Shown in pieces: positions 1 to 64,000 of a DNA stretch of 64,000 bases. Location of the stretch: positions 1 through 64,000 of IMG/VR virus record IMGVR_UViG_3300020188_000808; one strand, 5' to 3'. The translations under genes were made by a program, and so were the position numbers. The notes below the pieces were generated by a model, which saw only the letters and a list, made by a program, of their open reading frames with translations, did not search any database and had not been told where the DNA came from. Each line of letters begins with the position of its first letter. Positions within the stretch are counted from its first letter, which is position 1.

Positions 1-80
1 ACACTATACGCATCAATAGGCCTCACTACTATACTATAAGGGTCACTACTGAACAGTTCACTAGGGTTCTCACTACTATA
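1..80 (+). repeat. Short direct repeats TCACTACT
   Basis: TCACTACT at 23-30, 43-50 and 70-77; partial TCACTA at 58-63; non-coding. Confidence 0.6.
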
Positions 81-203
81 TAGAATCATGAGTTCTTTGT
101 GATTGAGCCCGTCATCTGGGTAGAGGTGACCGGTGGTGATCAGAGGAGGATCCAGGTGGTCAAAGCCAGATCTGAGGTCTAATGGTGTCGACCTGACTTT
201 CTC

Positions 204-282
204 CAATGATATCAAGAGGTTAGGTGGGGCCAGGGGCCTCTAGTATGGCCTTTCAAAAAAGTTCAATGATTTCAAGGGGTTA
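204..282 (+). promoter_or_regulatory. Two 19-bp direct repeats resembling IHF sites
   Basis: CAATGATATCAAGAGGTTA (204-222) and CAATGATTTCAAGGGGTTA (264-282); first matches WATCAANNNNTTR exactly, second has one mismatch. Confidence 0.5.
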
Positions 283-420
283 CAAGGGTGCGGAAATCAG
301 GTCGTGTAGGGTGAATTGAACTCCGGTATCAATGTTTCCAATTACGTTCCCGGCGGGTGGATCTATCTGCGATCCTCTATGTTGAACTTCCCTCTACCTC
401 CTTGCCCTTATTGTTCTTAT

Positions 421-449
421 AGTATATGGCCAAAGGCACCTAAAGTCAA
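421..449 (-). promoter_or_regulatory. Divergent sigma70-type promoter (leftward)
   Basis: Minus strand TTGACT-17-TATACT followed by the leader ATAAGAACAATAAGGGCA, identical to the forward leader at 5578-5595. Confidence 0.75.
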
Positions 450-494
450 CCAAAAAAACCCCTAAAATAAAATTATTTTTTGGTAAAATAATGG

Positions 495-523
495 TTGACA
501 TTTGGATTCAGAGATGGTATACT
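495..523 (+). promoter_or_regulatory. Early sigma70-type promoter
   Basis: TTGACA-17-TATACT with A/T-rich upstream tract. Confidence 0.85.
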
Positions 524-558
524 GTAAAGACAATAAGGAATTAGAGAGGGCATAGAAA

Positions 559-996
559 ATGAAATTAGCGATCCACACACAATACAAAGAGAACTATGGC
601 GCACATGACTGGGATGGCCAGGGTGAGTGTCCGCAGTATTGGAAGTTCAAAGGTGGAGAGACCTTTGTTATGGCCATCGAGGATCCCAATCTTAGACCTG
701 AGAACATTGATGATCTTAAGGCGTTGATTGAGTACTCAGACCACTATCAGGAGGAGTATGTCTTAGATTGGAGTTTCGTGGACGAGGGAGAGGCTGTGTG
801 TGAGGACTGGGAGACTCCCTGGACTATATACCGTGAGGCAGATGGGGCCTACTATGCGAGCCGTTGGGTGCCTGCAGAGGACTATTGGACTCCCGGCTAC
901 AAGGGCAAGGCTCAGAGCTATAAGATGGAGCTGGGTGGCGAGAGAAGCCACTATCAAGAGGAGTACGTCAAATTGGCTGAGCCTGAGATGGCTTAG
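559..996 (+). CDS. Hypothetical early phage protein
   Basis: ORF with own promoter and GAGGGCA RBS (546-552). Confidence 0.85.
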   Translation: MKLAIHTQYKENYGAHDWDGQGECPQYWKFKGGETFVMAIEDPNLRPENIDDLKALIEYSDHYQEEYVLDWSFVDEGEAVCEDWETPWTIYREADGAYYASRWVPAEDYWTPGYKGKAQSYKMELGGERSHYQEEYVKLAEPEMA

Positions 997-1029
997 ACGT
1001 GGACAGGTAGGGAGTGGAAACCCGGTTAG

Positions 1030-1089
1030 GCCTTAGACCTATATACAACTAAGGCGGGAGAGCTAGGCGCCCTCATAGAAAGGCCTAGC
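1030..1089 (+). ncRNA. Tandem hairpins; second displays GCCCUC in its loop
   Basis: GCCTTAG/CTAAGGC stem (1030-1055); GCTAGGC/GCCTAGC stem (1062-1089) with loop GCCCTCATAGAAAG. Confidence 0.55.
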
Positions 1090-1145
1090 ATTTATCTGTG
1101 GCATTTGTGCAACACCTGAGCCTTCGCCCATCGGGAGCGTAGTTT

Positions 1146-1174
1146 ATTATAACATATTTTGGACGAGATGTCAA
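1146..1174 (-). promoter_or_regulatory. Divergent antisense sigma70 promoter
   Basis: Minus strand perfect TTGACA-17-TATAAT; no downstream minus-strand gene evident. Confidence 0.8.
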
Positions 1175-1208
1175 CCAAAATAATTAGATTTTTTTTGGTA
1201 AAAAATGG

Positions 1209-1237
1209 TTGACCTTAGACTATTTTGGTGCTATAGT
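1209..1237 (+). promoter_or_regulatory. Early promoter
   Basis: TTGACC-17-TATAGT. Confidence 0.8.
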
Positions 1238-1273
1238 GTAACTATAAACTAAACAACGCAAAGAGGGCAAACT

Positions 1274-1537
1274 ATGCAAAACATTAAATTTCCGTTCGCA
1301 GTACAACTTGCAGGGGACAGCATTTGGGGCTATGAGGGTCCGCAAACTGTCTCAGTCTCAGACATCGCTGTGTACGAGGATGAGGACTACAAGATGATCG
1401 ACGTAGTACACGATACAACGTGGGAGATCTACACAGACAGTGGCTTTGAGGCCGCAATTAGCAAAGCACTTGGCTATGAGGTGCAATTTACAGAGCAAGG
1501 TATGCAACAAAACGGCATGGCCTCTATGGAAGCATAG
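1274..1537 (+). CDS. Hypothetical early protein
   Basis: ORF, promoter, GAGGGCA RBS. Confidence 0.85.
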   Translation: MQNIKFPFAVQLAGDSIWGYEGPQTVSVSDIAVYEDEDYKMIDVVHDTTWEIYTDSGFEAAISKALGYEVQFTEQGMQQNGMASMEA

Positions 1538-1551
1538 CATAAAAAAAATGG

Positions 1552-1580
1552 TTGACACTATAGCATTTTGGTGCTATAGT
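1552..1580 (+). promoter_or_regulatory. Early promoter
   Basis: TTGACA-17-TATAGT. Confidence 0.85.
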
Positions 1581-1603
1581 GTTAATATAATTAGGAGGGC
1601 AAT

Positions 1604-2260
1604 ATGAAAAAGACTATTATAGCAACAGCGATCTTGGCATGTTTGCATACGGCGGCCGCAGGGGCAGAGAAGCTGACATCATTCGATCACGCGGCAGAGC
1701 TAACAGATCAAGCCAAGACCATACTATTCCAAGAGCTGAACGATCAGAACGCAGAGAACCACACACATCCTGCGATCACTTGTCTAGCAGAGAACATCTA
1801 CTTTGAAGCACGAGGCGAGAGCTTTAAGGCCAAGATAGCAGTGGCCAACGTCACACGTAATAGAGTAGAGGACAGCAGATGGCCGAGTACCTACTGTGGT
1901 GTGGTTCAGCAGGGACCTGTGAGGGAATCATGGAAGACCAAGAAGATCAAGGACCTTCCGGACAACCAGCGAGTGTATTACCCACGAAAGCACAGATGTC
2001 AGTTCAGTTGGTACTGTGATGGGGTCAAAGATGTGATATGGGCCAACATGGAACGCACAGGAGAGACCATCGAAGGCAATGCTAGAGCTTGGAGAGAATC
2101 AGTACGTATTGCGATAGCCACACTGGCTCAGGGTGATTACATCATCAAGGACAACACTGGTGGGGCCACTCACTACTATAATCACAACCTAGTTGATCCG
2201 CATTGGGCAGACAGCTATAAAACCACAGCCGTTGTGGGCAATCATACGTTCAAAAAATAG
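1604..2260 (+). CDS. Cell wall hydrolase, SleB/Hydrolase_2 family, with signal peptide
   Basis: Motifs CLAENIYFEARGE, CQFSWYCDG, GATHYY, GNHTF; hydrophobic N-terminus. Confidence 0.9.
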   Translation: MKKTIIATAILACLHTAAAGAEKLTSFDHAAELTDQAKTILFQELNDQNAENHTHPAITCLAENIYFEARGESFKAKIAVANVTRNRVEDSRWPSTYCGVVQQGPVRESWKTKKIKDLPDNQRVYYPRKHRCQFSWYCDGVKDVIWANMERTGETIEGNARAWRESVRIAIATLAQGDYIIKDNTGGATHYYNHNLVDPHWADSYKTTAVVGNHTFKK

Positions 2261-2263
2261 GGG

Positions 2264-2292
2264 TTGACAATTGGATTGGATGATGCTATTAT
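2264..2292 (+). promoter_or_regulatory. Early promoter
   Basis: TTGACA-17-TATTAT. Confidence 0.8.
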
Positions 2293-2320
2293 ATAAACAC
2301 AATAAGGAAATGAGGGCACA

Positions 2321-2644
2321 ATGAAAATTTTAGACATAGAAACAGATGCAACATGGCAGAGTGGTTCAAGCCTCGCAGGCTATGTGACAACCACTTATGA
2401 GGATATCGTGGCCAAGTTTGGTGAGCCAACAGCCGCTGGTGATAAGACCACCGCAGAATGGACACTTGAATTCAAGGTTCTAGAGGACGATGCAGAGGAC
2501 GAGGACGATTGGGACTACGTCTACGCAACCATCTATGACTGGAAAGAATCAAGCACGCCTATGGGGCAGTACCGTTGGCACATTGGTGGGTTCGACAATC
2601 GAGCTGAAGAATGTGTGCAACAGGCCCTGGAAAATAATGGTTGA
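2321..2644 (+). CDS. Hypothetical early protein
   Basis: ORF, promoter, GAGGGCA RBS. Confidence 0.85.
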   Translation: MKILDIETDATWQSGSSLAGYVTTTYEDIVAKFGEPTAAGDKTTAEWTLEFKVLEDDAEDEDDWDYVYATIYDWKESSTPMGQYRWHIGGFDNRAEECVQQALENNG

Positions 2645-2669
2645 CATTTGGATAAAGAGGTGCTATTAT
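2641..2669 (+). promoter_or_regulatory. Early promoter
   Basis: TTGACA-17-TATTAT. Confidence 0.8.
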
Positions 2670-2695
2670 ATAAACATAATAAGGAGGGCAACTAG

Positions 2696-2902
2696 ATGGG
2701 CATGTATAATCTAATAGAAGACAACGTAAACAAGTTCTGGGACATAGCCAACGACAAGGCTGGAGAGTGCGAGAGCTTGGATGAATTCGTTGAAGCAATG
2801 ACTCCGCACGTGGATCTACTACAGGGTAGTTCCGAAGGAGAGTGCGTTGAGGAAGCAATCAGCGAGGCTTGGGGCGAATACTGGGCCAAATATAATATGT
2901 AA
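2696..2902 (+). CDS. Hypothetical acidic early protein
   Basis: ORF with AGGAGGGCA RBS. Confidence 0.8.
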   Translation: MGMYNLIEDNVNKFWDIANDKAGECESLDEFVEAMTPHVDLLQGSSEGECVEEAISEAWGEYWAKYNM

Positions 2903-2909
2903 TTAGGGG

Positions 2910-2938
2910 TTGACTTTTGGTTAACTTGGTGCTATTAT
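2910..2938 (+). promoter_or_regulatory. Early promoter
   Basis: TTGACT-17-TATTAT. Confidence 0.8.
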
Positions 2939-2968
2939 ATAAGAACAATAACAAACAAAGAGGGCAAA

Positions 2969-3169
2969 ATGAAAACAACGATTAACACAATTTCCGGACT
3001 ATTGATAGCAGTTGGACTGATGGCAATGGCAGGTTCAGCCAACGACTGTGATGGTGCTTGTATGGACACGGCCAACACCTTAGGTGAGATGCTAATGGTA
3101 GCAGGTGTAGGTTTTACCATGGTGCTGTTTGGTGCAATGGTCTTAATCAGCAACAGCCAGGAGCAATAG
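2969..3169 (+). CDS. Small membrane protein
   Basis: Two hydrophobic segments; GAGGGCA RBS. Confidence 0.8.
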   Translation: MKTTINTISGLLIAVGLMAMAGSANDCDGACMDTANTLGEMLMVAGVGFTMVLFGAMVLISNSQEQ

Positions 3170-3170
3170 G

Positions 3171-3335
3171 ATGTTGGAAGTAATTGGATTCATCGCTGTA
3201 GCATATCTTATCTTTAAATTCGCACCCGCAATCATCGAAGCAGGGTTCAAGTTCGCTGTGATCTGTTTGGGATTCGTAGCGTTCCTGTTCATCTGTGCAT
3301 GGATTTGGGGTAGCATTTTGGTAATGATTAATTAA
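3171..3335 (+). CDS. Small membrane protein (54 aa, not in ORF track)
   Basis: MLEVIGFIAVAYLIFKF...WGSILVMIN; AGGAG upstream; two hydrophobic segments. Confidence 0.7.
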   Translation: MLEVIGFIAVAYLIFKFAPAIIEAGFKFAVICLGFVAFLFICAWIWGSILVMIN

Positions 3336-3344
3336 AATAAATGG

Positions 3345-3373
3345 TTGACATTCAATTAAATTGAGTGTATACT
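3345..3373 (+). promoter_or_regulatory. Early promoter
   Basis: TTGACA-17-TATACT. Confidence 0.85.
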
Positions 3374-3404
3374 GTAAGTATAACAATTAGGAAACGAGGG
3401 CAAT

Positions 3405-3629
3405 ATGAAACTTAAAAACATTGGTTCAAATATGACAGAGATCGAAGTTAACGGCAAGAGCATCATGTTCAGCTATGAGACTCCGGTTGCAGGCTACTGT
3501 GAGCAGGGTGCGTTTAGAACAGACACCAAGTTCAGCGTAACCACTAGCAAACAGATCAACAAGTACCTAGGTGGCAAAGACGTAGGTAGGGTTGTACCCC
3601 AGGCTTGGATTGAAGGTTTGGTAGCCTAA
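3405..3629 (+). CDS. Hypothetical early protein
   Basis: ORF, GAGGGCA RBS. Confidence 0.85.
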   Translation: MKLKNIGSNMTEIEVNGKSIMFSYETPVAGYCEQGAFRTDTKFSVTTSKQINKYLGGKDVGRVVPQAWIEGLVA

Positions 3630-3823
3630 TGAAAACGATTTTGGTAGTCCTTTGTGCTATGAGCTTGACCGCTTGTGGTACAATGACTCCAAAAGATATG
3701 TTGAAGACCGCGAATGCGTTCCGAAATGTATCTAAGATTACCGCTCCAGGTGTAGAAGAAGAATTGGTTGTTATGACCAAAGACATCTTTGATCCTGCAA
3801 GGGGTGGTGGTTTCAACAAATAA
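3629..3823 (+). CDS. Putative lipoprotein
   Basis: Signal peptide with lipobox LTAC; TAATG coupling to the previous gene. Confidence 0.7.
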   Translation: MKTILVVLCAMSLTACGTMTPKDMLKTANAFRNVSKITAPGVEEELVVMTKDIFDPARGGGFNK

Positions 3824-3826
3824 TGG

Positions 3827-3855
3827 TTGACATACTCACCATTAGATGTTATTAT
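3827..3855 (+). promoter_or_regulatory. Early promoter
   Basis: TTGACA-17-TATTAT. Confidence 0.8.
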
Positions 3856-3893
3856 AACTTGAGTATGAATAGGCAAACAATAGGAGGCCAACA

Positions 3894-4223
3894 ATGAGTA
3901 CCACTAAACTGTACACGGTAGCCGGCACGTCAAACAACAACGGCAAAACAAAAGTAAGGTTCGCGAATGACTATGTGAGTAGATTCAAGATCCTTGTAAA
4001 GAATCAACACGAGGACATCAAAATCGTAGAACTGCCATCAGCAATGAACAAGGCAGATGTATGTAAGTTCTTGTCAACTCATGCAGAGTTCCAGACAGAA
4101 GCACAACAGTCTGCGATCAATGAGTTCGTTGTAAGAAACATCAAACTTGATGCGACTCCAACAGCACCGGCACAGCCTGTAGCTGAAGCAGAGACCATTG
4201 AGGTAGAGCTAGAGACTGCATAG
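3894..4223 (+). CDS. Hypothetical protein
   Basis: ORF with canonical AGGAGG RBS. Confidence 0.85.
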   Translation: MSTTKLYTVAGTSNNNGKTKVRFANDYVSRFKILVKNQHEDIKIVELPSAMNKADVCKFLSTHAEFQTEAQQSAINEFVVRNIKLDATPTAPAQPVAEAETIEVELETA

Positions 4224-4266
4224 TATTGCAGTCCAATAGGGGAGGCACTGACTAAGAGCCTTCCTT

Positions 4267-4359
4267 TGAAGAAGCTGGTTGTGAATGGTTAATACTAGTT
4301 CACGTTGCATTAAACCAGAGCCCGAACGTTGCGTACCAAGGCTCGGCCAGCTTACTTCA
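4267..4359 (+). ncRNA. Putative three-way-junction structured RNA
   Basis: Closing stem TGAAG-AAGCTGG/CCAGCTT-CTTCA with inner stems GTGAA-TGGT/ACTA-TTCAC and GAGCC/GGCTC; two more hairpins upstream (4214-4233, 4238-4266). Confidence 0.5.
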
Positions 4360-4377
4360 TAAATTTTCATTTAGAGG

Positions 4378-4406
4378 TTGACAACCGTCCTTGGTTGTGT
4401 TATAGT
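4378..4406 (+). promoter_or_regulatory. Promoter of tRNA pair
   Basis: TTGACA-17-TATAGT. Confidence 0.85.
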
Positions 4407-4456
4407 AAGACATCATAAGAAGATCAGAAGAGGATCAAATCAAATCATTTTAGTTA

Positions 4457-4533
4457 CTGCCCTTAGCTCAGCTGGATAGAGCAACAGCCTTCTAAGCTGT
4501 AGGTCGTAGGTTCGAATCCTACAGGGCAGGCCA
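4457..4533 (+). tRNA. tRNA-Arg(UCU)
   Basis: Acceptor CTGCCCT/AGGGCAG, anticodon loop CTTCTAA, T-loop TTCGAAT, encoded CCA. Confidence 0.95.
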
Positions 4534-4538
4534 ACAAT

Positions 4539-4626
4539 GCTCGCGTGATGGAATTGGTAGACATACCGGACTTAAAATCCGGAGGCTGTAATGGCCGTGG
4601 CGGTTCGAGTCCGCCCGCGAGTACCA
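4539..4626 (+). tRNA. tRNA-Leu(UAA)
   Basis: Acceptor GCTCGCG/CGCGAGT, anticodon loop CTTAAAA, long variable arm, GGTTCGAGTCC, encoded CCA. Confidence 0.95.
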
Positions 4627-4638
4627 AAGGTAAGTACC

Positions 4639-4679
4639 GCCCGGGGGAGCAACCGCCCTCATGTAAGACTTCCCCGGGC
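4639..4679 (+). ncRNA. GC-rich hairpin displaying GCCCUC
   Basis: GCCCGGGGGAG/CTTCCCCGGGC 11-bp stem; loop CAACCGCCCTCATGTAAGA; directly downstream of tRNA-Leu. Confidence 0.6.
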
Positions 4680-4694
4680 AGGGAAATAAAATGG

Positions 4695-4723
4695 TTGACA
4701 AGTGATCCAATTGGTGTTATAGT
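4695..4723 (+). promoter_or_regulatory. Early promoter
   Basis: TTGACA-17-TATAGT. Confidence 0.85.
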
Positions 4724-4756
4724 ATATGTATAGTTAGAACAAACGGAGGGCATCCA

Positions 4757-4945
4757 ATGATTAGAGTACACACAACAGGACTTGAAGGTGAACGTTTCCT
4801 CAAGCTAGATGAAGTCAACATCCACACACAGAAGATTGACTCTTACAACGGCGCACCATACATCTTGTTCGAGCACAAGGACTATCCAGGAGGAGCGTTG
4901 AGTGCTACATTCGATGGCACCTATTGGGACTGTGATTTAGATTAA
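4757..4945 (+). CDS. Hypothetical early protein
   Basis: ORF, GGAGGGCA RBS. Confidence 0.8.
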   Translation: MIRVHTTGLEGERFLKLDEVNIHTQKIDSYNGAPYILFEHKDYPGGALSATFDGTYWDCDLD

Positions 4946-4952
4946 TTAGGGG

Positions 4953-4981
4953 TTGACAACTGCACCTTTTGGTGCTATAGT
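4953..4981 (+). promoter_or_regulatory. Early promoter
   Basis: TTGACA-17-TATAGT. Confidence 0.85.
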
Positions 4982-5008
4982 ATAAACATAATAACAAATG
5001 AGGGCACT

Positions 5009-5281
5009 ATGAACAATCAATATGAAGTTACCAAGCAGAACGCAAAACTAGCCGACATTGGTCGTGCGATGATGGACTATTCAGAGTTCTACGGTGTTGC
5101 TAATGGACTGGGTCATCTCAAAGATGCTCAGCTGGCCACACTGAATCAGCTCACCCATGTAGGCGGAATGCTTACCAAAATTGGTGTGCTGTTTGGACCG
5201 CGAATGAGTGATCTAAGCGATAGCGACAGAGAATTAGTTGCAAAGTTCAGCAAAAAAGAACTTGACATTCAGAACGTTTGA
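5009..5281 (+). CDS. Hypothetical early protein
   Basis: ORF, GAGGGCA RBS. Confidence 0.85.
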   Translation: MNNQYEVTKQNAKLADIGRAMMDYSEFYGVANGLGHLKDAQLATLNQLTHVGGMLTKIGVLFGPRMSDLSDSDRELVAKFSKKELDIQNV

Positions 5282-5290
5282 TTGTATACT
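5262..5290 (+). promoter_or_regulatory. Early promoter
   Basis: TTGACA-17-TATACT. Confidence 0.8.
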
Positions 5291-5322
5291 GTAAGTATAA
5301 ACAATAAAGAAGAGAGGGCAAA

Positions 5323-5541
5323 ATGGCAACAGATTTGAAATCACACGCACAGGGCGTATCATTGACAAGGTTCGCTGGTGGTGTGGACCGCGGAGTATGC
5401 GTCCAGGTCACAACCAAGAAGCGTCAACCTGTAGGCACAGAGTTCTTTGACTCATTGCAATTGACACGAGCACAGGCCGCGGCATTGGCGGCTGACTTGA
5501 TGGACTTTGCTCAGGGCAGAGAAACAGAAGATTTTGAATAA
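5323..5541 (+). CDS. Hypothetical early protein
   Basis: ORF, GAGGGCA RBS. Confidence 0.85.
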   Translation: MATDLKSHAQGVSLTRFAGGVDRGVCVQVTTKKRQPVGTEFFDSLQLTRAQAAALAADLMDFAQGRETEDFE

Positions 5542-5548
5542 TTAGAGG

Positions 5549-5577
5549 TTGACAACTGTAGCATGTGATGCTATAGT
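5549..5577 (+). promoter_or_regulatory. Early promoter
   Basis: TTGACA-17-TATAGT. Confidence 0.85.
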
Positions 5578-5624
5578 ATAAGAACAATAAGGGCACACTA
5601 ACACACACAACTGAGAGGGTTAAC

Positions 5625-6629
5625 ATGACAACACAAATTGAAATTAAAAGCGGCACGTACAAGATCCGTGGCAAAGACGTAGAACTTGCGGGCATGGTCT
5701 TTCCAATGGTGGAAGAGTTCAAAGTAGGTAGCCAAGGTGGTTACGTAACAGTGGATGGATCAGCAATGGCTGGCTTCCCAGACCGTAACATCAAGATCAA
5801 AGTTAACAGCAGTGATGACTATGCTGTTACTAAAAAGAAGACAACTGTACGTGAAGAAACAGATGAAGAGACCATTGAGCGTCTTAGAGAACGTTTCCAG
5901 ATCCTAGAAGACATGACCAAAGCATGTAAGAAAGGCGATGTACGTGCAATGATCGTAACAGGCCCTCCAGGTGTGGGCAAGAGTTTTGGTGTAGAGAAAG
6001 TGCTAGGCAAGCATGACATGATCGCAACGTTAGGTGAACGACCTGCCAAGTATCAGGTAGTCAAGGGTGCTATGAGTGCAATTGGTCTCTACTGTAAACT
6101 GTTCAACTATGCAGACAAAGACAATGTACTAGTGTTTGATGACTGTGACTCAATCCTACAAGAAGACCTGAGTTTAAACATCTTAAAAGCCGCACTGGAT
6201 TCGAAAGCTTCAAGACGTATACATTGGAACACAGACAGTTTCAAGTTGCGTAACGAAGGTGTGCCGGATTCATTCGAGTTCAAAGGCTCATGCATATTCA
6301 TTACCAACATCAAGTTTGAAAACGTTAAGAGCAAGAAGATGAGAGATCACCTAGCGGCCATTGAAAGTAGATGCCACTATATCGATCTTACCATTGACAG
6401 CGAACGTGAGAAGATGTTGCGTATCAAACAAATCGTAGGTGATGGCATGTTAGCTAAACATGCACTAGATGAAGAAACACACGAACGAGTGGTAGACTTC
6501 ATCGACATCAACAAAAAGAATCTCCGAGAGCTTAGTCTAAGGACTGTGCTTAAGGTGGCCGATCTCGCTAAAGCCTTTCCAGACAACTGGGAAGCAATGG
6601 CTGAGAATACAGTACTGCAACGAGCCTAA
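5625..6629 (+). CDS. AAA+ family P-loop ATPase
   Basis: Walker A GPPGVGKS, Walker B LVFDDCD, sensor FITN, arginine-finger-like ESRC. Confidence 0.85.
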   Translation: MTTQIEIKSGTYKIRGKDVELAGMVFPMVEEFKVGSQGGYVTVDGSAMAGFPDRNIKIKVNSSDDYAVTKKKTTVREETDEETIERLRERFQILEDMTKACKKGDVRAMIVTGPPGVGKSFGVEKVLGKHDMIATLGERPAKYQVVKGAMSAIGLYCKLFNYADKDNVLVFDDCDSILQEDLSLNILKAALDSKASRRIHWNTDSFKLRNEGVPDSFEFKGSCIFITNIKFENVKSKKMRDHLAAIESRCHYIDLTIDSEREKMLRIKQIVGDGMLAKHALDEETHERVVDFIDINKKNLRELSLRTVLKVADLAKAFPDNWEAMAENTVLQRA

Positions 6630-6696
6630 TAGCCCTCAACCCTGGCTCTGTACTGTACCGAACCCCTGCTAGTGTGCCCTCGCTATGCAGGGGTTC
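6608..6696 (+). ncRNA. Two tandem hairpins each displaying (U)GCCCU(C)
   Basis: TACAGTAC..GAGCC/GGCTC..GTACTGTA with GCCCTC (6632-6637) in the loop; GAACCCCTGC-TAGTG/CGCTA-GCAGGGGTTC with loop TGCCCT (6675-6680). Confidence 0.65.
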
Positions 6697-6746
6697 ACCT
6701 TGACAAAAACTCCATAAAATAAATGAAAAAAACCTGCTGATTTTGG

Positions 6747-6775
6747 TTGACATATTGGATTGCAGACTGTATACT
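6747..6775 (+). promoter_or_regulatory. Early promoter
   Basis: TTGACA-17-TATACT. Confidence 0.85.
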
Positions 6776-6807
6776 GTAAGTATAAACAATAAAGAAGAGG
6801 GTACGCA

Positions 6808-7137
6808 ATGAGTTATATCACAGACAAATGGAACGCAGGTGAAGTACACTTCCAAGATGGCGCGGCTGGTTGGTTGTTTGATTCAGGTGAGTTCCGTCCG
6901 CTTATGGACGATGCTATGCGAGAACTACACTATGAAGGCCTGGTTGATGCAGACTGTGTAGAGATCACAGCGTTTGCCAGAGACTTGTACACAACCAAAT
7001 CAATTGCAGAGTACCGTGTAGCACAGAGTCAACGTAGTGCAGAACAGATTGCTGAAGAACGAAGCGAAGCTAGAGCCGCTATGGGCGAGGGTGTAGAGAT
7101 GGTAAACATCATAACAGGAGAACGATACACAACTTAG
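6808..7137 (+). CDS. Hypothetical early protein
   Basis: ORF, GAGGGTA RBS variant. Confidence 0.85.
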   Translation: MSYITDKWNAGEVHFQDGAAGWLFDSGEFRPLMDDAMRELHYEGLVDADCVEITAFARDLYTTKSIAEYRVAQSQRSAEQIAEERSEARAAMGEGVEMVNIITGERYTT

Positions 7138-7154
7138 AGTTGTGTATTTTTTGG

Positions 7155-7183
7155 TTGACCTTTGGCTCAACTGAATGTATTAT
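7155..7183 (+). promoter_or_regulatory. Early promoter
   Basis: TTGACC-17-TATTAT. Confidence 0.75.
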
Positions 7184-7214
7184 AATAGTATAAACTAAAC
7201 AAAGCGAGGGCAAT

Positions 7215-7598
7215 ATGCAAACAACAACACAAACAACAGACACAGAACTATTAGTAGACACAGCACGTAAGGCCGCTGAAGGTGCACAGGCCAAGTTCCT
7301 AGCAGAGTGGACAGCCAACACAGGTGGCAATGAGTATGGTGAGCCAATGTACTGTGGCTTTGCTTGGGTTACTATACACCCAGAGCACAAGGGCAACACT
7401 AGGTTGGGTAAGCTAGAACGTAGAGTAATAGAGAGCATGGGCTTTCGTAAGGACTGGACAGGCAAGGCTTATCAACTGTGGAACTGCACAGGCTATGCTG
7501 GTCAGAGCATGGACGTTAAAGAAGCAGGGGCACAGGCCTATGCTGAGGTACTGCGAGGTGCAGGGTTTAAAGCATACATGGGTAGCAGAGCAGACTAA
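7215..7598 (+). CDS. Hypothetical early protein
   Basis: ORF, GAGGGCA RBS. Confidence 0.85.
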   Translation: MQTTTQTTDTELLVDTARKAAEGAQAKFLAEWTANTGGNEYGEPMYCGFAWVTIHPEHKGNTRLGKLERRVIESMGFRKDWTGKAYQLWNCTGYAGQSMDVKEAGAQAYAEVLRGAGFKAYMGSRAD

Positions 7599-7609
7599 GG
7601 GAGGTCACA

Positions 7610-7729
7610 ATGTATACACTACACGTACCAGCAGGCACATATGCAGAGACTAGCCTACTACGGCTAGCAGTACTAGTCTTAGCACATAGGCTAGAGCACT
7701 TGTTCAAGGGTGAAGGCTTTAGAGATTAG
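7610..7729 (+). CDS. Small hypothetical protein (39 aa, not in ORF track)
   Basis: GGGAGGT RBS; MYTLHVPAGTYAETSLL...GEGFRD. Confidence 0.6.
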   Translation: MYTLHVPAGTYAETSLLRLAVLVLAHRLEHLFKGEGFRD

Positions 7730-7767
7730 TCCTAGCCTCTGAGGAGCGTGACACTCCATCAAGTCAC

Positions 7768-7802
7768 AGAAGGAGGATCGGAAACGGTTCTCCTTTTCTT
7801 TT
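7768..7802 (+). terminator. Intrinsic terminator ending the early region
   Basis: GGAGGATCG-GAAA-CGGTTCTCC stem followed by TTTTCTTTT. Confidence 0.8.
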
Positions 7803-7992
7803 GACCCCTGGAGGCATAAGAAAAAAATAAAAAATAATTTCGGCCGGGGGGCATATATATAATATTTTCAAACACTTACACAGCACATGCATGGTCTAAT
7901 TCCACCACCCAACTTTGAAAAGTACTTCACCTTATTTTTTTGTAATCTAATTTTTTACCCTGCAGGACCCATTTCGGAAAATAAATACATGT

Positions 7993-8178
7993 ATGCACAA
8001 GGACGTTCCCACACTAGAAGACCGTGTACTAGCTATCAAACTGCGTATAGCACAGTTCAAAGCTGAACACCCAGGGTTATACACTAGTCATACTACTGCA
8101 CACACTAGCAGTCATACGACTACTACTACTCGTACAGCTACTACTAGCATCAAGGACAAACTCAATAGCATACGCTAA
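7993..8178 (+). CDS. Small hypothetical protein, Thr-rich tail
   Basis: TAAATA 5 nt upstream of the ATG. Confidence 0.55.
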   Translation: MHKDVPTLEDRVLAIKLRIAQFKAEHPGLYTSHTTAHTSSHTTTTTRTATTSIKDKLNSIR

Positions 8179-8322
8179 GAGTGCCTCGCGTGTAGTACTA
8201 GTATAGTCGCTACACATGATTAACTCAATGTGTGTGTTGTTAAGTGTATACATAATGATACGCACACAGGTTTAAATACTACTAGTACACAGTCAGGGTA
8301 ATCTATTTAGGGGGCTAAGTCA

Positions 8323-8805
8323 ATTATCGATCCGTTCACAGCCATAGCGGCGGCTACCACTGCATTCAATACTGTTAAGAAGTTTGTACATGCAGGACAA
8401 GAACTAGAGAACACACTTGGTCAAATGGGCAAGTGGTATACTAGTGTGAGTGACTTTAGACATGCACAACAGCAGGCCAAGAACCCACCATTGTTTAAAA
8501 AACTGTTTGCCGCAGGTAGTGTAGAGGAAGAAGCACTAGCACTACTAGTACACGAAAAGAAAATAGCAGAACAAGAAAAAGAACTACAGCAGATGCTCAA
8601 CATGCGTTATGGCTGGGGCACATGGGATGAACTAGTACAGATGAGGCGTAAGATACGTGCCAAGCGAGAAGCTACTGTATACGCACAAGAACAACGTCAA
8701 CGAGCGTTTATTGAAGCTGTGACCATAGGGGCTATGATCATAGCGATGTGTGTTGTCATCGGCGGTATTGTATACGCTGTGGGTCTAGGGCAAGGACGCT
8801 GGTAA
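8323..8805 (+). CDS. Hypothetical membrane protein; probable ATT start
   Basis: Frame is open 34 codons upstream of the ATG at 8425 (IIDPFTAIAAATTAF...); AGGGGG before ATT at 8323; C-terminal TM helix. Confidence 0.75.
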   Translation: MIDPFTAIAAATTAFNTVKKFVHAGQELENTLGQMGKWYTSVSDFRHAQQQAKNPPLFKKLFAAGSVEEEALALLVHEKKIAEQEKELQQMLNMRYGWGTWDELVQMRRKIRAKREATVYAQEQRQRAFIEAVTIGAMIIAMCVVIGGIVYAVGLGQGRW

Positions 8806-9027
8806 ATGCTACATGCGTTCATGTTGATGGTGCTCATAGCTGATCAACCACAACCAAATCCAATGTATTTTCGTAGCATAGATGTATGCCAATACTATGC
8901 GGCACGTGTACCACGTCAATACGGCAATTATGGTAGCAAACACCTAGTACCTGCAGAGCATAGAATAACTGCTTACTGCAAGCCTGTGTACATTAATAGC
9001 AACACTAAGACCCTATACGATCACTAG
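8806..9027 (+). CDS. Hypothetical protein
   Basis: ORF abutting the previous stop; hydrophobic N-terminus. Confidence 0.75.
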   Translation: MLHAFMLMVLIADQPQPNPMYFRSIDVCQYYAARVPRQYGNYGSKHLVPAEHRITAYCKPVYINSNTKTLYDH

Positions 9028-9275
9028 GTTTAAACGCATTTAAACAGCGTTATACGCTTGTTTCCACGTCTGAGCAGTATGTGTACCCTAAAACACCTTA
9101 AGTGCAAAATAAGAGCCATTTAGGCTGGATTTAGGCACACTACAGACACCGTAAATGCATGGTAAAAAACACCCACGAAAGAGGTTTACATTGTGATTTA
9201 AGAGGTGGATAAAATTTTGCGTACTGCACTTCGTGCTCTAAAATTACCGCGATCGCCTAAAGGCTCTAAATGGCT

Positions 9276-9734
9276 TTACCGCTTCGCGGCTTTGTCTGCA
9301 CATGCAAACCAATGTGCAAGTTCTGGATGCTTGTCCTGGTTGGGTATTAGTTGTGTGGGCAATGGCGCATCTCCCAAACTGTTGAGCATGTCCTTGTAGA
9401 CCTGTGCATGATCACGCCATTCAGGATTGTTGGCTATCCAAAATATCACCCTGTCCAAGTATACGTCATAGTCTGGTGTTAGACTGTTTGGGGGAAGTGT
9501 TTGATCTTGTGTGTGACTCAGCTCTACAACTACACCGTAGTGTTCTTTGAGTTCGTCTATCCACTGTAGCTGATCCAAACTAGCTGTAACTGTTAGAGCA
9601 CTATGTACAAACTCAATGCGTACAGGATGTCCGTTGGTCTTTGTGGCTTCTTGAAAGTGCCATTCAACTTCTTGTTCTATGTCAGGCCATTCACTGCCAT
9701 AGTGTTTGAATCCATGTCCTTGTAGTCTAAGCAT
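9276..9734 (-). CDS. Hypothetical protein
   Basis: Start reassigned to the ATG 5 nt after TAAATA (9740-9745). Confidence 0.7.
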   Translation of the reverse strand: MLRLQGHGFKHYGSEWPDIEQEVEWHFQEATKTNGHPVRIEFVHSALTVTASLDQLQWIDELKEHYGVVVELSHTQDQTLPPNSLTPDYDVYLDRVIFWIANNPEWRDHAQVYKDMLNSLGDAPLPTQLIPNQDKHPELAHWFACADKAAKR

Positions 9735-9800
9735 ACTAGTATTTAAACTTCGTGGCAAAAACACCAAGTACTTGTGAAATTTTTTTTGATCAATTTTTTT

Positions 9801-10511
9801 TTACTCTACAATGGGAGTTTGGGTAAAATCGTATACTGGCACATACCAATGAGCATCATTAAAGAATTTTCCCTTGATGCGTAGTTCCATGCGTTTTTTA
9901 CTTTTTAGTACATAAATTTTAGCATGTGTTGGATCTGCAATGTTTAGAATATTCATTGTGGTTCCACTAGGATTAAAACAGCATTGTGTGCTATCGTAGT
10001 TGGGCATAGTACCTGCATCTATTCGAAACATAACCAACCTAATATTTAAATCTTTATTGTGCCGCCAAAACACACTAATGTAATAGTTGTCTTTGTCAAA
10101 CACTTTTTTAATCCACGGGTCCACAGTACTGTTCCAAAGTTCTTGACTATTTTCTTTTTGAAAGTTTTCATCAATTCGAAATTCAGTTTTTAAACTTTGT
10201 TTAATACTTGCTTCACTGCTGGTTCCAGTCCATGATCCACTAAGTCCTTTTACATCATAATGCACATGGTCGTGTACACGAACGTCTTCAGGATTGTTTC
10301 CATGACCTACCCACTTACCACCTTTCCATTCTAGTGCATCTGCAAGAGCATACTCCCATGCTTCTTTTGCAATTTGAAAAGGGCGACCCTTTTCTAGATC
10401 TTTGCGATTAGGACCAATTCTACTTTCTAATTCAATTTGTAAATTATCCAAAGTAGTTTGTTCTAGTAGGTCACGGATTTCATCCGCAGTCATAGGGATC
10501 ATTGAATACAT
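9801..10511 (-). CDS. Putative PD-(D/E)xK restriction-like endonuclease
   Basis: Pattern KEAWE...PEDV...YDVKGL resembles the type II REase catalytic motif. Confidence 0.45.
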   Translation of the reverse strand: MYSMIPMTADEIRDLLEQTTLDNLQIELESRIGPNRKDLEKGRPFQIAKEAWEYALADALEWKGGKWVGHGNNPEDVRVHDHVHYDVKGLSGSWTGTSSEASIKQSLKTEFRIDENFQKENSQELWNSTVDPWIKKVFDKDNYYISVFWRHNKDLNIRLVMFRIDAGTMPNYDSTQCCFNPSGTTMNILNIADPTHAKIYVLKSKKRMELRIKGKFFNDAHWYVPVYDFTQTPIVE

Positions 10512-10516
10512 TTAAA

Positions 10517-10861
10517 TTAGATCTTTCGTGTGCCGTCAAATACGCACACAAAGTACAAGCCATAGTCGCCTGTGTTGTGTACTCTATGAAAGTAACCATC
10601 TTGAATTAGTACCACGCTTCCAGGACCAACAGTCTCTAGTGTGCGTTCTCCGTTGGTTGAAATCAATTCCATTTCACCTACACCTTCTACAAAGTAGTAT
10701 ACTTCTTCTTGTCCTACGTGTGCATGTCCTGTAGTACTCTTACCTGCTGTAAGAAACGTACTGCTCAATGCTAGGTTACGTAGACTTGTATTGTCTTTGA
10801 CTATGTAGCGATCGTCTTCTTTTACAATTTCACCACCGATGTCTTTGATATGTACTTGCAT
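10517..10861 (-). CDS. Cupin-domain protein
   Basis: GHAH..QEEVYYFVEG and FHRVHN cupin motifs. Confidence 0.85.
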   Translation of the reverse strand: MQVHIKDIGGEIVKEDDRYIVKDNTSLRNLALSSTFLTAGKSTTGHAHVGQEEVYYFVEGVGEMELISTNGERTLETVGPGSVVLIQDGYFHRVHNTGDYGLYFVCVFDGTRKI

Positions 10862-10862
10862 A

Positions 10863-11627
10863 TTAACTCCCGTATAGCTGTTTGTTTAGTTCTACTAGTT
10901 TAGGTCCAATTTGTTTGTGTGTGTCTTTGTCATCGCTGTGTAGCTGATGTATTTTGAATCCGTCAGTTAGATCCAAATCATTTCCTGTGAGTATGCTGTT
11001 GACACACTTGTCTGATAGCGAGTCATGGTTGTCACGAATCATATGATTGTAGCGAGTGTCAATGCCTCGTCGGTACCATAAGTCTCTTTGTTCTAGTGTA
11101 ACGAATTCATTGTTGCTTAGTGTATTGGTCATATCACCGTGTACTCTAACCAATCCTTTAAAGTCAATGGGCATTTCAAAACCCGGTATCAACAACAGAC
11201 TACAACCTACAGTTGTTTGTACACCCTTTAACCATGCTACCTGTGTTTCAAATCTAAACTGATCAATGTCGTTGCGTTGTAGATTTACAGCATAACCTTG
11301 TACACTATCAATTACATCTTGATCGATGTGTTCTTTTGCGGCCATCTGTGACCAGTTGCCGATCATATAGTTTGATAGTTCTGGAAAGTCTTTGATGAAC
11401 CAATGACGATATAAACTTGTAGTAACTACTACAACTACATCATTGGCAGTTAGTGTTGGAATACATTCACGTAGCTTCATTAGTATCCAGTCATTGCTGG
11501 TACCTACCATACTGTGATTGACTAATCCGTCCACATGCAGTTTCTCTGCAAGTTGTCTTGTCCAAGTCCAATCTGTTTCGTAGTCTACTGTAAAGCTGTC
11601 GCCAAAGAAATAAATCTTTCTACTCAT
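10863..11627 (-). CDS. SGNH-hydrolase-like hypothetical protein
   Basis: N-terminal FFGDSF, GTSN, late NH. Confidence 0.55.
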   Translation of the reverse strand: MSRKIYFFGDSFTVDYETDWTWTRQLAEKLHVDGLVNHSMVGTSNDWILMKLRECIPTLTANDVVVVVTTSLYRHWFIKDFPELSNYMIGNWSQMAAKEHIDQDVIDSVQGYAVNLQRNDIDQFRFETQVAWLKGVQTTVGCSLLLIPGFEMPIDFKGLVRVHGDMTNTLSNNEFVTLEQRDLWYRRGIDTRYNHMIRDNHDSLSDKCVNSILTGNDLDLTDGFKIHQLHSDDKDTHKQIGPKLVELNKQLYGS

Positions 11628-13059
11628 CGTCATCACCTAGATTAGCAAGGAAGCTTCTAAGTTTAGTACTGTCTGTTTGTGCTCTTACTTTGCCTATTGG
11701 AGCACCTTCGTTGGGTTCTTTTGGTGTGTCTGGTTCTTTGTCTGTGGTAACATTAGTGTTACGTTTTAGACTGTCCATAATACTACTCTGCGGAGCCGCA
11801 CCATAACCACTGCCGTCATCATCCTCATCTAAGTTTCTAATACGCAAACAATCAATGTCAAACTCTAGATCAATCTTTGCACCTACACCACTTGATGAAC
11901 GTGTCTTCATTAGCTGTATTTGATATCTACCACGTTCACGCATAGCTCTACTTGTAAAGATACCAATCACGTTATCAGCAGTTTGAATCTTACTAAGTCC
12001 ACCACTGATGTGACTGTGATCAAATTCAATTTCTTCTACACTTGATCTATTCAACTGCGATGCTGTAACAAAAATACAACCCAGTTCCATTGCCAAGTTA
12101 CGTAGTTCTTCACTTACATATTTGTCTTTAACATACAAGTTCTCTGCACTAATCTTTTGTCCTATTGGCATAAGCAAATCCAAATAGTCAATCAATAGTA
12201 CGTCTACTTTGCGTCCTGTTTTAACTTCATACTCTTTGATATAACTTCTTACATCATTGGTTGTCTTACCACTTGGCATATACTTGACTTGTAATGCACC
12301 TGATTTCTTGCCCATCATCTTGACTTTCATTTCAACACCGTCAAGATCTTTAAATATTTCTCTGCTAGGTATCTCAGTCATCATACTGTCAATACGCATA
12401 CTTACTAGTGCTTCACTAAGTTCTAAACTTAGATACACAACATTCATACCTTGTGTTGCCCAGTTAACTCCTAGGTTAGCCAAGAACAAACTCTTACCTG
12501 CACCTGATCCACCTGCAAATATATTAAGCTCGCCTTTGTTAAAGCCACCAAACAGTTTCTTGTCTAGTGCTTCCCAGCCTGTGCTTACTTGTCCGTTGTT
12601 GTCTTTTAGTCCTAGCAGTCTACCTTTAGGATCTTTAAAGTAGTCAATACCTAAGTCTTTTTGTAATCCAATCTGTACTGCTTCTTTGACTAGACTCTCG
12701 CACTGACCATACTCACCTTTTTCAATCAAGTCAGCACTTGTTAAAATTGCTTTCTCTAATGCTTTGTGCCTACTAAATGTTTCAAAGTCATTCAATAACC
12801 AATCATAGTGTTGTTCATTAAGTCCTGTTGGAATTTTTAAATTAGTACCTGGACATGCACTATTAACAATTTGTTCTGTAGGAAGTGTGTTGTGTTCTGC
12901 AACAAAGTCTCTAATAAATGTAGCACCTGCTTGTAGATTACGGTCAAAACTTTCTGGATCAAAGATACCCTGACAACGCACAAATGTTTGTGCATCGCTT
13001 AACATAATTTCTAAATATGTTTTTTGGATATCAAATCCGTAATCAGTATTTTGTTTCAC
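11620..13059 (-). CDS. Replicative DnaB-like helicase (T4 gp41-like)
   Basis: GSGAGKS, LSLEL, IDYLDL, TASQLNRS, MKTRSS. Confidence 0.93.
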   Translation of the reverse strand: MKQNTDYGFDIQKTYLEIMLSDAQTFVRCQGIFDPESFDRNLQAGATFIRDFVAEHNTLPTEQIVNSACPGTNLKIPTGLNEQHYDWLLNDFETFSRHKALEKAILTSADLIEKGEYGQCESLVKEAVQIGLQKDLGIDYFKDPKGRLLGLKDNNGQVSTGWEALDKKLFGGFNKGELNIFAGGSGAGKSLFLANLGVNWATQGMNVVYLSLELSEALVSMRIDSMMTEIPSREIFKDLDGVEMKVKMMGKKSGALQVKYMPSGKTTNDVRSYIKEYEVKTGRKVDVLLIDYLDLLMPIGQKISAENLYVKDKYVSEELRNLAMELGCIFVTASQLNRSSVEEIEFDHSHISGGLSKIQTADNVIGIFTSRAMRERGRYQIQLMKTRSSSGVGAKIDLEFDIDCLRIRNLDEDDDGSGYGAAPQSSIMDSLKRNTNVTTDKEPDTPKEPNEGAPIGKVRAQTDSTKLRSFLANLGDDDE

Positions 13060-13074
13060 GCAGTTATTCCTTTG

Positions 13075-14085
13075 TTATGCTTTACTATTATACCACATTG
13101 TTGGATCAAAGTCAATCGTTCGTTTCTCCAATGCAAGTACTGCACCAATACAACTTCCAGGATCACCTGGGTTTGGCGGTACGTAAATTGAATTCCAATC
13201 TTGTTTGATTCTATTTACTGCATCTCTATTTAATGCACATCCGCCTGTGAGAATTAAATTTCGACTTTGAAGATTATTTTTACACCAAGTACTTTGACTT
13301 TTAATAATCAATTCAAATACAAACTGTGTTGCATTAGCAAGTCTTTTCATATCATATTCAGTGGTTAGGTCTGACTTGTACCAACTAGCACCACGGTGTA
13401 GATTGTGTTTAAACTTGACACCTGGTACACTACCATCTAATGGTCCATCAATGAATGTATCAACCATGTGATTGATCAATTCTAAATTTTCTGACGTAGC
13501 AATGTCATTACCCATTTGTGATACTAGATACTCATCTCTGTTTGCTACAAGGCCCATACGTTGTGTCATTGCACTATAGAACAATCCAATGCTGTGTGGA
13601 TATCCTTGACTGTAAACTTTTTTAAGTTTACGATTCTTATCACCATGCCAAATAGTAAATGTTTCAAACTCACCAATAGAGTCTAAACACATTACAACTG
13701 CATTCGGTTCTGCTTGTGTGTAGAATCCATATGCGGCATGACTAGTATGATGTTTAGCAAACCTAACAGGGCATTTGATGTCCCATTGTTTTAGATAGTT
13801 TGTGATATTGTTTTCCATAAGCACTTCACGTACTGTGCCTTGTCCTGCTCGCCATTGTCTAAATGATTTAAGGTATGGTAGTTCGTACCAAACAACTTTG
13901 TCTGGCTCGCCGTATAGTTTACGTGCCATTGCAATTTGTTCGTCACTGTGTTTAGGATCTCCTGGTACGTCACTAAAGTCTTTTGCAAGACTAGCCCACA
14001 GACATTGTAGATCGTCAAACGGTCCTTTCTCAAAGACTGCTAAACTAGCATCGTGACTGTTACCAACCATACCCCAAATAATCAT
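13075..14085 (-). CDS. Carbamoyltransferase (NodU/CmcH family), N-terminal Kae1-like domain only
   Basis: SHDASLA, HHTSHAA, DSIGEFET, GGCALN, NPGDPGS. Confidence 0.85.
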   Translation of the reverse strand: MIIWGMVGNSHDASLAVFEKGPFDDLQCLWASLAKDFSDVPGDPKHSDEQIAMARKLYGEPDKVVWYELPYLKSFRQWRAGQGTVREVLMENNITNYLKQWDIKCPVRFAKHHTSHAAYGFYTQAEPNAVVMCLDSIGEFETFTIWHGDKNRKLKKVYSQGYPHSIGLFYSAMTQRMGLVANRDEYLVSQMGNDIATSENLELINHMVDTFIDGPLDGSVPGVKFKHNLHRGASWYKSDLTTEYDMKRLANATQFVFELIIKSQSTWCKNNLQSRNLILTGGCALNRDAVNRIKQDWNSIYVPPNPGDPGSCIGAVLALEKRTIDFDPTMWYNSKA

Positions 14086-14670
14086 TTATCTTTTCTCCGA
14101 GATCTTATCTGCAAGTCCGTATGCAACTGCTTCTTCGGCACTCATAAAGTAATCACGATCCATGTCTTTCATAAAGTCTTCTCGTGTCTTGCCTGCTGAG
14201 TTGTGCTTAACATACAAGTCAGTTAGATTCTCTTTTAGGTATTGAATCTCTTTGTAACGTATTTCAATATCACTTGCCATACCCGAAGCACCGCCGCTTG
14301 GCTGATGAATCATTGTACGTGCATTTGGTAATAGGATACGCTTACCTGGTGTGCCTGCTTGTGCAAGGAATGATCCCATGCTACATGCTTGTCCTAATAC
14401 TATTGTGCTAACATCACTTTTAATATATTGCATAGTATCATAGATAGCCATGCCACTAGTAATAACACCGCCTGGGCTGTTAATATAAAAGTTAATTGTT
14501 TTTTCTGGTGCTTGACTTTCTAAGAAAAGCATTTGTGCTACTACAACGTTTGCACTATGATCGTCTACTGGACCATTTAACATTACAATTCTATCTTTTA
14601 GTAGTCGACTGTAAATGTCATATGCTCTTTCGCCTTTGCTTGTAGATTCTACTACCATTGGTACTAACAT
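14086..14670 (-). CDS. clpP: ATP-dependent Clp protease proteolytic subunit
   Basis: [35 protein letters not shown]. Confidence 0.97.
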
Positions 14671-15336
14671 CTATTCTTCTCCTTGGTTATGATTTGGCTC
14701 AACGTTCCATACGTTAAAGCTCATGCTTATTCGTTCAACATCGCTTTTAAATGGATACACACTATGCTTTAGTCCTGCATTAAACAATAGTATGTCTCCG
14801 GTCTTTGGTATTACTTTATGTGTTCCGTTAACGCCTAACACGTCAGAACCATAAAAGAATTCTAATTGCCCTGGGCAACGCATATTACTTCTTAAATTAT
14901 CATTTGCTTCTTCTGCAATTACTTCTGGCACATCAATATATAATATTGCACTAATCATTCCTGAGTGACTGTGCATAGGATTAAATTCATTTGCCTTTTG
15001 AAAGTTAATCCACGGTCCAGTGTTTAAATTAAAATTCATACTTGCAAAGTCAGGTGTTTCAGTTGATGGGTTAATCATATGTGTTTGTCTATGATCCCAA
15101 TCTGTTTGCATGTATGTAGCTAAATGCTTACTTACTAACTTCATAAACTCCTGTTGTTGATCAGGATCCATAATTGCTTGTAGTTGGTCATCAATGTTAC
15201 CTGCTAGATCACTGCCCACGTTTTCTTTTACATCACGTGTCCACGTTGCACACTTATGTAGCAATGTCATTAGTTCGCTACTCATAGTGCTACGATAGAT
15301 AGTAGGACCAAAAGGTCTAATTAATTCATAATCCAT
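14671..15336 (-). CDS. 2OG-Fe(II) oxygenase-like protein
   Basis: NPMHSH, LKHSVYPF, RISMSFN. Confidence 0.75.
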   Translation of the reverse strand: MDYELIRPFGPTIYRSTMSSELMTLLHKCATWTRDVKENVGSDLAGNIDDQLQAIMDPDQQQEFMKLVSKHLATYMQTDWDHRQTHMINPSTETPDFASMNFNLNTGPWINFQKANEFNPMHSHSGMISAILYIDVPEVIAEEANDNLRSNMRCPGQLEFFYGSDVLGVNGTHKVIPKTGDILLFNAGLKHSVYPFKSDVERISMSFNVWNVEPNHNQGEE

Positions 15337-15458
15337 TATTTGTAAATGAAAGGATCTTTCTTTTGAAGTTCCTTAATCCTCTGTTTAAATTTTCTATTCT
15401 TCTGCCATTTCTTGTACCATCTAATTGGAGATAGTAACTTGTCTTTTAACCAAACCAT
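15336..15458 (-). CDS. Small basic protein (40 aa, not in ORF track)
   Basis: MVWLKDK...KELQKKDPFIYK; fills the gap between primase and oxygenase; TAATG coupling. Confidence 0.6.
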   Translation of the reverse strand: MVWLKDKLLSPIRWYKKWQKNRKFKQRIKELQKKDPFIYK

Positions 15459-16429
15459 TTTTTACTCCTAAGTTTAATCTTTAATGATGAGCTTTCTGAA
15501 TGTGTTACAATTTGATGTAGTGTATATATTCTTCCATACTTTGTAATTGCATCGTTCACATCATTAATGTCTTGATCCCAGTCCGGCATACTAACACTCC
15601 AACCAAATTCTATTGCTTGATCAATTAGTTTATGTCCTGCTTCATCTCTATCTGGAACTAGTATTACTTGCTTATTTAACGACTTGATGAGTAGGTGCTG
15701 TTGATCTTTGACTTCGCTACCTAGTAGTGCTAGTCCTTCTATGCCAATAGCATCCATAGGTCCTTCAACTACAATAACAAACTGTCTACGATAGTCTTGT
15801 TGATCCATATTAAACACATAACCAGGCTGTTGCTCACTCATATATTTTGGAGCACCATCAGTAACTTTCCTTGCTGTGTATCCTACTATTTGATTGTTAA
15901 AATAAAACGGAACTATTAATCTATCTCTGTATCCAATCTTAGGTGTCCAATGAAAGTTGTAGTCTTCTAAGTACAACTGTCTTGACTTCATATACTCTAA
16001 TACTTTAATTAAATGAGCGTCAGTAGTATCAGTATATTCGCTTATTGGCTTTGCACCTTCTGGCAGTTCTACTGTCTTAAACTCTGGCATACGTGTTATT
16101 GCTTGTAGAGCTTCGTCGGATTCAAATTGTAATACTGCTAGGGATAGTTTATTAATAGCATCATCGCTAACGTTAATCCATTGCAAGAACTTTTTCATCT
16201 TGTAGGTAATACGTCTACCTTTATTCCAACTTGCTGTGTAGCCACAATTGAAACAATGATAGCTTACACCTTCTTCTGCATTTTGGATTAGTCCACCACG
16301 TTGTCTAGTATCAGCACCTGTACCATTGTGTACGCAACAAGGAGCATTGAAGCTGGTCCAACCACTTGGTGTAGTTTTACGCTTCGCAGGCAAGTGTGCT
16401 AATATAGTTTCGTGTACGATTCCGCTCAT
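15446..16429 (-). CDS. DNA primase (gp61-like)
   Basis: Zn motif CCVH...HCFNC; TOPRIM VVEGPMD, PDRDEAG. Confidence 0.9.
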   Translation of the reverse strand: MSGIVHETILAHLPAKRKTTPSGWTSFNAPCCVHNGTGADTRQRGGLIQNAEEGVSYHCFNCGYTASWNKGRRITYKMKKFLQWINVSDDAINKLSLAVLQFESDEALQAITRMPEFKTVELPEGAKPISEYTDTTDAHLIKVLEYMKSRQLYLEDYNFHWTPKIGYRDRLIVPFYFNNQIVGYTARKVTDGAPKYMSEQQPGYVFNMDQQDYRRQFVIVVEGPMDAIGIEGLALLGSEVKDQQHLLIKSLNKQVILVPDRDEAGHKLIDQAIEFGWSVSMPDWDQDINDVNDAITKYGRIYTLHQIVTHSESSSLKIKLRSKKWFG

Positions 16430-16464
16430 AGTATTATTATACTATAAGTCTAGATAAAAGTCAA

Positions 16465-17256
16465 CTAGTTTCTTACTAGAATTTTATCCAATGTACCCGA
16501 TCCCGGAGTAGTATATGCTATTCTTAAGTGTGAGTAAACTCCGTTAAAGTTTACATATTTTGGTTGTGTTTCGTTGGCTAAACTTACGGTTGCAATAGTA
16601 CCCCACGGTGTTCCATTAGTAACTTGGTTATCTAACGTGCCTTGTATTTCTATATCACCTGTAAAGTTTGTTGAGTAAACTGCCGCTGTGTGTAGTGCTG
16701 AATTACCATTACGTGTTGCTTCAGCAGTAATTGCTTCACTAACATAATTCCCTGTGCTTGGATTAGTTTCAGTAAACGTATCAATACTGTACGTTGCACT
16801 TGGTCCTGGAAATGCTTCTGAGCTAATCATTATAGTGCCTTTAACACCAAAGTGACTATCAGCATATGTTACTACGTTAGTATTGTCGCTGTCCTTAGTT
16901 AAGAATACATTATAACTTACATACTGTTGTTTAACATCTAACAAATCATTAGCAGTAATTAGTATAGAGAACTGACCTTTCTTTGACGGTGTACTTGTTT
17001 CTAGGATGGTACCAGTCTTCTCTAGAATTAATACATTGTTTTCATCGAATGCCATTAGCTTAGGTGTGTAAGTATTAAGTATGCTTACAGGTTTTTGATC
17101 TGAATTTTTAATCTCAAAAGATATTGTGTTATCAATACCTCGATATATTTGTAGGGTTCTCTGGTACACTGGTCTATACTCCGTTATGTTATTAGCCAAA
17201 TCCGCAACTAGGCCAACTCTATTACTTGCTAAATATCTGTATGTTAATTGGGACAT
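16465..17256 (-). CDS. Hypothetical late protein (possibly virion)
   Basis: Thr/Asn-rich ORF; TAAATA 5 nt upstream. Confidence 0.7.
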   Translation of the reverse strand: MSQLTYRYLASNRVGLVADLANNITEYRPVYQRTLQIYRGIDNTISFEIKNSDQKPVSILNTYTPKLMAFDENNVLILEKTGTILETSTPSKKGQFSILITANDLLDVKQQYVSYNVFLTKDSDNTNVVTYADSHFGVKGTIMISSEAFPGPSATYSIDTFTETNPSTGNYVSEAITAEATRNGNSALHTAAVYSTNFTGDIEIQGTLDNQVTNGTPWGTIATVSLANETQPKYVNFNGVYSHLRIAYTTPGSGTLDKILVRN

Positions 17257-17286
17257 ATACATATTTATTCAACTTAAAGAGAAACA

Positions 17287-17655
17287 ATGTTACTAAAAGA
17301 TATCGAAACTAACTTCCCGTTCTTAAGCATCGTACAGTATGGTGGCAACGAGTATGTTGGTATCATTAACAACCAGGATAATTATGTAACAAGCATGTAT
17401 GTTTATACCGCATTGAATACAGACGAATCAAAAAAAGCATTTCTCGATCTTGGAGAAGCATGGTGGTTTGAAAGTAATCGAACAATACCGATCAGTATCT
17501 TTCTACCGAAAGAGTTTCCTGCATTTAGACATTGTCTAATGACAATGAATACTAAAGATGTAAAAGTAACAGTAGGACCGGTTGTAAACTTAGGAAACTT
17601 AGCAATTAAAAGAGTAAAACGTAAGAGTGTTCAACTAGTACGTAAACCCAAATAA
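17287..17655 (+). CDS. Hypothetical protein
   Basis: Divergent ORF filling the gap. Confidence 0.75.
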   Translation: MLLKDIETNFPFLSIVQYGGNEYVGIINNQDNYVTSMYVYTALNTDESKKAFLDLGEAWWFESNRTIPISIFLPKEFPAFRHCLMTMNTKDVKVTVGPVVNLGNLAIKRVKRKSVQLVRKPK

Positions 17656-17657
17656 AT

Positions 17658-18377
17658 CTACTTGTAGCGTTTAGTTAAAAGTTTTGGTCTATAGTGCTGA
17701 GCCTTAAACAGGCTGTTATGTATGAATTGCGTAATCTTACTATGTGAGCTTCGATAATCGCCAACCGCCGTCTCCATTTCAAATGTTTCACGCTTAAAAG
17801 GAATAACTTGAGCTAAAGGCATTCCTCTCTCAAATGTAATTTCTTTGTCAATAGGTGCAGTAAAAATTGTATTGACGTGTAGTTCATGATAGATATCTGT
17901 ATCAACTACTCCATGCATTACTTCTAAGTTATCATTTTTTGAATATGTAGGAGTTATAATTAATGAACTATATCCAGGAGGAGTTCTTAACATCCAAGGA
18001 TTCATAAACTTAAATGCGCCTCTGTAACTATCTTTATGAAATGGATAGTTGTCCATTTGTTCTTCTGGATGAAGCTGTGCAGTAAACATACTTGAAACGT
18101 TAGGCGGAGTCGCATAACGTACTTCAGTACCTTGCATGTTTTTAACTTGTGTTACTTTATAATCACACCACAATGGAATAATATAACCCATACCTAGTAC
18201 GTCAAGTACAGCCGGACAACGTCTTAAGGTGCTTGACTCTCTACGATATTCTTTACTGTCATCTGTATTAGCTCTTTGATTTTTAAACCATTCAGGCCAA
18301 AACTTTGATGCAGGCAATACTGGTAATGTTTGTTCTAGTTCTTCGTACCCTGTGAAAAATTTAATCTTCGTTGTCAT
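17658..18377 (-). CDS. Hypothetical protein, paralog of 22931-23650
   Basis: Shared PEW(F/W)K, CPA(V/I)xD, GxIxPxWC, (N/S)PW, GxPxxQxIP motifs. Confidence 0.75.
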   Translation of the reverse strand: MTTKIKFFTGYEELEQTLPVLPASKFWPEWFKNQRANTDDSKEYRRESSTLRRCPAVLDVLGMGYIIPLWCDYKVTQVKNMQGTEVRYATPPNVSSMFTAQLHPEEQMDNYPFHKDSYRGAFKFMNPWMLRTPPGYSSLIITPTYSKNDNLEVMHGVVDTDIYHELHVNTIFTAPIDKEITFERGMPLAQVIPFKRETFEMETAVGDYRSSHSKITQFIHNSLFKAQHYRPKLLTKRYK

Positions 18378-18933
18378 GTTTAATCCTTTCGCACAATAAG
18401 TTCATGTGAACAATAATAGCATGTGCGTAAGCTACTGCGTGTGCTTTCTTAAAGTAGTATGCTCCATCAGTTGGCTTTGTCCACACTTCCTTGTGTATCT
18501 CTTCCCAACTCTTGTTCGCTAGATGTCTCTTCGCTGGTCTTATTATCGCTAGTGTCGCCGCCAATTCTAATACCGAGCTGGGCTTCAAGACTTTTAATAG
18601 ACTGCTGTGCCCGTTTAGATGAAAGACTTTTTCGCTGAAGTCTTCGTGTTCCAGAAGTTGCCATAGTGGTTTCCTTTCCATTAGTTCGTTTAGATGTTCT
18701 TCGTTTTTTACTTCGTCATAGATTGATACATTTAAAAAGTCTAATTTAAAGTATCCTCTTTCTTCTGCTGTGTCGTGATCAACTGTGCTTAATAAGTCAA
18801 TAGGATTATGTGGAATCTCAGTTGCGTAAATTCCTGTGTTATGCTTTTTACCTGTGTTTAACTTTGCTACACGATGTTTTAATTTATCGAGTATAATTTG
18901 TCTGTCTGCAAAGTCAATATCAATATCTGGCAT
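18361..18933 (-). CDS. Miniature DNA polymerase III alpha (DnaE)-like protein
   Basis: PDIDIDF, HNTGIY, FKLDFL, AIIRP, FKKAHAVAY in 190 aa. Confidence 0.8.
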   Translation of the reverse strand: MPDIDIDFADRQIILDKLKHRVAKLNTGKKHNTGIYATEIPHNPIDLLSTVDHDTAEERGYFKLDFLNVSIYDEVKNEEHLNELMERKPLWQLLEHEDFSEKVFHLNGHSSLLKVLKPSSVLELAATLAIIRPAKRHLANKSWEEIHKEVWTKPTDGAYYFKKAHAVAYAHAIIVHMNLLCERIKHDNED

Positions 18934-18936
18934 ATA

Positions 18937-19626
18937 TTATAATCCTGCTTTCTTTACAATTTCTTTTACTAGTTCAACATCTACTGGACTTCTTTTAAAT
19001 CGTGTACTCCAATGACTTGGATCAAGAATAGCATATACAATTTGTAATTGTTCATCATTCATTTTAGACACCATCTCTTTACCAGACTTGCAATTTAATA
19101 TCAACCACGGACTTACTTTGCCGTCTACTATATCTTGACATACTCTATTTAAACTTACATAGTTAAAGTAGTCTTGCCACCTAGCTTCGTTGTCGTCACC
19201 CCATTCCATCATGTTTTTAACACTACGTTCAAGAGCAGTTTCAACACCTTCCTTACGAATAAGATCAAGTGCATACTTTTCATATAGTTCTTCTCTACAC
19301 CAATGGTCTAGTTTAACTCCGCTTGTAACTACATAGTCAATATACTTCTCTGGGTATAACGGTCTTACGTTACTAACAAAGCTACCAAATTTTACAAATG
19401 CATTGTAGTACTGACTATTGCAAAACTGTTCATATGTTTTAACACCATCAAAGCGTTGACATAGTTTATAAAATCTATTAAACGTTAAGTACCCTAGTTG
19501 TACACGTTTCTCGTCTTTTTGTAAAGCTCTACGTTTCTTTTCACACATATGTACTGCAAGAGTTTTTTCTCTTGTGTACGATACTTTACAGTATGGACAT
19601 TCAAATCCTTCGTTAGACTTTGACAT
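18937..19626 (-). CDS. Hypothetical protein with N-terminal Zn-finger
   Basis: CPYC...HMC; start reassigned to MSKSNEG. Confidence 0.75.
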   Translation of the reverse strand: MSKSNEGFECPYCKVSYTREKTLAVHMCEKKRRALQKDEKRVQLGYLTFNRFYKLCQRFDGVKTYEQFCNSQYYNAFVKFGSFVSNVRPLYPEKYIDYVVTSGVKLDHWCREELYEKYALDLIRKEGVETALERSVKNMMEWGDDNEARWQDYFNYVSLNRVCQDIVDGKVSPWLILNCKSGKEMVSKMNDEQLQIVYAILDPSHWSTRFKRSPVDVELVKEIVKKAGL

Positions 19627-20080
19627 CTTTTTTATCCATCCCGTGTTGCTCGGCAAGCTCTTTAAGTTCTTTTGTTGTAGATATTCTAGCAAGTAATTCT
19701 ACCTCGTCTATTTTCATATTAGGAAACATTTCTTTAAGAAACTTAACAGCCTTGTTATCAGAGCCTTTTTGTTTTAATCCTAACCATTGATGGTGTCTGC
19801 TTTTACGTGTTGCGTTATGTGTTGCACACAACAGTTGCCATTGTAGCTGTGGATGTCTTGTTCCTAGTACATTCCAATTCTTGTTATAATATTCATTAGT
19901 GGCAATAACTGCCCATTCTTTTGCGTCTTGTGATCCGCTTACACTACTTGCATAACGATTAAGCAACCAAAAGTTTAATTCTTTACGCTCTTCTTCAGTC
20001 CATTCTTTATATGCACCTTTGGCATCCATATCCAAAGCCATAAAGATCTCACTTAAAGGTAGTTTATTTTTCTGTTTCAT
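19613..20080 (-). CDS. Putative clamp-loader small subunit (gp62-like)
   Basis: FWLLNRYAS...NEYYN...LQWQLL...HQWL pattern resembles gp62; size and replication context fit. Confidence 0.5.
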   Translation of the reverse strand: MKQKNKLPLSEIFMALDMDAKGAYKEWTEEERKELNFWLLNRYASSVSGSQDAKEWAVIATNEYYNKNWNVLGTRHPQLQWQLLCATHNATRKSRHHQWLGLKQKGSDNKAVKFLKEMFPNMKIDEVELLARISTTKELKELAEQHGMDKKDVKV

Positions 20081-20330
20081 TACGTATAGTATACCATATT
20101 ATAAGTGCTTTGTCAAGTTGTTTTTTGAGTGTATAATTTGTTTTGGCGCAATCAACCATATCCAAATATTCTTCAAAGTCCAGGCGTCCTTCATGCTTTT
20201 TGATTGCGTCAGAATCACCACCAATAATCCAACGAGGAATCTTATTGTGTGGAGGGTCACGATAACGAGCGTAGACAATACCATCGCTACGCTCATATAT
20301 CAGTGCTTCACCTGGAAGCATCTTAGTCAA
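20064..20330 (-). CDS. Hypothetical protein
   Basis: ORF in operon. Confidence 0.75.
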   Translation of the reverse strand: MTKMLPGEALIYERSDGIVYARYRDPPHNKIPRWIIGGDSDAIKKHEGRLDFEEYLDMVDCAKTNYTLKKQLDKALIIWYTIRNETEK

Positions 20331-20332
20331 GA

Positions 20333-20518
20333 TTATTTCTTCTTGGGTTTTACTTTTACTGTGCCTGCTGTATTCTTAGGTTTTGTACTCTTAGGCTTTG
20401 GCTTTGGCACTGGCTTCTTTTGTTCTGCCGCAACAATCTCACCAACCTCAGTAGGGTTAGGCATAATTGATTTAGTTATTTTACTTGTTGTCTTTTTAAT
20501 TGAATCCCACATTCCCAT
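20333..20518 (-). CDS. Small Lys/Pro-rich protein
   Basis: AGGAG RBS; in operon. Confidence 0.65.
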   Translation of the reverse strand: MGMWDSIKKTTSKITKSIMPNPTEVGEIVAAEQKKPVPKPKPKSTKPKNTAGTVKVKPKKK

Positions 20519-20529
20519 AATATATCTCC

Positions 20530-20880
20530 TTATTTTTTTACAGTTGAGCCGCTAGTACGACGAACAATGTCATCGTGATTAAATTCTGCCCAGTATAGTT
20601 CAAAAGCGACTCCGTCTTCTAAACCTTCAAACTGGTGAATCTTTCCTGGCTTCACTTGTGTAAAGTCTCCAGCTTCAAGAATAGTTTCATCAACTAGTCC
20701 TTGATCATCTTGCCAAACACGAACAAGCATCTTGCCCGATTCAACAAAGAATCCGTTCCATTTATATTGATGTTCATGTTCTGAACATTTGTATCCTGCT
20801 TTATATTCGATACGATGAAATTCTAATACACCGTTCGCATGGATCAATTCTGTTTGACCCCAAATTTTGCCTGCTTTCAT
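20530..20880 (-). CDS. Cupin (sugar isomerase-like)
   Basis: KIWG, CSEHEH, IHQF. Confidence 0.8.
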   Translation of the reverse strand: MKAGKIWGQTELIHANGVLEFHRIEYKAGYKCSEHEHQYKWNGFFVESGKMLVRVWQDDQGLVDETILEAGDFTQVKPGKIHQFEGLEDGVAFELYWAEFNHDDIVRRTSGSTVKK

Positions 20881-20889
20881 AATTATCTC

Positions 20890-21660
20890 CTAATCAACGA
20901 ATTTAAATAATTTCTCTTGTACATGTGCATCAATGTTTACATACCGTCTAATAGTATTTGGATTATCACGCGGAGTTACTCCATGTAAACTATTCACTGT
21001 GTTTAAAAACATAACCATAGTGTTACGCTTGTAAGGTACATGTTCAACTACTTCAATATCGTCTGCTACTGCTTCACGTCCTGTTATTCTACGCCATTGC
21101 TTGCCTGCTACATTTCTATATACATTTAGTCCGCCATCAGTATTTTTATCTTCAGGCTTCTTAAAATAAAATAGACATGCAAACAATTCTTTACTTTGAT
21201 CAACATGTGGAGTTCTAATTTGTATGTTATCTATTGCATTCATAACAAACTGCATTTCCATTCTTATTGATCCGCTCTTAGGAGCACGTCTTGGTGCAAC
21301 ATCACTACGTATATACTTGGTGTATAAACCTTCAGGGCAAAACTGTCCCGGTGGGTAGTGTTGTTCAAGACCTGGTCTAAATACTCTAATAACTTCGTCT
21401 TTAAATTCTCTACTAGTTGCATATGCACTAAATTCTTGCCATGCTTGACTTACTACTGCGGATTTATCAAAGTCATGATCTAAATAACGTGCAGTTCCAA
21501 AGCCGGTTGTTTCGCCTTTAGAAATAAATGTTTCTGGATACTCTGCTTCTAACTTTTCATACAAGTCCCAAGGTAGCACTTCCTCAATTACAACATAAGG
21601 AAAAGGATCCATTCTTAAGTTTTCTGGTTTAAAGTTTTGTAATACACTATATTGGTTCAT
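20890..21660 (-). CDS. 2OG-Fe(II) oxygenase
   Basis: PFPY, PHVD, SLHGV, RRYVN. Confidence 0.8.
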   Translation of the reverse strand: MNQYSVLQNFKPENLRMDPFPYVVIEEVLPWDLYEKLEAEYPETFISKGETTGFGTARYLDHDFDKSAVVSQAWQEFSAYATSREFKDEVIRVFRPGLEQHYPPGQFCPEGLYTKYIRSDVAPRRAPKSGSIRMEMQFVMNAIDNIQIRTPHVDQSKELFACLFYFKKPEDKNTDGGLNVYRNVAGKQWRRITGREAVADDIEVVEHVPYKRNTMVMFLNTVNSLHGVTPRDNPNTIRRYVNIDAHVQEKLFKFVD

Positions 21661-22376
21661 TTGTAACGGTTCGCAATCTCATCGCTAGATATATTATCAC
21701 CTGCATACAAGTGTTGCTGTGGCATCTCAAATTCTGCATCAGTTTTGCGTTTCATAATAGCAACAACCATAGGATCTCTTTCCCATTGATCTAATCCAAA
21801 CTTACCTCTGTAACCTTTGTCACGTGATAACTTTTGTCCTAGCTTTTCAATGTGAGCACCGTCACTAGTGCCAATCCATACACCATGCATTTCATAATCG
21901 TTTTGATGTGCTAGACAGAAAAATAAGTTAGGATGAAAGCTATAAAAGCCGTGATCAACCCAACGATAAAAAGGAAGCACATGGATCATATATCCACCTA
22001 CTTTGGTCATGTCGTGTATGTTTTTAAATACTGTGTACTGATTGAATACATGTTCGCCTGTGCCGTTGTTAGTTACTAGGTCAAACTGCTCAGTAAAATT
22101 ATATGCTTGTTTGCAATCCAAATTAAGATCCATTGCAATAGCATCTTTTTCTGTGTTAACATCAATAGCAAGATATCTTCCAAAGCCTAATGCTTCAAAG
22201 TATTCTTTAGTTGTGTTAGCATGTTTATGAATACCACGTGCATTAAAAATTTTAGCTCGTGACTTATTATTCTTTAAACGTTGATTACCCATCTCACAGA
22301 CTGTAGGAGTTTTGTTTGCTTTGATATCGTCGTATACGGAATCAATAGCTTCTGTAATTAAATTAGTAAAGCTCAT
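21657..22376 (-). CDS. SAM-dependent methyltransferase-like protein
   Basis: EMGNQ, FDLVTNNGTGEHVFNQ, GGYMIH. Confidence 0.75.
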   Translation of the reverse strand: MSFTNLITEAIDSVYDDIKANKTPTVCEMGNQRLKNNKSRAKIFNARGIHKHANTTKEYFEALGFGRYLAIDVNTEKDAIAMDLNLDCKQAYNFTEQFDLVTNNGTGEHVFNQYTVFKNIHDMTKVGGYMIHVLPFYRWVDHGFYSFHPNLFFCLAHQNDYEMHGVWIGTSDGAHIEKLGQKLSRDKGYRGKFGLDQWERDPMVVAIMKRKTDAEFEMPQQHLYAGDNISSDEIANRYK

Positions 22377-22377
22377 A

Positions 22378-22944
22378 TTATTTTCCTAACACTACTATGT
22401 ATTTGTTATTTTCATGTACGCCACCACGCTTGTCTGTTCTTGTTTTCTCAAAGAACTCATGATGTATAATTTTTACGCCTGGCATATTAGTTTCAATCTT
22501 TTCTTTCCACCAACCTGGAGTTTCTACAATTAAATGTGCATTACGTCCGTCTGGCAAAAATTTCTTAGCAGGGCTAGTTGCAATAATAAGGAATGCATTT
22601 TTCTGAAACAAGTTGTGAATATCTTTTAATACGTCATCTAAAAAGAAAGGTTCGATATGTTCTAATACATCTGTACTAATAAGCATATCAGCTGGCTTTT
22701 TATTATCAGGAATGTTAAAATCTGGCATTCCCGGATCCCATCCAATTGCATTAATTTCTGGATAGGCTTCTTTAAGTGCTAGTACAACACCGCCTTTGCC
22801 ACATCCATAATCTAAAATAGATTCTGGTTTAAATTCCTTAATCCATTTTTCAATTGCTTTCAATCCTTTAGCATCACCAAAACTTGCTTTTTCATCATGT
22901 AGTTGTGCTAACTGACGAGCGTACTCTTCACTAATTGTTTTCAT
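22378..22944 (-). CDS. Class I SAM-dependent methyltransferase
   Basis: ILDYGCGKG, STDVLEHI. Confidence 0.88.
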   Translation of the reverse strand: MKTISEEYARQLAQLHDEKASFGDAKGLKAIEKWIKEFKPESILDYGCGKGGVVLALKEAYPEINAIGWDPGMPDFNIPDNKKPADMLISTDVLEHIEPFFLDDVLKDIHNLFQKNAFLIIATSPAKKFLPDGRNAHLIVETPGWWKEKIETNMPGVKIIHHEFFEKTRTDKRGGVHENNKYIVVLGK

Positions 22945-23650
22945 CTAACTTCCTTTGCTTACTTATATTGCGTATGGTTTTTAAATAACTCCCTACTGAG
23001 GAAATATTAACTGTATTTAAATTATTCATAGTTTCAGCGTCTACTAAGTGGACATTAAGATCAATAGGTTTTTCACTCATTGGAATTAATTGTAACCAAG
23101 GATCACCAACTTGAATCTTAACTTCACTGTTATACGGTACCATAATATTATTTAATACACTATGTTGATACTTATACTCTGTAATACCCGGAACTCCCCA
23201 ATACGCTAATGGATTCTTAGTATGCCAGTCTGTTTTAATCCATACCCACTTTACACCTGTAGTCTCTTTAATAAACCAAGGTGATCCTAACTTAACATGT
23301 GCAAGTCCGGGTTTATGAAAATCAAAGTCACGTTCGTCATGCGGTATTGCAGGAATAAAATCAGGAAAGACTCTTACTTCCTTTTCTCCATGTTCGTTTA
23401 CCCGCATGTGTAGTTCACACCAACTAGGGAAAATAATACCTGCTTTTAATATGTCATTAATTGCAGGACATTGTTTCATTGAACTTATCGGTAAGTCGTT
23501 ATAGTAGGCTTGGTGTGTGGGTCTACTTGCTGGTAACCCTTTCCACCATTCAGGAATATACTTCTTAGCCAACTGCGGTTTACATTGATCATACGCATAT
23601 TGTTGGTTTGTGTATACGTCTACTTTAATACTTTTAGATAAGAATCCCAT
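22931..23650 (-). CDS. Hypothetical protein, paralog of 17658-18377
   Basis: PEWWK, CPAIND, SPW, QLIP. Confidence 0.75.
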   Translation of the reverse strand: MGFLSKSIKVDVYTNQQYAYDQCKPQLAKKYIPEWWKGLPASRPTHQAYYNDLPISSMKQCPAINDILKAGIIFPSWCELHMRVNEHGEKEVRVFPDFIPAIPHDERDFDFHKPGLAHVKLGSPWFIKETTGVKWVWIKTDWHTKNPLAYWGVPGITEYKYQHSVLNNIMVPYNSEVKIQVGDPWLQLIPMSEKPIDLNVHLVDAETMNNLNTVNISSVGSYLKTIRNISKQRKLDENN

Positions 23651-24140
23651 AATCAATTACTTCACTTTGTCTACTAATGTCTTTTACAAACCATGCACAT
23701 TGTGGGTTATCACCGTCAGTTAAAGGTACACCTAATAGTTGTCCATTTTTCATTTTAGGGAAATACCATTTTACATCATTGTAAAAATTGGTAATTTTTA
23801 CTTCACCCCAATTCATCATTGTACTAGTTAACGGATTAAACAAGAAGGCTTCAAAGCCTCTATCGTTTAAACTTGTTAATGGTAGTACTTCAATATCTCC
23901 AGCACCGCCACTGTCACCAACTGCTAGATGCCAATCGATAGGCATAGTAATTTCTTTGCCTCCAATTTCCATTACCATAGCAGGTGAGTTAAATGACTCC
24001 AAAAAAATCAAAGGAACATAAAAGAAGTCAGGTTCTTTTGGATTACTATTATCCAAAACCGCAAATCTAATATCGTCAGTTAATTCGTCAGGTAGATGCT
24101 CGAGTTTATAACATTCGTTATCTAATGTTAATATTCTCAT
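23634..24140 (-). CDS. Hypothetical protein
   Basis: ORF downstream of uvsW with AGGA RBS. Confidence 0.8.
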   Translation of the reverse strand: MRILTLDNECYKLEHLPDELTDDIRFAVLDNSNPKEPDFFYVPLIFLESFNSPAMVMEIGGKEITMPIDWHLAVGDSGGAGDIEVLPLTSLNDRGFEAFLFNPLTSTMMNWGEVKITNFYNDVKWYFPKMKNGQLLGVPLTDGDNPQCAWFVKDISRQSEVIDYGILI

Positions 24141-24162
24141 TTATTTTCCTTTGTTTTCATAA

Positions 24163-25626
24163 TTAATTCCAATCCACTTTCTCTATAGTAAATGGATACT
24201 GTGCTTCTTTGTAAAACTTCTTTCTTGATGTTAAATGCCTTTTTGCGTATTTACATGTGCTAGTTATATCCCAAATTTGCACAAAGTCTTTATCTTCTGC
24301 CTTACGAACACCTCTGCCTATACTTTGAATTACTCTTACAAAAGACTTGCCAGGCTCAATAAGAACAAGGTTAAAGATCCTAGGGATATTAATACCAACA
24401 GCGGCAACCCCGTACGTTGCAATAATAACCTTATTAGTTGCTTCTTTAACTTCGTCATACTGTTCCTTTCTATCTTTTAATTTCATATCACCTTTAACAA
24501 ACACGCTATCAGGAATAATTTCCTGTAACATTTCTCCTGCACTAATTCTATCAACTAGAATAAGTGTATTGCCTGATTGTGAAACTGTGTTTAATAATTT
24601 GCCTATGTATTTTATTCTTTCTGCATCTGTTACTAGAAACTTTAATTCTTCTGGATAGCCTGCAAAACTTTTAATGTCAATCATTTGTACAATGTTAACA
24701 TGACAGTTTGATAGTACGCCCTTGTCTTGTAATTCTTTTGCACTAATGTTGCCAATGACTGGCCCTATACTTGCTAAGATACTTTGAAACTCAAACTGTT
24801 CTTTAGGTACTGTTCCAGTTAAGCCCCAACGTATAGGTGCATGTTTTAAATTTTGTGTAAGTAATTTTTTAAGCACTTCTGCTTTTGCTTGGTGTACTTC
24901 GTCAATAATAATTGTTTGTACGCCATCTAAAAATTCTGCAAGTGTTAGTACATCGTCATAGTTTTTACTTTTCTTATCTAGTATGTTTAGACTTTGCCAA
25001 GTACAAATAGTATGTGTCTTGCCTAATTCTTTTCTATCACCAAAGTAAACACCTACGTCTAATCCGCAGTTAACATAATCTTCTTCTGTTTGTGTAACAA
25101 GACTCTTGTTAGGAACAATAACCAACGTCCGACCTAACTTTTCCATTAGGTGTGATAGTGTTGCAGTAATAATTGTTTTACCTGCTCCAGTTGCAACTTC
25201 TTGTAATGCTTGTGGATTATTTAAAAATCCGTTAACAGTTTCAACTTGATAATCACGTAGAATAATTTCTTCGCCTGCGGCCATATGTCCTTCAGGCCAA
25301 CATACACCTTGGTCTGCCCAATAGCGTTCATTAATTGCTGTAAATGTTAAATCGTGTTTTGCTCTGTTGTCTACAATCTCAGATATTTCAACACCTTGCT
25401 CTACAAGACTGTTAACAATAGTATCTAAATGGTTAACATATCCTGTACCACCAATACCAAAGAACGCAACAGTTCCGTCCCAACGTCCTAGTTTATATTG
25501 AGGCAAGTAACGTGCATAAGGAACTTGAAACTTTAACTTGTTAGCAATCTTTCTGCGATTTTCAACAGGCAAGTTTTCAACTTTTACGTTTACTTCATCT
25601 TGAATTACAATTCTACAACTTGTCAT
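24163..25626 (-). CDS. uvsW: UvsW-like SF2 helicase
   Basis: LRDYQ, ATGAGKT, DEVH, GLTGT, QSIGRGVR. Confidence 0.92.
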   Translation of the reverse strand: MTSCRIVIQDEVNVKVENLPVENRRKIANKLKFQVPYARYLPQYKLGRWDGTVAFFGIGGTGYVNHLDTIVNSLVEQGVEISEIVDNRAKHDLTFTAINERYWADQGVCWPEGHMAAGEEIILRDYQVETVNGFLNNPQALQEVATGAGKTIITATLSHLMEKLGRTLVIVPNKSLVTQTEEDYVNCGLDVGVYFGDRKELGKTHTICTWQSLNILDKKSKNYDDVLTLAEFLDGVQTIIIDEVHQAKAEVLKKLLTQNLKHAPIRWGLTGTVPKEQFEFQSILASIGPVIGNISAKELQDKGVLSNCHVNIVQMIDIKSFAGYPEELKFLVTDAERIKYIGKLLNTVSQSGNTLILVDRISAGEMLQEIIPDSVFVKGDMKLKDRKEQYDEVKEATNKVIIATYGVAAVGINIPRIFNLVLIEPGKSFVRVIQSIGRGVRKAEDKDFVQIWDITSTCKYAKRHLTSRKKFYKEAQYPFTIEKVDWN

Positions 25627-26927
25627 ATATTCTCTACTTTAACTTGCCATCTATTATAAGGTGCTACTATTGATCCAACATCATATGTCATTGTTAGATC
25701 AATTCCGCATATCCATTCATTAATAAGGTTCAAAGGTTGCCTTGTTATAGACAACGATGTTATTGGTTTCCAATTACTTTTAAATAACGGCTTAGGAACT
25801 TTATTACTACTAATATACACTACTTTAGTTTTATTGTCAACATAATTATTTAATCCCTTATCATGGACGAATTGGTTAAATTCCTTAGCATAATCTAATT
25901 CTTTGTTGTCCAATCTAAACATAACACTCATTTGTTCTTTTGGAATAAAATTTACAAATGAATTGTGTAATTCAATTATATTATCTAAACAAGTTTGTGT
26001 ATCTAACACTACCAATAACGGAAACCTATCTAGTTGTTGTAATGCAGAACAAAGTTGATCTCTGTTCCATGTATCACTGTTAACACAAATTTGAAGATTA
26101 CTTCTATTAGCAATCTTAACTGCTAGTGTATCACAGTTATTAATTCTAAAACTTTCTGTGACATCAACGTCATCAAAGTATTCGAGACCATAAAGACCTT
26201 TACGGTCAAAATATTGATAGAGGTTGTTAACATTTGGTTGTCCTAGATCTTTTGTACATTCAGTAATGCCAAGTTCGTTGTAATTAATAAATTTATAATC
26301 TTTAATGCCAGGGAGGAATTTGTGAACATTAGTATCCATAACTTTAAGCTCATTGTATATTTCTTGAACTTCGTTAGAAATATCAAACTTAGCAGGAAAC
26401 TTATTAGCAATATTTACAACCTTCCAAACATATTTTTCAGTTAACGGAAAGAAGTGTTTGTGTTTTTCATAGAAATAATCTTTGTTATTACCGTTTTTTA
26501 ATTCTTCTAATCTATTAATAACTTTTTTATTAAACGGAAATCTAATAACAAGCATTTGCTGTTTTACATTATCATATGTAACTTCTTGTATTTTAACCCA
26601 ATGCGAACTGTCTATCTCTCTTAACGGAGTTCTTAAATTATCTAAATGGTTCTTAAGTTCAATGTTATGCTTTGTAAACTGTGGTGCGTAGTACTCTACT
26701 AATAGCTTTTTAACAAGCTCGTGTTGCTTAGGCGTGAGTGCAGTACCTCTAAAACATTGTTTAGCAATACTAAACATAATCTTATGGTTGTCGTCATGCA
26801 ACGTAAATGAGTGTAAGTCTGCTAACTCTTTGTTACGACTAAACTTAAAGTTACTGATGCCAGCAACTAGTTCTAAGCAGTCTTCAACGGTAAGGTCAGC
26901 AATGTCGATTGGTTCTTTTCTAAGCAT
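25623..26927 (-). CDS. Hypothetical protein
   Basis: 434-aa ORF; TTGACT-17-TATAAT upstream. Confidence 0.8.
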   Translation of the reverse strand: MLRKEPIDIADLTVEDCLELVAGISNFKFSRNKELADLHSFTLHDDNHKIMFSIAKQCFRGTALTPKQHELVKKLLVEYYAPQFTKHNIELKNHLDNLRTPLREIDSSHWVKIQEVTYDNVKQQMLVIRFPFNKKVINRLEELKNGNNKDYFYEKHKHFFPLTEKYVWKVVNIANKFPAKFDISNEVQEIYNELKVMDTNVHKFLPGIKDYKFINYNELGITECTKDLGQPNVNNLYQYFDRKGLYGLEYFDDVDVTESFRINNCDTLAVKIANRSNLQICVNSDTWNRDQLCSALQQLDRFPLLVVLDTQTCLDNIIELHNSFVNFIPKEQMSVMFRLDNKELDYAKEFNQFVHDKGLNNYVDNKTKVVYISSNKVPKPLFKSNWKPITSLSITRQPLNLINEWICGIDLTMTYDVGSIVAPYNRWQVKVENI

Positions 26928-26944
26928 GTGTATATTATACTTGA

Positions 26945-27796
26945 TTATAGTTCAGAAGTCAAGTTCTTTAATGGTAACCCTTGAGCTATTTCATCCAAAG
27001 TCCATTCAGTGTGAGCGTAATCGTTTAGCCATTGTGTTCTATCTGGCATTACGGGCTGTTCAATATCATGTAAGAAATCAATGTCATTGCCTACAGGATA
27101 AGCAAGACTGTGGGTACTAACAAAAGCAGGCACACCCTCGATGATACTATGTATACCCGGGTTGCTCGAATAACTGATAGTAGCCCATACATTATTAAAT
27201 CCCATATCAAAATCATCATAGGTGTCTTTGACATGTTGTGGATCTTGTCTGTATACGTTTTTAAATTCTTTTTCTATATGCGGTAATGGACGTCTTGGGT
27301 GTGGTCGAAATATAATAGGACGGTCTGTGTGTTTACGTACTTCACTAATAGTTTGCATTAGCCAATTACTCATGCTTGGCATACCTTGCCATTGTAAACT
27401 CTTATCATGCTGTCCGCATATTAAAATGTACTCGCCGTCGGTGCGCCAAGGTTTTAGTAATAGCCCAAGAGCATTGCTACGAGCATTATTATTACCACTA
27501 TCCCCAAAATAAGCATCACGATTGATTCCATTGAGACCTACTTTCCACGTTACGCCTCTATTTATTCCACCAACTTCTAATGCTATTACAGGTTTGTTTA
27601 TTGCTTGGAAGTGTTCCCAAACTTTTTGGTTTCCAGCCATTCGACCAAACCAAAGCACACTCCATATAACAGCAACATCGCAATCCCACTCATTAAAACT
27701 AACGGTATGGCCACTATTGTGCAAACTAGTTGCAAAAGAGTCAAACACCGGTTTACTATTAAGTGCGCCATAGTCTGTAAATAAACTAAACTTCAT
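26945..27796 (-). CDS. Putative glycosyltransferase (capsule-synthesis/KpsS-like)
   Basis: QHDKS, FRPHP, SSNPG..IIEGVP. Confidence 0.65.
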   Translation of the reverse strand: MKFSLFTDYGALNSKPVFDSFATSLHNSGHTVSFNEWDCDVAVIWSVLWFGRMAGNQKVWEHFQAINKPVIALEVGGINRGVTWKVGLNGINRDAYFGDSGNNNARSNALGLLLKPWRTDGEYILICGQHDKSLQWQGMPSMSNWLMQTISEVRKHTDRPIIFRPHPRRPLPHIEKEFKNVYRQDPQHVKDTYDDFDMGFNNVWATISYSSNPGIHSIIEGVPAFVSTHSLAYPVGNDIDFLHDIEQPVMPDRTQWLNDYAHTEWTLDEIAQGLPLKNLTSEL

Positions 27797-28601
27797 TCCA
27801 ATAAGACTCGCTTCGAGGTTCTAGTAAGTCTTTCTTTCTACTTCGACCTTCTGATTTTCTTACACCTTTTAAGTGATCAAACCATGCTCCAAGTTCGCAG
27901 TTGATTAGTGGATGCCCTTCGCCATTTATAAGATGGCCACTGAAGTCTTTAATATTAGGGTATTGTATTCTAATCTTTTTTAATACTTGATCAAATACAT
28001 AGCTGTCATGCCACTCTTCCATTTTAAAGATTCCATCATCTGCTTCTTCATAAACTCTTTCAAACTCTTTTAAAAATGCATCGCATCCAGGAGTTCTAAG
28101 TGTAAGTCCGTACCAACCACATTCAGGCCATTTTTTGTTTCTACCTAAGTAGTGTAGCCATTGTGATGCAGGTACTAAGTTTCTAAATTGTCCGTAAGTA
28201 ATAGGACTGTGTACAAATGTGTCGCCGTCAATCCAAACTAAGATATCTGTATCAGGATCTTTAGCGGCTTCAAATACTGCGTATGTTTTGTTTGCAAAAC
28301 GTACTGCGTCCCATTTAAATTCTTTGTGATGATCTCTTGGACGTCTAGCAGGCCACGGACATTTGCCGTGTGCTTTTGGATCGTCTTTATGACGTTCTTT
28401 AAATGCATTAAGTTTTGGTAATGCTTGTTTAGCATCAACAACTTGAATATTTGCACCTGGCGGAACAACAGGAATACAATCCTCTGCATACACTCGTAAG
28501 TGTACAGCTGGGTGTACATTTTTAGCCCAACTATCAATAAGACGTTGTCCATATTGTTCTAGTCCTGGTTGGTGAAATGTAGTTATACAGGTTATTCTCA
28601 T
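27786..28601 (-). CDS. Putative nucleotide-diphospho-sugar transferase (GT-A)
   Basis: WDAVRFANK, WIDGD (DxD), HDS, HLKG. Confidence 0.65.
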   Translation of the reverse strand: MRITCITTFHQPGLEQYGQRLIDSWAKNVHPAVHLRVYAEDCIPVVPPGANIQVVDAKQALPKLNAFKERHKDDPKAHGKCPWPARRPRDHHKEFKWDAVRFANKTYAVFEAAKDPDTDILVWIDGDTFVHSPITYGQFRNLVPASQWLHYLGRNKKWPECGWYGLTLRTPGCDAFLKEFERVYEEADDGIFKMEEWHDSYVFDQVLKKIRIQYPNIKDFSGHLINGEGHPLINCELGAWFDHLKGVRKSEGRSRKKDLLEPRSESYWNEV

Positions 28602-29527
28602 TTTACGTATTTCCTCATCCATTCCCATGCTTCGCCGCTACGTAAGTCTGCAAAACTCCAATGGCATTGTGCAATTTTTCTAACCCACTGTTCTCTATCA
28701 AAAGGTCTTAATTTTTGTAATGCATCTATTCTTTGAAAGCATACTTCTTGTACTTGACTTGCTTGCCAATCTTCACATATAACTGGAACACCCTCTATGA
28801 TACTAGCTACGCCTGGACTACTATTGTACACAATAGAACAATGTGCAGTTGCTAAGTCTTGTGTGATGTCTTTTGCAAAACTAATTCTAATATTATTACC
28901 TACAATATTTTTTACATACTCAGGTGCTTTTTTATCTCCAGGGTGTGGTCTGATAACAATAGGCTTATTAGTATACTGTCTAATTTCTGCAATTTTAGTA
29001 TTAGCCCATGTTACAACATCTTTACCCTTCATACTCCAGCCGCCATTACGTTGTAAGCACAATAAAATATTTTCTCTATCGTTATAGTTCCAAGGTTTCA
29101 ATTTAACACCTAGGTCACGTTGAATCTTTTCCCATTGCGTGTCACCGTATTCATCGTTGCAATACTCTGCGGTATTAGCAAATACTCCGTCAAAACTATA
29201 TCTTAAATAATGATGAGGTTCGTTTGTTTTTGCTTTAAACAAAAATAAATTAGCATCTGCTGTAATAAATCTTTTGTTAGCTGTGTTACTAGCAATACTT
29301 CTACGTAAATTGATATGCGGTACTGCTTGACTGTTTTCGTGCATCCAACCTTGCATTACTGCTACATCGCATTGCATTACATCAAAGCCGTCATATACTA
29401 ATCCATTGTCACCACTTACTCTAACTCCGGATATAAAATTTTTAATAATATCTATTTTATGATTAGGCTTATTTGCTTTAAGTGATTTCCCTGGAGGAAT
29501 AACTTTAGTGTATCCTATAACTCTCAT
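28598..29527 (-). CDS. Putative glycosyltransferase (capsule-synthesis/KpsS-like)
   Basis: IRPHP, YNSSPG..IIEGVP. Confidence 0.65.
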   Translation of the reverse strand: MRVIGYTKVIPPGKSLKANKPNHKIDIIKNFISGVRVSGDNGLVYDGFDVMQCDVAVMQGWMHENSQAVPHINLRRSIASNTANKRFITADANLFLFKAKTNEPHHYLRYSFDGVFANTAEYCNDEYGDTQWEKIQRDLGVKLKPWNYNDRENILLCLQRNGGWSMKGKDVVTWANTKIAEIRQYTNKPIVIRPHPGDKKAPEYVKNIVGNNIRISFAKDITQDLATAHCSIVYNSSPGVASIIEGVPVICEDWQASQVQEVCFQRIDALQKLRPFDREQWVRKIAQCHWSFADLRSGEAWEWMRKYVK

Positions 29528-30531
29528 TTTACTATGCTCCAGGCATATCCACTTAACATTTCGTCGTATGTAAATTGATTGTTGGCTAGGTATCTACACA
29601 AATAAGTTAACTGTTTCCTTCCTGGATGTTCTGCAAATTCAATTCTTTTTAAACTAGTTTCGCAAATGTCTTGAGCACAATTTGGTCCTAACACTACAGC
29701 AGGTTTGCCGTATATCATTGCTTCAAGTGCGGCAATACTATTATATGTTACTAGACAATGTACGTCATCTGCAAGTGCTTGTTCCATTGTATTAACACTA
29801 ACACGATCTTCTCTACTTGGCTTCTTACGTAGTTGTACTGGTCTTGAAGTGTTCTTTCTAATGGTAGCAATAGTTTGATCAATCCATTGTTCTAGATCTT
29901 GATCAAAGTATTTCATTACCTTTTCACTAGGAGGAACAACTAAAATCTTACGTCCTGGTGTTGCATCTTTAAACGGAATTGCTAATGAATTCCAACGGCC
30001 GCCTCCATACCATTTATCCGATTCTGGTTTCTCTCTATCAGGCATGTGTAAATTTTGTAATGCATTTTTTACAATTCTATGATAAGTTTTTTTACCGTTT
30101 GGATTACGTGTACTTGGGTTGTTGCCTACATACCCTGTATCCATAAAGTAAAAATCTCTACCTCGCTCGATGCACATCTTAATTAGTTTTTGTTTGCCTA
30201 GTCCTCTAACTAATAATGGAGTGTCGTCGTCCCAATCAACATCGTCGGCACGAATATACTTACCGCCACTACCTAATGCCATGCCCATTACAAAAGAATC
30301 AATAAGTCCAAATGACCCTTTGACTTTCTTTTCTACTTTTTTAATTCCACTGTCTACACAAATTAACGGAGGGTTTTTTACTTCTTGGAAAACTTCTGCA
30401 ACGGCTTCAACTGCAAATCTCTGTTCTCCTAATGCAACGCTGTGTAAGATCTTATCGATCATTTCTTTTAAATGCGGTCTAATCACTCGTGTATCCCATT
30501 CGCCTATATTTTGTTCCATGTCATGTTCCAT
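29524..30531 (-). CDS. Putative glycosyltransferase (capsule-synthesis/KpsS-like)
   Basis: DTGY, LRKKP, YNSIAALEAMIYGKP. Confidence 0.6.
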   Translation of the reverse strand: MEHDMEQNIGEWDTRVIRPHLKEMIDKILHSVALGEQRFAVEAVAEVFQEVKNPPLICVDSGIKKVEKKVKGSFGLIDSFVMGMALGSGGKYIRADDVDWDDDTPLLVRGLGKQKLIKMCIERGRDFYFMDTGYVGNNPSTRNPNGKKTYHRIVKNALQNLHMPDREKPESDKWYGGGRWNSLAIPFKDATPGRKILVVPPSEKVMKYFDQDLEQWIDQTIATIRKNTSRPVQLRKKPSREDRVSVNTMEQALADDVHCLVTYNSIAALEAMIYGKPAVVLGPNCAQDICETSLKRIEFAEHPGRKQLTYLCRYLANNQFTYDEMLSGYAWSIVK

Positions 30532-30532
30532 G

Positions 30533-31210
30533 TTATCTGTCCATCATTTGAAATAAATTGTCTTTCCATAATTGAGCAAATTCACAGTTTCTGTAATTTT
30601 CAAACCACGGGCCTCCTTCTGTATAATGAATAAGTTTAGGCTTTTCAATATCATTATACACTCCTACTAGGTAGTTCCAAGTATGATCTAGTTCACCAAT
30701 CTCTTCGTCTTTGAGCCAACTAAATCTATGAAAGTGTGCACCATTAAGTTCTGGCTCATTTACCATGTCTTGTGTTACTATAGCATTACTTGGATGTCCG
30801 CAGTTCCATAGTACCATTGAACTCCAATTCTTACGTGGATAGACTGTTTGTTTTTGTCCGTCCATCTTTGTATCTTCTGTTACTTTATAATCGTGTTGCA
30901 CACACATAACAGCATACTTGTCGTCTGCTTGATCAAATAACTCTTGTATGTCTGTAGTAAGGATCATATCACAATCCATAAACACAGCCCAGCCTTTAAA
31001 GTTTGCAAGTTCTGGTACTAAGAATCGTGTAAATGTAAATTCAGTACTTGCTAGTTTATCAACAGGACGATTATACCACCCTGCACTTCGTAGTTCGCTT
31101 TGTCTTAATGGTTGCACATTTACATTAGAACTATGTTGTTCAATACTGTGCTTACATACTTGATAAGCAATGTCTTCTCTTGGATCGTATCCTACAAATA
31201 CTTTATTCAT
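30533..31210 (-). CDS. Glycosyltransferase (GT-A, GT8-like)
   Basis: STEFTFTRFLVP, FMDCD, YPRKNWSS, HYTEGGPW. Confidence 0.85.
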   Translation of the reverse strand: MNKVFVGYDPREDIAYQVCKHSIEQHSSNVNVQPLRQSELRSAGWYNRPVDKLASTEFTFTRFLVPELANFKGWAVFMDCDMILTTDIQELFDQADDKYAVMCVQHDYKVTEDTKMDGQKQTVYPRKNWSSMVLWNCGHPSNAIVTQDMVNEPELNGAHFHRFSWLKDEEIGELDHTWNYLVGVYNDIEKPKLIHYTEGGPWFENYRNCEFAQLWKDNLFQMMDR

Positions 31211-31881
31211 TGTTTAGTTTTCCTTACGTATACTGCCGACCTATCAATAGTATGTATCTCGAGAGAGTCTCCAAACGCCTCATGAAAGGCTTTTTTACTG
31301 CCGCGCCAACTATGATAGTCGTCCAATACCATATACCCACCTACATTTAAACGTGGCCATAGTGTTAATATTTCTTGTAGTGTGCTTTCATACCAATCAG
31401 TATCCAACCGTAGTAATGCAATACTTTTGGGTATATTGTTTGGGTCTAATAGTGTTTGTTCACAAGGACCTTTAATAAAATTGCATTGATGTGGAGGAAT
31501 ATATTTAAATACGTTTTCACTAACTTCTCCAATTTCTGCTCTACACCACTGATCAAATCCGTTCTTTGCTTTTCGGCTAAATCTTGCATGTGACACAGCG
31601 TTTAGTTCATTTACTTTATGATCATGTACAGTTGGCTCAGTCATACCTTCAAATGTATCAAACAGCCAAAAGTTTCTTTTTGTTTTATCATTAGCTAACC
31701 AAGCACTAATAATTTGTCCGCCTTTCCACACTCCACACTCAACAATATCACCTGGAATATTATTAGCATCAAGGTCTCTTACAGCCCGTATAGTTTGCGT
31801 TATACGTTTTCCGCTTGTCATTGTATACGGAGCAACTTCTTCTACTATACGAAGCTCTTTTTTAGTTGGAATAAACTCCAT
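31207..31881 (-). CDS. TylF/MycF-family sugar O-methyltransferase
   Basis: GDIVECGVWKGG, FDTFEG, LRLDTDWYES, DDY. Confidence 0.9.
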   Translation of the reverse strand: MEFIPTKKELRIVEEVAPYTMTSGKRITQTIRAVRDLDANNIPGDIVECGVWKGGQIISAWLANDKTKRNFWLFDTFEGMTEPTVHDHKVNELNAVSHARFSRKAKNGFDQWCRAEIGEVSENVFKYIPPHQCNFIKGPCEQTLLDPNNIPKSIALLRLDTDWYESTLQEILTLWPRLNVGGYMVLDDYHSWRGSKKAFHEAFGDSLEIHTIDRSAVYVRKTKQ

Positions 31882-32645
31882 TAGCGCCTTTCTATATCTT
31901 CTTCAACACATTGTTCGCCGCATTGTATTTCTAATATATGTGCATTTTCAGTTCCTGGGTTACTTGGTAAATGCCAAACTTCTTTATTAATTTCATATGG
32001 TCTACTCGATGGCGTTAGGTAAGCAATCTCAGTGCGGCCGTCCCATTCAGTTACCATTTTAACTTCGCCTTCTAATATATTCCATTGTTCACTACGTTTA
32101 AAATGTTTTTGATTACTTAGTGCTTTCCCTGGATAAATTACAAGCTCTTTTACTTTGTAACCTTTTTCTGGTTTGTCATCAAGTACACGCCAGTAGCCCC
32201 AGTCACGTTGTGTCTTTTGTGTTTTCCACTCGTCTAGTATCCAACTACTACTGTTAGCTTTGTTTTCGCCGCCAATTCCAAATGCAAATTCTACACTCGG
32301 ATGATCACCGTATGTAGCATACTCAGGAGTTGTAGTGTTTGTTCTATCGCCACCGTTAGCAAATATAATTTTGCCTGTGGTAGTTGACATAGTAAGAAAT
32401 ATTGCACCACATGCACTATCATCGCTGTCATCAAAACTGATAACTTTATCTACAATAGCTAGTTCTTTAATGATAGCAAGACGTTCTTTAAAAGGCATAA
32501 ATGGCCGACCCTTTTTTCGAGTCAGCCATTCATCTGAATTTAATCCAACAATTAGTTTATCACCTAATTGTTTTGCGGCCTTAAAATAGTTAATGTGTCC
32601 TGAATGTAGTGGATCAAAGCCACCTGTTACTAGTACGTGTCTCAT
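31881..32645 (-). CDS. Nucleotidyl(cytidylyl)transferase fused to a cupin
   Basis: GGFDPLHSGH, FANGGDR, NSSS; C-terminal RDWG...SNQKH..RSEQW cupin. Confidence 0.88.
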   Translation of the reverse strand: MRHVLVTGGFDPLHSGHINYFKAAKQLGDKLIVGLNSDEWLTRKKGRPFMPFKERLAIIKELAIVDKVISFDDSDDSACGAIFLTMSTTTGKIIFANGGDRTNTTTPEYATYGDHPSVEFAFGIGGENKANSSSWILDEWKTQKTQRDWGYWRVLDDKPEKGYKVKELVIYPGKALSNQKHFKRSEQWNILEGEVKMVTEWDGRTEIAYLTPSSRPYEINKEVWHLPSNPGTENAHILEIQCGEQCVEEDIERR

Positions 32646-32660
32646 ACTAGTATTTAAACT

Positions 32661-33245
32661 TTAACGATTTAAAGTTTGTATATATTGGTTTACATTTTCA
32701 GGTGTTGACATTTCGTAAGGATCATTATCTGTTCCTTCGTTGTTATAGCCTTCTTCAATAAAACTTTCGCTAACAATCATGTTCTCAACATACATAGCAT
32801 ATCTCCATGATCTATTTGCAAAGCCTTTATCTCTTTTATTACAAAGCATACCAATAGCATGTGTAAAGTCTGCATTACCATCTGCTAGTAATTTAACTTT
32901 AGTACAACCTAATTCTTTTGCCCAAGCATTCATTACAAATGCATCGTTAACGCTTACACAATAAACTTCATCGACACCTTCTGCTTTAAATTGTTCGTAC
33001 ATTTTTTCGTATGCTGGTAGTTGTTCTGAACTACAGGTTGGCGTAAACGCTCCTGGTAATCCAAAGATAACAACTTTTTTATTTCCAAAAAGTTCTTGGC
33101 TAGTTTTCTTAACCCATGCACCACCTAATGCACAGCCGCCATCATCACCAACTTCATCACCTTCTCGTAATACAAAGTTGATATCGCCTGGAAGTGTGTC
33201 CCACTTCTCAATCGCTTTTCTTTCCCCTGGTAATTGATAATTCAT
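32661..33245 (-). CDS. Peroxiredoxin (Prx5-like)
   Basis: LPGAFTPTCS, VNDAFVM, RSWRY. Confidence 0.93.
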   Translation of the reverse strand: MNYQLPGERKAIEKWDTLPGDINFVLREGDEVGDDGGCALGGAWVKKTSQELFGNKKVVIFGLPGAFTPTCSSEQLPAYEKMYEQFKAEGVDEVYCVSVNDAFVMNAWAKELGCTKVKLLADGNADFTHAIGMLCNKRDKGFANRSWRYAMYVENMIVSESFIEEGYNNEGTDNDPYEMSTPENVNQYIQTLNR

Positions 33246-33267
33246 ATTCGTATTTTAGTCCTGTGTG

Positions 33268-33723
33268 TTATATACTAGCATCTTCCATGCCAGCTACTCT
33301 TAGTTTTACAATATTAGTAAGTTGCCATTGTTTTTGGTCTAGGCCCTTACAAACTCCTAGCCATTTGTTACGCATTAGTGCAAACTCATTGATAATCTTT
33401 TCGTAGTCAACAACGTCAGCTTCACCGTCTACATATTTTTCAACGTCTCGACTTGACAATGCTCGCGGGTAACTTTCAAGATATTTCTTAAAGAACGAAC
33501 TACGTAACCTACGCAATTCGATGTTTAGGTATTCTAATATTGCTTCAAGTTCTTGTAGTTGATTAAATCGTTGTTCAACAACACCCGGCATCTCAGCTGA
33601 TGCACGTTCAACATTGCCTTTAATCTTACATTCCTTTCTAGCTTCTACTAATTGATCTTCATAGTAGTTGATAGCATTAGGAATGTTACTAATGTCTCGA
33701 GCTATATCAGAATACCATCCCAT
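33268..33723 (-). CDS. uvsY: Recombination mediator UvsY-like
   Basis: Helical protein with YVDGE motif next to uvsX and gp32. Confidence 0.7.
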   Translation of the reverse strand: MGWYSDIARDISNIPNAINYYEDQLVEARKECKIKGNVERASAEMPGVVEQRFNQLQELEAILEYLNIELRRLRSSFFKKYLESYPRALSSRDVEKYVDGEADVVDYEKIINEFALMRNKWLGVCKGLDQKQWQLTNIVKLRVAGMEDASI

Positions 33724-33956
33724 CAGTAATCGTCCTCGTTATCGTACGAATCTTCGTCAACGTCTTCTTCTAAATAATAACCAATAGCTTTATCTAAGTT
33801 GCTGTCAGATCCTAATGCTTCTCTAAATGCTTCATCACTAGTACCTAGATCAGCACATAAATCAACAAACTTTTCAGCAACAGTTTCAATGTGCTTTTTG
33901 TCTAAATATTCTTTAAACACTTGCCACACTTCTATAATATTTGAACCTGTATCCAA
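33723..33956 (-). CDS. Small acidic hypothetical protein
   Basis: AGGAG RBS, TTG start. Confidence 0.75.
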   Translation of the reverse strand: MDTGSNIIEVWQVFKEYLDKKHIETVAEKFVDLCADLGTSDEAFREALGSDSNLDKAIGYYLEEDVDEDSYDNEDDY

Positions 33957-33985
33957 TGTAATCTCCTTAGTTAATACTGCTATAG

Positions 33986-35083
33986 TTATTCAGTTGGTTG
34001 TGTTTCGACTTCAGTTTTGACTTCAGTTTCGACTACTGATTCTTCAACCATGTCTACTGCTTCTGCAATGTTATTCCAGTCCATCATAATTGTGTCAAGA
34101 GCGTCACCGCCTGCTTCCCACACTTTACGATATTCTTTTACTTCATTACCTTTAGAATCAGTGTACTTTAGTCTATTTCCGTCTTTGACAAGTAATCCTT
34201 TTTTCTCAAACAAGTCAACCAATCCACTGTAAGGATTCATACCTGTTTCATAAGGAATCTTAACTTGTACGCCTTCGAACGGTTTTGCATAACGAGTTTT
34301 CATTACTTTACAACCTGCTCTAATACCACGCACTTCGCTAATTTTATTACCGTCAAGGTCTTCTTTTAGCTTTAGTTTTTTCATTGCAACAACAATACTT
34401 GATGCATAGATAAAACCTTGTCCACCACTGATCTTGTCATCTGGGTCAAACATATCCTGTGATGCATATGTATGATTAGTACAAACTAATCCTACGTTAC
34501 AACTACCAATCATGTTAACAGTATTACGTACAAGTGATGTTAGTGCTTTAGGCTTACGACCCATATCACCTTTCATATCACCTTTGTTAAACTGATCAAC
34601 ATCTGTAGGTGTTAGCAACATACCCAAACTATCAACTACAAACAAAATCTTAGGACGTTCTTCCTCTGGCATTGCTTTGTAGTCAATCATAAACGTACTA
34701 ATAGTTTTAGCAACGTCATCAATCATTGACATGTTAAGTTTTAGTAGTTTGTCTTCTGATGTATCTACATCAAGAGCTTTCAACCAACTTTCATCAAGTG
34801 CGTTCTCTGAGTCAATTAGAACTACAAAGATACCTTGATCTTGTGCCGCCTTTACAATATTACCTGCACAGATATATGATTTACCTGCACCAGATTCTCC
34901 TGCAAAAACAGTTACCTTACCTAGTGGAACACCTTTGTGGAAGTCGCCACTAATAAGATAGTTTAAGGCATAGTTACCTGTACTAATCCAATCCGTAGGG
35001 TCATTAAACCCACTACTCATGCCTGTGATTGATTTAGTTAAGTTTTTACGAAACTTAGAAACGTCAAATGCTTTATTAGCCAT
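33986..35083 (-). CDS. uvsX: RecA-like recombinase UvsX
   Basis: GESGAGKS, IDSENA, VDSLGML, NHTY, SGGQG. Confidence 0.93.
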   Translation of the reverse strand: MANKAFDVSKFRKNLTKSITGMSSGFNDPTDWISTGNYALNYLISGDFHKGVPLGKVTVFAGESGAGKSYICAGNIVKAAQDQGIFVVLIDSENALDESWLKALDVDTSEDKLLKLNMSMIDDVAKTISTFMIDYKAMPEEERPKILFVVDSLGMLLTPTDVDQFNKGDMKGDMGRKPKALTSLVRNTVNMIGSCNVGLVCTNHTYASQDMFDPDDKISGGQGFIYASSIVVAMKKLKLKEDLDGNKISEVRGIRAGCKVMKTRYAKPFEGVQVKIPYETGMNPYSGLVDLFEKKGLLVKDGNRLKYTDSKGNEVKEYRKVWEAGGDALDTIMMDWNNIAEAVDMVEESVVETEVKTEVETQPTE

Positions 35084-35111
35084 TGTATCTCCTTATCAGA
35101 TTGTCTGAATA

Positions 35112-35136
35112 GGGTGTAGCATAAACTACTACACCC
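35112..35136 (-). terminator. Intergenic hairpin after gp32 (weak terminator or stabiliser)
   Basis: GGGTGTAG/CTACACCC 8-bp stem, poor U-tract. Confidence 0.4.
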
Positions 35137-35149
35137 ACTCAGTATTAAA

Positions 35150-36115
35150 CTAGCTTTGGCGGCTTCTGATCATCGCTAGGATGTCTTCTGCTTTGTTGCC
35201 ATCGCCTGCCGCTTCAGTTGCCGTAGGTGCTACTGCATCAGCTACTGGAGCCTCTGCTGGTGCTACTGCTGGTGCCGCCGCTGGAGTTGGTGTAGTTGCT
35301 TTAACTGGATCACCAGTTGCCGCTCTTACGCCTGCTGGTCTAAAGTATTGACCAAATGCTTCCATGTCGTATGCTTCACCATCTACTGATGCTTCAAACA
35401 TTTTCTTGATAACTTCAACTGCTACTGCTTCAGGTTTCTTAGGCAAGTAGTCTGTCATGTTAAACAAGCCGTGGTCTTCGATAGCCTTATACTCAGCTTC
35501 ATCTAACGGACGCTCTCTACGAGCCCAGTTTGATGTTGAGTAATCAGCATATCCACCTTTGGATGTTTTAGCGATTCTAAAGTCTACACCTGCTGTGTAG
35601 TCTGTAGGTAGTTCGTTCATATCTGGATCCATTAATGCTCCCTTAATAATTTGGAAGATTTGTGGACCAATAATGAAACGTCTGATTGGGTTTTCAGGTG
35701 TTGTATCCTCTGAAAGTGGATTATCAGTTACGAAGCCTTGGAATACGTATGAACGCTTTTTCCAATACTTACGACCCATATCCTCTAACTTTGGATCTTT
35801 AAACCAGCCACGTACTTCTGAAAGTACTGGACAAGTTTCCCCATACATTTCCATACATGGTACTTGTACCTGTACTGGACGAGAGTCTGTCTCGCCTTTA
35901 ATTCCAGCAAATGGAAGTTTGATCATCAAACGTTCTTGCCAGAAAAATGTATTATTTTCGTCACCATCAGGTAAGAAACGAACTGTTGCAGTCTGTCCTT
36001 CCTTCAAATTCCAAAATGGGTAAATTGCGTTATCGCCGCCGCTGTTGTTATTAGAACCACCTGTGCGTGACTCTTGTTCTTTAAGTTTAGCTCTGATCTC
36101 TGCTAATGTTGCCAT
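35150..36115 (-). CDS. Single-stranded DNA-binding protein (gp32-like)
   Basis: VRFLP, C...CPV, WKKRSY, G.DF.I, YADYSTS. Confidence 0.88.
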   Translation of the reverse strand: MATLAEIRAKLKEQESRTGGSNNNSGGDNAIYPFWNLKEGQTATVRFLPDGDENNTFFWQERLMIKLPFAGIKGETDSRPVQVQVPCMEMYGETCPVLSEVRGWFKDPKLEDMGRKYWKKRSYVFQGFVTDNPLSEDTTPENPIRRFIIGPQIFQIIKGALMDPDMNELPTDYTAGVDFRIAKTSKGGYADYSTSNWARRERPLDEAEYKAIEDHGLFNMTDYLPKKPEAVAVEVIKKMFEASVDGEAYDMEAFGQYFRPAGVRAATGDPVKATTPTPAAAPAVAPAEAPVADAVAPTATEAAGDGNKAEDILAMIRSRQS

Positions 36116-36251
36116 AGTTATTGCCTCCTATATGTTAAGCCTATGTGCTTTAATGCGGAACATTCCGCTGTGCCTGTTTGTAGTAGCACATGTTATATAC
36201 TACTACAGTTACTTAGTAAAGTCAACCACTAGGTTGCCAAAAAAGTGATTC

Positions 36252-38084
36252 TTAGTTATTAATGCCTGCTAGTGATTTGATTCTTTCCATCTCACCATCT
36301 TTTCCTTGCACTAATCTTGCAATCATCTTCTCAGCTACTGGTACGCTTTCTTCACCAAATTCTTTTTCACATGCAGTTACTACTGCCTGCTCGCCTTTTG
36401 GAAAGTTGTTAGTTGTGTAGTCATAATAACTTTTAACTAGCTCTTCTAACTTCTCACCTGCTGTTCTTGTATCTTGTTCTTCTCCGTCCATGTCGTCCGG
36501 AGTATCAGCTTTCATCATTTGACCTTTACTATTGATTTTGACATCCATAGTATCGTCATCTTCATATTTGTCAGCATCTTTTTCTAATGATGCTTTACGC
36601 TTCATTAGTTCTTTTTTAAGTTCTGGATCTTTTGATGTCTCCGGATCTATTTGTAAATCTTGTAATGCTTTTTGTTTAGCATCGTAGTCATCTTTGTCTT
36701 TAGTTGGTGTATACTGTGATTCTGTTTCAAGATCACCTGTATCAATTTTTGTTAATATACTTGGATTTTTTCCTTTTAAGTATTTCATTACTAATGGACG
36801 GACACATGTATCTGCATCTTTTTGTCCAACTTTTTTGAACATGTCTAGTAGCATTGGGTCATCTATAATGCCCTTCATGCTTTCGATTGCATTCGTGCCG
36901 TTTATTCCGGCAGGAAAATGTTGAGCCATTAAGCCATTAATTTGTTTAACCGCGGCCGCTTGTGCTTCTTCGTCACCGTCAATTAATGCATTGTCTTCCT
37001 CTCCTACGATTGAATCTAACGCCCTTTCAAATTCCATTTCTGGAGTTTGTACTTCTGAAACTTCTACTTCTGCCTCTACTTCAGTTTCTGTAACAAAGTC
37101 TTCTGGCGATACTTCTTTTGCCGTTGTTACTTCACTTACTAACCTGTATACATATGGAAATACATCTTTTAATTCTTCGTTAAAAGATCTAATAGTTAAT
37201 TGGTCAATCCAATTTTCTGCAACGTCTTCTGGAACATTTTCATTTACTACTGGAGTAAAGTTTTCAAATGCTTCTTTGTAATACGCACTACGTTGTAGTT
37301 TCATTACTTCTGTTTTAATATTTTCTAGTCTTACATCTACGGCTTCCATATAACCTTTTAAGCCTTCTGCCATTACGCTTGAACGGTTCATGTAAGTTTT
37401 AAACTTGCGTAGTTTGTTTAATTCTGTTGACATCTCAACAATATGTTTACCAAACTCGTCGTATTGATTTCCGCCTTCGGCAACATGTCTTGCCATTGCT
37501 CTTGCACCATTTAAATGTCTGAACGGATATTTAAATCTTTCGCCAGCTTCACTTTCAATATACATACTGTGTACATTTTGTGTTCTTGATCCAGGAACTT
37601 CTAAGTTTACTGGTTTGGTGTGTTTAAGTACTAAGCGAGCAGTATCGATATTTTCGAAACTTGTTCTACTCGTACCGTACATGTTTGACTCACTCATTTG
37701 TGTTTCTCCGGCAGTTTTTGTTAAGTGTGCGTAATCTCGTTTATCAAGATTACTTTTAGTAATATCTCTTGTATCAAAGTTTAGCATATGTTTTTTAGAA
37801 AAAATTCTAATTTCTTTTAAAAAGTTATACCAATTGTTTTTTTCAGCTTCTCCAGCTTCAGCCATAAAGTCTTGATTATATAATACAGTAATGCCTGATT
37901 TTTCATCTAGTGTAATACTAACTTTTCCAAGTACATTATTGCCTTCTTTATAGTCAAAGTCAAAATACTTTGCTAATTTAGGCTCGTCTGTTACTGTACC
38001 CATTTCATCACCAATTGTTACAGATGGAAATCTGCCTCTAATTTTAGCGAATAGTTTTTCTGACACTGGTTCTAAGTTGCTCAT
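36252..38084 (-). CDS. Large acidic hypothetical late protein
   Basis: 610 aa; TAAATA-N5-ATG; adjacent to terminase. Confidence 0.8.
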   Translation of the reverse strand: MSNLEPVSEKLFAKIRGRFPSVTIGDEMGTVTDEPKLAKYFDFDYKEGNNVLGKVSITLDEKSGITVLYNQDFMAEAGEAEKNNWYNFLKEIRIFSKKHMLNFDTRDITKSNLDKRDYAHLTKTAGETQMSESNMYGTSRTSFENIDTARLVLKHTKPVNLEVPGSRTQNVHSMYIESEAGERFKYPFRHLNGARAMARHVAEGGNQYDEFGKHIVEMSTELNKLRKFKTYMNRSSVMAEGLKGYMEAVDVRLENIKTEVMKLQRSAYYKEAFENFTPVVNENVPEDVAENWIDQLTIRSFNEELKDVFPYVYRLVSEVTTAKEVSPEDFVTETEVEAEVEVSEVQTPEMEFERALDSIVGEEDNALIDGDEEAQAAAVKQINGLMAQHFPAGINGTNAIESMKGIIDDPMLLDMFKKVGQKDADTCVRPLVMKYLKGKNPSILTKIDTGDLETESQYTPTKDKDDYDAKQKALQDLQIDPETSKDPELKKELMKRKASLEKDADKYEDDDTMDVKINSKGQMMKADTPDDMDGEEQDTRTAGEKLEELVKSYYDYTTNNFPKGEQAVVTACEKEFGEESVPVAEKMIARLVQGKDGEMERIKSLAGINN

Positions 38085-38092
38085 GTTAATAT

Positions 38093-39682
38093 TTATCTCA
38101 TATTAGTCGAAACGAATATAGGCATGGGCGGTTCGTAATCTTCGGCCGCTTCTGCTTGATTAAACGATTCGTACACTCTTGGATCCCAGTCTTTTAATAC
38201 TGCAATTATACGCATACTTAGTAGTGTTGCACTAACTAAATCGTCCGTTTCTCCGGGTTTTGCTTTATAACTACTACCACTTGCTACAAATCCTTTAAGC
38301 TCTGATAGTAATACTTTACTGTTTACTTCTAGTTTATCGTTCTCAATCATAGTCTTTAAACGACTACAAGCACTAATTTTTGTACTGTGTGTTGTGTTAA
38401 ATCCTTTACGGAACTTGCGTACATGTCCTTTACGCATAGGCTCACTTGTAAGTAGCCCTGGTATATTCTCTTCTCCAAGATCTCTAATAACAATTAATGC
38501 ACCTTCTCCAATACTATTGTTCTCTACACTCCAATATATATTTGATCCGTTGTTATTACAACATTCTTTAATGTAATCACATATATCTTTTAAAACTCTA
38601 ATTTGTCCTGGTATAGCAGTTTCATTGTGTCTCCACTCTGCTACTTGCTTATAGCTTGGTACTTCAAATACTTGTATTGCGGCAAAGTCGCCACCTGTAC
38701 CCATACTAGGATCAAGTGCAACAACGTAACTATTGTCCCCTGTTGGTTTTTTATACCAACGTGTTTGGCCCATGTTAAGTATTGGATCTTTGCCTTCCAT
38801 TGATGCTAACTTAATACTATTAATAAGTGTTTCATCATAGATTAAAAATTCGCAACCATACTCACGGCGAAACTTTTCTTCACCAATACGACCAATTTCA
38901 TTCTTCCTCCATTCTTCATCTCTGTCAGGATGTTCGTCCCAACTACATGTAAATCCATGAAAGCCATTCTTACCAATATCTGATTCGTTACCGTGTTCGT
39001 CAAACTTATCTGCAGACTCTTTCCAAATAATAGCAAACGTATCTTCGTCTGAGTTAGGTGTACTTGTAATAATAGCTCTACCACCTGTTGCTAGTGTAGG
39101 TGATATTGATGTCCAAAATTCTTCTGCAATATTAGGATTAACAAATGCAAACTCGTCACAGTATAGTAATGATATGGACATACCACGTCCTGTGTTTCCT
39201 GTTGTAGTAGCACTTACAATACGTGAACCGTTTTCAAATTCCATACTACCTTTGTTGTAGTTTGTTACTCCTGCTCTAATATGATCAGCACACATTTCGT
39301 ACACGTATCTAATACGTTGCATAATTTCCTGTGCGCCTGTGTATTTGTGTGCGGCAATTAGAATAGTTTGATCTGGATGGAACATAGCATACCAACACAA
39401 GTAAATTGCGGCAGTAGTAGTTTTACCAGTTTGTCTTGGTAACATATTAATATTAAAACGGAAGTCGTGATAACTCTGTAGTAACCGTTCTTGATATGCA
39501 AACGGATCAAATAATAATTTACCTTTTACAGGGTGCTGAATGAATGCAAACTTCTTAGCAAAGTACAAGTATCCATCTTTTGGATCCATGCATCTGCGTA
39601 GGTCTTCAATCTGCGCCTCAGTATATGTATCTCTGGTATGTGCCTTTTTTGTTAAGACACCATCTAAACTCTTTGTTGCCAT
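38093..39682 (-). CDS. Terminase large subunit (gp17-like)
   Basis: PRQTGKT, YCDEFAF, ITSTPN, nuclease ALDPS...DDLV. Confidence 0.95.
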   Translation of the reverse strand: MATKSLDGVLTKKAHTRDTYTEAQIEDLRRCMDPKDGYLYFAKKFAFIQHPVKGKLLFDPFAYQERLLQSYHDFRFNINMLPRQTGKTTTAAIYLCWYAMFHPDQTILIAAHKYTGAQEIMQRIRYVYEMCADHIRAGVTNYNKGSMEFENGSRIVSATTTGNTGRGMSISLLYCDEFAFVNPNIAEEFWTSISPTLATGGRAIITSTPNSDEDTFAIIWKESADKFDEHGNESDIGKNGFHGFTCSWDEHPDRDEEWRKNEIGRIGEEKFRREYGCEFLIYDETLINSIKLASMEGKDPILNMGQTRWYKKPTGDNSYVVALDPSMGTGGDFAAIQVFEVPSYKQVAEWRHNETAIPGQIRVLKDICDYIKECCNNNGSNIYWSVENNSIGEGALIVIRDLGEENIPGLLTSEPMRKGHVRKFRKGFNTTHSTKISACSRLKTMIENDKLEVNSKVLLSELKGFVASGSSYKAKPGETDDLVSATLLSMRIIAVLKDWDPRVYESFNQAEAAEDYEPPMPIFVSTNMR

Positions 39683-39696
39683 ACTATTATTTACTC

Positions 39697-39723
39697 AAAA
39701 AAATACCCGCCGGAGCGGGTATT
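39697..39723 (-). terminator. Intrinsic terminator
   Basis: Minus strand AATACCCGC-TCCG-GCGGGTATT followed by a T-run. Confidence 0.85.
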
Positions 39724-39753
39724 GAGTTTGACGTTTTAACTTTATTATTATTC

Positions 39754-40335
39754 TTAACTACAGCCGCAACTTGAACAAGCCATTAGCTTCTTCTTGGTAT
39801 TTTTACCACATTCTGGACATTTACCTTCGCCCATTAGTTCGGCATATTTGTTTTTTAGTTCTTCTTTAATCTCATCTTCAAGTGACATTGGATTGTCACC
39901 TCCAGCTGTTGCTGGGTAAGAACCTTTTTGTTTGTTAAGTCCACCACTTAAATCTTTAGTCATGTACTTAGTATCTTGGTGTTGCTCATCTGGGCTATTG
40001 TCATAATCTTCTGCTTCAACACTATCATTACAACTACTTGCACCAATATGTTGCTTGCCACAAATCTTGCATGGTGCTTTTTGCATTCCAGGTTTAAGAT
40101 CATCCATGTCGCTTGGTGGTCCCATAGGCTCGTCTAATCCTTTAATTGCCGCCATTGATTTCTCAATGTCACCACGCATACCTAAACTTGGTGCCGGTGC
40201 TGGATTAATATCTTTATCGCCTAATACCTTAAACAGTTCGCCTACTTCTTGTGGACTATCACCTGTTAATGAAATATTCATTGATGCCGCTTCGTTAAGT
40301 GCATCAATTTTTTTATAAATGTCTTCTAGTTTCAT
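39754..40335 (-). CDS. Hypothetical protein with Cys clusters
   Basis: Start at MKLEDIY after GGAG; CKIC, CPEC...CSSCGCS. Confidence 0.7.
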   Translation of the reverse strand: MKLEDIYKKIDALNEAASMNISLTGDSPQEVGELFKVLGDKDINPAPAPSLGMRGDIEKSMAAIKGLDEPMGPPSDMDDLKPGMQKAPCKICGKQHIGASSCNDSVEAEDYDNSPDEQHQDTKYMTKDLSGGLNKQKGSYPATAGGDNPMSLEDEIKEELKNKYAELMGEGKCPECGKNTKKKLMACSSCGCS

Positions 40336-40336
40336 G

Positions 40337-40903
40337 TTATTTGCTCCCCATAGGGCTAGTGTTACCTGGTTCGCCCATATCTTGAATTTGTTCTTTGTTA
40401 ACTGCAACAGATCCAATTGGATCGTTTTCTCTTTCTTTACGTGCTTGTTCTAACTCTGCTAATAGTCCCATAATTCTTTCGCCTGTTACTGTCTTGTGAA
40501 CTGCTGGATCTGATTCTGGTAAATCGCTTCCTAAATTTGGCTCGTAAACTTTATTGTATTCTGCATCTTGATACTGTTCTTGTGGAGCATCTAAATTTCT
40601 TACAATTAAATGTGACTCTGGTAGTCCGCATGTTTGTGTTAGGTATTCTGCTACTACTGGTGCAATAGTTGGATATGCTAATTCAGCTTCGCAATAGTTA
40701 ACTTCTGTATTTTGTAATTGAGGAAAATCTAATGGACGTTCTGTAATTGGTGTACGTTTGCAATCAGTCATGTTAATAACGCCAAACTTCTGTAGTGCAG
40801 TTTCCATGGTGTCCATGCACCCTTCAGGTAGCTCTCCGGCAATACCAATTTTAAATTTATAAGTCTTTTTAGACTCTGTTAAATAATCTGCAAATGTCTT
40901 CAT
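40337..40903 (-). CDS. Hypothetical late protein
   Basis: MKTFADYLTE N-terminus, a style common in head-associated proteins of T4-like phages; TAAATA upstream. Confidence 0.75.
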   Translation of the reverse strand: MKTFADYLTESKKTYKFKIGIAGELPEGCMDTMETALQKFGVINMTDCKRTPITERPLDFPQLQNTEVNYCEAELAYPTIAPVVAEYLTQTCGLPESHLIVRNLDAPQEQYQDAEYNKVYEPNLGSDLPESDPAVHKTVTGERIMGLLAELEQARKERENDPIGSVAVNKEQIQDMGEPGNTSPMGSK

Positions 40904-40920
40904 ATCAGTTCCTTATATGT

Positions 40921-41409
40921 TTATTTATCCATGTTTTTCAATTTTTCAAGCAAACTATTACGGTCTGTTACTACGTAACCTTCGCCATTTACAAGTCCTG
41001 AATCTTCAAATCCACTGTCTTTGTCTTGCTTTTCTTTTTTAAGTTGCAAGTCGATCATTTTTAATTTTTTATCTAGTTTCGCAACTTTGGCATCGAGAGC
41101 CGTTTTAAGCATTCCTCCAGCCACTTCAAATACTCTGCCACTATACCTTGCCTCCACGTTCATGCCTAAATCCATTAAGTCGTCATATGCTGTAGTAGCT
41201 TTTAGTGCAATCTCGTTGAGTTCTTTATCTGCTAATTCTCCTAGACCTTTTACAGCTGGTAATGCCGCAGTAATCTTATCAAGCTCTGCAATGTCTCTAA
41301 AGTCTTCGTCAGTACTTGCTTTAACTACATTGTTAGACTTTGACTTTTCTTCTTGAATAATCTCTTGGCTTTCAGGCAAATTGAGTAATTCTTCTAGTTT
41401 TTTAGTCAT
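40921..41409 (-). CDS. Putative terminase small subunit (gp16-like)
   Basis: GRVFEVAGGMLK resembles the gp16 R-x-(F/Y)-EV motif; size and proximity to gp17. Confidence 0.55.
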   Translation of the reverse strand: MTKKLEELLNLPESQEIIQEEKSKSNNVVKASTDEDFRDIAELDKITAALPAVKGLGELADKELNEIALKATTAYDDLMDLGMNVEARYSGRVFEVAGGMLKTALDAKVAKLDKKLKMIDLQLKKEKQDKDSGFEDSGLVNGEGYVVTDRNSLLEKLKNMDK

Positions 41410-41443
41410 TTTGGTTTTCCATTATATACTACTATTATTTATC

Positions 41444-41881
41444 CTATTTTCTCTTGCCTGAGTGGAAAATGTCTTTTTCGGTTATAACCCTAAAGAATAT
41501 TTTCTTCTGTTTACACCATGCTCTTGCGGCTTCCCATTTAGCAACATTTTGGATATACTGTGCTTGACGCCATTTATCACGTCCAACATTCTCTTTCATA
41601 GTTTGGTTATCAGGCTTAACTTCAATTAGTTCAACATGTGGTCTACCATTTTTATCGCTGTACTGTATTAAGAAGTCTGGAACATAAACTGTGTGCTTGC
41701 CTGTTAATGGATTTCTATATGGAATTTTAACACTCTCACTTGCCCATTTACTAACACTAGGACTTTCGTCACAGAATTTCATAAATGCAAATTCCCAACT
41801 ACTTCTATACAATGGTGTTTTTGTACCTAAGTATTTTTCAGGAAACTTTAATGAATAGCGACCTTGAGCAAACTTACCCAT
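41444..41881 (-). CDS. Head completion nuclease (gp4-like)
   Basis: YRSSWE, YVPDF, IEVKP, KWEAA, ITE. Confidence 0.9.
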   Translation of the reverse strand: MGKFAQGRYSLKFPEKYLGTKTPLYRSSWEFAFMKFCDESPSVSKWASESVKIPYRNPLTGKHTVYVPDFLIQYSDKNGRPHVELIEVKPDNQTMKENVGRDKWRQAQYIQNVAKWEAARAWCKQKKIFFRVITEKDIFHSGKRK

Positions 41882-41885
41882 AGCA

Positions 41886-42272
41886 TTATACCACTATGTT
41901 TCTAGTTTCTAGTTTATTAGTTGCTTGGTCCACTTTATAACCTAGTGTACTAATTTTTGCTCTATTATAATTTAAAATTTCTGTAATTACAGTACTCAAC
42001 TGTATATCATCAAACCCTCCTAGAGTGTCTAATAATTCAAATATTTTTACATTGTCTATCTTTGCTTGTTGCATAACAATAGTAGCAACACTAGTTGAAC
42101 TAACTTCATCAAACCCTCTTTTAGCAAAGAACCCAACTGTTGCATCAACTTCATTGCTTGAAAATTCAAACGGTTTTGTATAATATTGATCAAAGAATTG
42201 TTTTACTGATGTAGCACTATCTCCTGTTTTTGCAGGAAGGTTACCGTATAAGTTTGTTGGCGTTGATGGCAT
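41886..42272 (-). CDS. Hypothetical protein
   Basis: ORF in the tail operon. Confidence 0.75.
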   Translation of the reverse strand: MPSTPTNLYGNLPAKTGDSATSVKQFFDQYYTKPFEFSSNEVDATVGFFAKRGFDEVSSTSVATIVMQQAKIDNVKIFELLDTLGGFDDIQLSTVITEILNYNRAKISTLGYKVDQATNKLETRNIVV

Positions 42273-42281
42273 AATTTATTC

Positions 42282-43640
42282 CTATGTAAAGTCTAGGCTT
42301 GATCCGTTAGCATTTGCAATAGCCGCCGATCGTGCTTTAACTTTGTTTGCTTCACTTTGTGCATTGTATGCCGCAGTTATCATTTGCGGTATTGGACTGC
42401 CTCCATTGTTAATATGACTTTTCTTAAATGCTGTTGCTTTAGCTAATGAATCAGCCGCTCCTTTATTACCACTTAAGAAGTTAGTAACACTACTTAGTGG
42501 GTTTGGTATTTTTCCAGAAGCAATGCCGGCTAATCCAGCCACTCCTGCAACTGTAGCAATAGTACTAAAGTCTCCACCTAGTCCACTTGATTTAGGAAAT
42601 GCAACGTTTGCAACGCCACTAACATCAATACCTGTAGCTTTGCCAATTTGGTCTTTTAAGATACCAAATCCTTCTTGGCGTAATCCATCTGATCCTAAAT
42701 TTTTAGCATTTTGTGTAATGCTAGTTGCTTTTAATACTGTTCCTAAAAAGTTTGCCGGACTACTAAATGCCGCGCCGCTACTAATGTCTCCAAAGACATC
42801 TGCTATGCCTCCTGCAATGCCGCCAATGCCAAACACACTTGATGTTCCTCCACCTGCTAATGAATTAGGACTTGGTGTTTGATCATAATGTCCACTAGCA
42901 CTACCAAAGCTCTTAGGAGCAATGCCGTCTTTAACTGGACCTCTAGCATACCATACAGTTTCGTATTGAACTGTCATTGAATTTTGTACTGTATCACTTG
43001 AACTGTTATCTAAACTATCATGTTCCCAAGCACTAATTATTGGATTAACTAAAGTAAAACAAGTATAACGCTTTCTTGACATTTGATAAATTTGAATACT
43101 TTCAAAGAACGGTTTGAAACTATCATTGTCCATTCCGTATCTATAACTATTTGACAATTCACCTTGGTACGTATTACCTCTGTTGTAGGCCGCGTTTGAA
43201 GTGTTAGGATTAGAACTACCATCTACACTTGCATAGTTTCCATCTTTAAAATAATATCTATAATATGCTTCCCACATAGCAGTTGTCTGACCATAGTTAT
43301 CATCGTGGAATGTAACATTAATTGGATCGTAATCTAATCTTGTTTGTAAATTTCTTTTTTGGTTGTATTGATGTTTTAGCGTTGTTGCAATTTGATACTT
43401 AGGTAAGTCAACTTGTTTAACAAGCATATTAATTTCTTGTGTTTTTAATTGAGGAATTAATGCTACAGCTTCTGGATTTAAATTAAATGTTACATGATAA
43501 AGAAATTTAGATTTAGGACTTAATCTATGTGCATCATCAACATAAAGTCTTGCCGCGTGAGCCGCATCGCCTAGGTTTCCTTTAGGACTCAATGCTCCGC
43601 TTATTAAGTTGTTTAAAAAACCGTTAAGTTTATTTGCCAT
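42282..43640 (-). CDS. Tail-tube-like baseplate junction protein (gp54/gp48-like)
   Basis: VDLP...YDPINVTFHDD...FTLVNP tube-fold pattern; next to gp19. Confidence 0.55.
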   Translation of the reverse strand: MANKLNGFLNNLISGALSPKGNLGDAAHAARLYVDDAHRLSPKSKFLYHVTFNLNPEAVALIPQLKTQEINMLVKQVDLPKYQIATTLKHQYNQKRNLQTRLDYDPINVTFHDDNYGQTTAMWEAYYRYYFKDGNYASVDGSSNPNTSNAAYNRGNTYQGELSNSYRYGMDNDSFKPFFESIQIYQMSRKRYTCFTLVNPIISAWEHDSLDNSSSDTVQNSMTVQYETVWYARGPVKDGIAPKSFGSASGHYDQTPSPNSLAGGGTSSVFGIGGIAGGIADVFGDISSGAAFSSPANFLGTVLKATSITQNAKNLGSDGLRQEGFGILKDQIGKATGIDVSGVANVAFPKSSGLGGDFSTIATVAGVAGLAGIASGKIPNPLSSVTNFLSGNKGAADSLAKATAFKKSHINNGGSPIPQMITAAYNAQSEANKVKARSAAIANANGSSLDFT

Positions 43641-43700
43641 TTTTACGTATTCCTCATACTCTTATACTAATATTTATCTAATATAATTAAGTGCGTAGAT

Positions 43701-43738
43701 AAAAAAAAAGGATGCCTAATTAAAGACACCCTTTTTAT
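43701..43738 (-). terminator. Intrinsic terminator after the tail tube gene
   Basis: Minus strand AGGGTGTCT...AGGCATCCT followed by a T-run. Confidence 0.75.
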
Positions 43739-43765
43739 ATACTTCAGGAAATATTGTTATTGTTA

Positions 43766-44395
43766 TTAACTAGCGCCGCCGCCTGTAATAGCTGTGTTAA
43801 CTGTACGTCCGATTGCTGTTCCTATGCCTGTTCCTTGTGGGCTTTGGATAGCGTTGTCATAACGTATCGCTAGTGCAACAGTTACTGGATCGTTAGTAGA
43901 GTAAGACAAGCTATTGTAGTTTGCTGACTCTAAGTAACAACCATACAATTCAAATGTCTCTAGTACACTTGCTGTATTAGCACCGTTACCACCGTCTAAT
44001 ATTTCAATTCTTGTAACGAATTTGTAATCGCTACCTGACGCCGCCGAACTTTGTTCAAAGAAGTCAAATTGTTTCTGTAGTTGCTCGCCAACAAGTTTTT
44101 GTACGTTGTTTGAAACATCTTCACGTAGGTTAAGTGTAATTGGTTCCCAAGTGTGTTTACCTGCTAGGTATACACGTGAGTTATACACATCTACTGTAAT
44201 TTGTTCAAAACTTACGTTAGGTCTTGTTACGTCTACAACCTGTTTAGTTAGTTCTGTTGTTGGTGTTGATACTCCAAAATTTTCAAGACTCACTCTAAAG
44301 CGGTATTGTAGTTTCGGCATCAACAAACCTTGGTTACTAGCTGAAGAGCTAGAATCCAAAGGTACTGTAATTTTGCTTAGTGTTGAAATTGCCAT
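43766..44395 (-). CDS. Tail tube protein (gp19-like)
   Basis: YRFRV, RP, YLAGKHTWEP, YDNA; follows the sheath gene. Confidence 0.85.
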   Translation of the reverse strand: MAISTLSKITVPLDSSSSASNQGLLMPKLQYRFRVSLENFGVSTPTTELTKQVVDVTRPNVSFEQITVDVYNSRVYLAGKHTWEPITLNLREDVSNNVQKLVGEQLQKQFDFFEQSSAASGSDYKFVTRIEILDGGNGANTASVLETFELYGCYLESANYNSLSYSTNDPVTVALAIRYDNAIQSPQGTGIGTAIGRTVNTAITGGGAS

Positions 44396-44428
44396 TATAA
44401 TATCTCCTGCTTATTAGTATTTATCATA

Positions 44429-47400
44429 TTAAAGTCCTGCTATCTCACCAGTGTTTTTAAGTCTTAATGGAATGTAAATAAACTCCACAGCTTTCACTGG
44501 TTCAATTGCTATATCTAAGTAAAGCTCATTTCTATCAATTCTAGTTGGTGTGTTGTTTGATTCATCACACACTACTAAGAAGTCATATAATGCTCTTTGA
44601 CCTACTAACTCTAATAGTAAACTATCTGCTTGTGCTTTAATCTCATCACGTGTGATTTTGTCATTTGGCTCAAAGATATAAGGTTTAGCAAGTTTGTTAA
44701 ACTGTGAACGTAAGTAAATTACTAGTCTTGCAACGTTGATTCTGTCTAAAGCACTAGCATTTTTAGCTCTTGTCTTTTGACCAAAGTTAACAAGTCCTGC
44801 ACCACTTAAGAACGTTACAGGGTTAATAGCATTGCTGTACAATGTATCACGCTGTCCTTCGTTAAGTGCTACGCTTTGGAATTCACCTTCGCTTGTAATG
44901 TATCCTGCACTTGAAGCATTTGTAATTCCACCACGTCTTGTTCCTGCTGGAGCAAACCATGGAAACGATACTTGATCGCTTAGTGCCATTGTGCGTAAGA
45001 TACCATGTGAAGCTGGAACAACTACGTTGTTACCTGCGTTATCACTTGTGAATAAACTTGGATAAAACACACCTAAGTATTCATCGTATGTTACAAGTCC
45101 ATCGTCATTGTCTTCAACTGCACCTTTTACGTTAGTTGCATATTCGTTCAATGAAGTTGCATCTGGTGTTAATCTAAACGGTAAGTCACCTACAACAAAT
45201 GCACTAATGCCTCTATCATAGTTAAGTGTTTTCATTTCACCAATTAGCTCTGAGTAACCAGGTGTTGCCATCAAGTTAAAGATTCTTGAATTATCATCTC
45301 TAATATCAGCATTGCTGTTAACCATTGCTTGTAATGCTTGTACTACAACTTTACGTTGAGCTTTTCTACCAAAAGAGCCTGCACCATTTTCTTGGTTAGC
45401 TGATTCAGTTACCCATCTGTTAGTTGCGTATGCACTCATTGACTCGTCGTTGTTAAATCTAATATTAAGTCCTGTAGTATCAATGTAGTTACGTACATAT
45501 TTCTTAACGTTAAATCCTGAACGTCTAGTATTCCAAAGCAACATACCTTTTGGATATAGTGCCGGATCTGGAGCGTCAAAGTCTAAGAAGTTACTTACTA
45601 GTAATTCAGCAATAGTTCCTGCTGTATCACCTTTAACACCTGAAATGCCATAACGTGCATCAGCAAACAAAATACCGTCTTCAGTAGTTTGGTCGCCTGT
45701 ATCAAGTGCAATGAACTTCAATGAAGTGCCATTGTATTTGTAAATCTTAGGATAATTTTCTAAGTCTGCTGTACTAATCCAAATGTCGCCATTTTTAAGA
45801 TCAGTTCCATCTGATTGCTTAGTTGGCTCAGTAGCTGAAACAATTGGTCCTGCTGGATCTGTTTTATCACCACTTACTGCATTATAAAAAGGTGCAGTTG
45901 AATCTTGATAACCTACCCATGTAGTACCGTTATGAATCATTAAGTCTACTTCGTCAACAATACTGTTGTACCATAATGCACCATCAGTTGTTAATGCTGT
46001 TGGAGCCAATGTACTTGCAGTATATGTTAAGTATTTCCAGTTACTAGCAACCATATCGTATGCATTGCCTGCGGCATCTGTATACAAGTTTGGTGTTGCT
46101 GTTGCCGCATTTGAGCCATTGTAAGCTACAAATCCTGCTAAAGCTAATCCGCTGTTAGTATCTGTAATGTGGATGTCACCACCGTCATTGTGTTCAATAA
46201 CAATTCTGTTTGAAGCATCAACACTTGCTACAACGTTAGTTAATCCTGCGGAGTTAATTGCTCCTGCAACATCATCTGCATCATCTGCATTACCGTTTGT
46301 TGTAACACTTACTGTAACTGCCGCACTTAGTACAGCACTTGCTGGACTAGTTTCTGCAATATCAAAAGCATAAGTTCCAGTTACTAGTTGTGTTGTGATA
46401 ATATCTGAAATAATTTTAGTATTACCAGTTGCTTGTCTTCTGTGAATCTTAAAGTCACCAATTGGATCAGTTGCTTCATCATTATTAGTTTTGATGTAAA
46501 CTGCGCCTACAGGTAAGTTTTTACCGCCGCCTGCTTTATCTAATGCAAACAACGCCGCTTCAGGTGTTGCATACATTGGAGCTGACTTAGTTTCCCACAA
46601 GCTAGTTGTGCCGTTCCACATTTTAACTTTCCAGTTAGCACCTAAATTAGGTTGTGTAGTTTTAACCCAGATACTTCCTGTTGGACGTGGACTTGTGTCA
46701 GTTGACTTATATTCAGGTACACTAGTATGCGGAGCAATACTTAACTTCGGTGCTTTAAAAGTAGCCGCTGTTAAACCAATCTCTGCTAATAGTGTTGAAG
46801 CGTTAGTTGCTAATACAACGTCTACGCCTGTTGAATAAATCTCTAATTTGTTGTTAACTACTGCTGAAGTAACTCCAGCAATACCTGCTGAACCAATAGC
46901 ACTTACAACATCACTTAATGCTGTTCCGCCACTAGTTACTACAGTTCCGTTAATGCTCATCGAAGCACCGTTAGTAATTGTTGCGTTGGAAACCGTACCA
47001 GTAACAGTTGCCCATGAACTAATCCATGCTGTAGTTCCTACTTGTACCCATGTACCATCGGATTTTTTGTAGTATAACTTGTTAAGTGTTGTAGTTGCAA
47101 CGATAGCGTAGTCACCAATTGCGCCAACAGAAGTTTTTGGTGCGCCGCCTGTTACTTTAGTTGTATCTGTAATCACTGTTGGAATTTTGTTAGTAAAGCT
47201 CTGTCCGCCAGTAACACTAGCCGATGCGCCGTTCCATTCAAAAATACCAAACACACTATTTGCTGTATCAAACCAATAAGTGCCGTCTGCTGGATTAGCC
47301 GCTGGTGCTGTAGCAGATGCCATTAGTTCTTTAGTGTTTAATGATGCTCTAGTTACATAAGCTCTGTTAGCTACTCCTAAGTATGAGTAGGCCGCTTGTA

Positions 47401-47680
47401 ACCCGTATTCGTTTAATTCACTACCGTGTAGTGCATTGTTGTTTGTGTCCGTATAGAAAGTTGGATCTCCAAACAAGTCTGTTAATTCTCTTTGTGAGGT
47501 AACCAAATATGGTTTGCCTGCATTTGCCGCTGTTGTACCTGCGGCTGTTCCTGTTCCAGCACCGTTCGTTTTGTCTTGTGCGGAAACAACAAAAATCATT
47601 GGTACTGTACCTGGCTCAGCTGGTGTATAGAAACTTTCGTCTATAACGCTGACCTGTACTCCTGGTGATACTAAAGCCAT
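44429..47680 (-). CDS. Tail sheath protein (gp18-like), enlarged
   Basis: LVSPGV, WFAPAGTRRG, INPV, DRINVARL, FEPND, CDESNN, EFIYI. Confidence 0.95.
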   Translation of the reverse strand: MALVSPGVQVSVIDESFYTPAEPGTVPMIFVVSAQDKTNGAGTGTAAGTTAANAGKPYLVTSQRELTDLFGDPTFYTDTNNNALHGSELNEYGLQAAYSYLGVANRAYVTRASLNTKELMASATAPAANPADGTYWFDTANSVFGIFEWNGASASVTGGQSFTNKIPTVITDTTKVTGGAPKTSVGAIGDYAIVATTTLNKLYYKKSDGTWVQVGTTAWISSWATVTGTVSNATITNGASMSINGTVVTSGGTALSDVVSAIGSAGIAGVTSAVVNNKLEIYSTGVDVVLATNASTLLAEIGLTAATFKAPKLSIAPHTSVPEYKSTDTSPRPTGSIWVKTTQPNLGANWKVKMWNGTTSLWETKSAPMYATPEAALFALDKAGGGKNLPVGAVYIKTNNDEATDPIGDFKIHRRQATGNTKIISDIITTQLVTGTYAFDIAETSPASAVLSAAVTVSVTTNGNADDADDVAGAINSAGLTNVVASVDASNRIVIEHNDGGDIHITDTNSGLALAGFVAYNGSNAATATPNLYTDAAGNAYDMVASNWKYLTYTASTLAPTALTTDGALWYNSIVDEVDLMIHNGTTWVGYQDSTAPFYNAVSGDKTDPAGPIVSATEPTKQSDGTDLKNGDIWISTADLENYPKIYKYNGTSLKFIALDTGDQTTEDGILFADARYGISGVKGDTAGTIAELLVSNFLDFDAPDPALYPKGMLLWNTRRSGFNVKKYVRNYIDTTGLNIRFNNDESMSAYATNRWVTESANQENGAGSFGRKAQRKVVVQALQAMVNSNADIRDDNSRIFNLMATPGYSELIGEMKTLNYDRGISAFVVGDLPFRLTPDATSLNEYATNVKGAVEDNDDGLVTYDEYLGVFYPSLFTSDNAGNNVVVPASHGILRTMALSDQVSFPWFAPAGTRRGGITNASSAGYITSEGEFQSVALNEGQRDTLYSNAINPVTFLSGAGLVNFGQKTRAKNASALDRINVARLVIYLRSQFNKLAKPYIFEPNDKITRDEIKAQADSLLLELVGQRALYDFLVVCDESNNTPTRIDRNELYLDIAIEPVKAVEFIYIPLRLKNTGEIAGL

Positions 47681-47790
47681 TTTATTTTCTCCTGTTGATA
47701 TAGCATGTTACTATTATTTATACCATTTTGCTAAAATAGGTGTATAATCAACCGAGAAAAAGGGACCAAAAAGGGCAGGTAAATACATAT

Positions 47791-48129
47791 ATGAGACCTT
47801 TATGTAAATGCGGCACTAAACCTGTAGCTATAAACTACTACAAAAACGGAAAACCCTTTTATAGAAGTAAATGCGAGTCATGTACTAGACACGGCAAGCC
47901 TATACACGGTGCTTCTAAATGGAAACAATCAGGGTATGAAAAGAAAACAGAATGTGACAAGTGTGGGTTTAAAAGCAAACACCCGGAGCAGTTTTCAGTG
48001 TACTACATTGACGGTGATCTTAATAATATAAGGTTTAGTAATCTAAAAACAATATGTGCTAATTGCACTAAAATTATTTACAAAGAAGGATTTAGATGGA
48101 AGCAAGGTGATCTGCGACCTGACTTCTAA
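47791..48129 (+). CDS. Degenerate HNH-like Zn-binding protein
   Basis: CDKCG...YYIDGD.NN...NL.TICANC; TAAATA-N5-ATG at 47791. Confidence 0.65.
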   Translation: MRPLCKCGTKPVAINYYKNGKPFYRSKCESCTRHGKPIHGASKWKQSGYEKKTECDKCGFKSKHPEQFSVYYIDGDLNNIRFSNLKTICANCTKIIYKEGFRWKQGDLRPDF

Positions 48130-48685
48130 GCTCAGCAATAGTACCGTTGTTTTCTAATGTTTGTGAAAATTTAGTATGAGCCCAAGCCCATTCGCTAGGA
48201 TGAATATCAGTAGGCTCTGTATCAAACTCAAGATACTCTGTAAACCATTTAGGATCTTCTCCACGTTTTACACGCCATACATGTCCGCCTACTTCATGTA
48301 GCATTTTTGCTTCATTAGGAAAACGTGTATCCGGTAATACCCAATTAATATCTGGATTGTCAGTAATTTTTTGTTTTACTAGAGATACCCAAATACCATC
48401 ATAGAATCCGTTACGCATACATTCTGTACCAAATTCTTGTAATACTAGTCTAGGAGTAATTGTACGTCCAGTTTCTTTTGACCAAAACTCGTCTACTTTC
48501 TCACGCCATTCTCTAGATTCGATTGTTTTACCATCAAGCATATCTCTGCTCCACCCAAACATAACGCCTACGCTATCTTTAAGTTTATCTGCAAATGATA
48601 TTTTTTGGAAATTATGCTCACTAATTAAATAGTCAGCAATAGTATCTTTACCACTACCAATTAAACCACATACACCAATAATCAC
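48092..48685 (-). CDS. Deoxynucleoside monophosphate kinase (gp1-like)
   Basis: GLIGSGKDT, SFADKLKD, RLVLQEFGTE, DTRFPNE. Confidence 0.92.
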   Translation of the reverse strand: MIIGVCGLIGSGKDTIADYLISEHNFQKISFADKLKDSVGVMFGWSRDMLDGKTIESREWREKVDEFWSKETGRTITPRLVLQEFGTECMRNGFYDGIWVSLVKQKITDNPDINWVLPDTRFPNEAKMLHEVGGHVWRVKRGEDPKWFTEYLEFDTEPTDIHPSEWAWAHTKFSQTLENNGTIAELRSQVADHLASI

Positions 48686-48747
48686 AGGTTAACTCCTTAT
48701 AAATTAAAACTATTATACAATAGATTTATCAGGAAGTCAAGTGTTTA

Positions 48748-49503
48748 TTAGCCGATTGTGAATCCGTAGCCTACGCCGCCTGCTACTTGCATTCTTAGTT
48801 CTTCTTCTAGCTTTTCCATTTCAGCTTGTGCTTCGGCTTTTAGTGCATCGCCATTTAGAGTTGAACCTCCTTGTGGACCTGCAATAGTAGCAAACTTTGA
48901 ACGTGCTTCGCCTAGCATATACTTACAACTTGCAAGGGTATAATCTTTAATCCATTGCTTTGCAAGATAGTCATTAAGTAATTCACTATCTGGTCTGTGA
49001 TTGTAAACATATAGCAGTAATGTTTCTTCTGCTCTTGGGCGTTGTAGTAGTGTTAATTTTTTAGTTGTAGTATTCCAATTAAATTCAATAAAGCTACCAA
49101 ACATTCGTCCTACTAATTCTTGGTATTGACTGAACATATCGTATGTTGCTAGTCCGCCCATGTTTGAACTTGATAACAAATAAGTGTTTGTGTATGCCAT
49201 GTTAAATGGTTCAAATAATGTGCCACCATCTCCGCCACCTGAACGTGAACCAATTGAACGTCTAAATAATTTTCTCACCTCAACTACTTCTTGCGGTAGT
49301 GTATATTCATTTTGATCAAGTATAGTAGGCATAAAAAGATATGACTCTTCTACTGAGTTATCACTACGCTGTCTAAATTTGCCAAAGGCTTTTTCTAGTG
49401 CAGTTTCATAATGAATAGGGTCAAGTTCAACATCGATCATACCACCGCCTAACATAGCGTTTACGTAATCGAATACCTCTTGTTTTTGTGTGCTTAATGC
49501 CAT
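48748..49503 (-). CDS. Neck protein (gp13-like)
   Basis: LGGGMIDVEL, WIKDY, SKF..IAGPQG..LNG. Confidence 0.8.
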   Translation of the reverse strand: MALSTQKQEVFDYVNAMLGGGMIDVELDPIHYETALEKAFGKFRQRSDNSVEESYLFMPTILDQNEYTLPQEVVEVRKLFRRSIGSRSGGGDGGTLFEPFNMAYTNTYLLSSSNMGGLATYDMFSQYQELVGRMFGSFIEFNWNTTTKKLTLLQRPRAEETLLLYVYNHRPDSELLNDYLAKQWIKDYTLASCKYMLGEARSKFATIAGPQGGSTLNGDALKAEAQAEMEKLEEELRMQVAGGVGYGFTIG

Positions 49504-49549
49504 TTCTTGTTCTCCACTAGTATTTATGCTAACGATAAATACTTATACT

Positions 49550-50707
49550 ATGCCAAGACTCAGTTTATACAAACCCGAAAAGGGCAACGATTACGATTTC
49601 TTAGACAAAACAATCACCGAAATGTTTACAGTTGGTGGTACAGATGTCTTTGTACACAAGTATCTAGGCCCTTCAAATCCAGACGAAGCAGACGCTACGC
49701 CTGCACAACCTCGCTATGATGCTGTTAAAGAAACTAACATACAGGATATGTTATTCTTAGAAAATAGAGATCGCAAATACGATCCAGACATTTATACAAT
49801 ACGTGGCATTTACAATATTCAAGATATTGATTTTGATATGAGTCAATTTGGTCTATTTTTACAAAACGATACATTGTTTATGACAATTCCAATCAACTAT
49901 AGTGTTAGAACACTAGGGCGTAAAATTATGCCAGGAGATGTTATTGAACTTCCGCATTTAAAAGACGAATATGCACTTAATGATTATACTGTAGCACTAA
50001 AACGTTTCTATGTTGTAGAAGACGTAAACAGAGCCGCTGAAGGATTTACACAAACTTGGTATCCACATTTATACAGAATTAAATTAAAACAAATTGTTGA
50101 TTCACAAGAGTTTAAAGAAATACTTGATTTACCTTCAGAAGAAGGAAGTACAAACACACTACGTGATGTTCTTAGTACATACGAAAAAGAGATGCAAATT
50201 AATAATGCAGTAGTTGCACAAGCAGAAGCTGATGCACCTAAGTCAGGATACGATACTACAAACTTATACACGTTAGCTGTAAACAAAGACGGCAAGCCTG
50301 ATCTAGTTACAGTTGATATGAATGATTTGGATTCTAGTTCACAAGAATTATTAGCTGACAGAATTAATCAAACTCCAGAACGTACAGGATATCAAGGTTA
50401 CTTACTTGGCGATGGTATTCCACCTAACGGAGAAGCGTTTGGACATGGGGCAAGTTTCCCTACAAATTCAATTGAAGGAGATTATTTCCTAAGGACAGAT
50501 TTTATGCCTAATAGATTATTTAGACAAGACGGAAGTCGATGGGTCAAACAAGAAGATAATGTACGTATGACATTGACAAATACAGATTCACGTGCTACAC
50601 AAAAAGGTACTTTTGTTAACAATACTACTAGTAATATTATTGGTGGCGAAACTGTAACAGAAAGACAACCATTGAGTAAAGCACTCAAACCAAAGGCAGA
50701 TAATTAA
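49550..50707 (+). CDS. Putative neck protein (gp14-like) with extension
   Basis: LFLENRDRKY, SQFGL, PGDVIELP; between gp13-like and gp15-like genes. Confidence 0.6.
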   Translation: MPRLSLYKPEKGNDYDFLDKTITEMFTVGGTDVFVHKYLGPSNPDEADATPAQPRYDAVKETNIQDMLFLENRDRKYDPDIYTIRGIYNIQDIDFDMSQFGLFLQNDTLFMTIPINYSVRTLGRKIMPGDVIELPHLKDEYALNDYTVALKRFYVVEDVNRAAEGFTQTWYPHLYRIKLKQIVDSQEFKEILDLPSEEGSTNTLRDVLSTYEKEMQINNAVVAQAEADAPKSGYDTTNLYTLAVNKDGKPDLVTVDMNDLDSSSQELLADRINQTPERTGYQGYLLGDGIPPNGEAFGHGASFPTNSIEGDYFLRTDFMPNRLFRQDGSRWVKQEDNVRMTLTNTDSRATQKGTFVNNTTSNIIGGETVTERQPLSKALKPKADN

Positions 50708-52125
50708 TGCAACACTTCTATGATGGACAAATAAGAAGATACATTACTCAAATGGTAAGACTACTGAGTAATTTTTCTTATGCTGATAGCAAAGGTAACT
50801 TAACACAAATTCCAGTCATGTATGGAGACATTACAAGACAAGTTGGTGCTATTATAAAAGACAATAGTGAAAATAAAATACCAAGTGCGCCACGCATTGG
50901 GGTGTATGTTACTGGCATGGAAATGGATCGTACAAGAACTGCTGACGCAACCTATACAGGTAAGGTGCATCTTAGAGAACGTACTTATGATGAAAACAGT
51001 AACGAGTATTTAAATACTCAAGGTTCAAACTATACTGTTGAACGATTAATGCCAACACCTTATATGTTGAATATTAATTGCGATATTTGGTCAACTAACA
51101 CAGAACAAAAATTACAGATTTTAGAACAGATATTAATGTTGTTTAATCCAAGTTTAGAAATACAAACTACAGACAACTATGTAGATTGGACTTCGTTATC
51201 AGTTGTTAATTTAGAAAATATTAATTTTAGTTCAAGAAGTATTCCTATGGGAGTTGACACTGAAATTGATGTTGCTACACTAGGATTTCAAACACCTATT
51301 TTTATTAGTCCTCCTGCTAAGGTTAAGAAGTTAGGAGTTATTACAAATGTTATAATGAGTATCTTTGATGAAACTAAAGGAACTATTGACTTAGGACAGT
51401 CAATGCCAGAACTTAATGCATACGATGATAGCTGGGGCAACTCTATTAAAAACAAAGATGCAGATGGTAGAATACATCTTCAAGTTACAACAGCGTCAGG
51501 CTATGATGCTATTGTTACTAACACTATTGTTCAACTTGGTAAAAATGGAATTAGTGGAGAAATTAATTGGAGAGAAGTACTTGAATCTGAACCTGGTGAG
51601 TATGCCGCAGGATTAAGTAAAATATATTTAAATAGAATTGACTTGGCCGCACCGGTTGTAGGTACATTTGCACTTAACAACTTAGACGAAACACAAATTA
51701 TTGTTAATTGGGACGAAGATACTATTCCAACTAATACAGTATTAGGATTACCAAATAGTCCACAAAAAGGAACTATTGATGCAATTATTGATCCGACTAG
51801 AGTTAACCCAGTTAACTTAAAAGTAGCTGGCACTAGAATACTTTTATTAGGTGATATTGGTGCTACAGCAAACACAGATGGTGCCGATGCTTGGAAAGAC
51901 TCTAGTGGTAATGACACACTAGTTGCTAGTGAAAACGACATTATCGAATGGAGTGGAACACAATGGCAAATAGTATTTGACTCAAGCACAAAAAATAACC
52001 CAGCAACTGATGTTACATACACAACCAATTTAACTTCAGGTATCCAATACAAATGGGATGGTACAGAATGGACACTATCCTTTGAAGGCGAATATCGAAA
52101 AGGAAGCTGGCGCTTAGTACTCTAA
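50707..52125 (+). CDS. Tail sheath stabilizer/terminator (gp15-like) with C-terminal extension
   Basis: HFYDGQIRRY, PVMYG, PTPY, QILEQIL..FNP. Confidence 0.75.
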   Translation: MQHFYDGQIRRYITQMVRLLSNFSYADSKGNLTQIPVMYGDITRQVGAIIKDNSENKIPSAPRIGVYVTGMEMDRTRTADATYTGKVHLRERTYDENSNEYLNTQGSNYTVERLMPTPYMLNINCDIWSTNTEQKLQILEQILMLFNPSLEIQTTDNYVDWTSLSVVNLENINFSSRSIPMGVDTEIDVATLGFQTPIFISPPAKVKKLGVITNVIMSIFDETKGTIDLGQSMPELNAYDDSWGNSIKNKDADGRIHLQVTTASGYDAIVTNTIVQLGKNGISGEINWREVLESEPGEYAAGLSKIYLNRIDLAAPVVGTFALNNLDETQIIVNWDEDTIPTNTVLGLPNSPQKGTIDAIIDPTRVNPVNLKVAGTRILLLGDIGATANTDGADAWKDSSGNDTLVASENDIIEWSGTQWQIVFDSSTKNNPATDVTYTTNLTSGIQYKWDGTEWTLSFEGEYRKGSWRLVL

Positions 52126-52137
52126 ATAAGTACTTGT

Positions 52138-52584
52138 ATGGAACAAATTATTTGTAGTGGTGCATTATTCTATTCGTTGACAACACAACGTTTCTTATTC
52201 TTACATCGCACACAATCAAAACAAAACAATGTTTGGGGTCTTGTTGGCGGAACCAACGAAGATAAAGAAATCCCTTATAAAGCTCTACTACGTGAAGTTG
52301 AAGAAGAACTTGGTAGTGTTCCAAAAATTATCAAATCAATACCGTTAGAAACGTTTGTAAGTAACGATGATAAATTTCAATTTCATACTTACTTGTGTGT
52401 TGTAAAGGATGAATTTCTCCCTGTTCTAAATGATGAACATAATGGATATGCATGGGTTAGTTTTCAAAATTGGCCAAAGCCGTTGCATATGGGATTGCGT
52501 AACACACTCCAAAATAAACAAAACTTAACAAAACTTCAAACAGTATTTCAACTAGTATCATTATTACAAGAATCGGAAAGTTAA
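52138..52584 (+). CDS. NUDIX hydrolase
   Basis: GGTNEDKE...ALLREVEEELG Nudix box. Confidence 0.88.
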   Translation: MEQIICSGALFYSLTTQRFLFLHRTQSKQNNVWGLVGGTNEDKEIPYKALLREVEEELGSVPKIIKSIPLETFVSNDDKFQFHTYLCVVKDEFLPVLNDEHNGYAWVSFQNWPKPLHMGLRNTLQNKQNLTKLQTVFQLVSLLQESES

Positions 52585-53841
52585 ATGATTAAAGTTTACG
52601 GCGACATAATGTTAGACCGATGGATTTTGGGTAATACAAATAGAATAAGTCCAGAAGCACCTGTACCTGTTTTACTTGAAGAAGCCCAACAATATAGCAT
52701 TGGTGGGGCAGGAAATTTGGCTCTTAATATTAAATCTATCAATGGAGACGTTGCATTATATGGTAGTATCGGTCAAGACGATGACGGATATAAACTACTT
52801 GAAATGATTGGTAACACAAAAATTGAAGCAAACATTGCATCTGATCATGCTGTCACAACAACTAAAACTAGACTAGTTGGACAAGGTGGGCAACACATTA
52901 TGCGTTGGGACCGTGAAGAAACATATATAGGTACAAGTAGTTTACATAGACTACTTGATTCACTAACTGCTGACGATATTGTTTGTGTAAGTGATTATGC
53001 AAAAGGTACAGTACGTGAGCAAACAGTAGAAAAACTATTAAAACGTAAATGCAAAGTTTTAGTAGATCCTAAACAACATCCTAGTTATTACACAAATGCG
53101 TACCTGGTTAAACCAAACATGAAAGAATATGTAGAATGGTTTGGCGAATTTGATATTAGAGATGCTCAACAAAATTTGCAAACATATGGTTGGGAATGGC
53201 TTGTTGTAACTGATGGTGCTAACGGTATGCATATAATTAATGCACAAGAAAGTTGGCATTGTAAAGAAGAAGTGAGAGAAGTTGCTGACGTAACAGGTGC
53301 TGGTGATACTGTACTTGCTATCATTGCATATGGTATTGAACAAGGAAGAGATGTAGTTGAATCATGTAAATTAGCATGTTATGGGGCGGCACGTATTGTT
53401 GAAAAACGTGGTGTTGCTGTTGTAACCAAAAACGATTTATCAACTGGAATTGTATGGACTAACGGAGTGTTTGATATACTACATATAGGCCATTTAAAGC
53501 TACTAAGACACGCACACACGCTTGGAAAGCGCCTCGTGGTGGGCATTAATAGCGATGCAAGTGTAAAGCGTTTAAAAGGCGAAACTAGACCCATTAACGA
53601 TGAACAAACCCGTAAAGCCGCTTTGTTAGAATTAGGGTTTATTGATGAGGTAATTATATTTGATGAAGATACTCCATTAGAAACTTTACAAAATGTCTTG
53701 CCCAATATAATTGTTAAAGGCGGAGATTATACAGTTGACACAGTAGTAGGAAACCATTTAGCTGATGTAGTTATATTTCCAACTATTGCCGGTGCGAGTA
53801 CAACTAAACTTATAGACAAAATGAACGAGGTTGCAGAATGA
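52585..53841 (+). CDS. hldE: Bifunctional heptose-7-phosphate kinase / heptose-1-phosphate adenylyltransferase
   Basis: RISPEAPVPV, SDYAKG, DVTGAGDT; NGVFDILHIGH, KGGDY, STT. Confidence 0.92.
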   Translation: MIKVYGDIMLDRWILGNTNRISPEAPVPVLLEEAQQYSIGGAGNLALNIKSINGDVALYGSIGQDDDGYKLLEMIGNTKIEANIASDHAVTTTKTRLVGQGGQHIMRWDREETYIGTSSLHRLLDSLTADDIVCVSDYAKGTVREQTVEKLLKRKCKVLVDPKQHPSYYTNAYLVKPNMKEYVEWFGEFDIRDAQQNLQTYGWEWLVVTDGANGMHIINAQESWHCKEEVREVADVTGAGDTVLAIIAYGIEQGRDVVESCKLACYGAARIVEKRGVAVVTKNDLSTGIVWTNGVFDILHIGHLKLLRHAHTLGKRLVVGINSDASVKRLKGETRPINDEQTRKAALLELGFIDEVIIFDEDTPLETLQNVLPNIIVKGGDYTVDTVVGNHLADVVIFPTIAGASTTKLIDKMNEVAE

Positions 53842-54656
53842 ATATTTTAATTACAGGACATGAAGGTTTTATTGGTAAACATCTTGGATCGTACTTACAA
53901 CATAAAGGACACAATGTTGAAGGGTTTGAATGGAAGCCTAATGTTATTCCTGATCCTGAACCATATGATAGGGTAATCCATTTAGGTGCTATTAGTAGCA
54001 CTACTGAACGAGACATTGAAAAAATTATGGAACAAAACTATGAGTTTTCAATGCGTTTGTTACAACTATGTGATCAAAAAGGAACATCAATGATGTATGC
54101 TAGTACTGCTGGTGTATATGGTGATACGTTTGTAGAAAATTCTAAACTACAACCACAGAGTGCATATGCATGGAGCAAATATTTGTTTGATAGATTTGTA
54201 ATGCAAGTTCCAGAGTTTATGATTAATGTACAAGGTTTTAGATTCTTTAATGTATATGGACCAGGTGAAGAACACAAAGGTGACCAACAAAGTGTATTTG
54301 GCAAGTTTGAAAAACAAGCCAAAGAAACAGGAGTTATCAAAGTGTTTGAAGGCAGTGATAAAATTGAAAGAGATTTTATTCATGTTGGCGATGTATGTGA
54401 AATTATCGAAAAGTTTATTGATGTTGACAATACAGATATATGGAATGTTGGTACAGGTACACCTCGTTCATTTATGGATATTGCTGAACTGTATGCCAAA
54501 AAGTATAATGCTAAAATTGAAGAAATTCCTATGCCAGAAGAGCTTAAAGGACAATACCAGTATTACACCTGTTCAGACAATAACAAGTTAATTAATAGTA
54601 TAGGTGTTCATAATTTTAGAACAATTGAGGAGTATGTAAATGCCAGCAAGACATAG
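53838..54656 (+). CDS. hldD: ADP-L-glycero-D-manno-heptose 6-epimerase
   Basis: GHEGFIG, HLGAISST, YAWSK, FNVYGPGEEHKG, YQYYT. Confidence 0.88.
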   Translation: MNILITGHEGFIGKHLGSYLQHKGHNVEGFEWKPNVIPDPEPYDRVIHLGAISSTTERDIEKIMEQNYEFSMRLLQLCDQKGTSMMYASTAGVYGDTFVENSKLQPQSAYAWSKYLFDRFVMQVPEFMINVQGFRFFNVYGPGEEHKGDQQSVFGKFEKQAKETGVIKVFEGSDKIERDFIHVGDVCEIIEKFIDVDNTDIWNVGTGTPRSFMDIAELYAKKYNAKIEEIPMPEELKGQYQYYTCSDNNKLINSIGVHNFRTIEEYVNASKT

Positions 54657-55053
54657 TGGTAAAGTAGATAAAGGTTGGGGATATGAATTAATTTGGGCAA
54701 CCAATGATTTATATTGTGGAAAAATTATGGTTTTTGAAAAGGTTGGTGCAAAGTTTAGTATGCACTTTCATAAAGAAAAAGATGAATCATGGTTTGTAAA
54801 TGCTGGATCATTTAAATTGCGTTATATTGATACGCAAACAGCTACAGTTATGGAAAAGATTTTAGGTCCAGGAGACACATGGAGAAATCCACCATTGATG
54901 CCGCACCAATTAGAAGCACTTGAAGCGGGTAGTAGTATTACTGAAGTAAGTACACCCGATTCTATTGAAGATAATTTTAGAATTATTCCAGGTGATAGTC
55001 AAGGTGTTATAGTACAACCAGAGGCTACTTCAGATGCAAATCCACAAGGCTAA
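54640..55053 (+). CDS. Cupin (sugar isomerase-like)
   Basis: KGWGYE, SMHFH..KDESW, PHQL, EVST. Confidence 0.8.
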   Translation: MPARHSGKVDKGWGYELIWATNDLYCGKIMVFEKVGAKFSMHFHKEKDESWFVNAGSFKLRYIDTQTATVMEKILGPGDTWRNPPLMPHQLEALEAGSSITEVSTPDSIEDNFRIIPGDSQGVIVQPEATSDANPQG

Positions 55054-55621
55054 TTTAGATTTAAATTTATCTCAGTTAAAACATAATTGCAGTTTTGTTT
55101 ATCAACAAATTATAAACGAAATTGCAATACCTAACCTAAGTCTTGAAACACAACATACTTCAATACCTACCGCAGTAAGTCAGTATTATAATTTATTTAC
55201 AAGTATTATGCCTGGGATGTTTGAACTACAACGTTCAATAAGAGAAGAATTTAAAAACATCGAGCATGACACTAGTTTAGAATATTGGATCGTTGGTTGG
55301 TTAAACTATTGGCCTAATAAAGGTCGTACACTAGAATGGCACGGTCATGAATACGGAGATAATGATAATTGTTTCCACGGATACTTAGGTGTACACAGTG
55401 AGCCTTCACAAACATTATATCGCAATATAGGCGAAGAAGAAATTACTAGCGTTGAAAACAAAAATGGTCAATTAGTTATTACTAATAGCAAAGGCGTTGA
55501 ACATATGACTAGTGATTGGGAACAAGATGATCCTCGTATTACTATTGCATTTAATATACAACCTAGAGAAACTGTGTTACAAGAAATAGGTAATAAACTT
55601 AATTACTATGTCAGTCTTTAG
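55034..55621 (+). CDS. 2OG-Fe(II) oxygenase-like protein
   Basis: WHGH, VEH, RITIAFN. Confidence 0.6.
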   Translation: MQIHKANLDLNLSQLKHNCSFVYQQIINEIAIPNLSLETQHTSIPTAVSQYYNLFTSIMPGMFELQRSIREEFKNIEHDTSLEYWIVGWLNYWPNKGRTLEWHGHEYGDNDNCFHGYLGVHSEPSQTLYRNIGEEEITSVENKNGQLVITNSKGVEHMTSDWEQDDPRITIAFNIQPRETVLQEIGNKLNYYVSL

Positions 55622-56183
55622 AGAATTATTTTCTATTCCTATATTGGAACATAGTGTTCCAGAACGCATTGCAAATGAAGTTGAACAGTTTGTAGTGCCA
55701 AGACTGTCTTTAATTCCAAGACCTGATAACAATGCTCCCCACGCTACTGATTACTTTGAAGATAAAAAAGTAGTACATCTAATCAACGATGTGCCTGAAT
55801 TATTTGGTGAGATACAAGATTGTGTTAATAGATTTCAACAACAATCTAGTATTAAACATTTACATGACGTTAATCAATACACTTGGTGGACACAAGACTA
55901 TCACGAAGGCGATATACATACTGAACACGAACATGGTATGAATAAGATATCAGGAGTGTATTGGGTAAGAGCTAATGAAAACGCTGGTGGGTTATGTTTT
56001 AGAAATCCTAATCCATATGTTGAATATGCACATAACGAAAACTCACAGTACGGCCGCCGACAATTCGAATTCCAACCTATAAAGGGCAAGTTATTACTTT
56101 TCCCTTCTTACTTAAAACATGCAGTAATGCCTAGTAGTAAAAACGTTGTTCGAACTACTATAGCATTTAACGTAGTACGTTAA
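55608..56183 (+). CDS. 2OG-Fe(II) oxygenase-like protein
   Basis: HEH, SGVYW, FPSYLKHAV, RTTIAFN. Confidence 0.8.
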   Translation: MSVFRELFSIPILEHSVPERIANEVEQFVVPRLSLIPRPDNNAPHATDYFEDKKVVHLINDVPELFGEIQDCVNRFQQQSSIKHLHDVNQYTWWTQDYHEGDIHTEHEHGMNKISGVYWVRANENAGGLCFRNPNPYVEYAHNENSQYGRRQFEFQPIKGKLLLFPSYLKHAVMPSSKNVVRTTIAFNVVR

Positions 56184-59100
56184 GCCTGAGCTTCACCCCA
56201 TCTTAGAATAATGTTCGCTTTAGTATCTGTACCACCTGTTTTATAAACGTTGATTGCTAATACGTCTGGACCATTTGGATAAGTTCCTCTACCACCTAGT
56301 GTGGTATTAGTTAACTCTTTCAATGAGCTTAGAGATAATGAACTTGATTGTCCTGGTGTTGCAATAAAGGAGAATACAGTTTCACCTGGCTGTGCATAAG
56401 GTGGTTGTCCAAATAAGAACCCTACCGTATCACCTGCTGTTATCGTTGCATTTGAACTCTGTGTAAACGTTACTCTGTAATATGTTGTTGAACCAAATGA
56501 TAGTTCTTGCACACCAGCAACCGCAGTACCCGCTGAGAACTTAGAGTCTTCAACAATGTCGCCTGCAATAGCGCCTGTTGCGTTCCAGGTTGTTTCTGTA
56601 AAGAACAAGTAGTTAGAACCAGTTAAATCTCCACCAATTCTAAATGTTACTGTTGGATCAGCATTTTGTACTAGAATATTTTGATTAAATCTTAAACGTA
56701 CTCTACCGTACCATGGTTCTTGATAAACTTCTTCAATAGTTCTTGGATTACTTGTATAGTCGTTACTACCTGATGCAGTAACCTGCACACCTGTTGTAAC
56801 TTCGCCATTTAAAGCGGCAAACTCTGCTGTTGACAAATACTGATATCTACTATTTCTATTACCGTATAAGAATTCAGCAGTTTGTGTCATTGGACCTTGT
56901 ACTGTTGCACTTCTAATAACCTGTGTAGCACCAGTTGACCATACAACAGAACCGCCCGGAGCAACTTGAGCAAAGCTCGGTTGTCCACCAGCCGCCGCAC
57001 CAGTTAGTGCAGACCAACCAACATCATTTGGATTAATTGGATAGTTTTGTGGATTCAAAATTCCTTCAACAACAATACCGCCAGTAATTGGATTATTTGA
57101 ACTGTCATATCCGTCTGATGTAATTTCAATACCTTCTAGTAGCAACTGAGCTCTGTTTAGTAGTTCTCTTTCACCTAAGTCACCAACAATAGCGTTACTA
57201 ACACTAGGTGCTAGTCTTAACATAAACACAGTATTTCTTAATGTACTAATATCGTTACCTGCAGAAGCGTATGAGAAAATATAACCACGGTCTTCATCAA
57301 ATCCACCGTCTGTTAGGAACGCTGAACCCCAGTGTGATATGATTGGAGTAATTGTATTACTAATCAAAATTACACCAGTTCGCTCGTCATGTGGTACAGC
57401 ACCACCTGCTGTATAAGTTCTTGTTGCACCTGCCGCAAAGTTTGTTAGTGGAGCACTTCTAGTACACCCTGTTAGGGTATCACCTGTTACACCAGTATAA
57501 GATATCATTTCGTTATCAATAATAACTGTACCAGTTGTTGGGAAGAATGAAGATGTAATTAATGGAATTGTATTTTGTGTTGCATCCATTGCCGTCGCTA
57601 GCCTATCATTTGGACCTTCGTTAGTAACTTCATAACGCACAGGCATGTTACCAGTACGCATAAATGCTTCTGTGTTAATGTTTGAGTTACGCATTCTGTG
57701 ATAGAAAATAAAGTTACCATCATCACCACGTAGCATGTAGTCAATAAATCCAGCACCGTACCAACTGTACTGAATACCAATCATCTGCATCTTACTGATG
57801 TCCATGATATATCCACTACTTCCTAGACCGTCTAGTGTGTCTTTGTTAAAGTCAGCTTGTTTAGTTTTCTTATCACTAATCAAACATAATTTCACACCAG
57901 TAGCATTTGAATTACCTCTAAAGTCAGGTGTTACTGTCATAGCATTATCTGCTGTAATCTGTGAAACAACGTGTGTCATTCCTTTAATAACAATTCTATC
58001 ACCAGCTTTTAACTGATCTCTAAATCTTGTTCCTGACCCTGTACATGTGTTTGAATCAACATTAATTGCAACAGTACCTGCTAACTGTAGTGTAGCAGTT
58101 CTTTGTACTGCACTAAAGTTTGTTCCATCGTACTCCATAAAGATTCCGTTTTGATCATCAAATGCACCTGAACGCACAGTTGCACCGTGCCAGTTAAGTA
58201 ATGATACTTGGGCTCTTGTACTTAATACTGGTGTTAATGAAGCAGGAGCAATTTGCGAAATAACTTTAAATGTTCTTTCACTTACAATACTTGCTACTGT
58301 GTAATTTCCATTATATCCTGGAGTTTCAATACCAATTAATCTAATTTGTCCACCAACTTGTAGTCCATGGTCAACGTCATCTGTTGTAACTGTAATGAAA
58401 GTACCTGCTAGTAGATCGTCTGCTGTTACATCTAATAGATCGTAACTTGGAGCAAACAACGCACCAGTGGTATACATAATACCTTTACCTGACTGGTATC
58501 TAATATATTTTTTACTCTGTCTAATTGCTTGAGCACCGTGTTGCGGTCCTCCTGTTCCAAGCATAACTCCACCATCATATGGTCTGTGTACAAAGAAACT
58601 ATCTGGTCTTGGATAAAGCGTTGCACTAATATCACCTGTTTGTGTAATAGTACCTGGAGCTCTACACTGATATCTTAAACTTGTTGTAGTTGGAACCTGT
58701 TGTGCAAAGAACGGTCCTTCTAATAGTGTATGATTGTTAACGCCATCGTCTGAGTTAACTGTAACAATAAATGCATCTCCTGGAATCAATCCATGTGCTG
58801 ATGCAAATGAAACTTCTGTAGTTGCCAACGCCGCAAATCCAATTAATGTTCTAGCTGGTATTTGAGCAGTTATTAATTCTGACATAGTTACTGTTGCATA
58901 CGTTACTGTTGTATCTCCTGCAACTGCTGTTCCTACAATACTTGCGTCAACAATACTACCGTCTGTTGCTACTTCAGCAATAGTAATTGTTGCATCGTTA
59001 GTTGGTGATGTACCTCCTAACTCTGTACCTGCTACTTTAATTTTATTACCAGCTACATAAGATTCACCATCAACTGTAATTATTGGATTACTATAACTGC

Positions 59101-62100
59101 TACTAGTTCTTTGAATAGTAAATTCTGCATTTGAACCAAAGTTTCCTAATGGTGTTGGACCAACATCAACATATGATCCTACTCCACTTGGTCCTGTACC
59201 TGCGGTAGATACTGAAGCAATTGAACCTTCTCCGGTTCTTGTTCCGCTATTATCTGTAGTAAGAATATTAATTGTTAAATCGTTTGCTGGGCTTTCGCCA
59301 CCTAGTTGTGTACCCGGAACACGTATGTTTTGATCTGGAAAGTATCCAGTTCCTGGAGTATTAACTACTGCTGAATATACTTGGTTACTAATTGTAATAT
59401 CAAATGTTGCAGTACTACCAGATAATGTTGTTATCTGTCCTGCTGATTGTGATATATCTTGGTATACAACCTCATCATTACCTGTTCCTGAAATACTTAC
59501 AGTTAGGATCTCTCCGCCACTGTCAATAGTTAGTACAGTAATTGTTGCATCGTTTGCTGGAGTTGCACCACCTAGTTCGGTACCTGCTACTACAAATGTT
59601 TCGCCAACTAAGTAACCGCCGCCTGCATTAGTAATGTTTACTCCATAAACTGTTGCAGTTTTTGTAACACTGAAGTCTGCACCAACACCTGCTCCTGCTG
59701 GATATGTATACGTTACACTTGGATATGTTTCGTTAGCATTTGGTCCTGTACCAGTAATAGTAAATCCGGTAATAACACCAGAATTTACAGATGTTACTTC
59801 TATGAGTGCATCGTTAGTTGGACTACTTCCACCTGGGAATGTGTCTCCTATAATAAACATTCTGTCGCCAACTGCAAATCCCTGCGTAGGAGCCGCTGAT
59901 GTACCTGTATGTGTAATACTTAAAATTGTTCCTGCGCCATCTACTGATGTAATTGTAATAGTAATATCGTTGGTTGGTGATGTACCGCCAACGTTAGAAC
60001 CTAGTATTGTAAGTGTTGAACCTTGAGCATAACTATCTCCAGCTGTTGAACCTAATACAACAGTATAAGTTGTGTCAGCGTTTTGAGTAACATTAAATGT
60101 TGCTCCAGTACCAAAGACATTAAATCCTGATACAATATTAGTAAATGTTGCACTATTAACAGCCGTACCTGTAACTGAAACTCCTGTAATTTCACCACTA
60201 CCACCAACGCTGTCGATAGTAACTGTTGCATCGTTTCCTGGACTTGCGCCACCTAAATCAGAACCAAGAACTAGTAAAGTTTCACCTTGTGTGTATCCTG
60301 ATCCTGCACCAGGAGCGGTAACTGTATATACATTTCCTGTAAACCCTATGTTAATTTCAGCTCCAGTACCAATTGAACTTGTAGTAAATGGTACAGCGGA
60401 ATAGTTTGCTACAGCATCGCCACCAATTCCTGAATCAGTGAATGTTAAAATTGCACCAGCGCCATCTACTGAATCAACAGTAATATCTAAATCGTTTGTT
60501 GGACTTGCTCCGCCAAACACAGTACCTGGAATTCTAATAACTGATCCAACTGTGTATCCAGCATCAAGTGAGCCTGCATTTTTTGTAGTTGTGTAAATGT
60601 TATTTGTTAATACAACGTCCCAAGCCGCACCAGTTCCGCCAATTTGGGTTTCTGGAGGTAAATCAGTGTATGTTGGATTATCTGTAACTGCTGTATAAGT
60701 TCCAGCACTACTAGTAACATCAAGAATTAATCCAGTACCTAAGCCGTTAAGATTAGTACCTGTTACATTTGTAAATACTGCATTACCATCAAACGCTGAA
60801 CCTGTAAAGCTAAATGTTAAAATTGCACCACTACCGTCAACTGTATCAACTGTAATTCTAAGATCATTAGTATTTGATATACCACCTAATTGTTGTCCGT
60901 CAACAATTAATACATCGCCTGCTTCAAAATTAATACCTGCGGTTTGTAGTGAAACAGTATATTGTCCTAAAGTAGGATTTCCTCTATCAATATTAAATGT
61001 TGCGCCTGATCCCAATGATGTATAATTAGTACCAGTTATTCCTGTGTAACTAACTGTATTTCCTACAATGTTTGCTGTAGTATTTCCATCAAAGTTAAGT
61101 GTATTTCCTACAATAGTAGTAACATGAATCGCTGTTCCGTCACCTCTATCAATTGCTTCACCTTGTACAATACCTGTTGCATCAACAACATCAATAGCAT
61201 TAGAGCCTGCTGGAAAATCTCCGCTAACGTCTAAAGTATTTAATGTACCACCGTTTTCAAATCCTACTCCGCCACCAGTTAAACTTGTAACCTGAGCGCC
61301 AACTGCAATGCCTGCTCCGGTAGCAACCGTTGCAACAACAAAAGTCCAATCAGCACCACCGCCGTTTCCTAATGATGCATCTGAAATAGTAATAATATCT
61401 CCTGGAGCATTATTTCGTCCTGGATTTTCAATTGCTGTAACTGTCGCGGCACCTGTGCCGTCAACAACAATAGTATATGTACCTACAATTAAATCCGCCG
61501 CAATACTATCGGAACTACCTGTGCTTACTGAATATGTTCCTGCTAAACGTGAAGCATCAGCCGCTCCATATGTACCAACAGTTGATACTTGTCCGCTTTC
61601 GTTAACCACTGGAGAACCAACTTCTGGAGCAACACCAGACCATGTAATAATATTTGCACCTTCTGCCGCCGTTAATGGGTTGACAAATGTTCCTTCAGCA
61701 CCTTGTGATAAGATACTAAACTGTGGTTGGCCAATTGCCGCACCTGTATAAAATCCAGCTTGTCTTAATTGTGTGTAGAATGTTGATAATACTTCACCGT
61801 TAGTAACACCAACTTTTGATTTTGCAAAAAATGTAAATGTATTATCTGTTGGAACAGTTGAAACTACAAATGATCCTTCTGCTCTACTTGCTCCAGCAAC
61901 ACTATTTTCTAATGCTTTAATTGTAATAGGAGTACCTGCCGTAATACCATGTGGTCCAACTGTTGTTACAGTAATTTTACTTTGGCCAATACCATCAGTT
62001 CCAACTGATGCATCTGTTACAACTGATGATACTTGTGTATCAGTACCTGGTACTTCGTAAATACTTGGATATCCTCTTTGCATAGCAATCGCTTGCCATT

Positions 62101-63889
62101 TAGTGGGCTGTAACCCGTATTCAAAGTCAGCATCAAGCATAGATACTGAGTTACTAACACGCATACGTTCAATAGCATCTGTACCAAAGTCATGTGGTCT
62201 AGTAATAACATCACCTTGATCAATAAAGATTTGAATATCATCTGTATCGTAAAATTGTTTAACTTCTTCTTTGATTGGTAATACATTTAATCCGTTTTCA
62301 ATAACGTTTGTAATAACACCAAATAGTTCTGTTACTCTTTGACTAACATTTAATTCACTAATTTGTAAAATAGTATTTTGTGAAATTGCACCTGCACCAA
62401 CTTGTTCTGTTGGGTATAGTGTATTTGAAAAAATGTAATTGTTAATTACATCTCTAGCAAAATGTTTTGCTAAAATTTCTGGCATTCTATCGCCGTCAAT
62501 TTGTGGCGTAGTTTGTACCCAATACTTACTAGCATTGTAATGTGTTTTTGTATTTCCAGAATATTTAATATCGTGTGTAATTCCTTCAATATTAAATCCC
62601 ATATCTCTTTCACACTTAGCAGTATTGTATGTATAGTTGTACCATACATCTGAAATTGCATTAGCTGTTGCTGATACAAATATGTGATCTGAAGTATCAG
62701 ATGAAATACCAACATTAATTGTAACTGTGTCTGTAGTAGAACTTTCAATTAAAATTGGTTTATTATAAGTTGGATCTGTTCCTGTATCATTAGGCACACC
62801 ACTTGCTCTTGGATATGCATGTTCAGTAGCATGATTATCTTTAGCACAAGTAAATGTTAAACCACCAGGAGCAATTCTAATATAATCTCCTCTATAAAAC
62901 GTATGACTAGGAATTGTTAAAACCATTTGGCCACTTGCTGGACTAAATGTTGCCGCAGTTGGAGTAAATCTTGTACTTGCCGCAACTTTACCTGCAATCC
63001 AAGCAACAGTTTCTTTCTTTAAAAACTCTAAGTTTGCTTCTAATAGTGCTACTGCTTTTGGAGAATAAACTCTATTATCTGTATCTTTCTTTAGGTATAC
63101 TGTAGTAACTGTACCAGTTCTTTCAAGGAACTTTGGAAAGTCTTCTTCAATACCTTTAGTTAACTGTGAAGTATCATCTGTTTGGAATGCAGTTGACGCA
63201 CCTAAATCAGGGTCACTAAAGTTATATAAAATTTCGTTGTTTGTTGAATCTGTAATCAACAATAAATCGTTTGCAGGAACACGAGTTTGAATTTTAACAC
63301 TTGAAATTTGTGATCTCTGTAGTGGAGGAATAACATCTAAGCCGCCTGCAATAACAGTTGTAATGATTCCCATTAGTTCTGTTATTCTTGCATCAGTACC
63401 TGTTTCATAGTTACTGCCGTTGTCATAAACTTGCACTTGTGCTGGTGGTTCTGATTGTAAACTTGTGTAAGGAACTTGTGGTAGAATGTAGTTATTAATT
63501 AAACTAACAACAAAGTTCTTAGCCGCAATTTCAGGAGCTCTATCACCATCAATCTGCGGAGTTGAATTAATCCAATACTTACTTGCTAAGAAACGTGCTT
63601 GATAATTTCCGCCATAACGCAAATCCCAAAGTACGCCGGTTGCTCCGTCTGTACCTTCTAAATTGTATCGTGTATCTCGTCTACATAGTACATCATTGTA
63701 TGTGTAGTTGTACCATATTGATCCTGGATTACCTGTATTTGCCGCAACTTGTGCAGTAAGCCATGCTGACAGTTCTTCAACAATAAAGTTAATGTTTGAT
63801 TTTATTAGACTGTATGCATACGGAAATCTATTTTCACTAATAGGAATTCCTGGTTGAAATATATACGAGTCAATTTTTTTCTTTGCCAT
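56180..63889 (-). CDS. Very large repetitive virion structural/fibre protein (2569 aa)
   Basis: Gly/Thr-rich; eight GGxSPxND-type repeats; duplicated YNYTYN..C.RD module. Confidence 0.8.
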   Translation of the reverse strand: MAKKKIDSYIFQPGIPISENRFPYAYSLIKSNINFIVEELSAWLTAQVAANTGNPGSIWYNYTYNDVLCRRDTRYNLEGTDGATGVLWDLRYGGNYQARFLASKYWINSTPQIDGDRAPEIAAKNFVVSLINNYILPQVPYTSLQSEPPAQVQVYDNGSNYETGTDARITELMGIITTVIAGGLDVIPPLQRSQISSVKIQTRVPANDLLLITDSTNNEILYNFSDPDLGASTAFQTDDTSQLTKGIEEDFPKFLERTGTVTTVYLKKDTDNRVYSPKAVALLEANLEFLKKETVAWIAGKVAASTRFTPTAATFSPASGQMVLTIPSHTFYRGDYIRIAPGGLTFTCAKDNHATEHAYPRASGVPNDTGTDPTYNKPILIESSTTDTVTINVGISSDTSDHIFVSATANAISDVWYNYTYNTAKCERDMGFNIEGITHDIKYSGNTKTHYNASKYWVQTTPQIDGDRMPEILAKHFARDVINNYIFSNTLYPTEQVGAGAISQNTILQISELNVSQRVTELFGVITNVIENGLNVLPIKEEVKQFYDTDDIQIFIDQGDVITRPHDFGTDAIERMRVSNSVSMLDADFEYGLQPTKWQAIAMQRGYPSIYEVPGTDTQVSSVVTDASVGTDGIGQSKITVTTVGPHGITAGTPITIKALENSVAGASRAEGSFVVSTVPTDNTFTFFAKSKVGVTNGEVLSTFYTQLRQAGFYTGAAIGQPQFSILSQGAEGTFVNPLTAAEGANIITWSGVAPEVGSPVVNESGQVSTVGTYGAADASRLAGTYSVSTGSSDSIAADLIVGTYTIVVDGTGAATVTAIENPGRNNAPGDIITISDASLGNGGGADWTFVVATVATGAGIAVGAQVTSLTGGGVGFENGGTLNTLDVSGDFPAGSNAIDVVDATGIVQGEAIDRGDGTAIHVTTIVGNTLNFDGNTTANIVGNTVSYTGITGTNYTSLGSGATFNIDRGNPTLGQYTVSLQTAGINFEAGDVLIVDGQQLGGISNTNDLRITVDTVDGSGAILTFSFTGSAFDGNAVFTNVTGTNLNGLGTGLILDVTSSAGTYTAVTDNPTYTDLPPETQIGGTGAAWDVVLTNNIYTTTKNAGSLDAGYTVGSVIRIPGTVFGGASPTNDLDITVDSVDGAGAILTFTDSGIGGDAVANYSAVPFTTSSIGTGAEINIGFTGNVYTVTAPGAGSGYTQGETLLVLGSDLGGASPGNDATVTIDSVGGSGEITGVSVTGTAVNSATFTNIVSGFNVFGTGATFNVTQNADTTYTVVLGSTAGDSYAQGSTLTILGSNVGGTSPTNDITITITSVDGAGTILSITHTGTSAAPTQGFAVGDRMFIIGDTFPGGSSPTNDALIEVTSVNSGVITGFTITGTGPNANETYPSVTYTYPAGAGVGADFSVTKTATVYGVNITNAGGGYLVGETFVVAGTELGGATPANDATITVLTIDSGGEILTVSISGTGNDEVVYQDISQSAGQITTLSGSTATFDITISNQVYSAVVNTPGTGYFPDQNIRVPGTQLGGESPANDLTINILTTDNSGTRTGEGSIASVSTAGTGPSGVGSYVDVGPTPLGNFGSNAEFTIQRTSSSYSNPIITVDGESYVAGNKIKVAGTELGGTSPTNDATITIAEVATDGSIVDASIVGTAVAGDTTVTYATVTMSELITAQIPARTLIGFAALATTEVSFASAHGLIPGDAFIVTVNSDDGVNNHTLLEGPFFAQQVPTTTSLRYQCRAPGTITQTGDISATLYPRPDSFFVHRPYDGGVMLGTGGPQHGAQAIRQSKKYIRYQSGKGIMYTTGALFAPSYDLLDVTADDLLAGTFITVTTDDVDHGLQVGGQIRLIGIETPGYNGNYTVASIVSERTFKVISQIAPASLTPVLSTRAQVSLLNWHGATVRSGAFDDQNGIFMEYDGTNFSAVQRTATLQLAGTVAINVDSNTCTGSGTRFRDQLKAGDRIVIKGMTHVVSQITADNAMTVTPDFRGNSNATGVKLCLISDKKTKQADFNKDTLDGLGSSGYIMDISKMQMIGIQYSWYGAGFIDYMLRGDDGNFIFYHRMRNSNINTEAFMRTGNMPVRYEVTNEGPNDRLATAMDATQNTIPLITSSFFPTTGTVIIDNEMISYTGVTGDTLTGCTRSAPLTNFAAGATRTYTAGGAVPHDERTGVILISNTITPIISHWGSAFLTDGGFDEDRGYIFSYASAGNDISTLRNTVFMLRLAPSVSNAIVGDLGERELLNRAQLLLEGIEITSDGYDSSNNPITGGIVVEGILNPQNYPINPNDVGWSALTGAAAGGQPSFAQVAPGGSVVWSTGATQVIRSATVQGPMTQTAEFLYGNRNSRYQYLSTAEFAALNGEVTTGVQVTASGSNDYTSNPRTIEEVYQEPWYGRVRLRFNQNILVQNADPTVTFRIGGDLTGSNYLFFTETTWNATGAIAGDIVEDSKFSAGTAVAGVQELSFGSTTYYRVTFTQSSNATITAGDTVGFLFGQPPYAQPGETVFSFIATPGQSSSLSLSSLKELTNTTLGGRGTYPNGPDVLAINVYKTGGTDTKANIILRWGEAQA

Positions 63890-63897
63890 CTGTTTTC

Positions 63898-63999
63898 CTA
63901 CATTCCGAAAGCAACAGCCATTGCTGATGCCCTACTGTCTACATATTTTTTGTTAGTAACTGTTGTAGCTGTTGTTGGGTTTGCTTGTACTTGTGCCGA
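63898..63999 (-). CDS. 3' end of a virion fibre-type protein (partial)
   Basis: ...TVTNKKYVDSRASAMAVAFGM*; KKYVD-type motif; runs off the window. Confidence 0.6.
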   Translation of the reverse strand, partial: SAQVQANPTTATTVTNKKYVDSRASAMAVAFGM

Positions 64000-64000
64000 A

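What the first reader, a model, noticed from the sequence alone, without database searches (positions are those of the whole stretch)
1..64000. Apparent systematic avoidance of GCWGC
Seen: single Ala codons are mostly GCA/GCT, yet every Ala-Ala pair I inspected begins with GCC or GCG. Examples are GCG GCC GCA near 1651, GCC GCG GCA near 5475, GCG GCG GCT near 8347, GCG GCG GCA in gp32 near 35275, and many in the sheath and fibre genes. I found no GCAGC/GCTGC by eye while GCSGC is common; the scan was not exhaustive. Established: GCWGC is the TseI/ApeKI-type site, and phages deplete sites that are targeted. This could point to the host or to a self/non-self mechanism.
Basis: partly seen in the sequence, partly recalled or inferred. 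Interest (0 to 1): 0.65.

Follow-up and report, generated by a model that had tools for sequence, protein, structure and literature searches.

The report
Phage genome purged of GCWGC sites
This uncultured marine jumbo phage has removed every copy of the 5-base restriction site GCWGC from at least 268 kb of DNA by silent codon changes; this is an extreme, lineage-specific case of the known phage strategy of losing sites that host restriction enzymes cut.

Summary
GCWGC occurs 0 times in the window, where dinucleotide shuffles expect 80±9. It occurs 0 times in the whole 267,783-bp record, where synonymous-codon shuffles expect 312±8 (Poisson about 1e-137).

The missing sites reappear as GCSGC (434 observed, 111 expected), almost all at Ala-Ala pairs. 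The first Ala codon is GCC or GCG in 335 of 335 pairs. Ala before any other residue is 91% GCA/GCT.

Many independent metagenome runs hold the sequence. The changes are silent, so this is not a base-calling artefact.

The record is a marine or salt-marsh jumbo myovirus, about 75% complete. Its nearest cultured relative is PA5oct. Among about 160 metagenomic relatives the trait is polymorphic:
- Whole lineages have 0 sites.
- One 335-kb relative has 35 of about 405.
- A complete 357.6-kb relative has 770 of 863.
- The state changes at least 6 times on the terminase tree.

Other palindromes are purged in other combinations: WGCGCW, RCGCGY, RCATGY and AGCT (0 of 315 in one relative). No DNA methyltransferase or avoidance-linked nuclease gene was found.

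Best explanation: ongoing selection by a host GCWGC-specific type II restriction enzyme (TseI/ApeKI-like or BbvI-like). The host is unidentified. This is a striking new example of a known phenomenon.

The parts
1..64000 (.). GCWGC-free DNA. The whole window has 0 sites on either strand. It is part of a 267,783-bp record that also has none.
   Evidence: 0 observed against 80±9 (window, dinucleotide shuffles) and 312±8 (record, codon shuffles).
1652..1660 (+). Example Ala-Ala-Ala run written GCG GCC GCA. GCS is used wherever the next codon starts with GC.
5476..5484 (+). Example Ala run written GCC GCG GCA.
8347..8355 (+). Example Ala run written GCG GCG GCT.
35150..36115 (-). Gene for the gp32-like single-strand DNA-binding protein.
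   Evidence: (phrog_1192, E 1e-63).
38093..39682 (-). Large terminase gene, used as marker. Its conserved Ala-Ala pairs at window 39408-39412, 39351-39355 and 38679-38683 read GCCGC here. In all 40 depleted relatives they read GCC/GCG-GC. In most non-depleted relatives they read GCT/GCA-GC.
44429..47680 (-). Contigs of four independent metagenome runs were laid on 42000-47900, and none of their 36 differences creates a site.

Best explanation
The phage lineage is under strong, continuing selection against GCWGC. I infer that a restriction endonuclease in its host population, which is still unidentified, cuts unmethylated GCWGC. The enzyme would be a type IIP enzyme like TseI or ApeKI, or a type IIS enzyme like BbvI (GCAGC in either orientation). 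Sequence alone cannot tell these two apart.

The phage appears to carry ordinary, unmethylated DNA, so any site is a liability. Each site has therefore been removed by a silent change:
- GCW-GCN became GCS-GCN at Ala-Ala pairs.
- AGC or TGC after xGC was replaced by other Ser or Cys codons.
- CAG or CTG between G and C was replaced by CAA or other Leu codons.

What is shown: the total purge, its silent nature, that it is maintained rather than inherited, that it differs between relatives, and that other restriction-type palindromes are purged in other combinations. What is inferred: the selecting agent is a host restriction-modification system.
For: 1. Size and specificity. 0 sites against 312±8 expected under amino-acid- and codon-usage-preserving shuffles. 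Among 3,345 words and degenerate palindromes tested, GCWGC is the strongest outlier, at about 1e-137.

2. The loss is silent. The only one-step neighbour that is enriched is GCSGC (434 against 111). Its excess of about 320 matches the deficit. The excess lies mainly in the Ala-Ala frame (335 against 56), with none in frame 2 (5 against 5).

3. Selection is continuing, not inherited.
- At Ala-Ala pairs conserved between this record and two other site-free relatives, the third base is C/G in 72 of 72 and 51 of 51 cases.
- At control Ala-x positions, a GCS codon in one genome is GCS in the other in only 23 of 108 cases.
- Where only one of the two genomes has Ala-Ala, the other uses GCW in 24 of 29 and 23 of 26 cases.
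- In the non-depleted relative G001 the same conserved Ala-Ala pairs are GCW in 35 of 43 cases.
- The same pattern holds at conserved terminase sites across 72 relatives.

4. Relatives differ.
- Zero sites: G012 0 of 204, G014 0 of 130, G015 0 of 99.
- Strong depletion: G028 35 of about 405.
- Near-complete depletion with clustered leftovers: G016 3 of 53, G018 10 of 49.
- Normal: G001 770 of 863 (complete, 357.6 kb), G002 242 of 250, G003 127 of 135.
- The state changes at least 6 times on the terminase tree.

5. The family purges other type II-like palindromes in varying combinations.
- This record: WGCGCW 0 of 78, RCGCGY 0 of 35, AAGCTT 5 of 77.
- G014: AGCT 0 of 315, RCATGY 0 of 44.
- G015: RCATGY 0 of 50.
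- G001, which keeps GCWGC: RCGCGY 0 of 62, AGCGCT 0 of 53.
- AGCT-free and GCWGC-free states occur in all four combinations.

6. No Pfam C5, N4/N6 or Dam-type DNA methyltransferase, and no DpdA or QueC, in this record or its relatives.

7. GCWGC is an established restriction-modification specificity: TseI (PMC3643589), ApeKI (PMC8557920), and methylation found in environmental genomes (PMC6329791, PMC8919816). Site avoidance by phages is well documented (PMC6286503).

8. Genes found only in the depleted lineages include tail-fibre-type proteins. That fits different hosts.
Against: The host is unknown, so no cognate restriction-modification system has been shown. Terminase hits in MAGs are scattered over unrelated taxa and look like binning errors.

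The record is only about 75% complete. A methyltransferase, a nuclease or some GCWGC sites could lie in the missing part. However, the equivalent region in depleted relatives is also site-free: 9 loci, 150 kb, 124 expected.

Most genes specific to the depleted lineages have no recognisable function. Mosaic contigs such as L066 imply recombination between depleted and non-depleted phages, so their host ranges overlap at least sometimes. The open-ocean methylome literature I found reports GCWGC methylation only in a Chloroflexi MAG (PMC8919816).
Confidence: 0.8

Rival explanations
1. Self/non-self device. The phage encodes its own GCWGC-specific nuclease to destroy host DNA, and it protects itself by having no sites instead of by methylation or base modification.
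For: The purge is absolute (0 of about 312), which is what self-protection would need. Seventeen ORFs are shared by depleted lineages and absent from non-depleted ones, and most have no known function, for example L142:2341-3207, window 10863-11633 and L137:8548-9378. About 25% of the genome is missing.
Against: None of those ORFs matches a nuclease, restriction enzyme or defence model in Pfam, PHROGs, PADLOC or NCBIfam. The same family shows several other total purges in shifting combinations: AGCT, RCATGY, WGCGCW, RCGCGY. That would require a changing set of phage nucleases. One lineage tolerates 35 scattered sites, which does not fit a self-targeting nuclease. I know of no precedent for this mechanism.
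Confidence: 0.05
2. Another kind of selection on GCWGC. The agent could be a host defence that is not a classical type II system (type III, BREX-like or phosphorothioate-linked). It could also be a cis-acting signal the phage must confine to one place.
For: The selecting agent was not observed. The missing quarter of the genome could hold a functional site cluster.
Against: Both orientations are purged equally. The leftover sites in G028 point both ways (23 GCAGC, 12 GCTGC on the + strand), unlike evasion of a type III system by orientation. A short symmetric 5-bp site is typical of type II enzymes. From my own knowledge, BREX and type I sites are longer or bipartite. Regions missing from this record are also site-free in depleted relatives. 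Non-depleted relatives with the same core machinery carry hundreds of sites, so no conserved cis function is likely.
Confidence: 0.08
3. Mutational decay rather than selection. For example, host m5C methylation of GCWGC followed by deamination, or a general codon-pair or translation bias against GCW-GCN.
For: From my own knowledge, m5C sites are mutation hot spots. The bulk of the sites fall in a single codon-pair context.
Against: The deamination products are not enriched: GTWGC/GCWAC are at 1.20 and 0.96, and GCWGT/ACWGC at 1.11 and 1.08. The central-base product GCSGC is enriched 3.9-fold. All deamination changes at Ala-Ala would alter the protein, so only selection on the silent central base fits. 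Frames 1 and 2 are cleared too. Relatives with the same codon usage use GCW-GCN freely.
Confidence: 0.02
4. Sequencing or assembly artefact, such as systematic miscalls at a modified motif.
For: Modification-linked miscalls at GCWGC are known for nanopore data (PMC10687267 appears in the GCWGC literature search).
Against: At least 19 runs from 16 studies hold the sequence at 0.78-1.00 of sampled words. A second assembly, G012, is 99.93% identical over 186 kb and is also site-free. Contigs of four runs laid on 42000-47900 agree. A W-to-S miscall would create missense changes in frames 1 and 2, but frame 2 GCSGC is at expectation (5 against 5).
Confidence: 0.01

Closest known systems
Restriction-site avoidance in phage genomes (surveyed in PMC6286503). 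From my own knowledge, classic cases are Staphylococcus phage K lacking GATC and Bacillus phages lacking GGCC.
   Same: A short palindromic restriction-modification recognition site is far below expectation in a virulent phage with apparently unmodified DNA. It is removed by silent substitutions, and the pattern differs between lineages.
   Different: The scale and completeness: 0 of more than 300 expected in at least 268 kb of a jumbo phage. The host is unknown. The site, GCWGC, was not reported as avoided by phages in the papers I could search. The trait switches at least 6 times within one uncultured marine family and combines freely with other total purges.
TseI / ApeKI (type IIP, G^CWGC) and BbvI (type IIS, GCAGC) restriction-modification systems
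   Same: The purged word is exactly their recognition sequence. GCSGC, which they do not cut, is enriched.
   Different: No such enzyme or methyltransferase was found here, because the host is unknown. TseI and ApeKI come from thermophiles. The marine enzyme, if it exists, is an unidentified enzyme of the same specificity. The two enzyme types cannot be told apart from the phage sequence.
Virus-encoded restriction-modification or host-DNA nucleases (from my own knowledge: chlorovirus R-M systems, T4 EndoII/EndoIV)
   Same: These also discriminate viral DNA from host DNA through a DNA feature.
   Different: Those viruses protect themselves by methylation or base substitution and carry the enzymes. 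Here no methyltransferase, modification pathway or nuclease candidate was detected.

Membership tests
Restriction-site avoidance (anti-restriction by site loss) | The site is significantly under-represented against a null that keeps protein sequence and codon usage | tested here: met
   0 against 312.4±8.4. It is the top outlier of 3,345 motifs.
Restriction-site avoidance (anti-restriction by site loss) | The avoided word is a known restriction-modification recognition sequence | tested here: met
   GCWGC is the site of TseI (PMC3643589) and ApeKI (PMC8557920). From my own knowledge, GCAGC is the BbvI site.
Restriction-site avoidance (anti-restriction by site loss) | The host carries the cognate restriction-modification system | not testable with these tools
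   The host is unknown. MAG co-binning is inconsistent, and relatives cannot be drawn for a virus record.
Restriction-site avoidance (anti-restriction by site loss) | Phage DNA is not otherwise protected (no cognate methyltransferase or base hypermodification) | tested here: inconclusive
   No PF00145, PF01555, PF02086, PF01702 or PF06508 hits in this record or its relatives. However, the record is 75% complete and novel enzymes would be missed.
Restriction-site avoidance (anti-restriction by site loss) | The avoidance is lineage-specific and maintained by selection | tested here: met
   At least 6 state changes on the terminase tree. The Ala context-switch test supports continuing selection.
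Phage-encoded nuclease with self-protection by site absence | A nuclease gene is present in depleted lineages and absent from non-depleted ones | tested here: inconclusive
   17 lineage-linked ORFs were found. None has a nuclease or restriction-enzyme match. Many have unknown function.
Base-calling artefact at a modified motif | The change is seen in one platform or assembly only and produces missense changes in non-silent frames | tested here: not met
   Many independent runs and assemblies agree. There is no frame-2 excess of GCSGC.
Methylation-driven deamination decay | C-to-T and G-to-A products of the site are enriched | tested here: not met
   Neighbour words lie between 0.92 and 1.20, apart from GCSGC at 3.9.

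The most novel reading that the evidence does not exclude
The site-free genome is one half of a self/non-self system. A still unrecognised phage-encoded GCWGC-specific nuclease, among the ORFs of unknown function specific to the depleted lineages or in the missing 25% of the genome, shreds host DNA. The phage would be immune simply because it has no sites. That is a protection mode without methylation or base modification, and I know of no described phage that uses it.
Probability: 0.05. Interest if true: 0.85.

Novelty: new member of a known kind. Interest (0 to 1): 0.5.

Why it matters
The phage belongs to an abundant, cosmopolitan and uncultured family of marine and estuarine jumbo phages whose hosts are unknown.

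Each lineage carries a combination of total site purges. For this record the combination is GCWGC + WGCGCW + RCGCGY, with near-loss of AAGCTT and GCTAGC. This reads as a predicted restriction repertoire of the host population. It could be matched against methylomes of metagenome-assembled genomes from the same samples to assign hosts.

Close relatives range from 0 through about 9% to about 100% of the expected sites, and imported segments still carry sites. That makes the family a natural series for measuring how fast restriction pressure rewrites a 300-kb genome.

Two of the purged words, WGCGCW and RCGCGY, did not turn up as restriction specificities in the literature I could search. They may point to undescribed enzymes.

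Tried and rejected
- **Host identification.**
  - The genome search does not draw relatives for a virus record.
  - The terminase scan of 185,579 species genomes hit only MAGs of unrelated taxa: Polynucleobacter twice, Neomarinimicrobiota, an MGII archaeon, Crocinitomicaceae and Spirochaetaceae. I read these as binning errors, not hosts.
  - No psbA was found, so this is not an obvious cyanophage.
  - The 5-aminolevulinate synthase gene of relatives resembles genes of Pseudomonadota, but that is only a lead.
- **Protection by modification as the reason some relatives keep GCWGC.** No C5, N4/N6 or Dam methyltransferases, DpdA or QueC were found in either group. The 7-deazaguanine genes reported for PA5oct (PMC12191111) are absent here.
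- **Nuclease among lineage-specific ORFs.** Pfam, PHROGs, PADLOC and NCBIfam scans found none. A weak Cas13 N-terminal hit for L137:8548-9378 (E 6.7e-5) is probably noise.
- **Population variants.** 36 differences in contigs of four runs create no site. Only 1.2% of possible substitutions could, so the test has no power.
- **Literature.** No paper was found on GCWGC avoidance in phages.
- Two genome-fetch runs and one pattern search failed on size rules and were corrected. One atlas call failed because of N in the locus and was repeated on the homologue.
- **Careful tree.** The careful IQ-TREE search did not finish, so the quick tree was used.
Full report
**1. Check of the observation**

A direct count finds no GCAGC and no GCTGC in the 64-kb window, while GCSGC occurs 110 times. 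The tool's own control gives 80.45±9.45 expected from 100 dinucleotide-preserving shuffles.

The window is the first 64 kb of a 267,783-bp virus record, G000. The whole record also has zero sites.
- Maximal-order Markov expectation: about 298.
- 200 synonymous-codon shuffles that keep every protein and each gene's codon usage: 312.4±8.4, minimum 292.
- In a scan of 3,345 words and degenerate palindromes against the codon-shuffle null, GCWGC is the most extreme, with Poisson probability about 1e-137.

- The four quoted Ala runs are at the stated places.
- Genome-wide, the first codon of an Ala-Ala pair is GCC in 109 cases, GCG in 226 and GCA/GCT in 0.
- Ala before any other residue is GCA 3276, GCT 1750, GCC 262, GCG 239.

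The other two frames are cleared too. AGC and TGC are never used after a codon ending in GC. CAG and CTG are never used between xxG and Cxx.

**2. Where the sites went, and why this is not an artefact or a mutation bias**

GCSGC is the only one-step neighbour that is enriched: 434 observed against 111 expected. Its excess equals the deficit of GCWGC. All other neighbours, including the C-to-T and G-to-A deamination products, lie between 0.92 and 1.20. The excess is mainly in the Ala-Ala frame (335 against 56), and frame 2 has none (5 against 5). A systematic W-to-S miscall would have produced missense changes in the other frames.

The sequence is independently supported.
- 19 runs from 16 studies, mostly salt-marsh metagenomes, hold it at 0.78-1.00 of sampled words.
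- A second IMG/VR assembly, G012, is 99.93% identical over 186 kb and is equally site-free.
- Contigs of four runs laid on 42000-47900 agree. None of their 36 differences creates a site, but this has little power because only 1.2% of substitutions could.

**3. What the genome is**

G000 is a linear IMG/VR record that CheckV rates 75% complete.

Its genes include a large terminase, tail sheath and tube, a gp32-like SSB, UvsX and a helicase. The nearest cultured phages are Pseudomonas phage PA5oct (terminase 53% identity) and the Rak2-like jumbo phages (44%). Hundreds of marine, estuarine and freshwater metagenomic relatives exist. One complete relative, G001, has 357,559 bp.

No Pfam C5, N4/N6 or Dam-type DNA methyltransferase, DpdA/TGT or QueC was detected in G000 or in up to 27 related records. 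I therefore saw no sign of DNA methylation, or of the 7-deazaguanine pathway suggested for PA5oct (PMC12191111).

**4. The trait in relatives**

In 80 loci around the terminase gene, every relative with at least 82% terminase identity has 0 sites. At 78-80% identity there are zero, partial and normal loci.

Whole records give these counts:

| Record | Size or note | GCWGC observed / expected |
|---|---|---|
| G014 | 113 kb | 0 / 130 |
| G015 | 84 kb | 0 / 99 |
| G016 | – | 3 / 53 |
| G018 | – | 10 / 49 |
| G028:C57 | 335 kb, Red Sea contig filed as a Neomarinimicrobiota MAG | 35 / about 405 |
| G001 | complete, 357.6 kb | 770 / 863 |
| G002 | – | 242 / 250 |
| G003 | – | 127 / 135 |

- On a quick IQ-TREE tree of the terminase, the window sits in a clade of 42 rows that are all depleted. 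The sister clade of 38 rows is mostly normal but holds scattered depleted members.
- The fewest state changes on that tree is 6, with 45 rows depleted and 31 normal.
- G028 is closer in gene content to the non-depleted G001 than to G000 (58% against 52% median identity). I therefore read its depletion as independent.
- Leftover sites in nearly clean genomes are clustered: five within 300 bp of one ORF in G018, and three within 3.4 kb in G016. L066 is dense in sites on one side and clean on the other. This looks like recently recombined segments that have not yet been purged.
- The part of the genome missing from G000, around a 5-aminolevulinate synthase gene in G001 and G028, is also site-free in depleted lineages: 9 loci, 150 kb, 124 sites expected.

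**5. Evidence for continuing selection**

At three Ala-Ala pairs conserved in the terminase, all 40 depleted relatives have GCC/GCG-GC. Most normal relatives have GCT/GCA-GC (window coordinates).

Genome-wide ortholog comparisons give the same answer:
- Conserved Ala-Ala pairs are S/S in 72 of 72 cases (G000 against G014) and 51 of 51 (G000 against G015).
- At control Ala-x positions, a GCS codon in G000 is GCS in G014 in only 23 of 108 cases. Third positions are therefore close to randomised at this divergence.
- Where only one genome has Ala-Ala, that genome uses GCS and the other uses GCW in 24 of 29 and 23 of 26 cases.
- Against the non-depleted G001, the conserved Ala-Ala pairs are GCW in G001 in 35 of 43 cases.

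The third base follows the local context within each genome. That is what selection against the 5-mer predicts, and shared ancestry does not.

**6. Other purged sites**

The family purges other palindromes, in different combinations (codon-shuffle expectations).

| Record | Purged or strongly depleted sites (observed / expected) |
|---|---|
| G000 | WGCGCW 0/78; RCGCGY 0/35; AAGCTT 5/77; GCTAGC 1/22; CTGCAG 16/79; GTGCAC 9/38 |
| G014 | AGCT 0/315; RCATGY 0/44; WGCGCW 0/34 |
| G015 | RCATGY 0/50; WGCGCW 0/23 |
| G002 | WGCGCW 0/32 |
| G001 (keeps GCWGC) | RCGCGY 0/62; AGCGCT 0/53; GTGCAC 2/42 |

Among the loci around the synthase gene, AGCT-free and GCWGC-free states occur in all four combinations.

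So the phages that keep GCWGC use the same strategy against other sites. They are simply not exposed to a GCWGC enzyme. This mosaic is the main reason to prefer diverse host restriction-modification systems over a mechanism of the phage's own.

**7. Mechanism and rivals**

The best explanation (confidence 0.8) is selection by a GCWGC-specific type II restriction enzyme in the host population. It would be TseI/ApeKI-like (PMC3643589, PMC8557920) or BbvI-like. Absence of GCAGC on both strands is the same thing as absence of GCWGC, so the two cannot be separated.

- **Type III-style evasion by site orientation.** This is unlikely. The 35 leftover sites in G028 point both ways, 23 and 12.
- **Phage-encoded nuclease (self/non-self).** I looked for genes tied to the trait. 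Seventeen ORFs are shared by depleted records and absent from G001, G002 and G003. They include 2OG-Fe(II) oxygenases, small-molecule methyltransferases, a redoxin and tail-fibre-type proteins (Phage_tail_APC). Several have unknown function. None matches a nuclease or restriction enzyme. The idea has no support, but it cannot be excluded (0.05).
- **Deamination-driven decay and artefact.** Both are contradicted by the results in section 2.

**8. Host**

The host was not identified. Terminase homologues in MAGs are spread over unrelated taxa. There is no psbA. The aminolevulinate synthase of relatives resembles those of Pseudomonadota, which is only a lead.

GCWGC methylation has been reported in freshwater and marine Chloroflexi genomes (PMC6329791, PMC8919816). 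Nothing links them to this phage. From my own knowledge, m5C is poorly seen by the SMRT method those studies used.

**9. Comparison with what is known, and verdict**

Restriction-site avoidance by phages is well documented (PMC6286503). This finding is a new and unusually clean example of it, not a new kind of system.

Four features stand out:
- The purge of a frequent 5-mer from a jumbo genome is complete.
- Close relatives show a graded and repeatedly switching state.
- The purge combines with other total purges, including a 4-mer, AGCT, at 0 of 315.
- Each lineage's set of purged sites predicts the restriction repertoire of an unknown host of an abundant uncultured phage family.

I found no paper describing GCWGC avoidance in phages. 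I also found no restriction literature for WGCGCW or RCGCGY. REBASE could not be consulted.

Noticed in passing
window 1-64000 and all of G000: Two further degenerate palindromes are completely absent. WGCGCW is 0 of 78 expected, including the mixed form AGCGCA/TGCGCT at 0 of 42. RCGCGY is 0 of 35. RCGCGY is absent from all five large relatives tested, including the one that keeps GCWGC. Neither word turned up as a restriction specificity in the paper search.
   Followed up: partly
G000 whole record (window counts: AAGCTT 2, GCTAGC 2): Several classic 6-bp sites are strongly but not fully depleted: AAGCTT 5/77, GCTAGC 1/22, CTGCAG 16/79, GTGCAC 9/38, TCTAGA 19/74, GCATGC 4/22, TTCGAA 19/51.
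   Followed up: partly
G014 = L106-L111 (113 kb relative, terminase 85% identical): This relative lacks the 4-mer AGCT entirely (0 of 315 expected). It also lacks RCATGY (0/44), as well as GCWGC. Other relatives (for example L237 and L206-L212) lack AGCT but keep GCWGC.
   Followed up: partly
window 4457-4533 and 4539-4626 (+): tRNA-Arg(TCT) and tRNA-Leu(TAA) lie side by side, and a third tRNA-Arg(GCG) lies at G000 264598-264674. The complete relative G001 carries 27 tRNA genes, mostly in a region that G000 lacks.
   Followed up: partly
L143:4083-11302 (G000 172083-179302, +): A run of ORFs absent from G001 holds four Asp/Arg beta-hydroxylase-like (2OG oxygenase) paralogues and a tryptophan-halogenase-like gene (E 2.6e-72).
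   Followed up: no
window 20890-22376, 31207-31881, 32661-33245 (-): A 2OG-Fe(II) oxygenase, a weak SAM-methyltransferase-like ORF, a TylF-type O-methyltransferase (E 1.5e-34) and a redoxin/AhpC-like protein. All are shared with depleted relatives and absent from the non-depleted ones. None looks like a DNA methyltransferase.
   Followed up: partly
L081:927-2135 (G001) and L157:8820-10013 (G028): Relatives encode a 5-aminolevulinate synthase (haem pathway). It is 73% identical between the two, present in hundreds of IMG/VR contigs, and most like genes of Pseudomonadota. The region is missing from G000.
   Followed up: partly
L150/L151 (PBPT01000016.1, 335 kb; PBPT01000082.1, 153 kb); also L149, L152-L156: Public MAGs labelled Neomarinimicrobiota, Polynucleobacter (two), Methanobacteriota, Crocinitomicaceae and Spirochaetaceae contain contigs of this phage family. 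These are probably binning errors that inflate those MAGs.
   Followed up: partly
window 56180-63889 (-): A single ORF of 2,569 aa, not examined further. Avoider-specific tail-fibre-type genes lie just downstream in G000 (68-75 kb).
   Followed up: no
G000 coding sequence: Runs of A are rarer than codon shuffles predict: AAAAA 1444/2103 and AAAAAA 359/710. A/T-rich palindromes such as RAWWTY are also rare. The same is seen in relatives, so it is unrelated to GCWGC.
   Followed up: no

What the first reader, a model, noticed from the sequence alone, without database searches (positions are those of the whole stretch)
546..7212. Candidate anti-RBS RNA system: shared GAGGGCA leader and four hairpins displaying its complement
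Seen: 11 early genes carry GAGGGCA just before the start codon (546, 1263, 1595, 2312, 2684, 2960, 3396, 4746, 5000, 5314, 7206), with variants at 5589 and 6797. The final GCA does not pair with the standard anti-SD, so ribosome binding alone does not explain it. Seen: four hairpins with unrelated stems in the same region all carry GCCCTC at the loop (1069-1074, 4655-4660, 6632-6637, 6676-6681). In the last one the loop is exactly TGCCCT. Two extend to GCCCTCAT, matching the ATGAGGGC leaders at 2310 and 4998. Inference: RNAs processed from 3' UTRs or the tRNA trailer could pair with all early RBSs and act as a collective translational shut-off or timer. This is loosely analogous to P1 C4 antisense RNA and to T4 RegB targeting of early SD sequences. 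I do not recognise this architecture as described.
Basis: partly seen in the sequence, partly recalled or inferred. Interest (0 to 1): 0.9.

Follow-up and report, generated by a model that had tools for sequence, protein, structure and literature searches.

The report
Early-gene leaders matched by hairpin-loop RNA
In this uncultured jumbo phage and its relatives, nearly all early genes share an unusual ribosome-binding leader, and conserved hairpins display its exact complement in their loops; the two motifs change together between phage lineages, which points to an undescribed RNA-RNA control of early-gene translation.

Summary
GAGGGCA sits 2-6 nt before 11 early start codons, and GCCCTC occurs four times in early non-coding sequence where 0.24 is expected. 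The window is the first 64 kb of a 268-kb uncultured jumbo myovirus (IMG/VR). Each GAGGGCA lies inside a repeated sigma70 promoter-leader cassette, and middle and late genes never use it.

In 46 of 46 distinct related loci (clade A), the 3' UTR of a conserved AAA+ ATPase gene carries 2-6 GCCCTC copies. Of these, 92% lie in predicted hairpin loops against 5% in shuffled controls. The stems differ and covary.

A sister clade uses GGAGCGAA leaders with UUCGCUCC loops. A third uses GGAGAGAG leaders with CU-tract loops. Neither of the first two pairs occurs in the other clade.

The complementarity therefore looks selected, and the positions outside the Shine-Dalgarno core covary. The best reading is a private anti-leader RNA that pairs with early ribosome-binding sites, probably to repress them as a class. 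Three things are untested: whether it acts in trans or in cis, the sign of the effect, and whether the RNA is processed. Only about 2-3 independent motif switches support the covariation. No Rfam family or paper describes this. I rate it a new variant of loop-to-Shine-Dalgarno antisense control.

The parts
495..561 (+). Promoter-leader cassette 1: TTGACA-17-TATACT, GAGGGCA at 546-552, ATG at 559.
1209..1276 (+). Cassette 2: GAGGGCA at 1263-1269, ATG at 1274.
1552..1606 (+). Cassette 3: GAGGGCA at 1595-1601, ATG at 1604. The gene has an endolysin-family (phrog_938) match.
2264..2323 (+). Cassette 4: ATGAGGGCA, motif at 2312-2318, ATG at 2321.
2641..2698 (+). Cassette 5: GAGGGCA at 2684-2690, ATG at 2696.
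2910..2971 (+). Cassette 6: GAGGGCA at 2960-2966, ATG at 2969.
3345..3407 (+). Cassette 7: GAGGGCA at 3396-3402, ATG at 3405.
3827..3896 (+). Cassette 8 with a non-matching leader, GGAGGCC at 3883-3889, ATG at 3894. Predicted pairing to the loops is weak (-6 to -7 kcal/mol).
4378..4626 (+). Promoter plus tRNA-Arg(UCU) at 4457-4533 and tRNA-Leu(UAA) at 4539-4626.
4695..4759 (+). Cassette 10: GAGGGCA at 4746-4752, ATG at 4757.
4953..5011 (+). Cassette 11: ATGAGGGCA, motif at 5000-5006, ATG at 5009.
5262..5325 (+). Cassette 12: GAGGGCA at 5314-5320, ATG at 5323.
5549..5627 (+). Cassette 13, leader of the AAA+ ATPase gene. It is a variant with AAGGGCA at 5589-5595 and GAGGGT at 5615-5620. Relatives normally have GAGGGCAATATG here.
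5625..6629 (+). Conserved AAA+ ATPase gene (phrog_1250). Its fold resembles the Orc1/Cdc6, RFC and Hda group. Its 3' UTR carries the loop array in all relatives of clades A, B and D.
6747..6810 (+). Cassette 14: variant GAGGGTA at 6797-6803, ATG at 6808.
7155..7217 (+). Cassette 15: GAGGGCA at 7206-7212, ATG at 7215.
1054..1099 (+). Hairpin H1. The loop at 1069-1082 is GCCCUCAUAGAAAG. A homologous module follows the tRNAs in L009.
4637..4682 (+). Hairpin H2 in the tRNA trailer. The 19-nt loop at 4650-4668 holds GCCCUCAU. An equivalent hairpin with different stems occurs in 11 of 22 clade-A tRNA trailers.
6608..6657 (+). Hairpin H3, which spans the ATPase stop codon. The 5' arm is the last codons. 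The loop at 6627-6643 is UAA plus GCCCUC.
6660..6696 (+). Hairpin H4. The hexaloop UGCCCU at 6675-6680 is closed by a 5-bp helix that covaries across 38 relatives.
1146..1174 (-). Consensus sigma70 promoter on the - strand (TTGACA-17-TATAAT) pointing into H1. It is conserved in five other loci. Its RNA would carry GAGGGC (a leader mimic) and has no ORF. Whether it belongs to the system is a possibility, not shown.

Best explanation
This is a private leader / anti-leader RNA pair. About 15 near-consensus sigma70 promoters each drive a short, A-rich, unstructured 5' leader. The ribosome-binding site in that leader is an idiosyncratic (G)AGGGC(A) instead of a canonical Shine-Dalgarno sequence.

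The same early transcripts also make RNA hairpins whose loops display (U)GCCCUC. These lie in the 3' UTR of a conserved AAA+ ATPase gene, with the first one spanning its stop codon. In the window and about half of relatives, one also lies in the tRNA trailer.

Shown here: the loop motif is conserved, it is held unpaired by covarying stems, and it changes together with the leader motif between phage clades.

Inferred: the loops base-pair with the early leaders through a 6-7 bp, G+C-rich loop-to-linear contact that overlaps the ribosome-binding site. This occludes 30S binding and gives class-wide negative control of early-gene translation. Middle and late mRNAs use ordinary AGGAG- or AGGA-type sites and are not matched.

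Moving both partners away from the canonical SD/anti-SD sequence would make the control specific to the phage's own early class. Three things are not established: whether the loop RNA acts as a released stable fragment in trans or within long read-through transcripts in cis, whether the effect is repression, and how it is timed.
For: - Window statistics: searches give 11 GAGGGC and 4 GCCCTC in early non-coding sequence against 0.50 and 0.24 expected, with 0 of 2000 shuffles reaching either count.
- Cassette context. Genes without their own promoter (starts at 3171 and 3629) lack the motif.
- Class specificity: one search found no GAGGGC before 64 middle and late ORFs. In one search, predicted leader-loop duplexes are -13 to -19 kcal/mol for early leaders against a mean of -6.3 for late ones (Mann-Whitney p = 3e-7). 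They are also stronger than the same leaders' pairing to the 16S tail (-6 to -12).
- Accessibility: one search gives a corrected net of -5 to -10 kcal/mol for the 6-bp core, against -3.7 for GAGG:CCUC.
- Conservation: the first 80 related loci came (210 loci in all over). All 46 distinct clade-A arrays contain GCCCTC, 124 copies in total. Of these, 114 lie in MFE hairpin loops, with P(unpaired) 0.88 against 0.41 for all array nucleotides. The flank-shuffled control gives 5%.
- Stem covariation: the closing helix is 91.6% paired against 71% in shuffles and 29-53% when slid, with 36 double changes.
- Leader-loop covariation in clade A: 280 of 417 unique promoter-led leaders have GAGGGC, and 1 has GGAGCG.
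- Leader-loop covariation in clade B: of 220 leaders, 72% have GGAGC, 42% have GGAGCG and none has GAGGGC. All 16 clade-B arrays carry GAUUCGCUCC and none carries GCCCTC.
- Clade D has hairpins with 18-24-nt CU-tract loops and GGAGAGAG-type leaders.
- The ATPase tree shows clades A (100/99) and B (99/96) each monophyletic.
- Leader flanks carry only 0.1-0.6 bits of information, so the motif is not conserved merely by cassette copying.
- Subclade L049/50/56/60 has AAGGGCA leaders. These still match the hexaloop UGCCCU.
Against: - There are no expression, processing or interaction data. Everything rests on sequence.
- Only about 2-3 independent motif switches underlie the covariation, although each involves 3-4 positions outside the SD core.
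- The seventh position (leader A/U against loop U/A) shows no locus-level correlation (rho = -0.01). Only about half of the loops can pair with it.
- In hairpin H4 the last C of GCCCUC is itself paired in the stem.
- In the window, 4 loops face about 13 leaders, so stoichiometric titration would need the loop RNA to accumulate.
- Leaders and loops are made from the same class of promoters. A delay has to come from differential RNA stability, which is assumed.
- H4 in the window lacks a U-run, although it has one in many relatives.
- The stop-codon-proximal position of the first copy is conserved in clades A, B and E. That hints at a cis role tied to the ATPase mRNA.
- Some early leaders (3883, and 33% of clade-A leaders) lack the full motif.
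Confidence: 0.55

Rival explanations
1. Cis-acting element of the ATPase transcript or of read-through transcripts. The anti-leader loops pair with a leader on the same RNA molecule. That leader could be the ATPase mRNA's own 5' leader, giving 5'-3' closure relieved by terminating ribosomes. It could also be the next gene's leader when transcription reads through, giving an insulator. Other early leaders would share the motif mainly through concerted evolution of the promoter-leader cassettes.
For: - The first motif copy lies 2-6 nt after the ATPase stop codon in clades A, B and E. Its hairpin uses the last codons as its 5' arm, so translation termination would remodel it.
- The array is tied to this one gene across deep divergence.
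- In L186 the ATPase's own leader GGAGGAGCAA is a perfect 10-nt complement of the loop.
- There are few terminators in the early region, so many transcripts may end at the array.
- PeSL-type cassettes are known to recombine (PMC2839356).
Against: - Arrays hold 2-6 loops, more than one leader needs.
- tRNA-trailer copies sit on a transcript with no leader of its own.
- Leader flanks are nearly uninformative while the motif is kept in 67-77% of 417 distinct leaders. That indicates selection at each leader, not simple copying.
- The window's own ATPase leader is one of the poorer matches.
Confidence: 0.2
2. Protein-recognised motifs. The extended early leader would be the target of a phage-encoded nuclease or translational repressor, working like T4 RegB at GGAG(A-rich) or like RegA. 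The pyrimidine-rich loops would bind a different protein, such as ribosomal protein S1 or a termination or processing factor. On this view the complementarity is a by-product of purine-rich SD regions facing pyrimidine-rich loops.
For: T4 shows that an extended early-specific SD consensus (GGAGRAYARAA) can be a nuclease/S1 site (PMC3014915). Loops in all clades are C/U-rich.
Against: - The clade-specific positions are complementary base for base, including purines in the loops and pyrimidines in the leaders: GC against GC, CGAA against UUCG, AGAG against CUCU. A general purine/pyrimidine rule does not predict this.
- No RegB-, RegA- or RNA-binding family was found among 18 early ORFs. Only 64 kb of the 268-kb genome was seen.
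Confidence: 0.1
3. The functional RNAs are leader mimics, not anti-leaders, at least at some sites. The - strand is transcribed from its own promoter, and its hairpins display GAGGGC. They would act as a decoy or sponge for whatever binds early leaders. On this view the + strand GCCCTC at those sites is only the passive complement.
For: A 12/12 consensus - strand promoter at 1174-1146 points into H1. The same promoter module follows a GCCCTC hairpin in L027, L031, L033, L037 and L051, and no ORF follows it. A second leftward cassette at 449-421 has a leader-like sequence without an ORF.
Against: - The ATPase 3' arrays hold 121 of the 181 distinct + strand GCCCTC copies counted in clade A. They have no - strand promoter and are often followed by a + strand U-run: TTTTTT is present in 24 of 46 clade-A arrays and 16 of 16 clade-B arrays.
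- On the - strand RNA the GAGGGC is partly paired in MFE folds.
- This rival can coexist with the main explanation, as a sponge of the anti-leader.
Confidence: 0.1
4. There is no RNA function. The shared leader reflects only repeated PeSL-like cassettes, and the GCCCTC copies are chance, relics of inverted cassette fragments, or sites for a double-strand DNA-binding protein.
For: The leader does sit in a repeated promoter cassette. PeSL cassettes with a promoter, SD and ATG are known in T4-type phages (PMC2839356, PMC4122927).
Against: - The motif is invariant in 46 of 46 arrays with unrelated stems, and 92% of copies are in loops against 5% in controls.
- GAGGGC is essentially absent from the arrays (1 copy), so they are not inverted repeats of leaders.
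- Strand orientation is strict: leaders always carry the purine strand and loops always the complement.
- A site for a double-strand DNA-binding protein has no reason to sit in the loop of an RNA hairpin or at a fixed distance from start codons.
Confidence: 0.05

Closest known systems
C-rich-loop base-pairing sRNAs that occlude Shine-Dalgarno sequences (S. aureus RsaE and related Rsa RNAs; Geissmann et al. 2009, PMC2790875)
   Same: An unpaired C-rich motif (UCCC there, GCCCUC or CGCUCC here) is displayed in hairpin loops, sometimes in several copies per RNA. It is complementary to the G-rich ribosome-binding sites of many mRNAs. In RsaE this blocks formation of the initiation complex.
   Different: Here the element is phage-encoded and sits in an mRNA 3' UTR or tRNA trailer, not in a free-standing gene. 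The predicted targets are the phage's own whole early class, through a shared non-canonical leader. Leader and loop have co-diverged as a private pair. There is no sequence or Rfam relationship. Expression and mechanism are untested.
PeSL (promoter-early stem-loop) cassettes of T4-type phages (PMC2839356, PMC4122927)
   Same: Repeated strong sigma70 early promoters with an AT-rich upstream region, ending in an SD and ATG. They flank small ORFan genes in a variable early region of a large myovirus.
   Different: PeSLs are defined by a stem-loop built into each cassette, and they are proposed to drive recombination. Here most cassettes have no stem-loop. The hairpins are few and separate, and they carry a conserved loop complementary to the leader. 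That relation is not described for PeSLs.
T4 RegB/S1 cleavage of early Shine-Dalgarno regions, and RegA repression (PMC3014915)
   Same: A class-wide post-transcriptional shut-off of early mRNAs, acting at an extended early-specific ribosome-binding-site consensus.
   Different: In T4 the effector is a protein and the motif is GGAG plus an A-rich tail. Here the candidate effector is RNA. The motif usually lacks GGAG (19% of clade-A leaders have it), and no RegB or RegA homologue was seen in the window.
3' UTR-derived and tRNA-spacer-derived regulatory RNAs (for example the 3'ETS-leuZ sponge; background knowledge, papers listed but not read)
   Same: Regulatory pairing sequences embedded in the 3' end of an mRNA or in a tRNA trailer, which share the parent transcript's promoter and terminator.
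   Different: Those act on host sRNAs or mRNAs, usually with Hfq and a linear seed. Here the seed is in hairpin loops, and the predicted targets are a phage's own leaders.
P1/P7 C4 antisense RNA
   Same: A phage RNA processed from a longer transcript that pairs with a ribosome-binding region to block translation.
   Different: C4 has a tRNA-like fold, a single target operon and an immunity function. Rfam's C4 family does not match anywhere in 1-9500.

Membership tests
PeSL cassettes (T4-type phages) | Strong sigma70-consensus early promoter with an AT-rich upstream tract | tested here: met
   15 sites of the form aaTGGTTGACA-N17-TATAnT with 10-11 of 12 consensus matches.
PeSL cassettes (T4-type phages) | A stable stem-loop (often GGGG...CCCC) integrated in each cassette, between or overlapping the -35 and -10 elements or just upstream | tested here: not met
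   The cassette spacers show no inverted repeat. Only about 6 hairpins accompany 15 promoters, and they lie separately.
PeSL cassettes (T4-type phages) | Shine-Dalgarno sequence and ATG of the downstream ORFan at the 3' end, in a variable (hyperplastic) region | tested here: met
   The leaders end in an RBS plus ATG. The early ORFs have no family or only unknown-function families. Gene content differs between relatives.
PeSL cassettes (T4-type phages) | Recombination between cassettes and mini-circle formation | not testable with these tools
   This needs PCR on phage DNA.
C-rich-loop anti-SD sRNAs (RsaE type) | A conserved, unpaired C-rich motif in hairpin loops | tested here: met
   114 of 124 motifs are in MFE loops, with P(unpaired) 0.88. 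The shuffled control gives 5%. The closing helix covaries.
C-rich-loop anti-SD sRNAs (RsaE type) | Complementarity to the ribosome-binding sites of multiple mRNAs | tested here: met
   There is 6-7 nt of complementarity to 11-13 of 14 early leaders in the window and to 67-77% of 417 clade-A leaders. The two motifs covary across clades.
C-rich-loop anti-SD sRNAs (RsaE type) | Expressed as a discrete, stable RNA that blocks 30S initiation-complex formation | not testable with these tools
   No transcript or toeprint data are available.
C-rich-loop anti-SD sRNAs (RsaE type) | Sequence and structure homology to a described RNA family | tested here: not met
   The permissive Rfam 15 scan of 1-9500 returned only the two tRNAs above threshold. 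Nothing was found at the hairpins.
P1 C4 antisense RNA | Match to the Rfam C4 covariance model (tRNA-like processed antisense RNA) | tested here: not met
   There was no C4 hit at E <= 1.
T4 RegB target sites | GGAG followed by an A-rich tract at early SDs | tested here: not met
   GGAG is present in only 19% of clade-A leaders, and the conserved core is (G)AGGGC(A).
T4 RegB target sites | A regB-like endoribonuclease gene in the phage | tested here: inconclusive
   No hit was found among 18 early ORFs, but only 64 kb of the 268-kb genome was available.
3' UTR-derived regulatory RNA | The pairing element lies between a stop codon and an intrinsic terminator shared with the mRNA | tested here: met
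   Arrays start at the ATPase stop codon. TTTTTT is present in 24 of 46 clade-A arrays and 16 of 16 clade-B arrays. In the window itself H4 lacks a U-run.
3' UTR-derived regulatory RNA | Release by endonucleolytic processing | not testable with these tools
   This needs 5'-end mapping.

The most novel reading that the evidence does not exclude
A family of uncultured aquatic jumbo phages runs an RNA-only timing circuit built on a private, co-evolving SD/anti-SD code. All early mRNAs carry a non-canonical leader. A multi-hairpin anti-leader RNA is made from the 3' UTR of an early AAA+ gene and from tRNA trailers. It accumulates and shuts off the whole early class in trans without touching middle, late or host messages. 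RNAs driven by - strand promoters that display the leader motif (near 1139 and 414) would act as sponges that tune the circuit. Different clades have re-coded the pair (GAGGGC/GCCCUC, GGAGCGAA/UUCGCUCC, GGAGAGAG/CU-tract), giving naturally orthogonal translation-control modules.
Probability: 0.3. Interest if true: 0.9.

Novelty: new variant of a known kind. Interest (0 to 1): 0.8.

Why it matters
How large lytic phages end the early phase is understood mainly through proteins, such as T4 RegB, RegA and promoter shut-off. A conserved RNA element that recognises the shared leader of an entire temporal class would be a different solution. It would also be the first case I know of where a phage's ribosome-binding sites and an anti-RBS RNA have co-diverged into lineage-specific private pairs.

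The idea is directly testable with simple reporters, because nature supplies compensatory variants (clade A against clade B). If it works, it gives ready-made orthogonal leader and anti-leader parts for synthetic translation control. It also shows that regulatory RNA biology can be read from metagenomic phage contigs by covariation between separate loci.

Tried and rejected
- Extended pairing of the leader with the 16S 3' tail. By hand alignment, GAGG pairs, but the next G and C face A and C, so the pairing does not extend. The phage's own middle and late genes use canonical AGGAG or AGGA sites, which argues for a host with a normal anti-SD. The host itself was not identified.
- Near relatives in cultured phages. 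No DNA match was found beyond the tRNAs. The closest cultured homologues of the ATPase, in PA5oct and Yersinia phiR1-RT, have no anti-SD motif after the stop codon.
- Clade C (55% ATPase identity). It has a conserved AGTTACC right after the stop codon, but its RBS consensus is AAGGAAT. This is not complementary, and most other AGTTACC copies are coding.
- Fine-scale covariation of the seventh position. Leaders ending A or T were compared with loops preceded by T or A, locus by locus. There is no correlation (rho = -0.01), although the pooled frequencies mirror each other.
- RNAcofold of whole hairpins with leaders. This is uninformative because loop-to-linear contacts are pseudoknots that cofold cannot form. 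I replaced it with duplex energy plus opening energies.
- tRNA coincidence. The acceptor stem of the window's tRNA-Arg is CUGCCCU/AGGGCAG, the same hexamers as the loop and leader. The stem varies freely among clade-A relatives, and CTGCCC also occurs in clade B. I treat it as chance.
- Rfam and literature searches found no description of this element.
- Function of the ATPase. A good model (pLDDT 85) resembles Orc1/Cdc6, RFC and Hda-type AAA+ proteins. This gives no link to RNA.
- A RegB- or RegA-like early protein was not found.

Full report
**What the window is.** The window is identical to the first 64 kb of IMG/VR contig IMGVR_UViG_3300020188_000808, which is 267,783 bp long (locus L001). 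It encodes a 1083-aa tail sheath, 42-49% identical to those of jumbo myoviruses Atu_ph07 and PA5oct. It also encodes a terminase, helicases and a UvsX-like recombinase. No cultured phage is close at the DNA level.

Positions ~0.4-8.5 kb form a rightward cluster of small ORFan genes at 44-46% G+C. The rest is mostly leftward middle and late genes at 35-37% G+C.

**Checking the observation.** All 11 GAGGGCA sites are present on the + strand, and there are no others on that strand in 64 kb. Each lies 2-6 nt before an ATG. The two variants are as described.

GCCCTC on the + strand occurs five times, all within 1-7 kb. Four copies are non-coding, and one (5962) is in the Walker-A codons. Within the 2193 non-coding nucleotides of 1-7300, the counts are 4 GCCCTC and 11 GAGGGC against 0.24 and 0.50 expected. 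No shuffle out of 2000 reached either count.

Folding places all four non-coding GCCCUC copies in hairpin loops:
- H1, 1054-1099, with a 14-nt loop.
- H2, 4637-4682, with a 19-nt loop.
- H3, 6608-6657, whose loop contains the stop codon.
- H4, 6660-6696, with the hexaloop UGCCCU (-26.3 kcal/mol, z = -6).

H1 and H3 are not individually significant. Two other early-region structures (4224-4370 and 7124-7148) lack the motif.

Every GAGGGCA sits in a repeated cassette of about 65-75 nt: aaTGGTTGACA, then N17, then TATAnT, then an A-rich leader, then GAGGGCA, then N2-6, then ATG. There are 15 such promoters, one of which drives the two tRNAs. Genes without their own promoter (starts at 3171 and 3629) have other ribosome-binding sites.

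This resembles the PeSL early cassettes of T4-type phages (PMC2839356, PMC4122927). It lacks the integrated stem-loop that defines PeSLs. Before 64 middle and late ORFs the sites are AGGAG, GGAGA or AGGA types, and GAGGGC never occurs. The motif is therefore a mark of the early class.

**Relatives.** Homologues of the 334-aa AAA+ ATPase gene (5625-6629, phrog_1250) retrieved 210 IMG/VR loci in three scans.

In clade A (53 loci, 46 distinct downstream regions), the ~150 nt after the ATPase stop codon always contains GCCCTC. There are 124 copies, 2-6 per locus. The first copy lies 2-6 nt after the stop codon.
- 114 of the 124 copies lie in MFE hairpin loops.
- The mean probability of being unpaired is 0.88, against 0.41 for all nucleotides of the arrays.
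- With flanks shuffled and the motif held in place, only 5% land in loops.
- Stems are unrelated in sequence between loci.
- For the commonest class (..GGAUG-UGCCCU-CGUCC..), the five closing pairs are 91.6% paired across 38 distinct sequences, against 71% in shuffles. When slid by 1-3 columns they are 29-53% paired.
- That helix shows 36 double-sided changes.
- A hairpin with GCCCUC in a large loop also follows the tRNA cluster in 11 of 22 clade-A loci, again with different stems.

**Covariation between leaders and loops.**
- Clade A: of 417 distinct promoter-led leaders, chosen without reference to the motif, 280 have GAGGGC within 18 nt of the ATG. 321 have AGGGC and 1 has GGAGCG.
- Clade B (the sister clade): of 220 leaders, 159 have GGAGC, 92 have GGAGCG and none has GAGGGC. 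The consensus is AAGGAGCGAAcc.
- All 16 distinct clade-B arrays carry GAUUCGCUCC(C), about two copies each, and none carries GCCCTC. No clade-A array carries TCGCTCC.
- Clade D has a hairpin with an 18-24-nt CU-tract loop after the same gene, for example CUCCUCUCUCCUCUCUCCUCC. Its leaders are of the type GGAGAGAG or GAGGAGAGA.
- Clade E has UUGCUCCUUA right after the stop codon and AAGGAG-type leaders.

The positions outside the Shine-Dalgarno core are complementary in each case: GC with GC, CGAA with UUCG, AGAG with CUCU. The locus-by-locus table is almost purely diagonal. On the ATPase tree, clades A (100/99) and B (99/96) are each monophyletic and are sisters.

The number of independent switches is therefore small, about two or three. 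Each one involves several concerted base changes in dozens of leaders and in all loops.

Leader positions flanking the motif carry only 0.1-0.6 bits of information. The motif is thus maintained at each leader and is not simply copied along with the cassette. A subclade with AAGGGCA leaders still matches the hexaloop UGCCCU.

**Energetics.**
- Leader-loop duplexes are predicted at -13 to -19 kcal/mol for 13 of the 14 early leaders. The GGAGGCC leader at 3894 reaches only about -7.
- Late leaders average -6.3 kcal/mol (p = 3e-7).
- The same early leaders give -6 to -12 kcal/mol against the canonical 16S tail.
- With opening costs included, the 6-bp core nets -5 to -10 kcal/mol, against -3.7 for GAGG:CCUC.
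- The leader motif is mostly unpaired (0.52-0.96).

These figures are rough, and they do not model the geometry of a loop contact.

**Interpretation.** The simplest account of a conserved, structurally displayed loop motif that co-varies with the complement in many separate leaders is direct RNA-RNA pairing at the early ribosome-binding sites. Because the site overlaps the SD, the likely outcome is reduced initiation. Because only early leaders match, the effect would be class-specific.

Moving both partners off the canonical SD/anti-SD sequence would keep the element from touching late or host messages. I give this reading 0.55.

The main rival (0.2) is a cis role. The first copy hugs the stop codon, its hairpin borrows the last codons, and the array is tied to one gene across deep divergence. 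It may therefore close the ATPase mRNA on itself or silence leaders on read-through transcripts.

Protein-based readings do not explain base-for-base complementarity at the clade-specific positions. Readings based on chance or on DNA-level effects are contradicted by loop placement, strict strand orientation, and the absence of GAGGGC from the arrays.

**A complication.** A 12/12 consensus promoter on the - strand (1174-1146) points into H1. The same promoter module follows a GCCCTC hairpin in five other loci, with no ORF downstream. Its RNA would carry GAGGGC, a leader mimic. At those sites the - strand RNA may be the functional product, or it may be a sponge for the anti-leader. Folding of the - strand RNAs is not decisive.

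A second leftward cassette (449-421) has a leader-like AAGGGCAAGGAGG..GAGGGAAG sequence and no obvious ORF. It is conserved in L031.

**Comparison with known systems.** The closest mechanism is the class of C-rich-loop sRNAs that pair with SD sequences, typified by RsaE (PMC2790875). The closest architecture for the repeated leaders is the PeSL cassette. The closest functional parallel is the T4 RegB/RegA shut-off of early mRNAs (PMC3014915). The closest parallels for location are 3' UTR-derived and tRNA-spacer-derived regulators.

None of these matches as a family:
- Rfam finds nothing at the hairpins and no C4 match.
- The PeSL stem-loop criterion fails.
- The leaders mostly lack GGAG.
- No RegB-like protein was seen.

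Literature searches found no description of a shared early leader matched by terminator-loop complements. I therefore class it as a new variant of a known kind, antisense occlusion of ribosome-binding sites. The new features are a phage-wide early-class target set and a co-evolving private code.

**Limits.** All evidence is computational and comes from uncultured phages. The host is unknown. Only 64 kb of the genome was examined. Independent covariation events are few. The sign, timing and cis or trans mode of action remain inferences.

Noticed in passing
window 1146-1174 (- strand), RNA running left from about 1139: A perfect sigma70 consensus promoter on the - strand points into hairpin H1. 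The same GGTTGACA-N17-TGTTATAAT module follows a GCCCTC hairpin in L027, L031, L033, L037 and L051. No ORF follows it, and the RNA would carry GAGGGC (a leader mimic).
   Followed up: partly
window 300-449 (- strand): A leftward promoter cassette (TTGACT-17-TATACT at 449-421) has a leader-like AAUAAGGGCAAGGAGGUAGAGGGAAG sequence but no nearby start codon. A homologous stretch exists in L031 (~1790-1960). It may be another non-coding RNA carrying leader-like motifs.
   Followed up: partly
window 1-9000 versus 9000-64000: There is a sharp composition step. The early rightward cluster is 42-46% G+C, while the rest of the phage is 33-40%.
   Followed up: no
window 4224-4370: A strongly structured 147-nt non-coding region (-48.4 kcal/mol, z = -4.0) lies between gene 3894-4223 and the tRNA promoter. 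It has no GCCCUC loop. Its first hairpin buries a GGGGAGGCA sequence in the stem.
   Followed up: no
window 4457-4533: The tRNA-Arg(UCU) acceptor stem is CUGCCCU/AGGGCAG, the same hexamers as the loop and leader. The stem varies among relatives, so this is probably chance. Both phage tRNAs encode their CCA ends.
   Followed up: yes
window 5625-6629: The conserved ATPase is annotated 'thioredoxin' in some phage records. Its model is an AAA+ protein resembling the Orc1/Cdc6, RFC and Hda group, with an N-terminal beta domain (pLDDT 85). The 'thioredoxin' label looks wrong.
   Followed up: partly
L058, L059, L061, L081-L136 (clade C loci), just after the ATPase stop codon: A different conserved heptamer, AGTTACC, directly follows the stop codon in this clade. 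It is not complementary to the local RBS consensus (AAGGAAT), and its role is unknown.
   Followed up: partly
window 20-85: Three copies of TCACTACT(A)TA lie within 65 nt at the very start of the contig. They may be a genome-end or other regulatory repeat.
   Followed up: no
window 56180-63889 (- strand): A single 2569-aa ORF. It was not analysed.
   Followed up: no
window 3883-3896: One promoter-led early gene (ATG at 3894) has a canonical GGAGGCC site instead of GAGGGCA. It is predicted to escape loop pairing (-6 to -7 kcal/mol), so it may be a deliberately exempt early gene.
   Followed up: no

What the first reader, a model, noticed from the sequence alone, without database searches (positions are those of the whole stretch)
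997..1237. Perfect antisense promoter firing into the GCCCUC hairpin locus
Seen: a minus-strand TTGACA-17-TATAAT (1146-1174) sits back-to-back with the forward promoter at 1209 and has no convincing gene downstream. Its transcript would show GAGGGC in a hairpin loop and be antisense to the 1030-1089 hairpins and gene 559-996. An imperfect palindrome TGTGGCA-N4-TGCAACA (1097-1114) lies inside. Inference: a sponge for the anti-RBS RNA, or a CsrB-like decoy for a GAGGGC-binding protein.
Basis: partly seen in the sequence, partly recalled or inferred. Interest (0 to 1): 0.6.

Follow-up and report, generated by a model that had tools for sequence, protein, structure and literature searches.

The report
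Conserved antisense promoter facing anti-RBS hairpin
A perfect bacterial-type promoter pointing backwards inside a jumbo phage's early-gene array is real and conserved in related marine phages, always firing into a structured RNA hairpin whose loop is complementary to the phage's own unusual ribosome-binding sites, so the two may form an RNA-only switch on early protein synthesis.

Summary
TTGACA-17-TATAAT with a TGn extended -10 lies on the minus strand at 1174-1146, back to back with the forward promoter at 1209-1237. It is the only 12/12 promoter in the 9 kb early array. No credible gene lies downstream.

It is not chance. Four lineages of related metagenomic phage contigs, found without using the promoter as a search term, keep both hexamers, the TGn and the spacer length, while the spacer sequence differs.

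The promoter is one half of a module that matches no Rfam family:
- a plus-strand hairpin with GCCCUC in its apical loop, usually right after a phage tRNA cluster;
- a conserved 20-27 nt stretch;
- the convergent promoter.

Covariation shows the hairpin is selected as plus-strand RNA: 298 Watson-Crick and 26 G-U pairs with 0 mismatches, against 26 mismatches on the other strand.

GCCCUC is the complement of GAGGGCA, the ribosome-binding site of all 11 early genes. Sister lineages that use GGAGCGAA carry UUCGCUCC loops instead.

Most likely the promoter makes a short untranslated antisense RNA that masks or destroys the anti-RBS hairpin RNA and blocks read-through. This is inferred, because no strand-specific RNA data could be read.

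The parts
1146..1174 (-). Sigma-70 promoter: -35 TTGACA (1174-1169), 17-nt spacer, TGT + -10 TATAAT (1154-1146). Predicted start about 1140-1138.
   Evidence: The hexamers, TGn and spacer length are kept with diverged spacers in L007, L087 and L097.
1175..1208 (.). A/T-rich tract shared by the two back-to-back promoters (UP-element-like for both).
   Evidence: The same GG-TTGACA upstream flank is seen in the forward early promoters.
1114..1140 (-). Conserved initial transcribed stretch ('domain 2'), ACGCTCCCGATGGGCGAAGGCTCAGGT. It travels with the promoter.
   Evidence: It is 27/27 identical in L007, in a different gene context. It is homologous to CTGATGCCCGAAGGTTCTGG of the tRNA-linked members.
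1097..1114 (.). Imperfect palindrome / weak hairpin B (TGTGGCA-TTTG-TGCAACA).
   Evidence: In L162 a different perfect palindrome, TTGCATACGTATGCAA, sits at the same place.
1062..1089 (+). Hairpin C: 7-bp stem GCTAGGC/GCCTAGC, 14-nt loop with GCCCTC (1069-1074).
   Evidence: Compensatory stems GAGAGGC/GCCTCTC (L196) and GGGAGGC/GCCTCCC (L193).
1030..1055 (+). Hairpin D (GCCTTAG...CTAAGGC).
   Evidence: Compensatory CCTAAC/GTTAGG in L196.
1209..1237 (+). Forward early promoter of gene 1274-1537 (TTGACC-17-TATAGT, TGn). RBS GAGGGCA at 1263.
559..996 (+). Upstream early gene (145 aa, no Pfam/PHROG family). The antisense RNA would cover its 3' UTR and, if long enough, its 3' end.
4637..4682 (+). 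Second GCCCUC-loop hairpin, canonical type, right after tRNA-Leu (4539-4626). It has no convergent promoter, and the forward promoter at 4695 follows at once.
   Evidence: (53.5 bits, E 4e-11).
6660..6696 (+). Third GCCCUC-loop hairpin, after ORF 5625-6629. A weaker fourth one lies around 6632.
   Evidence: (z -4.19).

Best explanation
The minus-strand element is a working early-class sigma-70 promoter. It is one half of a conserved two-part module.

Half one is a plus-strand hairpin RNA whose apical loop (GCCCUC) is complementary to GAGGGCA, the extended Shine-Dalgarno sequence of the phage's early genes.

Half two is this convergent promoter. Its untranslated transcript starts near 1139 with a conserved 27-nt leader. 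It then runs antisense through the palindrome, the GCCCUC hairpin and hairpin D, towards the 3' end of gene 559-996.

The proposed mechanism has two effects:
1. The antisense RNA pairs with plus-strand hairpin or read-through RNA. It pairs perfectly in cis, and through 9 nt (AUGAGGGCG with CGCCCUCAU) with the tRNA-trailer hairpin at 4637-4682. That masks the anti-RBS loop or exposes the duplex to RNase III.
2. Head-on polymerases keep upstream transcription out of the next cassette.

What is shown:
- the promoter sequence and its conservation;
- the module's architecture;
- the plus-strand polarity of the hairpin;
- the complementarity of loop and RBS, and their covariation between lineages.

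What is inferred:
- that the promoter fires;
- the length of the RNA;
- any pairing or any effect on translation.

The confidence given (0.45) is for the antisense function. That the promoter itself is real and under selection I put at about 0.85.
For: Promoter:
- 12/12 with TGn, and the only perfect promoter in the early array.
- Lineages found independently of the promoter keep the hexamers, the TGn and a 17-18 nt spacer, while the spacer sequences differ. These are L007 (found by blastn of 997-1273) and L087 and L097 (found as neighbours of gene 1274-1537).
- It shares the GG-TTGACA/A-tract flank of the forward early promoters.

Module:
- 44 distinct members in viral and metagenome contigs.

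Hairpin:
- 12 pairs, 6 of them with double compensatory changes, none broken in 27 sequences.
- 298 Watson-Crick + 26 G-U + 0 mismatches on the plus strand, against 26 mismatches on the minus strand.

RBS link:
- All 11 plus-strand GAGGGC in 1-9500 are GAGGGCA 3-7 nt before an ATG. Only 3 occur on the plus strand of the other 258 kb, plus 5 on its minus strand.
- Sense-strand GCCCTC lies in hairpin loops in 29 of 39 cases over 11 loci.
- GGAGCG(A/T)A lineages carry AUUCGCUCC loops in homologous hairpins.

Other:
- No gene downstream.
- No Rfam family.
Against: - There is no RNA evidence. The metatranscriptome runs were available only as contigs of flat depth, some up to 53 kb long, so they cannot show a start, a strand or even transcription.
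- No intrinsic terminator was found for the minus transcript (tails).
- The module comes apart. Hairpins at 4637-4682 and 6660-6696 have no convergent promoter. The L007 lineage has promoter plus leader without a hairpin. The hairpin therefore does not need the antisense RNA.
- In the L007 lineage the minus RNA carries ACGCUCC, which is anti-RBS for that lineage, not an RBS mimic. One uniform 'sponge' logic does not fit all members.
- Most family members were retrieved with a pattern that required both the promoter and GCCCTC. Their perfect promoters and GCCCTC motifs are therefore ascertained, not independent evidence.
- The leader is conserved in sequence rather than in fold, which the antisense model does not explain.
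Confidence: 0.45

Rival explanations
1. Head-on barrier. The promoter's job is occupancy and collision, not its RNA. A perfect-consensus promoter holds RNA polymerase tightly and fires against the tRNA operon or gene 559-996. It ends their transcripts where no U-tract terminator exists and insulates the next cassette.
For: - Promoter-coupled GCCCUC hairpins never have a U-rich tail: 0 of 59 have at least 6 T in 9 nt. Among the other GCCCUC hairpins 12 of 108 do, and those close tandem arrays.
- The forward cassettes otherwise follow each other without terminators.
- Convergent-promoter interference is established in coliphage 186 (own knowledge).
Against: - It does not explain why 20-27 nt of initial transcribed sequence are conserved in sequence across lineages.
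- A U-tract would be a far cheaper terminator.
- Two hairpins in this window do without it.
Confidence: 0.25
2. Micro-ORF. The promoter drives a leaderless or near-leaderless mRNA for a tiny peptide that begins M-x-E-G-S-(G/D). Either the peptide or the act of translating it matters.
For: - 22 of 44 members have ATG exactly 6 nt after the -10. That is the geometry of many real leaderless genes of this genome.
- The five window-type members have the same codons at 14-15 nt.
- AUG-NNN-GAA-GGN-UCN is kept while all three bases of codon 2 vary, and some third positions change silently.
Against: - 17 of 44 have no ATG or an unrelated 3-7 aa ORF, yet they keep the promoter and the hairpin.
- Peptide length runs from 3 to more than 36 aa.
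- Everything after residue 6 is dictated by the antisense of the hairpin.
- In this window the ATG (1131) is 14 nt from the -10 and has no Shine-Dalgarno sequence.
Confidence: 0.1
3. Protein decoy (CsrB-like). The RNA titrates a protein that recognises GAGGGC(A) on early mRNAs.
For: The minus RNA carries the early RBS motif, and in the tRNA-linked relatives it sits in an apical loop.
Against: - There is one motif per RNA, not an array.
- In this copy it is predicted to be paired.
- The stem carries 26 A-C/C-A mismatches on this strand.
- The L007 lineage lacks the motif in its minus RNA.
- No candidate binding protein was identified.
Confidence: 0.05
4. Primer or origin promoter. A strong promoter without a gene makes an R-loop or primer RNA for DNA replication near the early end of the genome.
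For: It is a gene-less strong promoter near a contig end, next to an A/T tract. T4 and T7 origins use promoters (own knowledge).
Against: - In relatives the module lies in the middle of forward arrays and next to tRNA genes, at changing positions.
- No DNA-unwinding element or iterons were seen.
- The GC-skew turning point is at about 8-10 kb, not here.
Confidence: 0.05
5. Chance match with no function.
For: The region is A/T-rich, next to a real promoter.
Against: - About 0.1 perfect matches are expected per genome.
- The hexamers are conserved with diverged spacers in independently found lineages.
Confidence: 0.03

Closest known systems
Lambda OOP RNA (promoter pO) and similar phage cis-antisense RNAs (own knowledge)
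   Same: A short untranslated RNA from a host-type promoter set against an early operon. It overlaps the 3' end or 3' UTR of the upstream gene, and duplex formation with RNase III is the expected outcome.
   Different: OOP has a defined intrinsic terminator and one protein-gene target. Here no terminator was found, the usual target is a tRNA-trailer hairpin, and there is no sequence relation.
Anti-RBS RNAs of phages: P1/P7 c4, P22 sar (own knowledge)
   Same: A phage RNA whose exposed loop is complementary to ribosome-binding sites of the phage's own genes. c4 is cut out of a precursor by tRNA-processing enzymes, as a tRNA trailer would be.
   Different: Those resemble the plus-strand GCCCUC hairpin, not the promoter under study. 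They target one gene, whereas here the motif is shared by all early genes. No antidote RNA is known for them.
PeSL cassettes of T4-type phages (PMC2839356, PMC4122927)
   Same: Arrays of small early genes, each with a strong sigma-70-like promoter and a stem-loop. The cassettes are shuffled by recombination between the repeats. Joints at promoter repeats were seen here too.
   Different: PeSL promoters and stem-loops point the same way as the genes. PMC2839356 has no mention of 'antisense' or 'opposite strand', and I know of no report of a convergent promoter or an RBS-complementary loop in PeSLs.
CsrB/RsmZ-type sponges and tRNA 3'ETS sponges (own knowledge)
   Same: RNAs that act by titration. 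3'ETS-leuZ comes from a tRNA trailer. Relatives carry 3-5 tandem GCCCUC loops in one transcript.
   Different: The multi-loop arrays are on the plus strand and carry the complement of the RBS. The minus RNA has a single motif, and there is no GGA/CsrA-type consensus.
Convergent-promoter interference, coliphage 186 pR/pL (own knowledge)
   Same: Two face-to-face promoters a few hundred bases or less apart, one much stronger than the other.
   Different: In 186 it is a lysis-lysogeny switch between two protein operons. Here one side has no gene.
ncRNA001/002 of Pseudomonas phage PA5oct (PMC7318152)
   Same: PA5oct is the nearest cultured relative (terminase 53% identical). It depends on the host polymerase, uses TTGAC/TATAATA promoters, and makes abundant RNAs of unknown function in the early terminal-repeat region.
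   Different: No sequence or architectural likeness. Those RNAs are on the gene strand.

Membership tests
Sigma-70 promoter (extended -10 class) | -35 TTGACA, 17 +/- 1 bp spacer, -10 TATAAT, TGn, A/T-rich upstream tract | tested here: met
   12/12, TGT, A-tract at 1175-1208.
Sigma-70 promoter (extended -10 class) | Hexamers and spacing conserved in relatives while the spacer sequence drifts | tested here: met
   Spacers: TCTCGTCCAAAATATGT, AACCGGTATTTCCATGT, ACCACCGGCTGTTCGTGT, TCTCAAAATTTTTATGT.
Sigma-70 promoter (extended -10 class) | A transcription start about 7 nt after the -10 | not testable with these tools
   Only assembled contigs of the RNA runs could be laid.
Cis-antisense sRNA (OOP-like) | Promoter convergent to, and transcript overlapping, an expressed sense RNA | tested here: met
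   Geometry.
Cis-antisense sRNA (OOP-like) | Defined 3' end by an intrinsic terminator, giving a short discrete RNA | tested here: not met
   No minus-strand terminator-like site between 1 and 1146. Hairpin tails are U-poor.
CsrB/RsmZ-like protein sponge | Many repeats of the binding motif displayed in loops of one RNA | tested here: not met
   One GAGGGC in the minus RNA, predicted to be paired in this copy.
PeSL cassette | Early promoter plus stem-loop in the same orientation as the flanking genes | tested here: not met
   The promoter is on the opposite strand. The forward units 4637-4723 and 6660-6775 do fit.
Any Rfam 15 family | Covariance-model match | tested here: not met
   Nothing over 997-1237 at E <= 1. 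Only tRNAs next to the element in six relatives.
Protein-coding gene (micro-ORF) | Start codon, frame and length conserved across the family | tested here: inconclusive
   27 of 44 keep M-x-E-G-S. 17 of 44 do not. Lengths run from 3 to more than 36 aa.
Plus-strand GCCCUC hairpin RNA family (defined here) | Covarying stem, G-U pairs only on the plus strand, GCCCUC in the apical loop | tested here: met
   for the tRNA-trailer type. For the window copy at 1062-1089, stem covariation is seen, but it has no G-U pair that tells the strand.

The most novel reading that the evidence does not exclude
The phage clade runs an RNA-only control circuit on its early genes.

- Hairpins with GCCCUC loops are released from tRNA trailers and 3' UTRs. 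In sister lineages the loops are UUCGCUCC.
- These loops pair with the lineage-specific extended Shine-Dalgarno sequence (GAGGGCA or GGAGCGAA) carried by every early mRNA, and shut off their translation.
- The RNA from the convergent perfect promoter is the built-in antidote that sets the timing.

This would be an RNA analogue of the T4 RegA/RegB early shut-off, together with its own antagonist.
Probability: 0.2. Interest if true: 0.8.

Novelty: new variant of a known kind. Interest (0 to 1): 0.62.

Why it matters
Gene-less antisense promoters in phage genomes are usually dismissed as chance matches. This one is fixed in a whole clade of uncultured jumbo phages related to PA5oct.

It is also tied to a covarying RNA hairpin whose loop tracks the clade's private ribosome-binding motif. 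If the pairing is real, these phages mark their early mRNAs with an extended Shine-Dalgarno 'address', and they regulate those mRNAs with small RNAs rather than proteins.

The idea can be tested with reporters and compensatory mutations without culturing the phage. The module also gives a ready-made, very strong, compact promoter/hairpin unit and a new RNA family for annotation.

Tried and rejected
- Rfam, on the window and on six relatives: only tRNAs.
- RNA evidence. Salt-marsh metatranscriptome runs hold the stretch. They were served only as contigs with flat depth, some up to 53 kb long, so they say nothing on starts, strand or expression. At most 6,000 letters were laid.
- GenBank phages: no DNA relative of 400-2400.
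- Pfam and PHROGs for the flanking genes: blank, except the cell-wall hydrolase at 1604-2260.
- A common fold for the conserved leader: none. Neither strand is favoured (-349 against -363 kcal/mol summed over 44 sequences). The small hairpin CGCUCCCGAUGGGCG is lost in L193.
- Trans targets of the leader in the phage genome: only chance 9-12-mers.
- Scans of viral contigs with leader-only patterns, meant as an unbiased sample of promoters: each returned only L115.
- The hairpin model R1, run on about 90 loci fetched through the neighbouring genes: only L097 and the window's own hairpin at 4628-4690 with its copies in the near-identical contig (L004, L100).
- PA5oct ncRNA001/002: unrelated.
- Type I toxin-antitoxin reading: rejected. 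The overlapped gene encodes 145 aa, and in most relatives it is replaced by tRNAs.
- L211, a contig labelled as human gut metagenome, came back from the pattern scan. It was left out of all scripts as a precaution. I did not take it for human DNA.

Full report
**Where the window lies.** The window is the first 64 kb of a 267,783-bp IMG/VR virus record, linear, with an estimated completeness of 75%. Salt-marsh metagenomes hold it. It is a jumbo myovirus with terminase, sheath, tube and helicases. Its terminase is 53% identical to that of Pseudomonas phage PA5oct, the nearest cultured relative. PA5oct depends on the host RNA polymerase (PMC7318152).

Bases 1-9000 are richer in G+C than the rest. 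They carry a plus-strand array of small genes. Each gene has its own promoter of the form (A)ATGG-TTGACA-N17(TGn)-TATA(C/G)T. Each also has an A-rich 5' UTR that ends in GAGGGCA 3-7 nt before the ATG.

**The observation.**
- The minus-strand promoter at 1174-1146 scores 12/12 and has TGT before the -10 and an A-tract upstream.
- The thirteen strongest forward promoters of the array all score 11/12, so this is the only perfect one there.
- It stands back to back with the forward promoter at 1209-1237.
- Minus-strand ORFs downstream are at most 29 aa.
- The palindrome at 1097-1114 and the hairpins at 1030-1055 and 1062-1089 are present.
- One detail differs. In the predicted fold of this copy's minus RNA, GAGGG pairs with CUUUC and is not in a loop.

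**Is it more than chance?** Yes. Three kinds of relatives were found without using the promoter as a search term.
- A near-identical contig (L004/L100) keeps 997-1273 at 100%, while the neighbouring gene is 96% identical in protein.
- A lineage whose homologue of gene 559-996 is only 61% identical (L007/L098) has, 2.3 kb away from that homologue and right after another gene's stop codon, TTGACA-17-TATAAT with TGT. It is followed by 27 bases identical to window 1140-1114, and the spacer is unrelated.
- Two lineages found through gene 1274-1537 (L087, L097) have perfect promoters at the same place before that gene, again with other spacers.

Conserved hexamers and spacing with a free spacer are the footprint of a used promoter.

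**The module.** In L087 and L097 the promoter faces the 3' end of a plus-strand tRNA cluster (Met, Arg, Leu). Between the two lie a long hairpin with GCCCTC in its loop and a conserved stretch.

A pattern built on these features (GCCCTC, 55-80 nt, ATTATAACA, 13-15 nt, TGTCAA) recovered 44 distinct true members from viral and metagenome contigs, besides many ordinary promoters. This retrieval fixes the promoter and GCCCTC by construction. I therefore use these sequences only for what the pattern did not fix: the stems, the stretch between hairpin and promoter, and the context.

Thirty-nine members follow a tRNA. Five are of the window's type, behind the homologue of gene 559-996.

**Which strand is structured?** The alignment of 27 hairpins gives 12 pairs. 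Six have double compensatory changes and none is broken. Read on the plus strand there are 298 Watson-Crick pairs, 26 G-U pairs and no mismatch. Read on the minus strand the 26 G-U pairs become A-C mismatches.

The hairpin is therefore an RNA of the gene strand, not of the promoter's transcript.

For the window's own copy, the stems of hairpins C and D covary (GCTAGGC/GCCTAGC, GAGAGGC/GCCTCTC, GGGAGGC/GCCTCCC; CCTTAG/CTAAGG against CCTAAC/GTTAGG). They hold no G-U pair, so they do not tell the strand. No Rfam family matches.

**The parts separate.**
- The window has more GCCCUC-loop hairpins on the plus strand: 4637-4682, right after tRNA-Leu (canonical type, 53.5 bits with model R1), then 6660-6696, and a weaker one at 6632. 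None of these has a convergent promoter.
- Relatives carry tandem runs of 3-5 such hairpins, the last with a U-tract.
- Conversely, the L007 lineage has promoter plus leader without a hairpin.

The conserved stretch next to the promoter thus travels with the promoter. It reads CTGATGCCCGAAGGTTCTGG in most members and ACGCTCCCGATGGGCGAAGGCTCAGGT here. It is most simply the start of the minus transcript or an operator. It has no common fold.

**The link to ribosome-binding sites.**
- All 11 plus-strand GAGGGC in the first 9.5 kb are GAGGGCA before a start codon. Only 3 are on the plus strand of the other 258 kb, and 5 on its minus strand.
- In 11 loci of this class, 29 of 39 sense-strand GCCCTC lie in hairpin loops.
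- Two lineages whose early genes use GGAGCG(A/T)A (L005; L007/L098) carry hairpins with the loop AUUCGCUCC instead.
- One of those hairpins matches the window's hairpin 6660-6696 in stem sequence (GA(A/G)CCCC...GGGGTTCACCTT) and in position before a promoter.

The loop therefore changes with the RBS motif. That argues for base pairing between them, in cis on read-through transcripts or in trans. Only two motif classes were seen, so the evidence is suggestive, not conclusive.

**What the promoter most likely does.** Its transcript would be the exact antisense of the neighbouring anti-RBS hairpin. In this genome it could also kiss the loop of hairpin 4637-4682 through 9 nt.

I take as most likely (about 0.45) that it makes an untranslated antisense RNA that neutralises plus-strand hairpin or read-through RNA and, by head-on transcription, closes the upstream unit.

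The pure barrier reading (0.25) gains from the fact that promoter-coupled hairpins never carry a U-tail (0 of 59, against 12 of 108). It does not explain the conserved leader.

A micro-ORF (0.1) deserves mention:
- 22 of 44 members place ATG 6 nt after the -10. This is the geometry of many real leaderless genes elsewhere in this genome.
- The first codons, M-x-E-G-S, are kept with a free second codon.
- But 17 members lack the ORF, the rest of the peptide is unconstrained, and in this window the ATG is 14 nt from the -10.

A CsrB-like decoy, a replication primer and chance are unlikely, for the reasons listed under the rival explanations.

**What could not be done.** Transcription itself is unproven. 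The RNA runs were available as contigs only, with flat depth over coding and non-coding parts. The host is unknown.

**Comparison with known systems.** In geometry the promoter works like lambda pO/OOP. The plus-strand hairpin resembles the anti-RBS RNAs c4 and sar. The array resembles the PeSL cassettes of T4-type phages (PMC2839356, PMC4122927), including recombination joints at promoter repeats among strains. It is a member of none of these:
- no terminator, so not OOP-like in the strict sense;
- opposite orientation, so not a PeSL;
- a single motif, so not a Csr-type sponge.

**Verdict.** I rate it a new variant of a known kind. The finding is real and conserved and has a plausible, testable regulatory meaning. 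Its function remains inferred.

Noticed in passing
window 546-7212 (plus strand); whole record G000: GAGGGCA is a private ribosome-binding motif of the first 9.5 kb. There are 11 sites, all 3-7 nt before an ATG, against 3 on the plus strand and 5 on the minus strand in the other 258 kb. The GCA extension is not explained by the usual 16S anti-Shine-Dalgarno sequence (own knowledge).
   Followed up: partly
L098 gene-sense 10907 (= L007 6136); L005 2326: In lineages whose early genes use GGAGCG(A/T)A, homologous sense-strand hairpins carry the loop AUUCGCUCC, the complement of that motif. The loop covaries with the RBS.
   Followed up: partly
G000 16-27 kb and 190-256 kb, e.g. 217806-217778, 228914-228886, 255605-255577 (minus strand): Many consensus promoters are followed by ATG 6-7 nt after the -10, with no Shine-Dalgarno sequence. 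This fits leaderless mRNAs, including a J-domain-like protein that starts MDYYELLGVPRNAT.
   Followed up: no
window 6625-6700; L097 6768-6930, L186 4438-4640, L260 2183-2350, L281 4732-4950: After the homologue of ORF 5625-6629, relatives carry 3-5 tandem hairpins, each with GCCCUC in its loop, the last with a U-tract. This is a multi-loop plus-strand RNA. The window has two.
   Followed up: partly
window 1256/4718, 3412/5658, 4961-4965/1247-1258, 5283, 5314: Contigs of the salt-marsh runs join different cassettes at the repeated promoter/5' UTR sequences. Strains differ by cassette shuffling, as described for PeSLs.
   Followed up: no
L114 around 24-60 and 400-430; L215 1168-1200 and about 1500: (A)GCAGCCGG recurs on the gene strand at three places: at the start of the tRNA operon, after the hairpin, and inside the spacer of the convergent promoter. 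It may be an operator common to both face-to-face promoters. It is absent from the window.
   Followed up: no
window 1-494: The left end has no long ORF. It holds repeats of CACTACTATA-like words (1-90) and a minus-strand promoter at 449-421 (10/12). That promoter has an early-type 5' UTR (ATAAGAACAATAAGGGCAAGGAGG...) but no start codon nearby. Both this contig and its near-identical relative end here.
   Followed up: no
window 2939-3002 and other early 5' UTRs: The early 5' UTRs are built of AAnAAnAA-like repeats, which gave a weak CrcZ hit in Rfam (19.8 bits, far below threshold). This may point to Hfq/Crc-type binding.
   Followed up: no
window 1009-1013, 1052-1056, 1130-1134: There are three GGGAG on the plus strand, so three CUCCC in the minus transcript, two of them in predicted single-stranded linkers. 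This is an anti-Shine-Dalgarno-like feature of the minus RNA. In L007 the 5' end GUACGCUCC is the complement of that lineage's GGAGCGUAC sites.
   Followed up: partly
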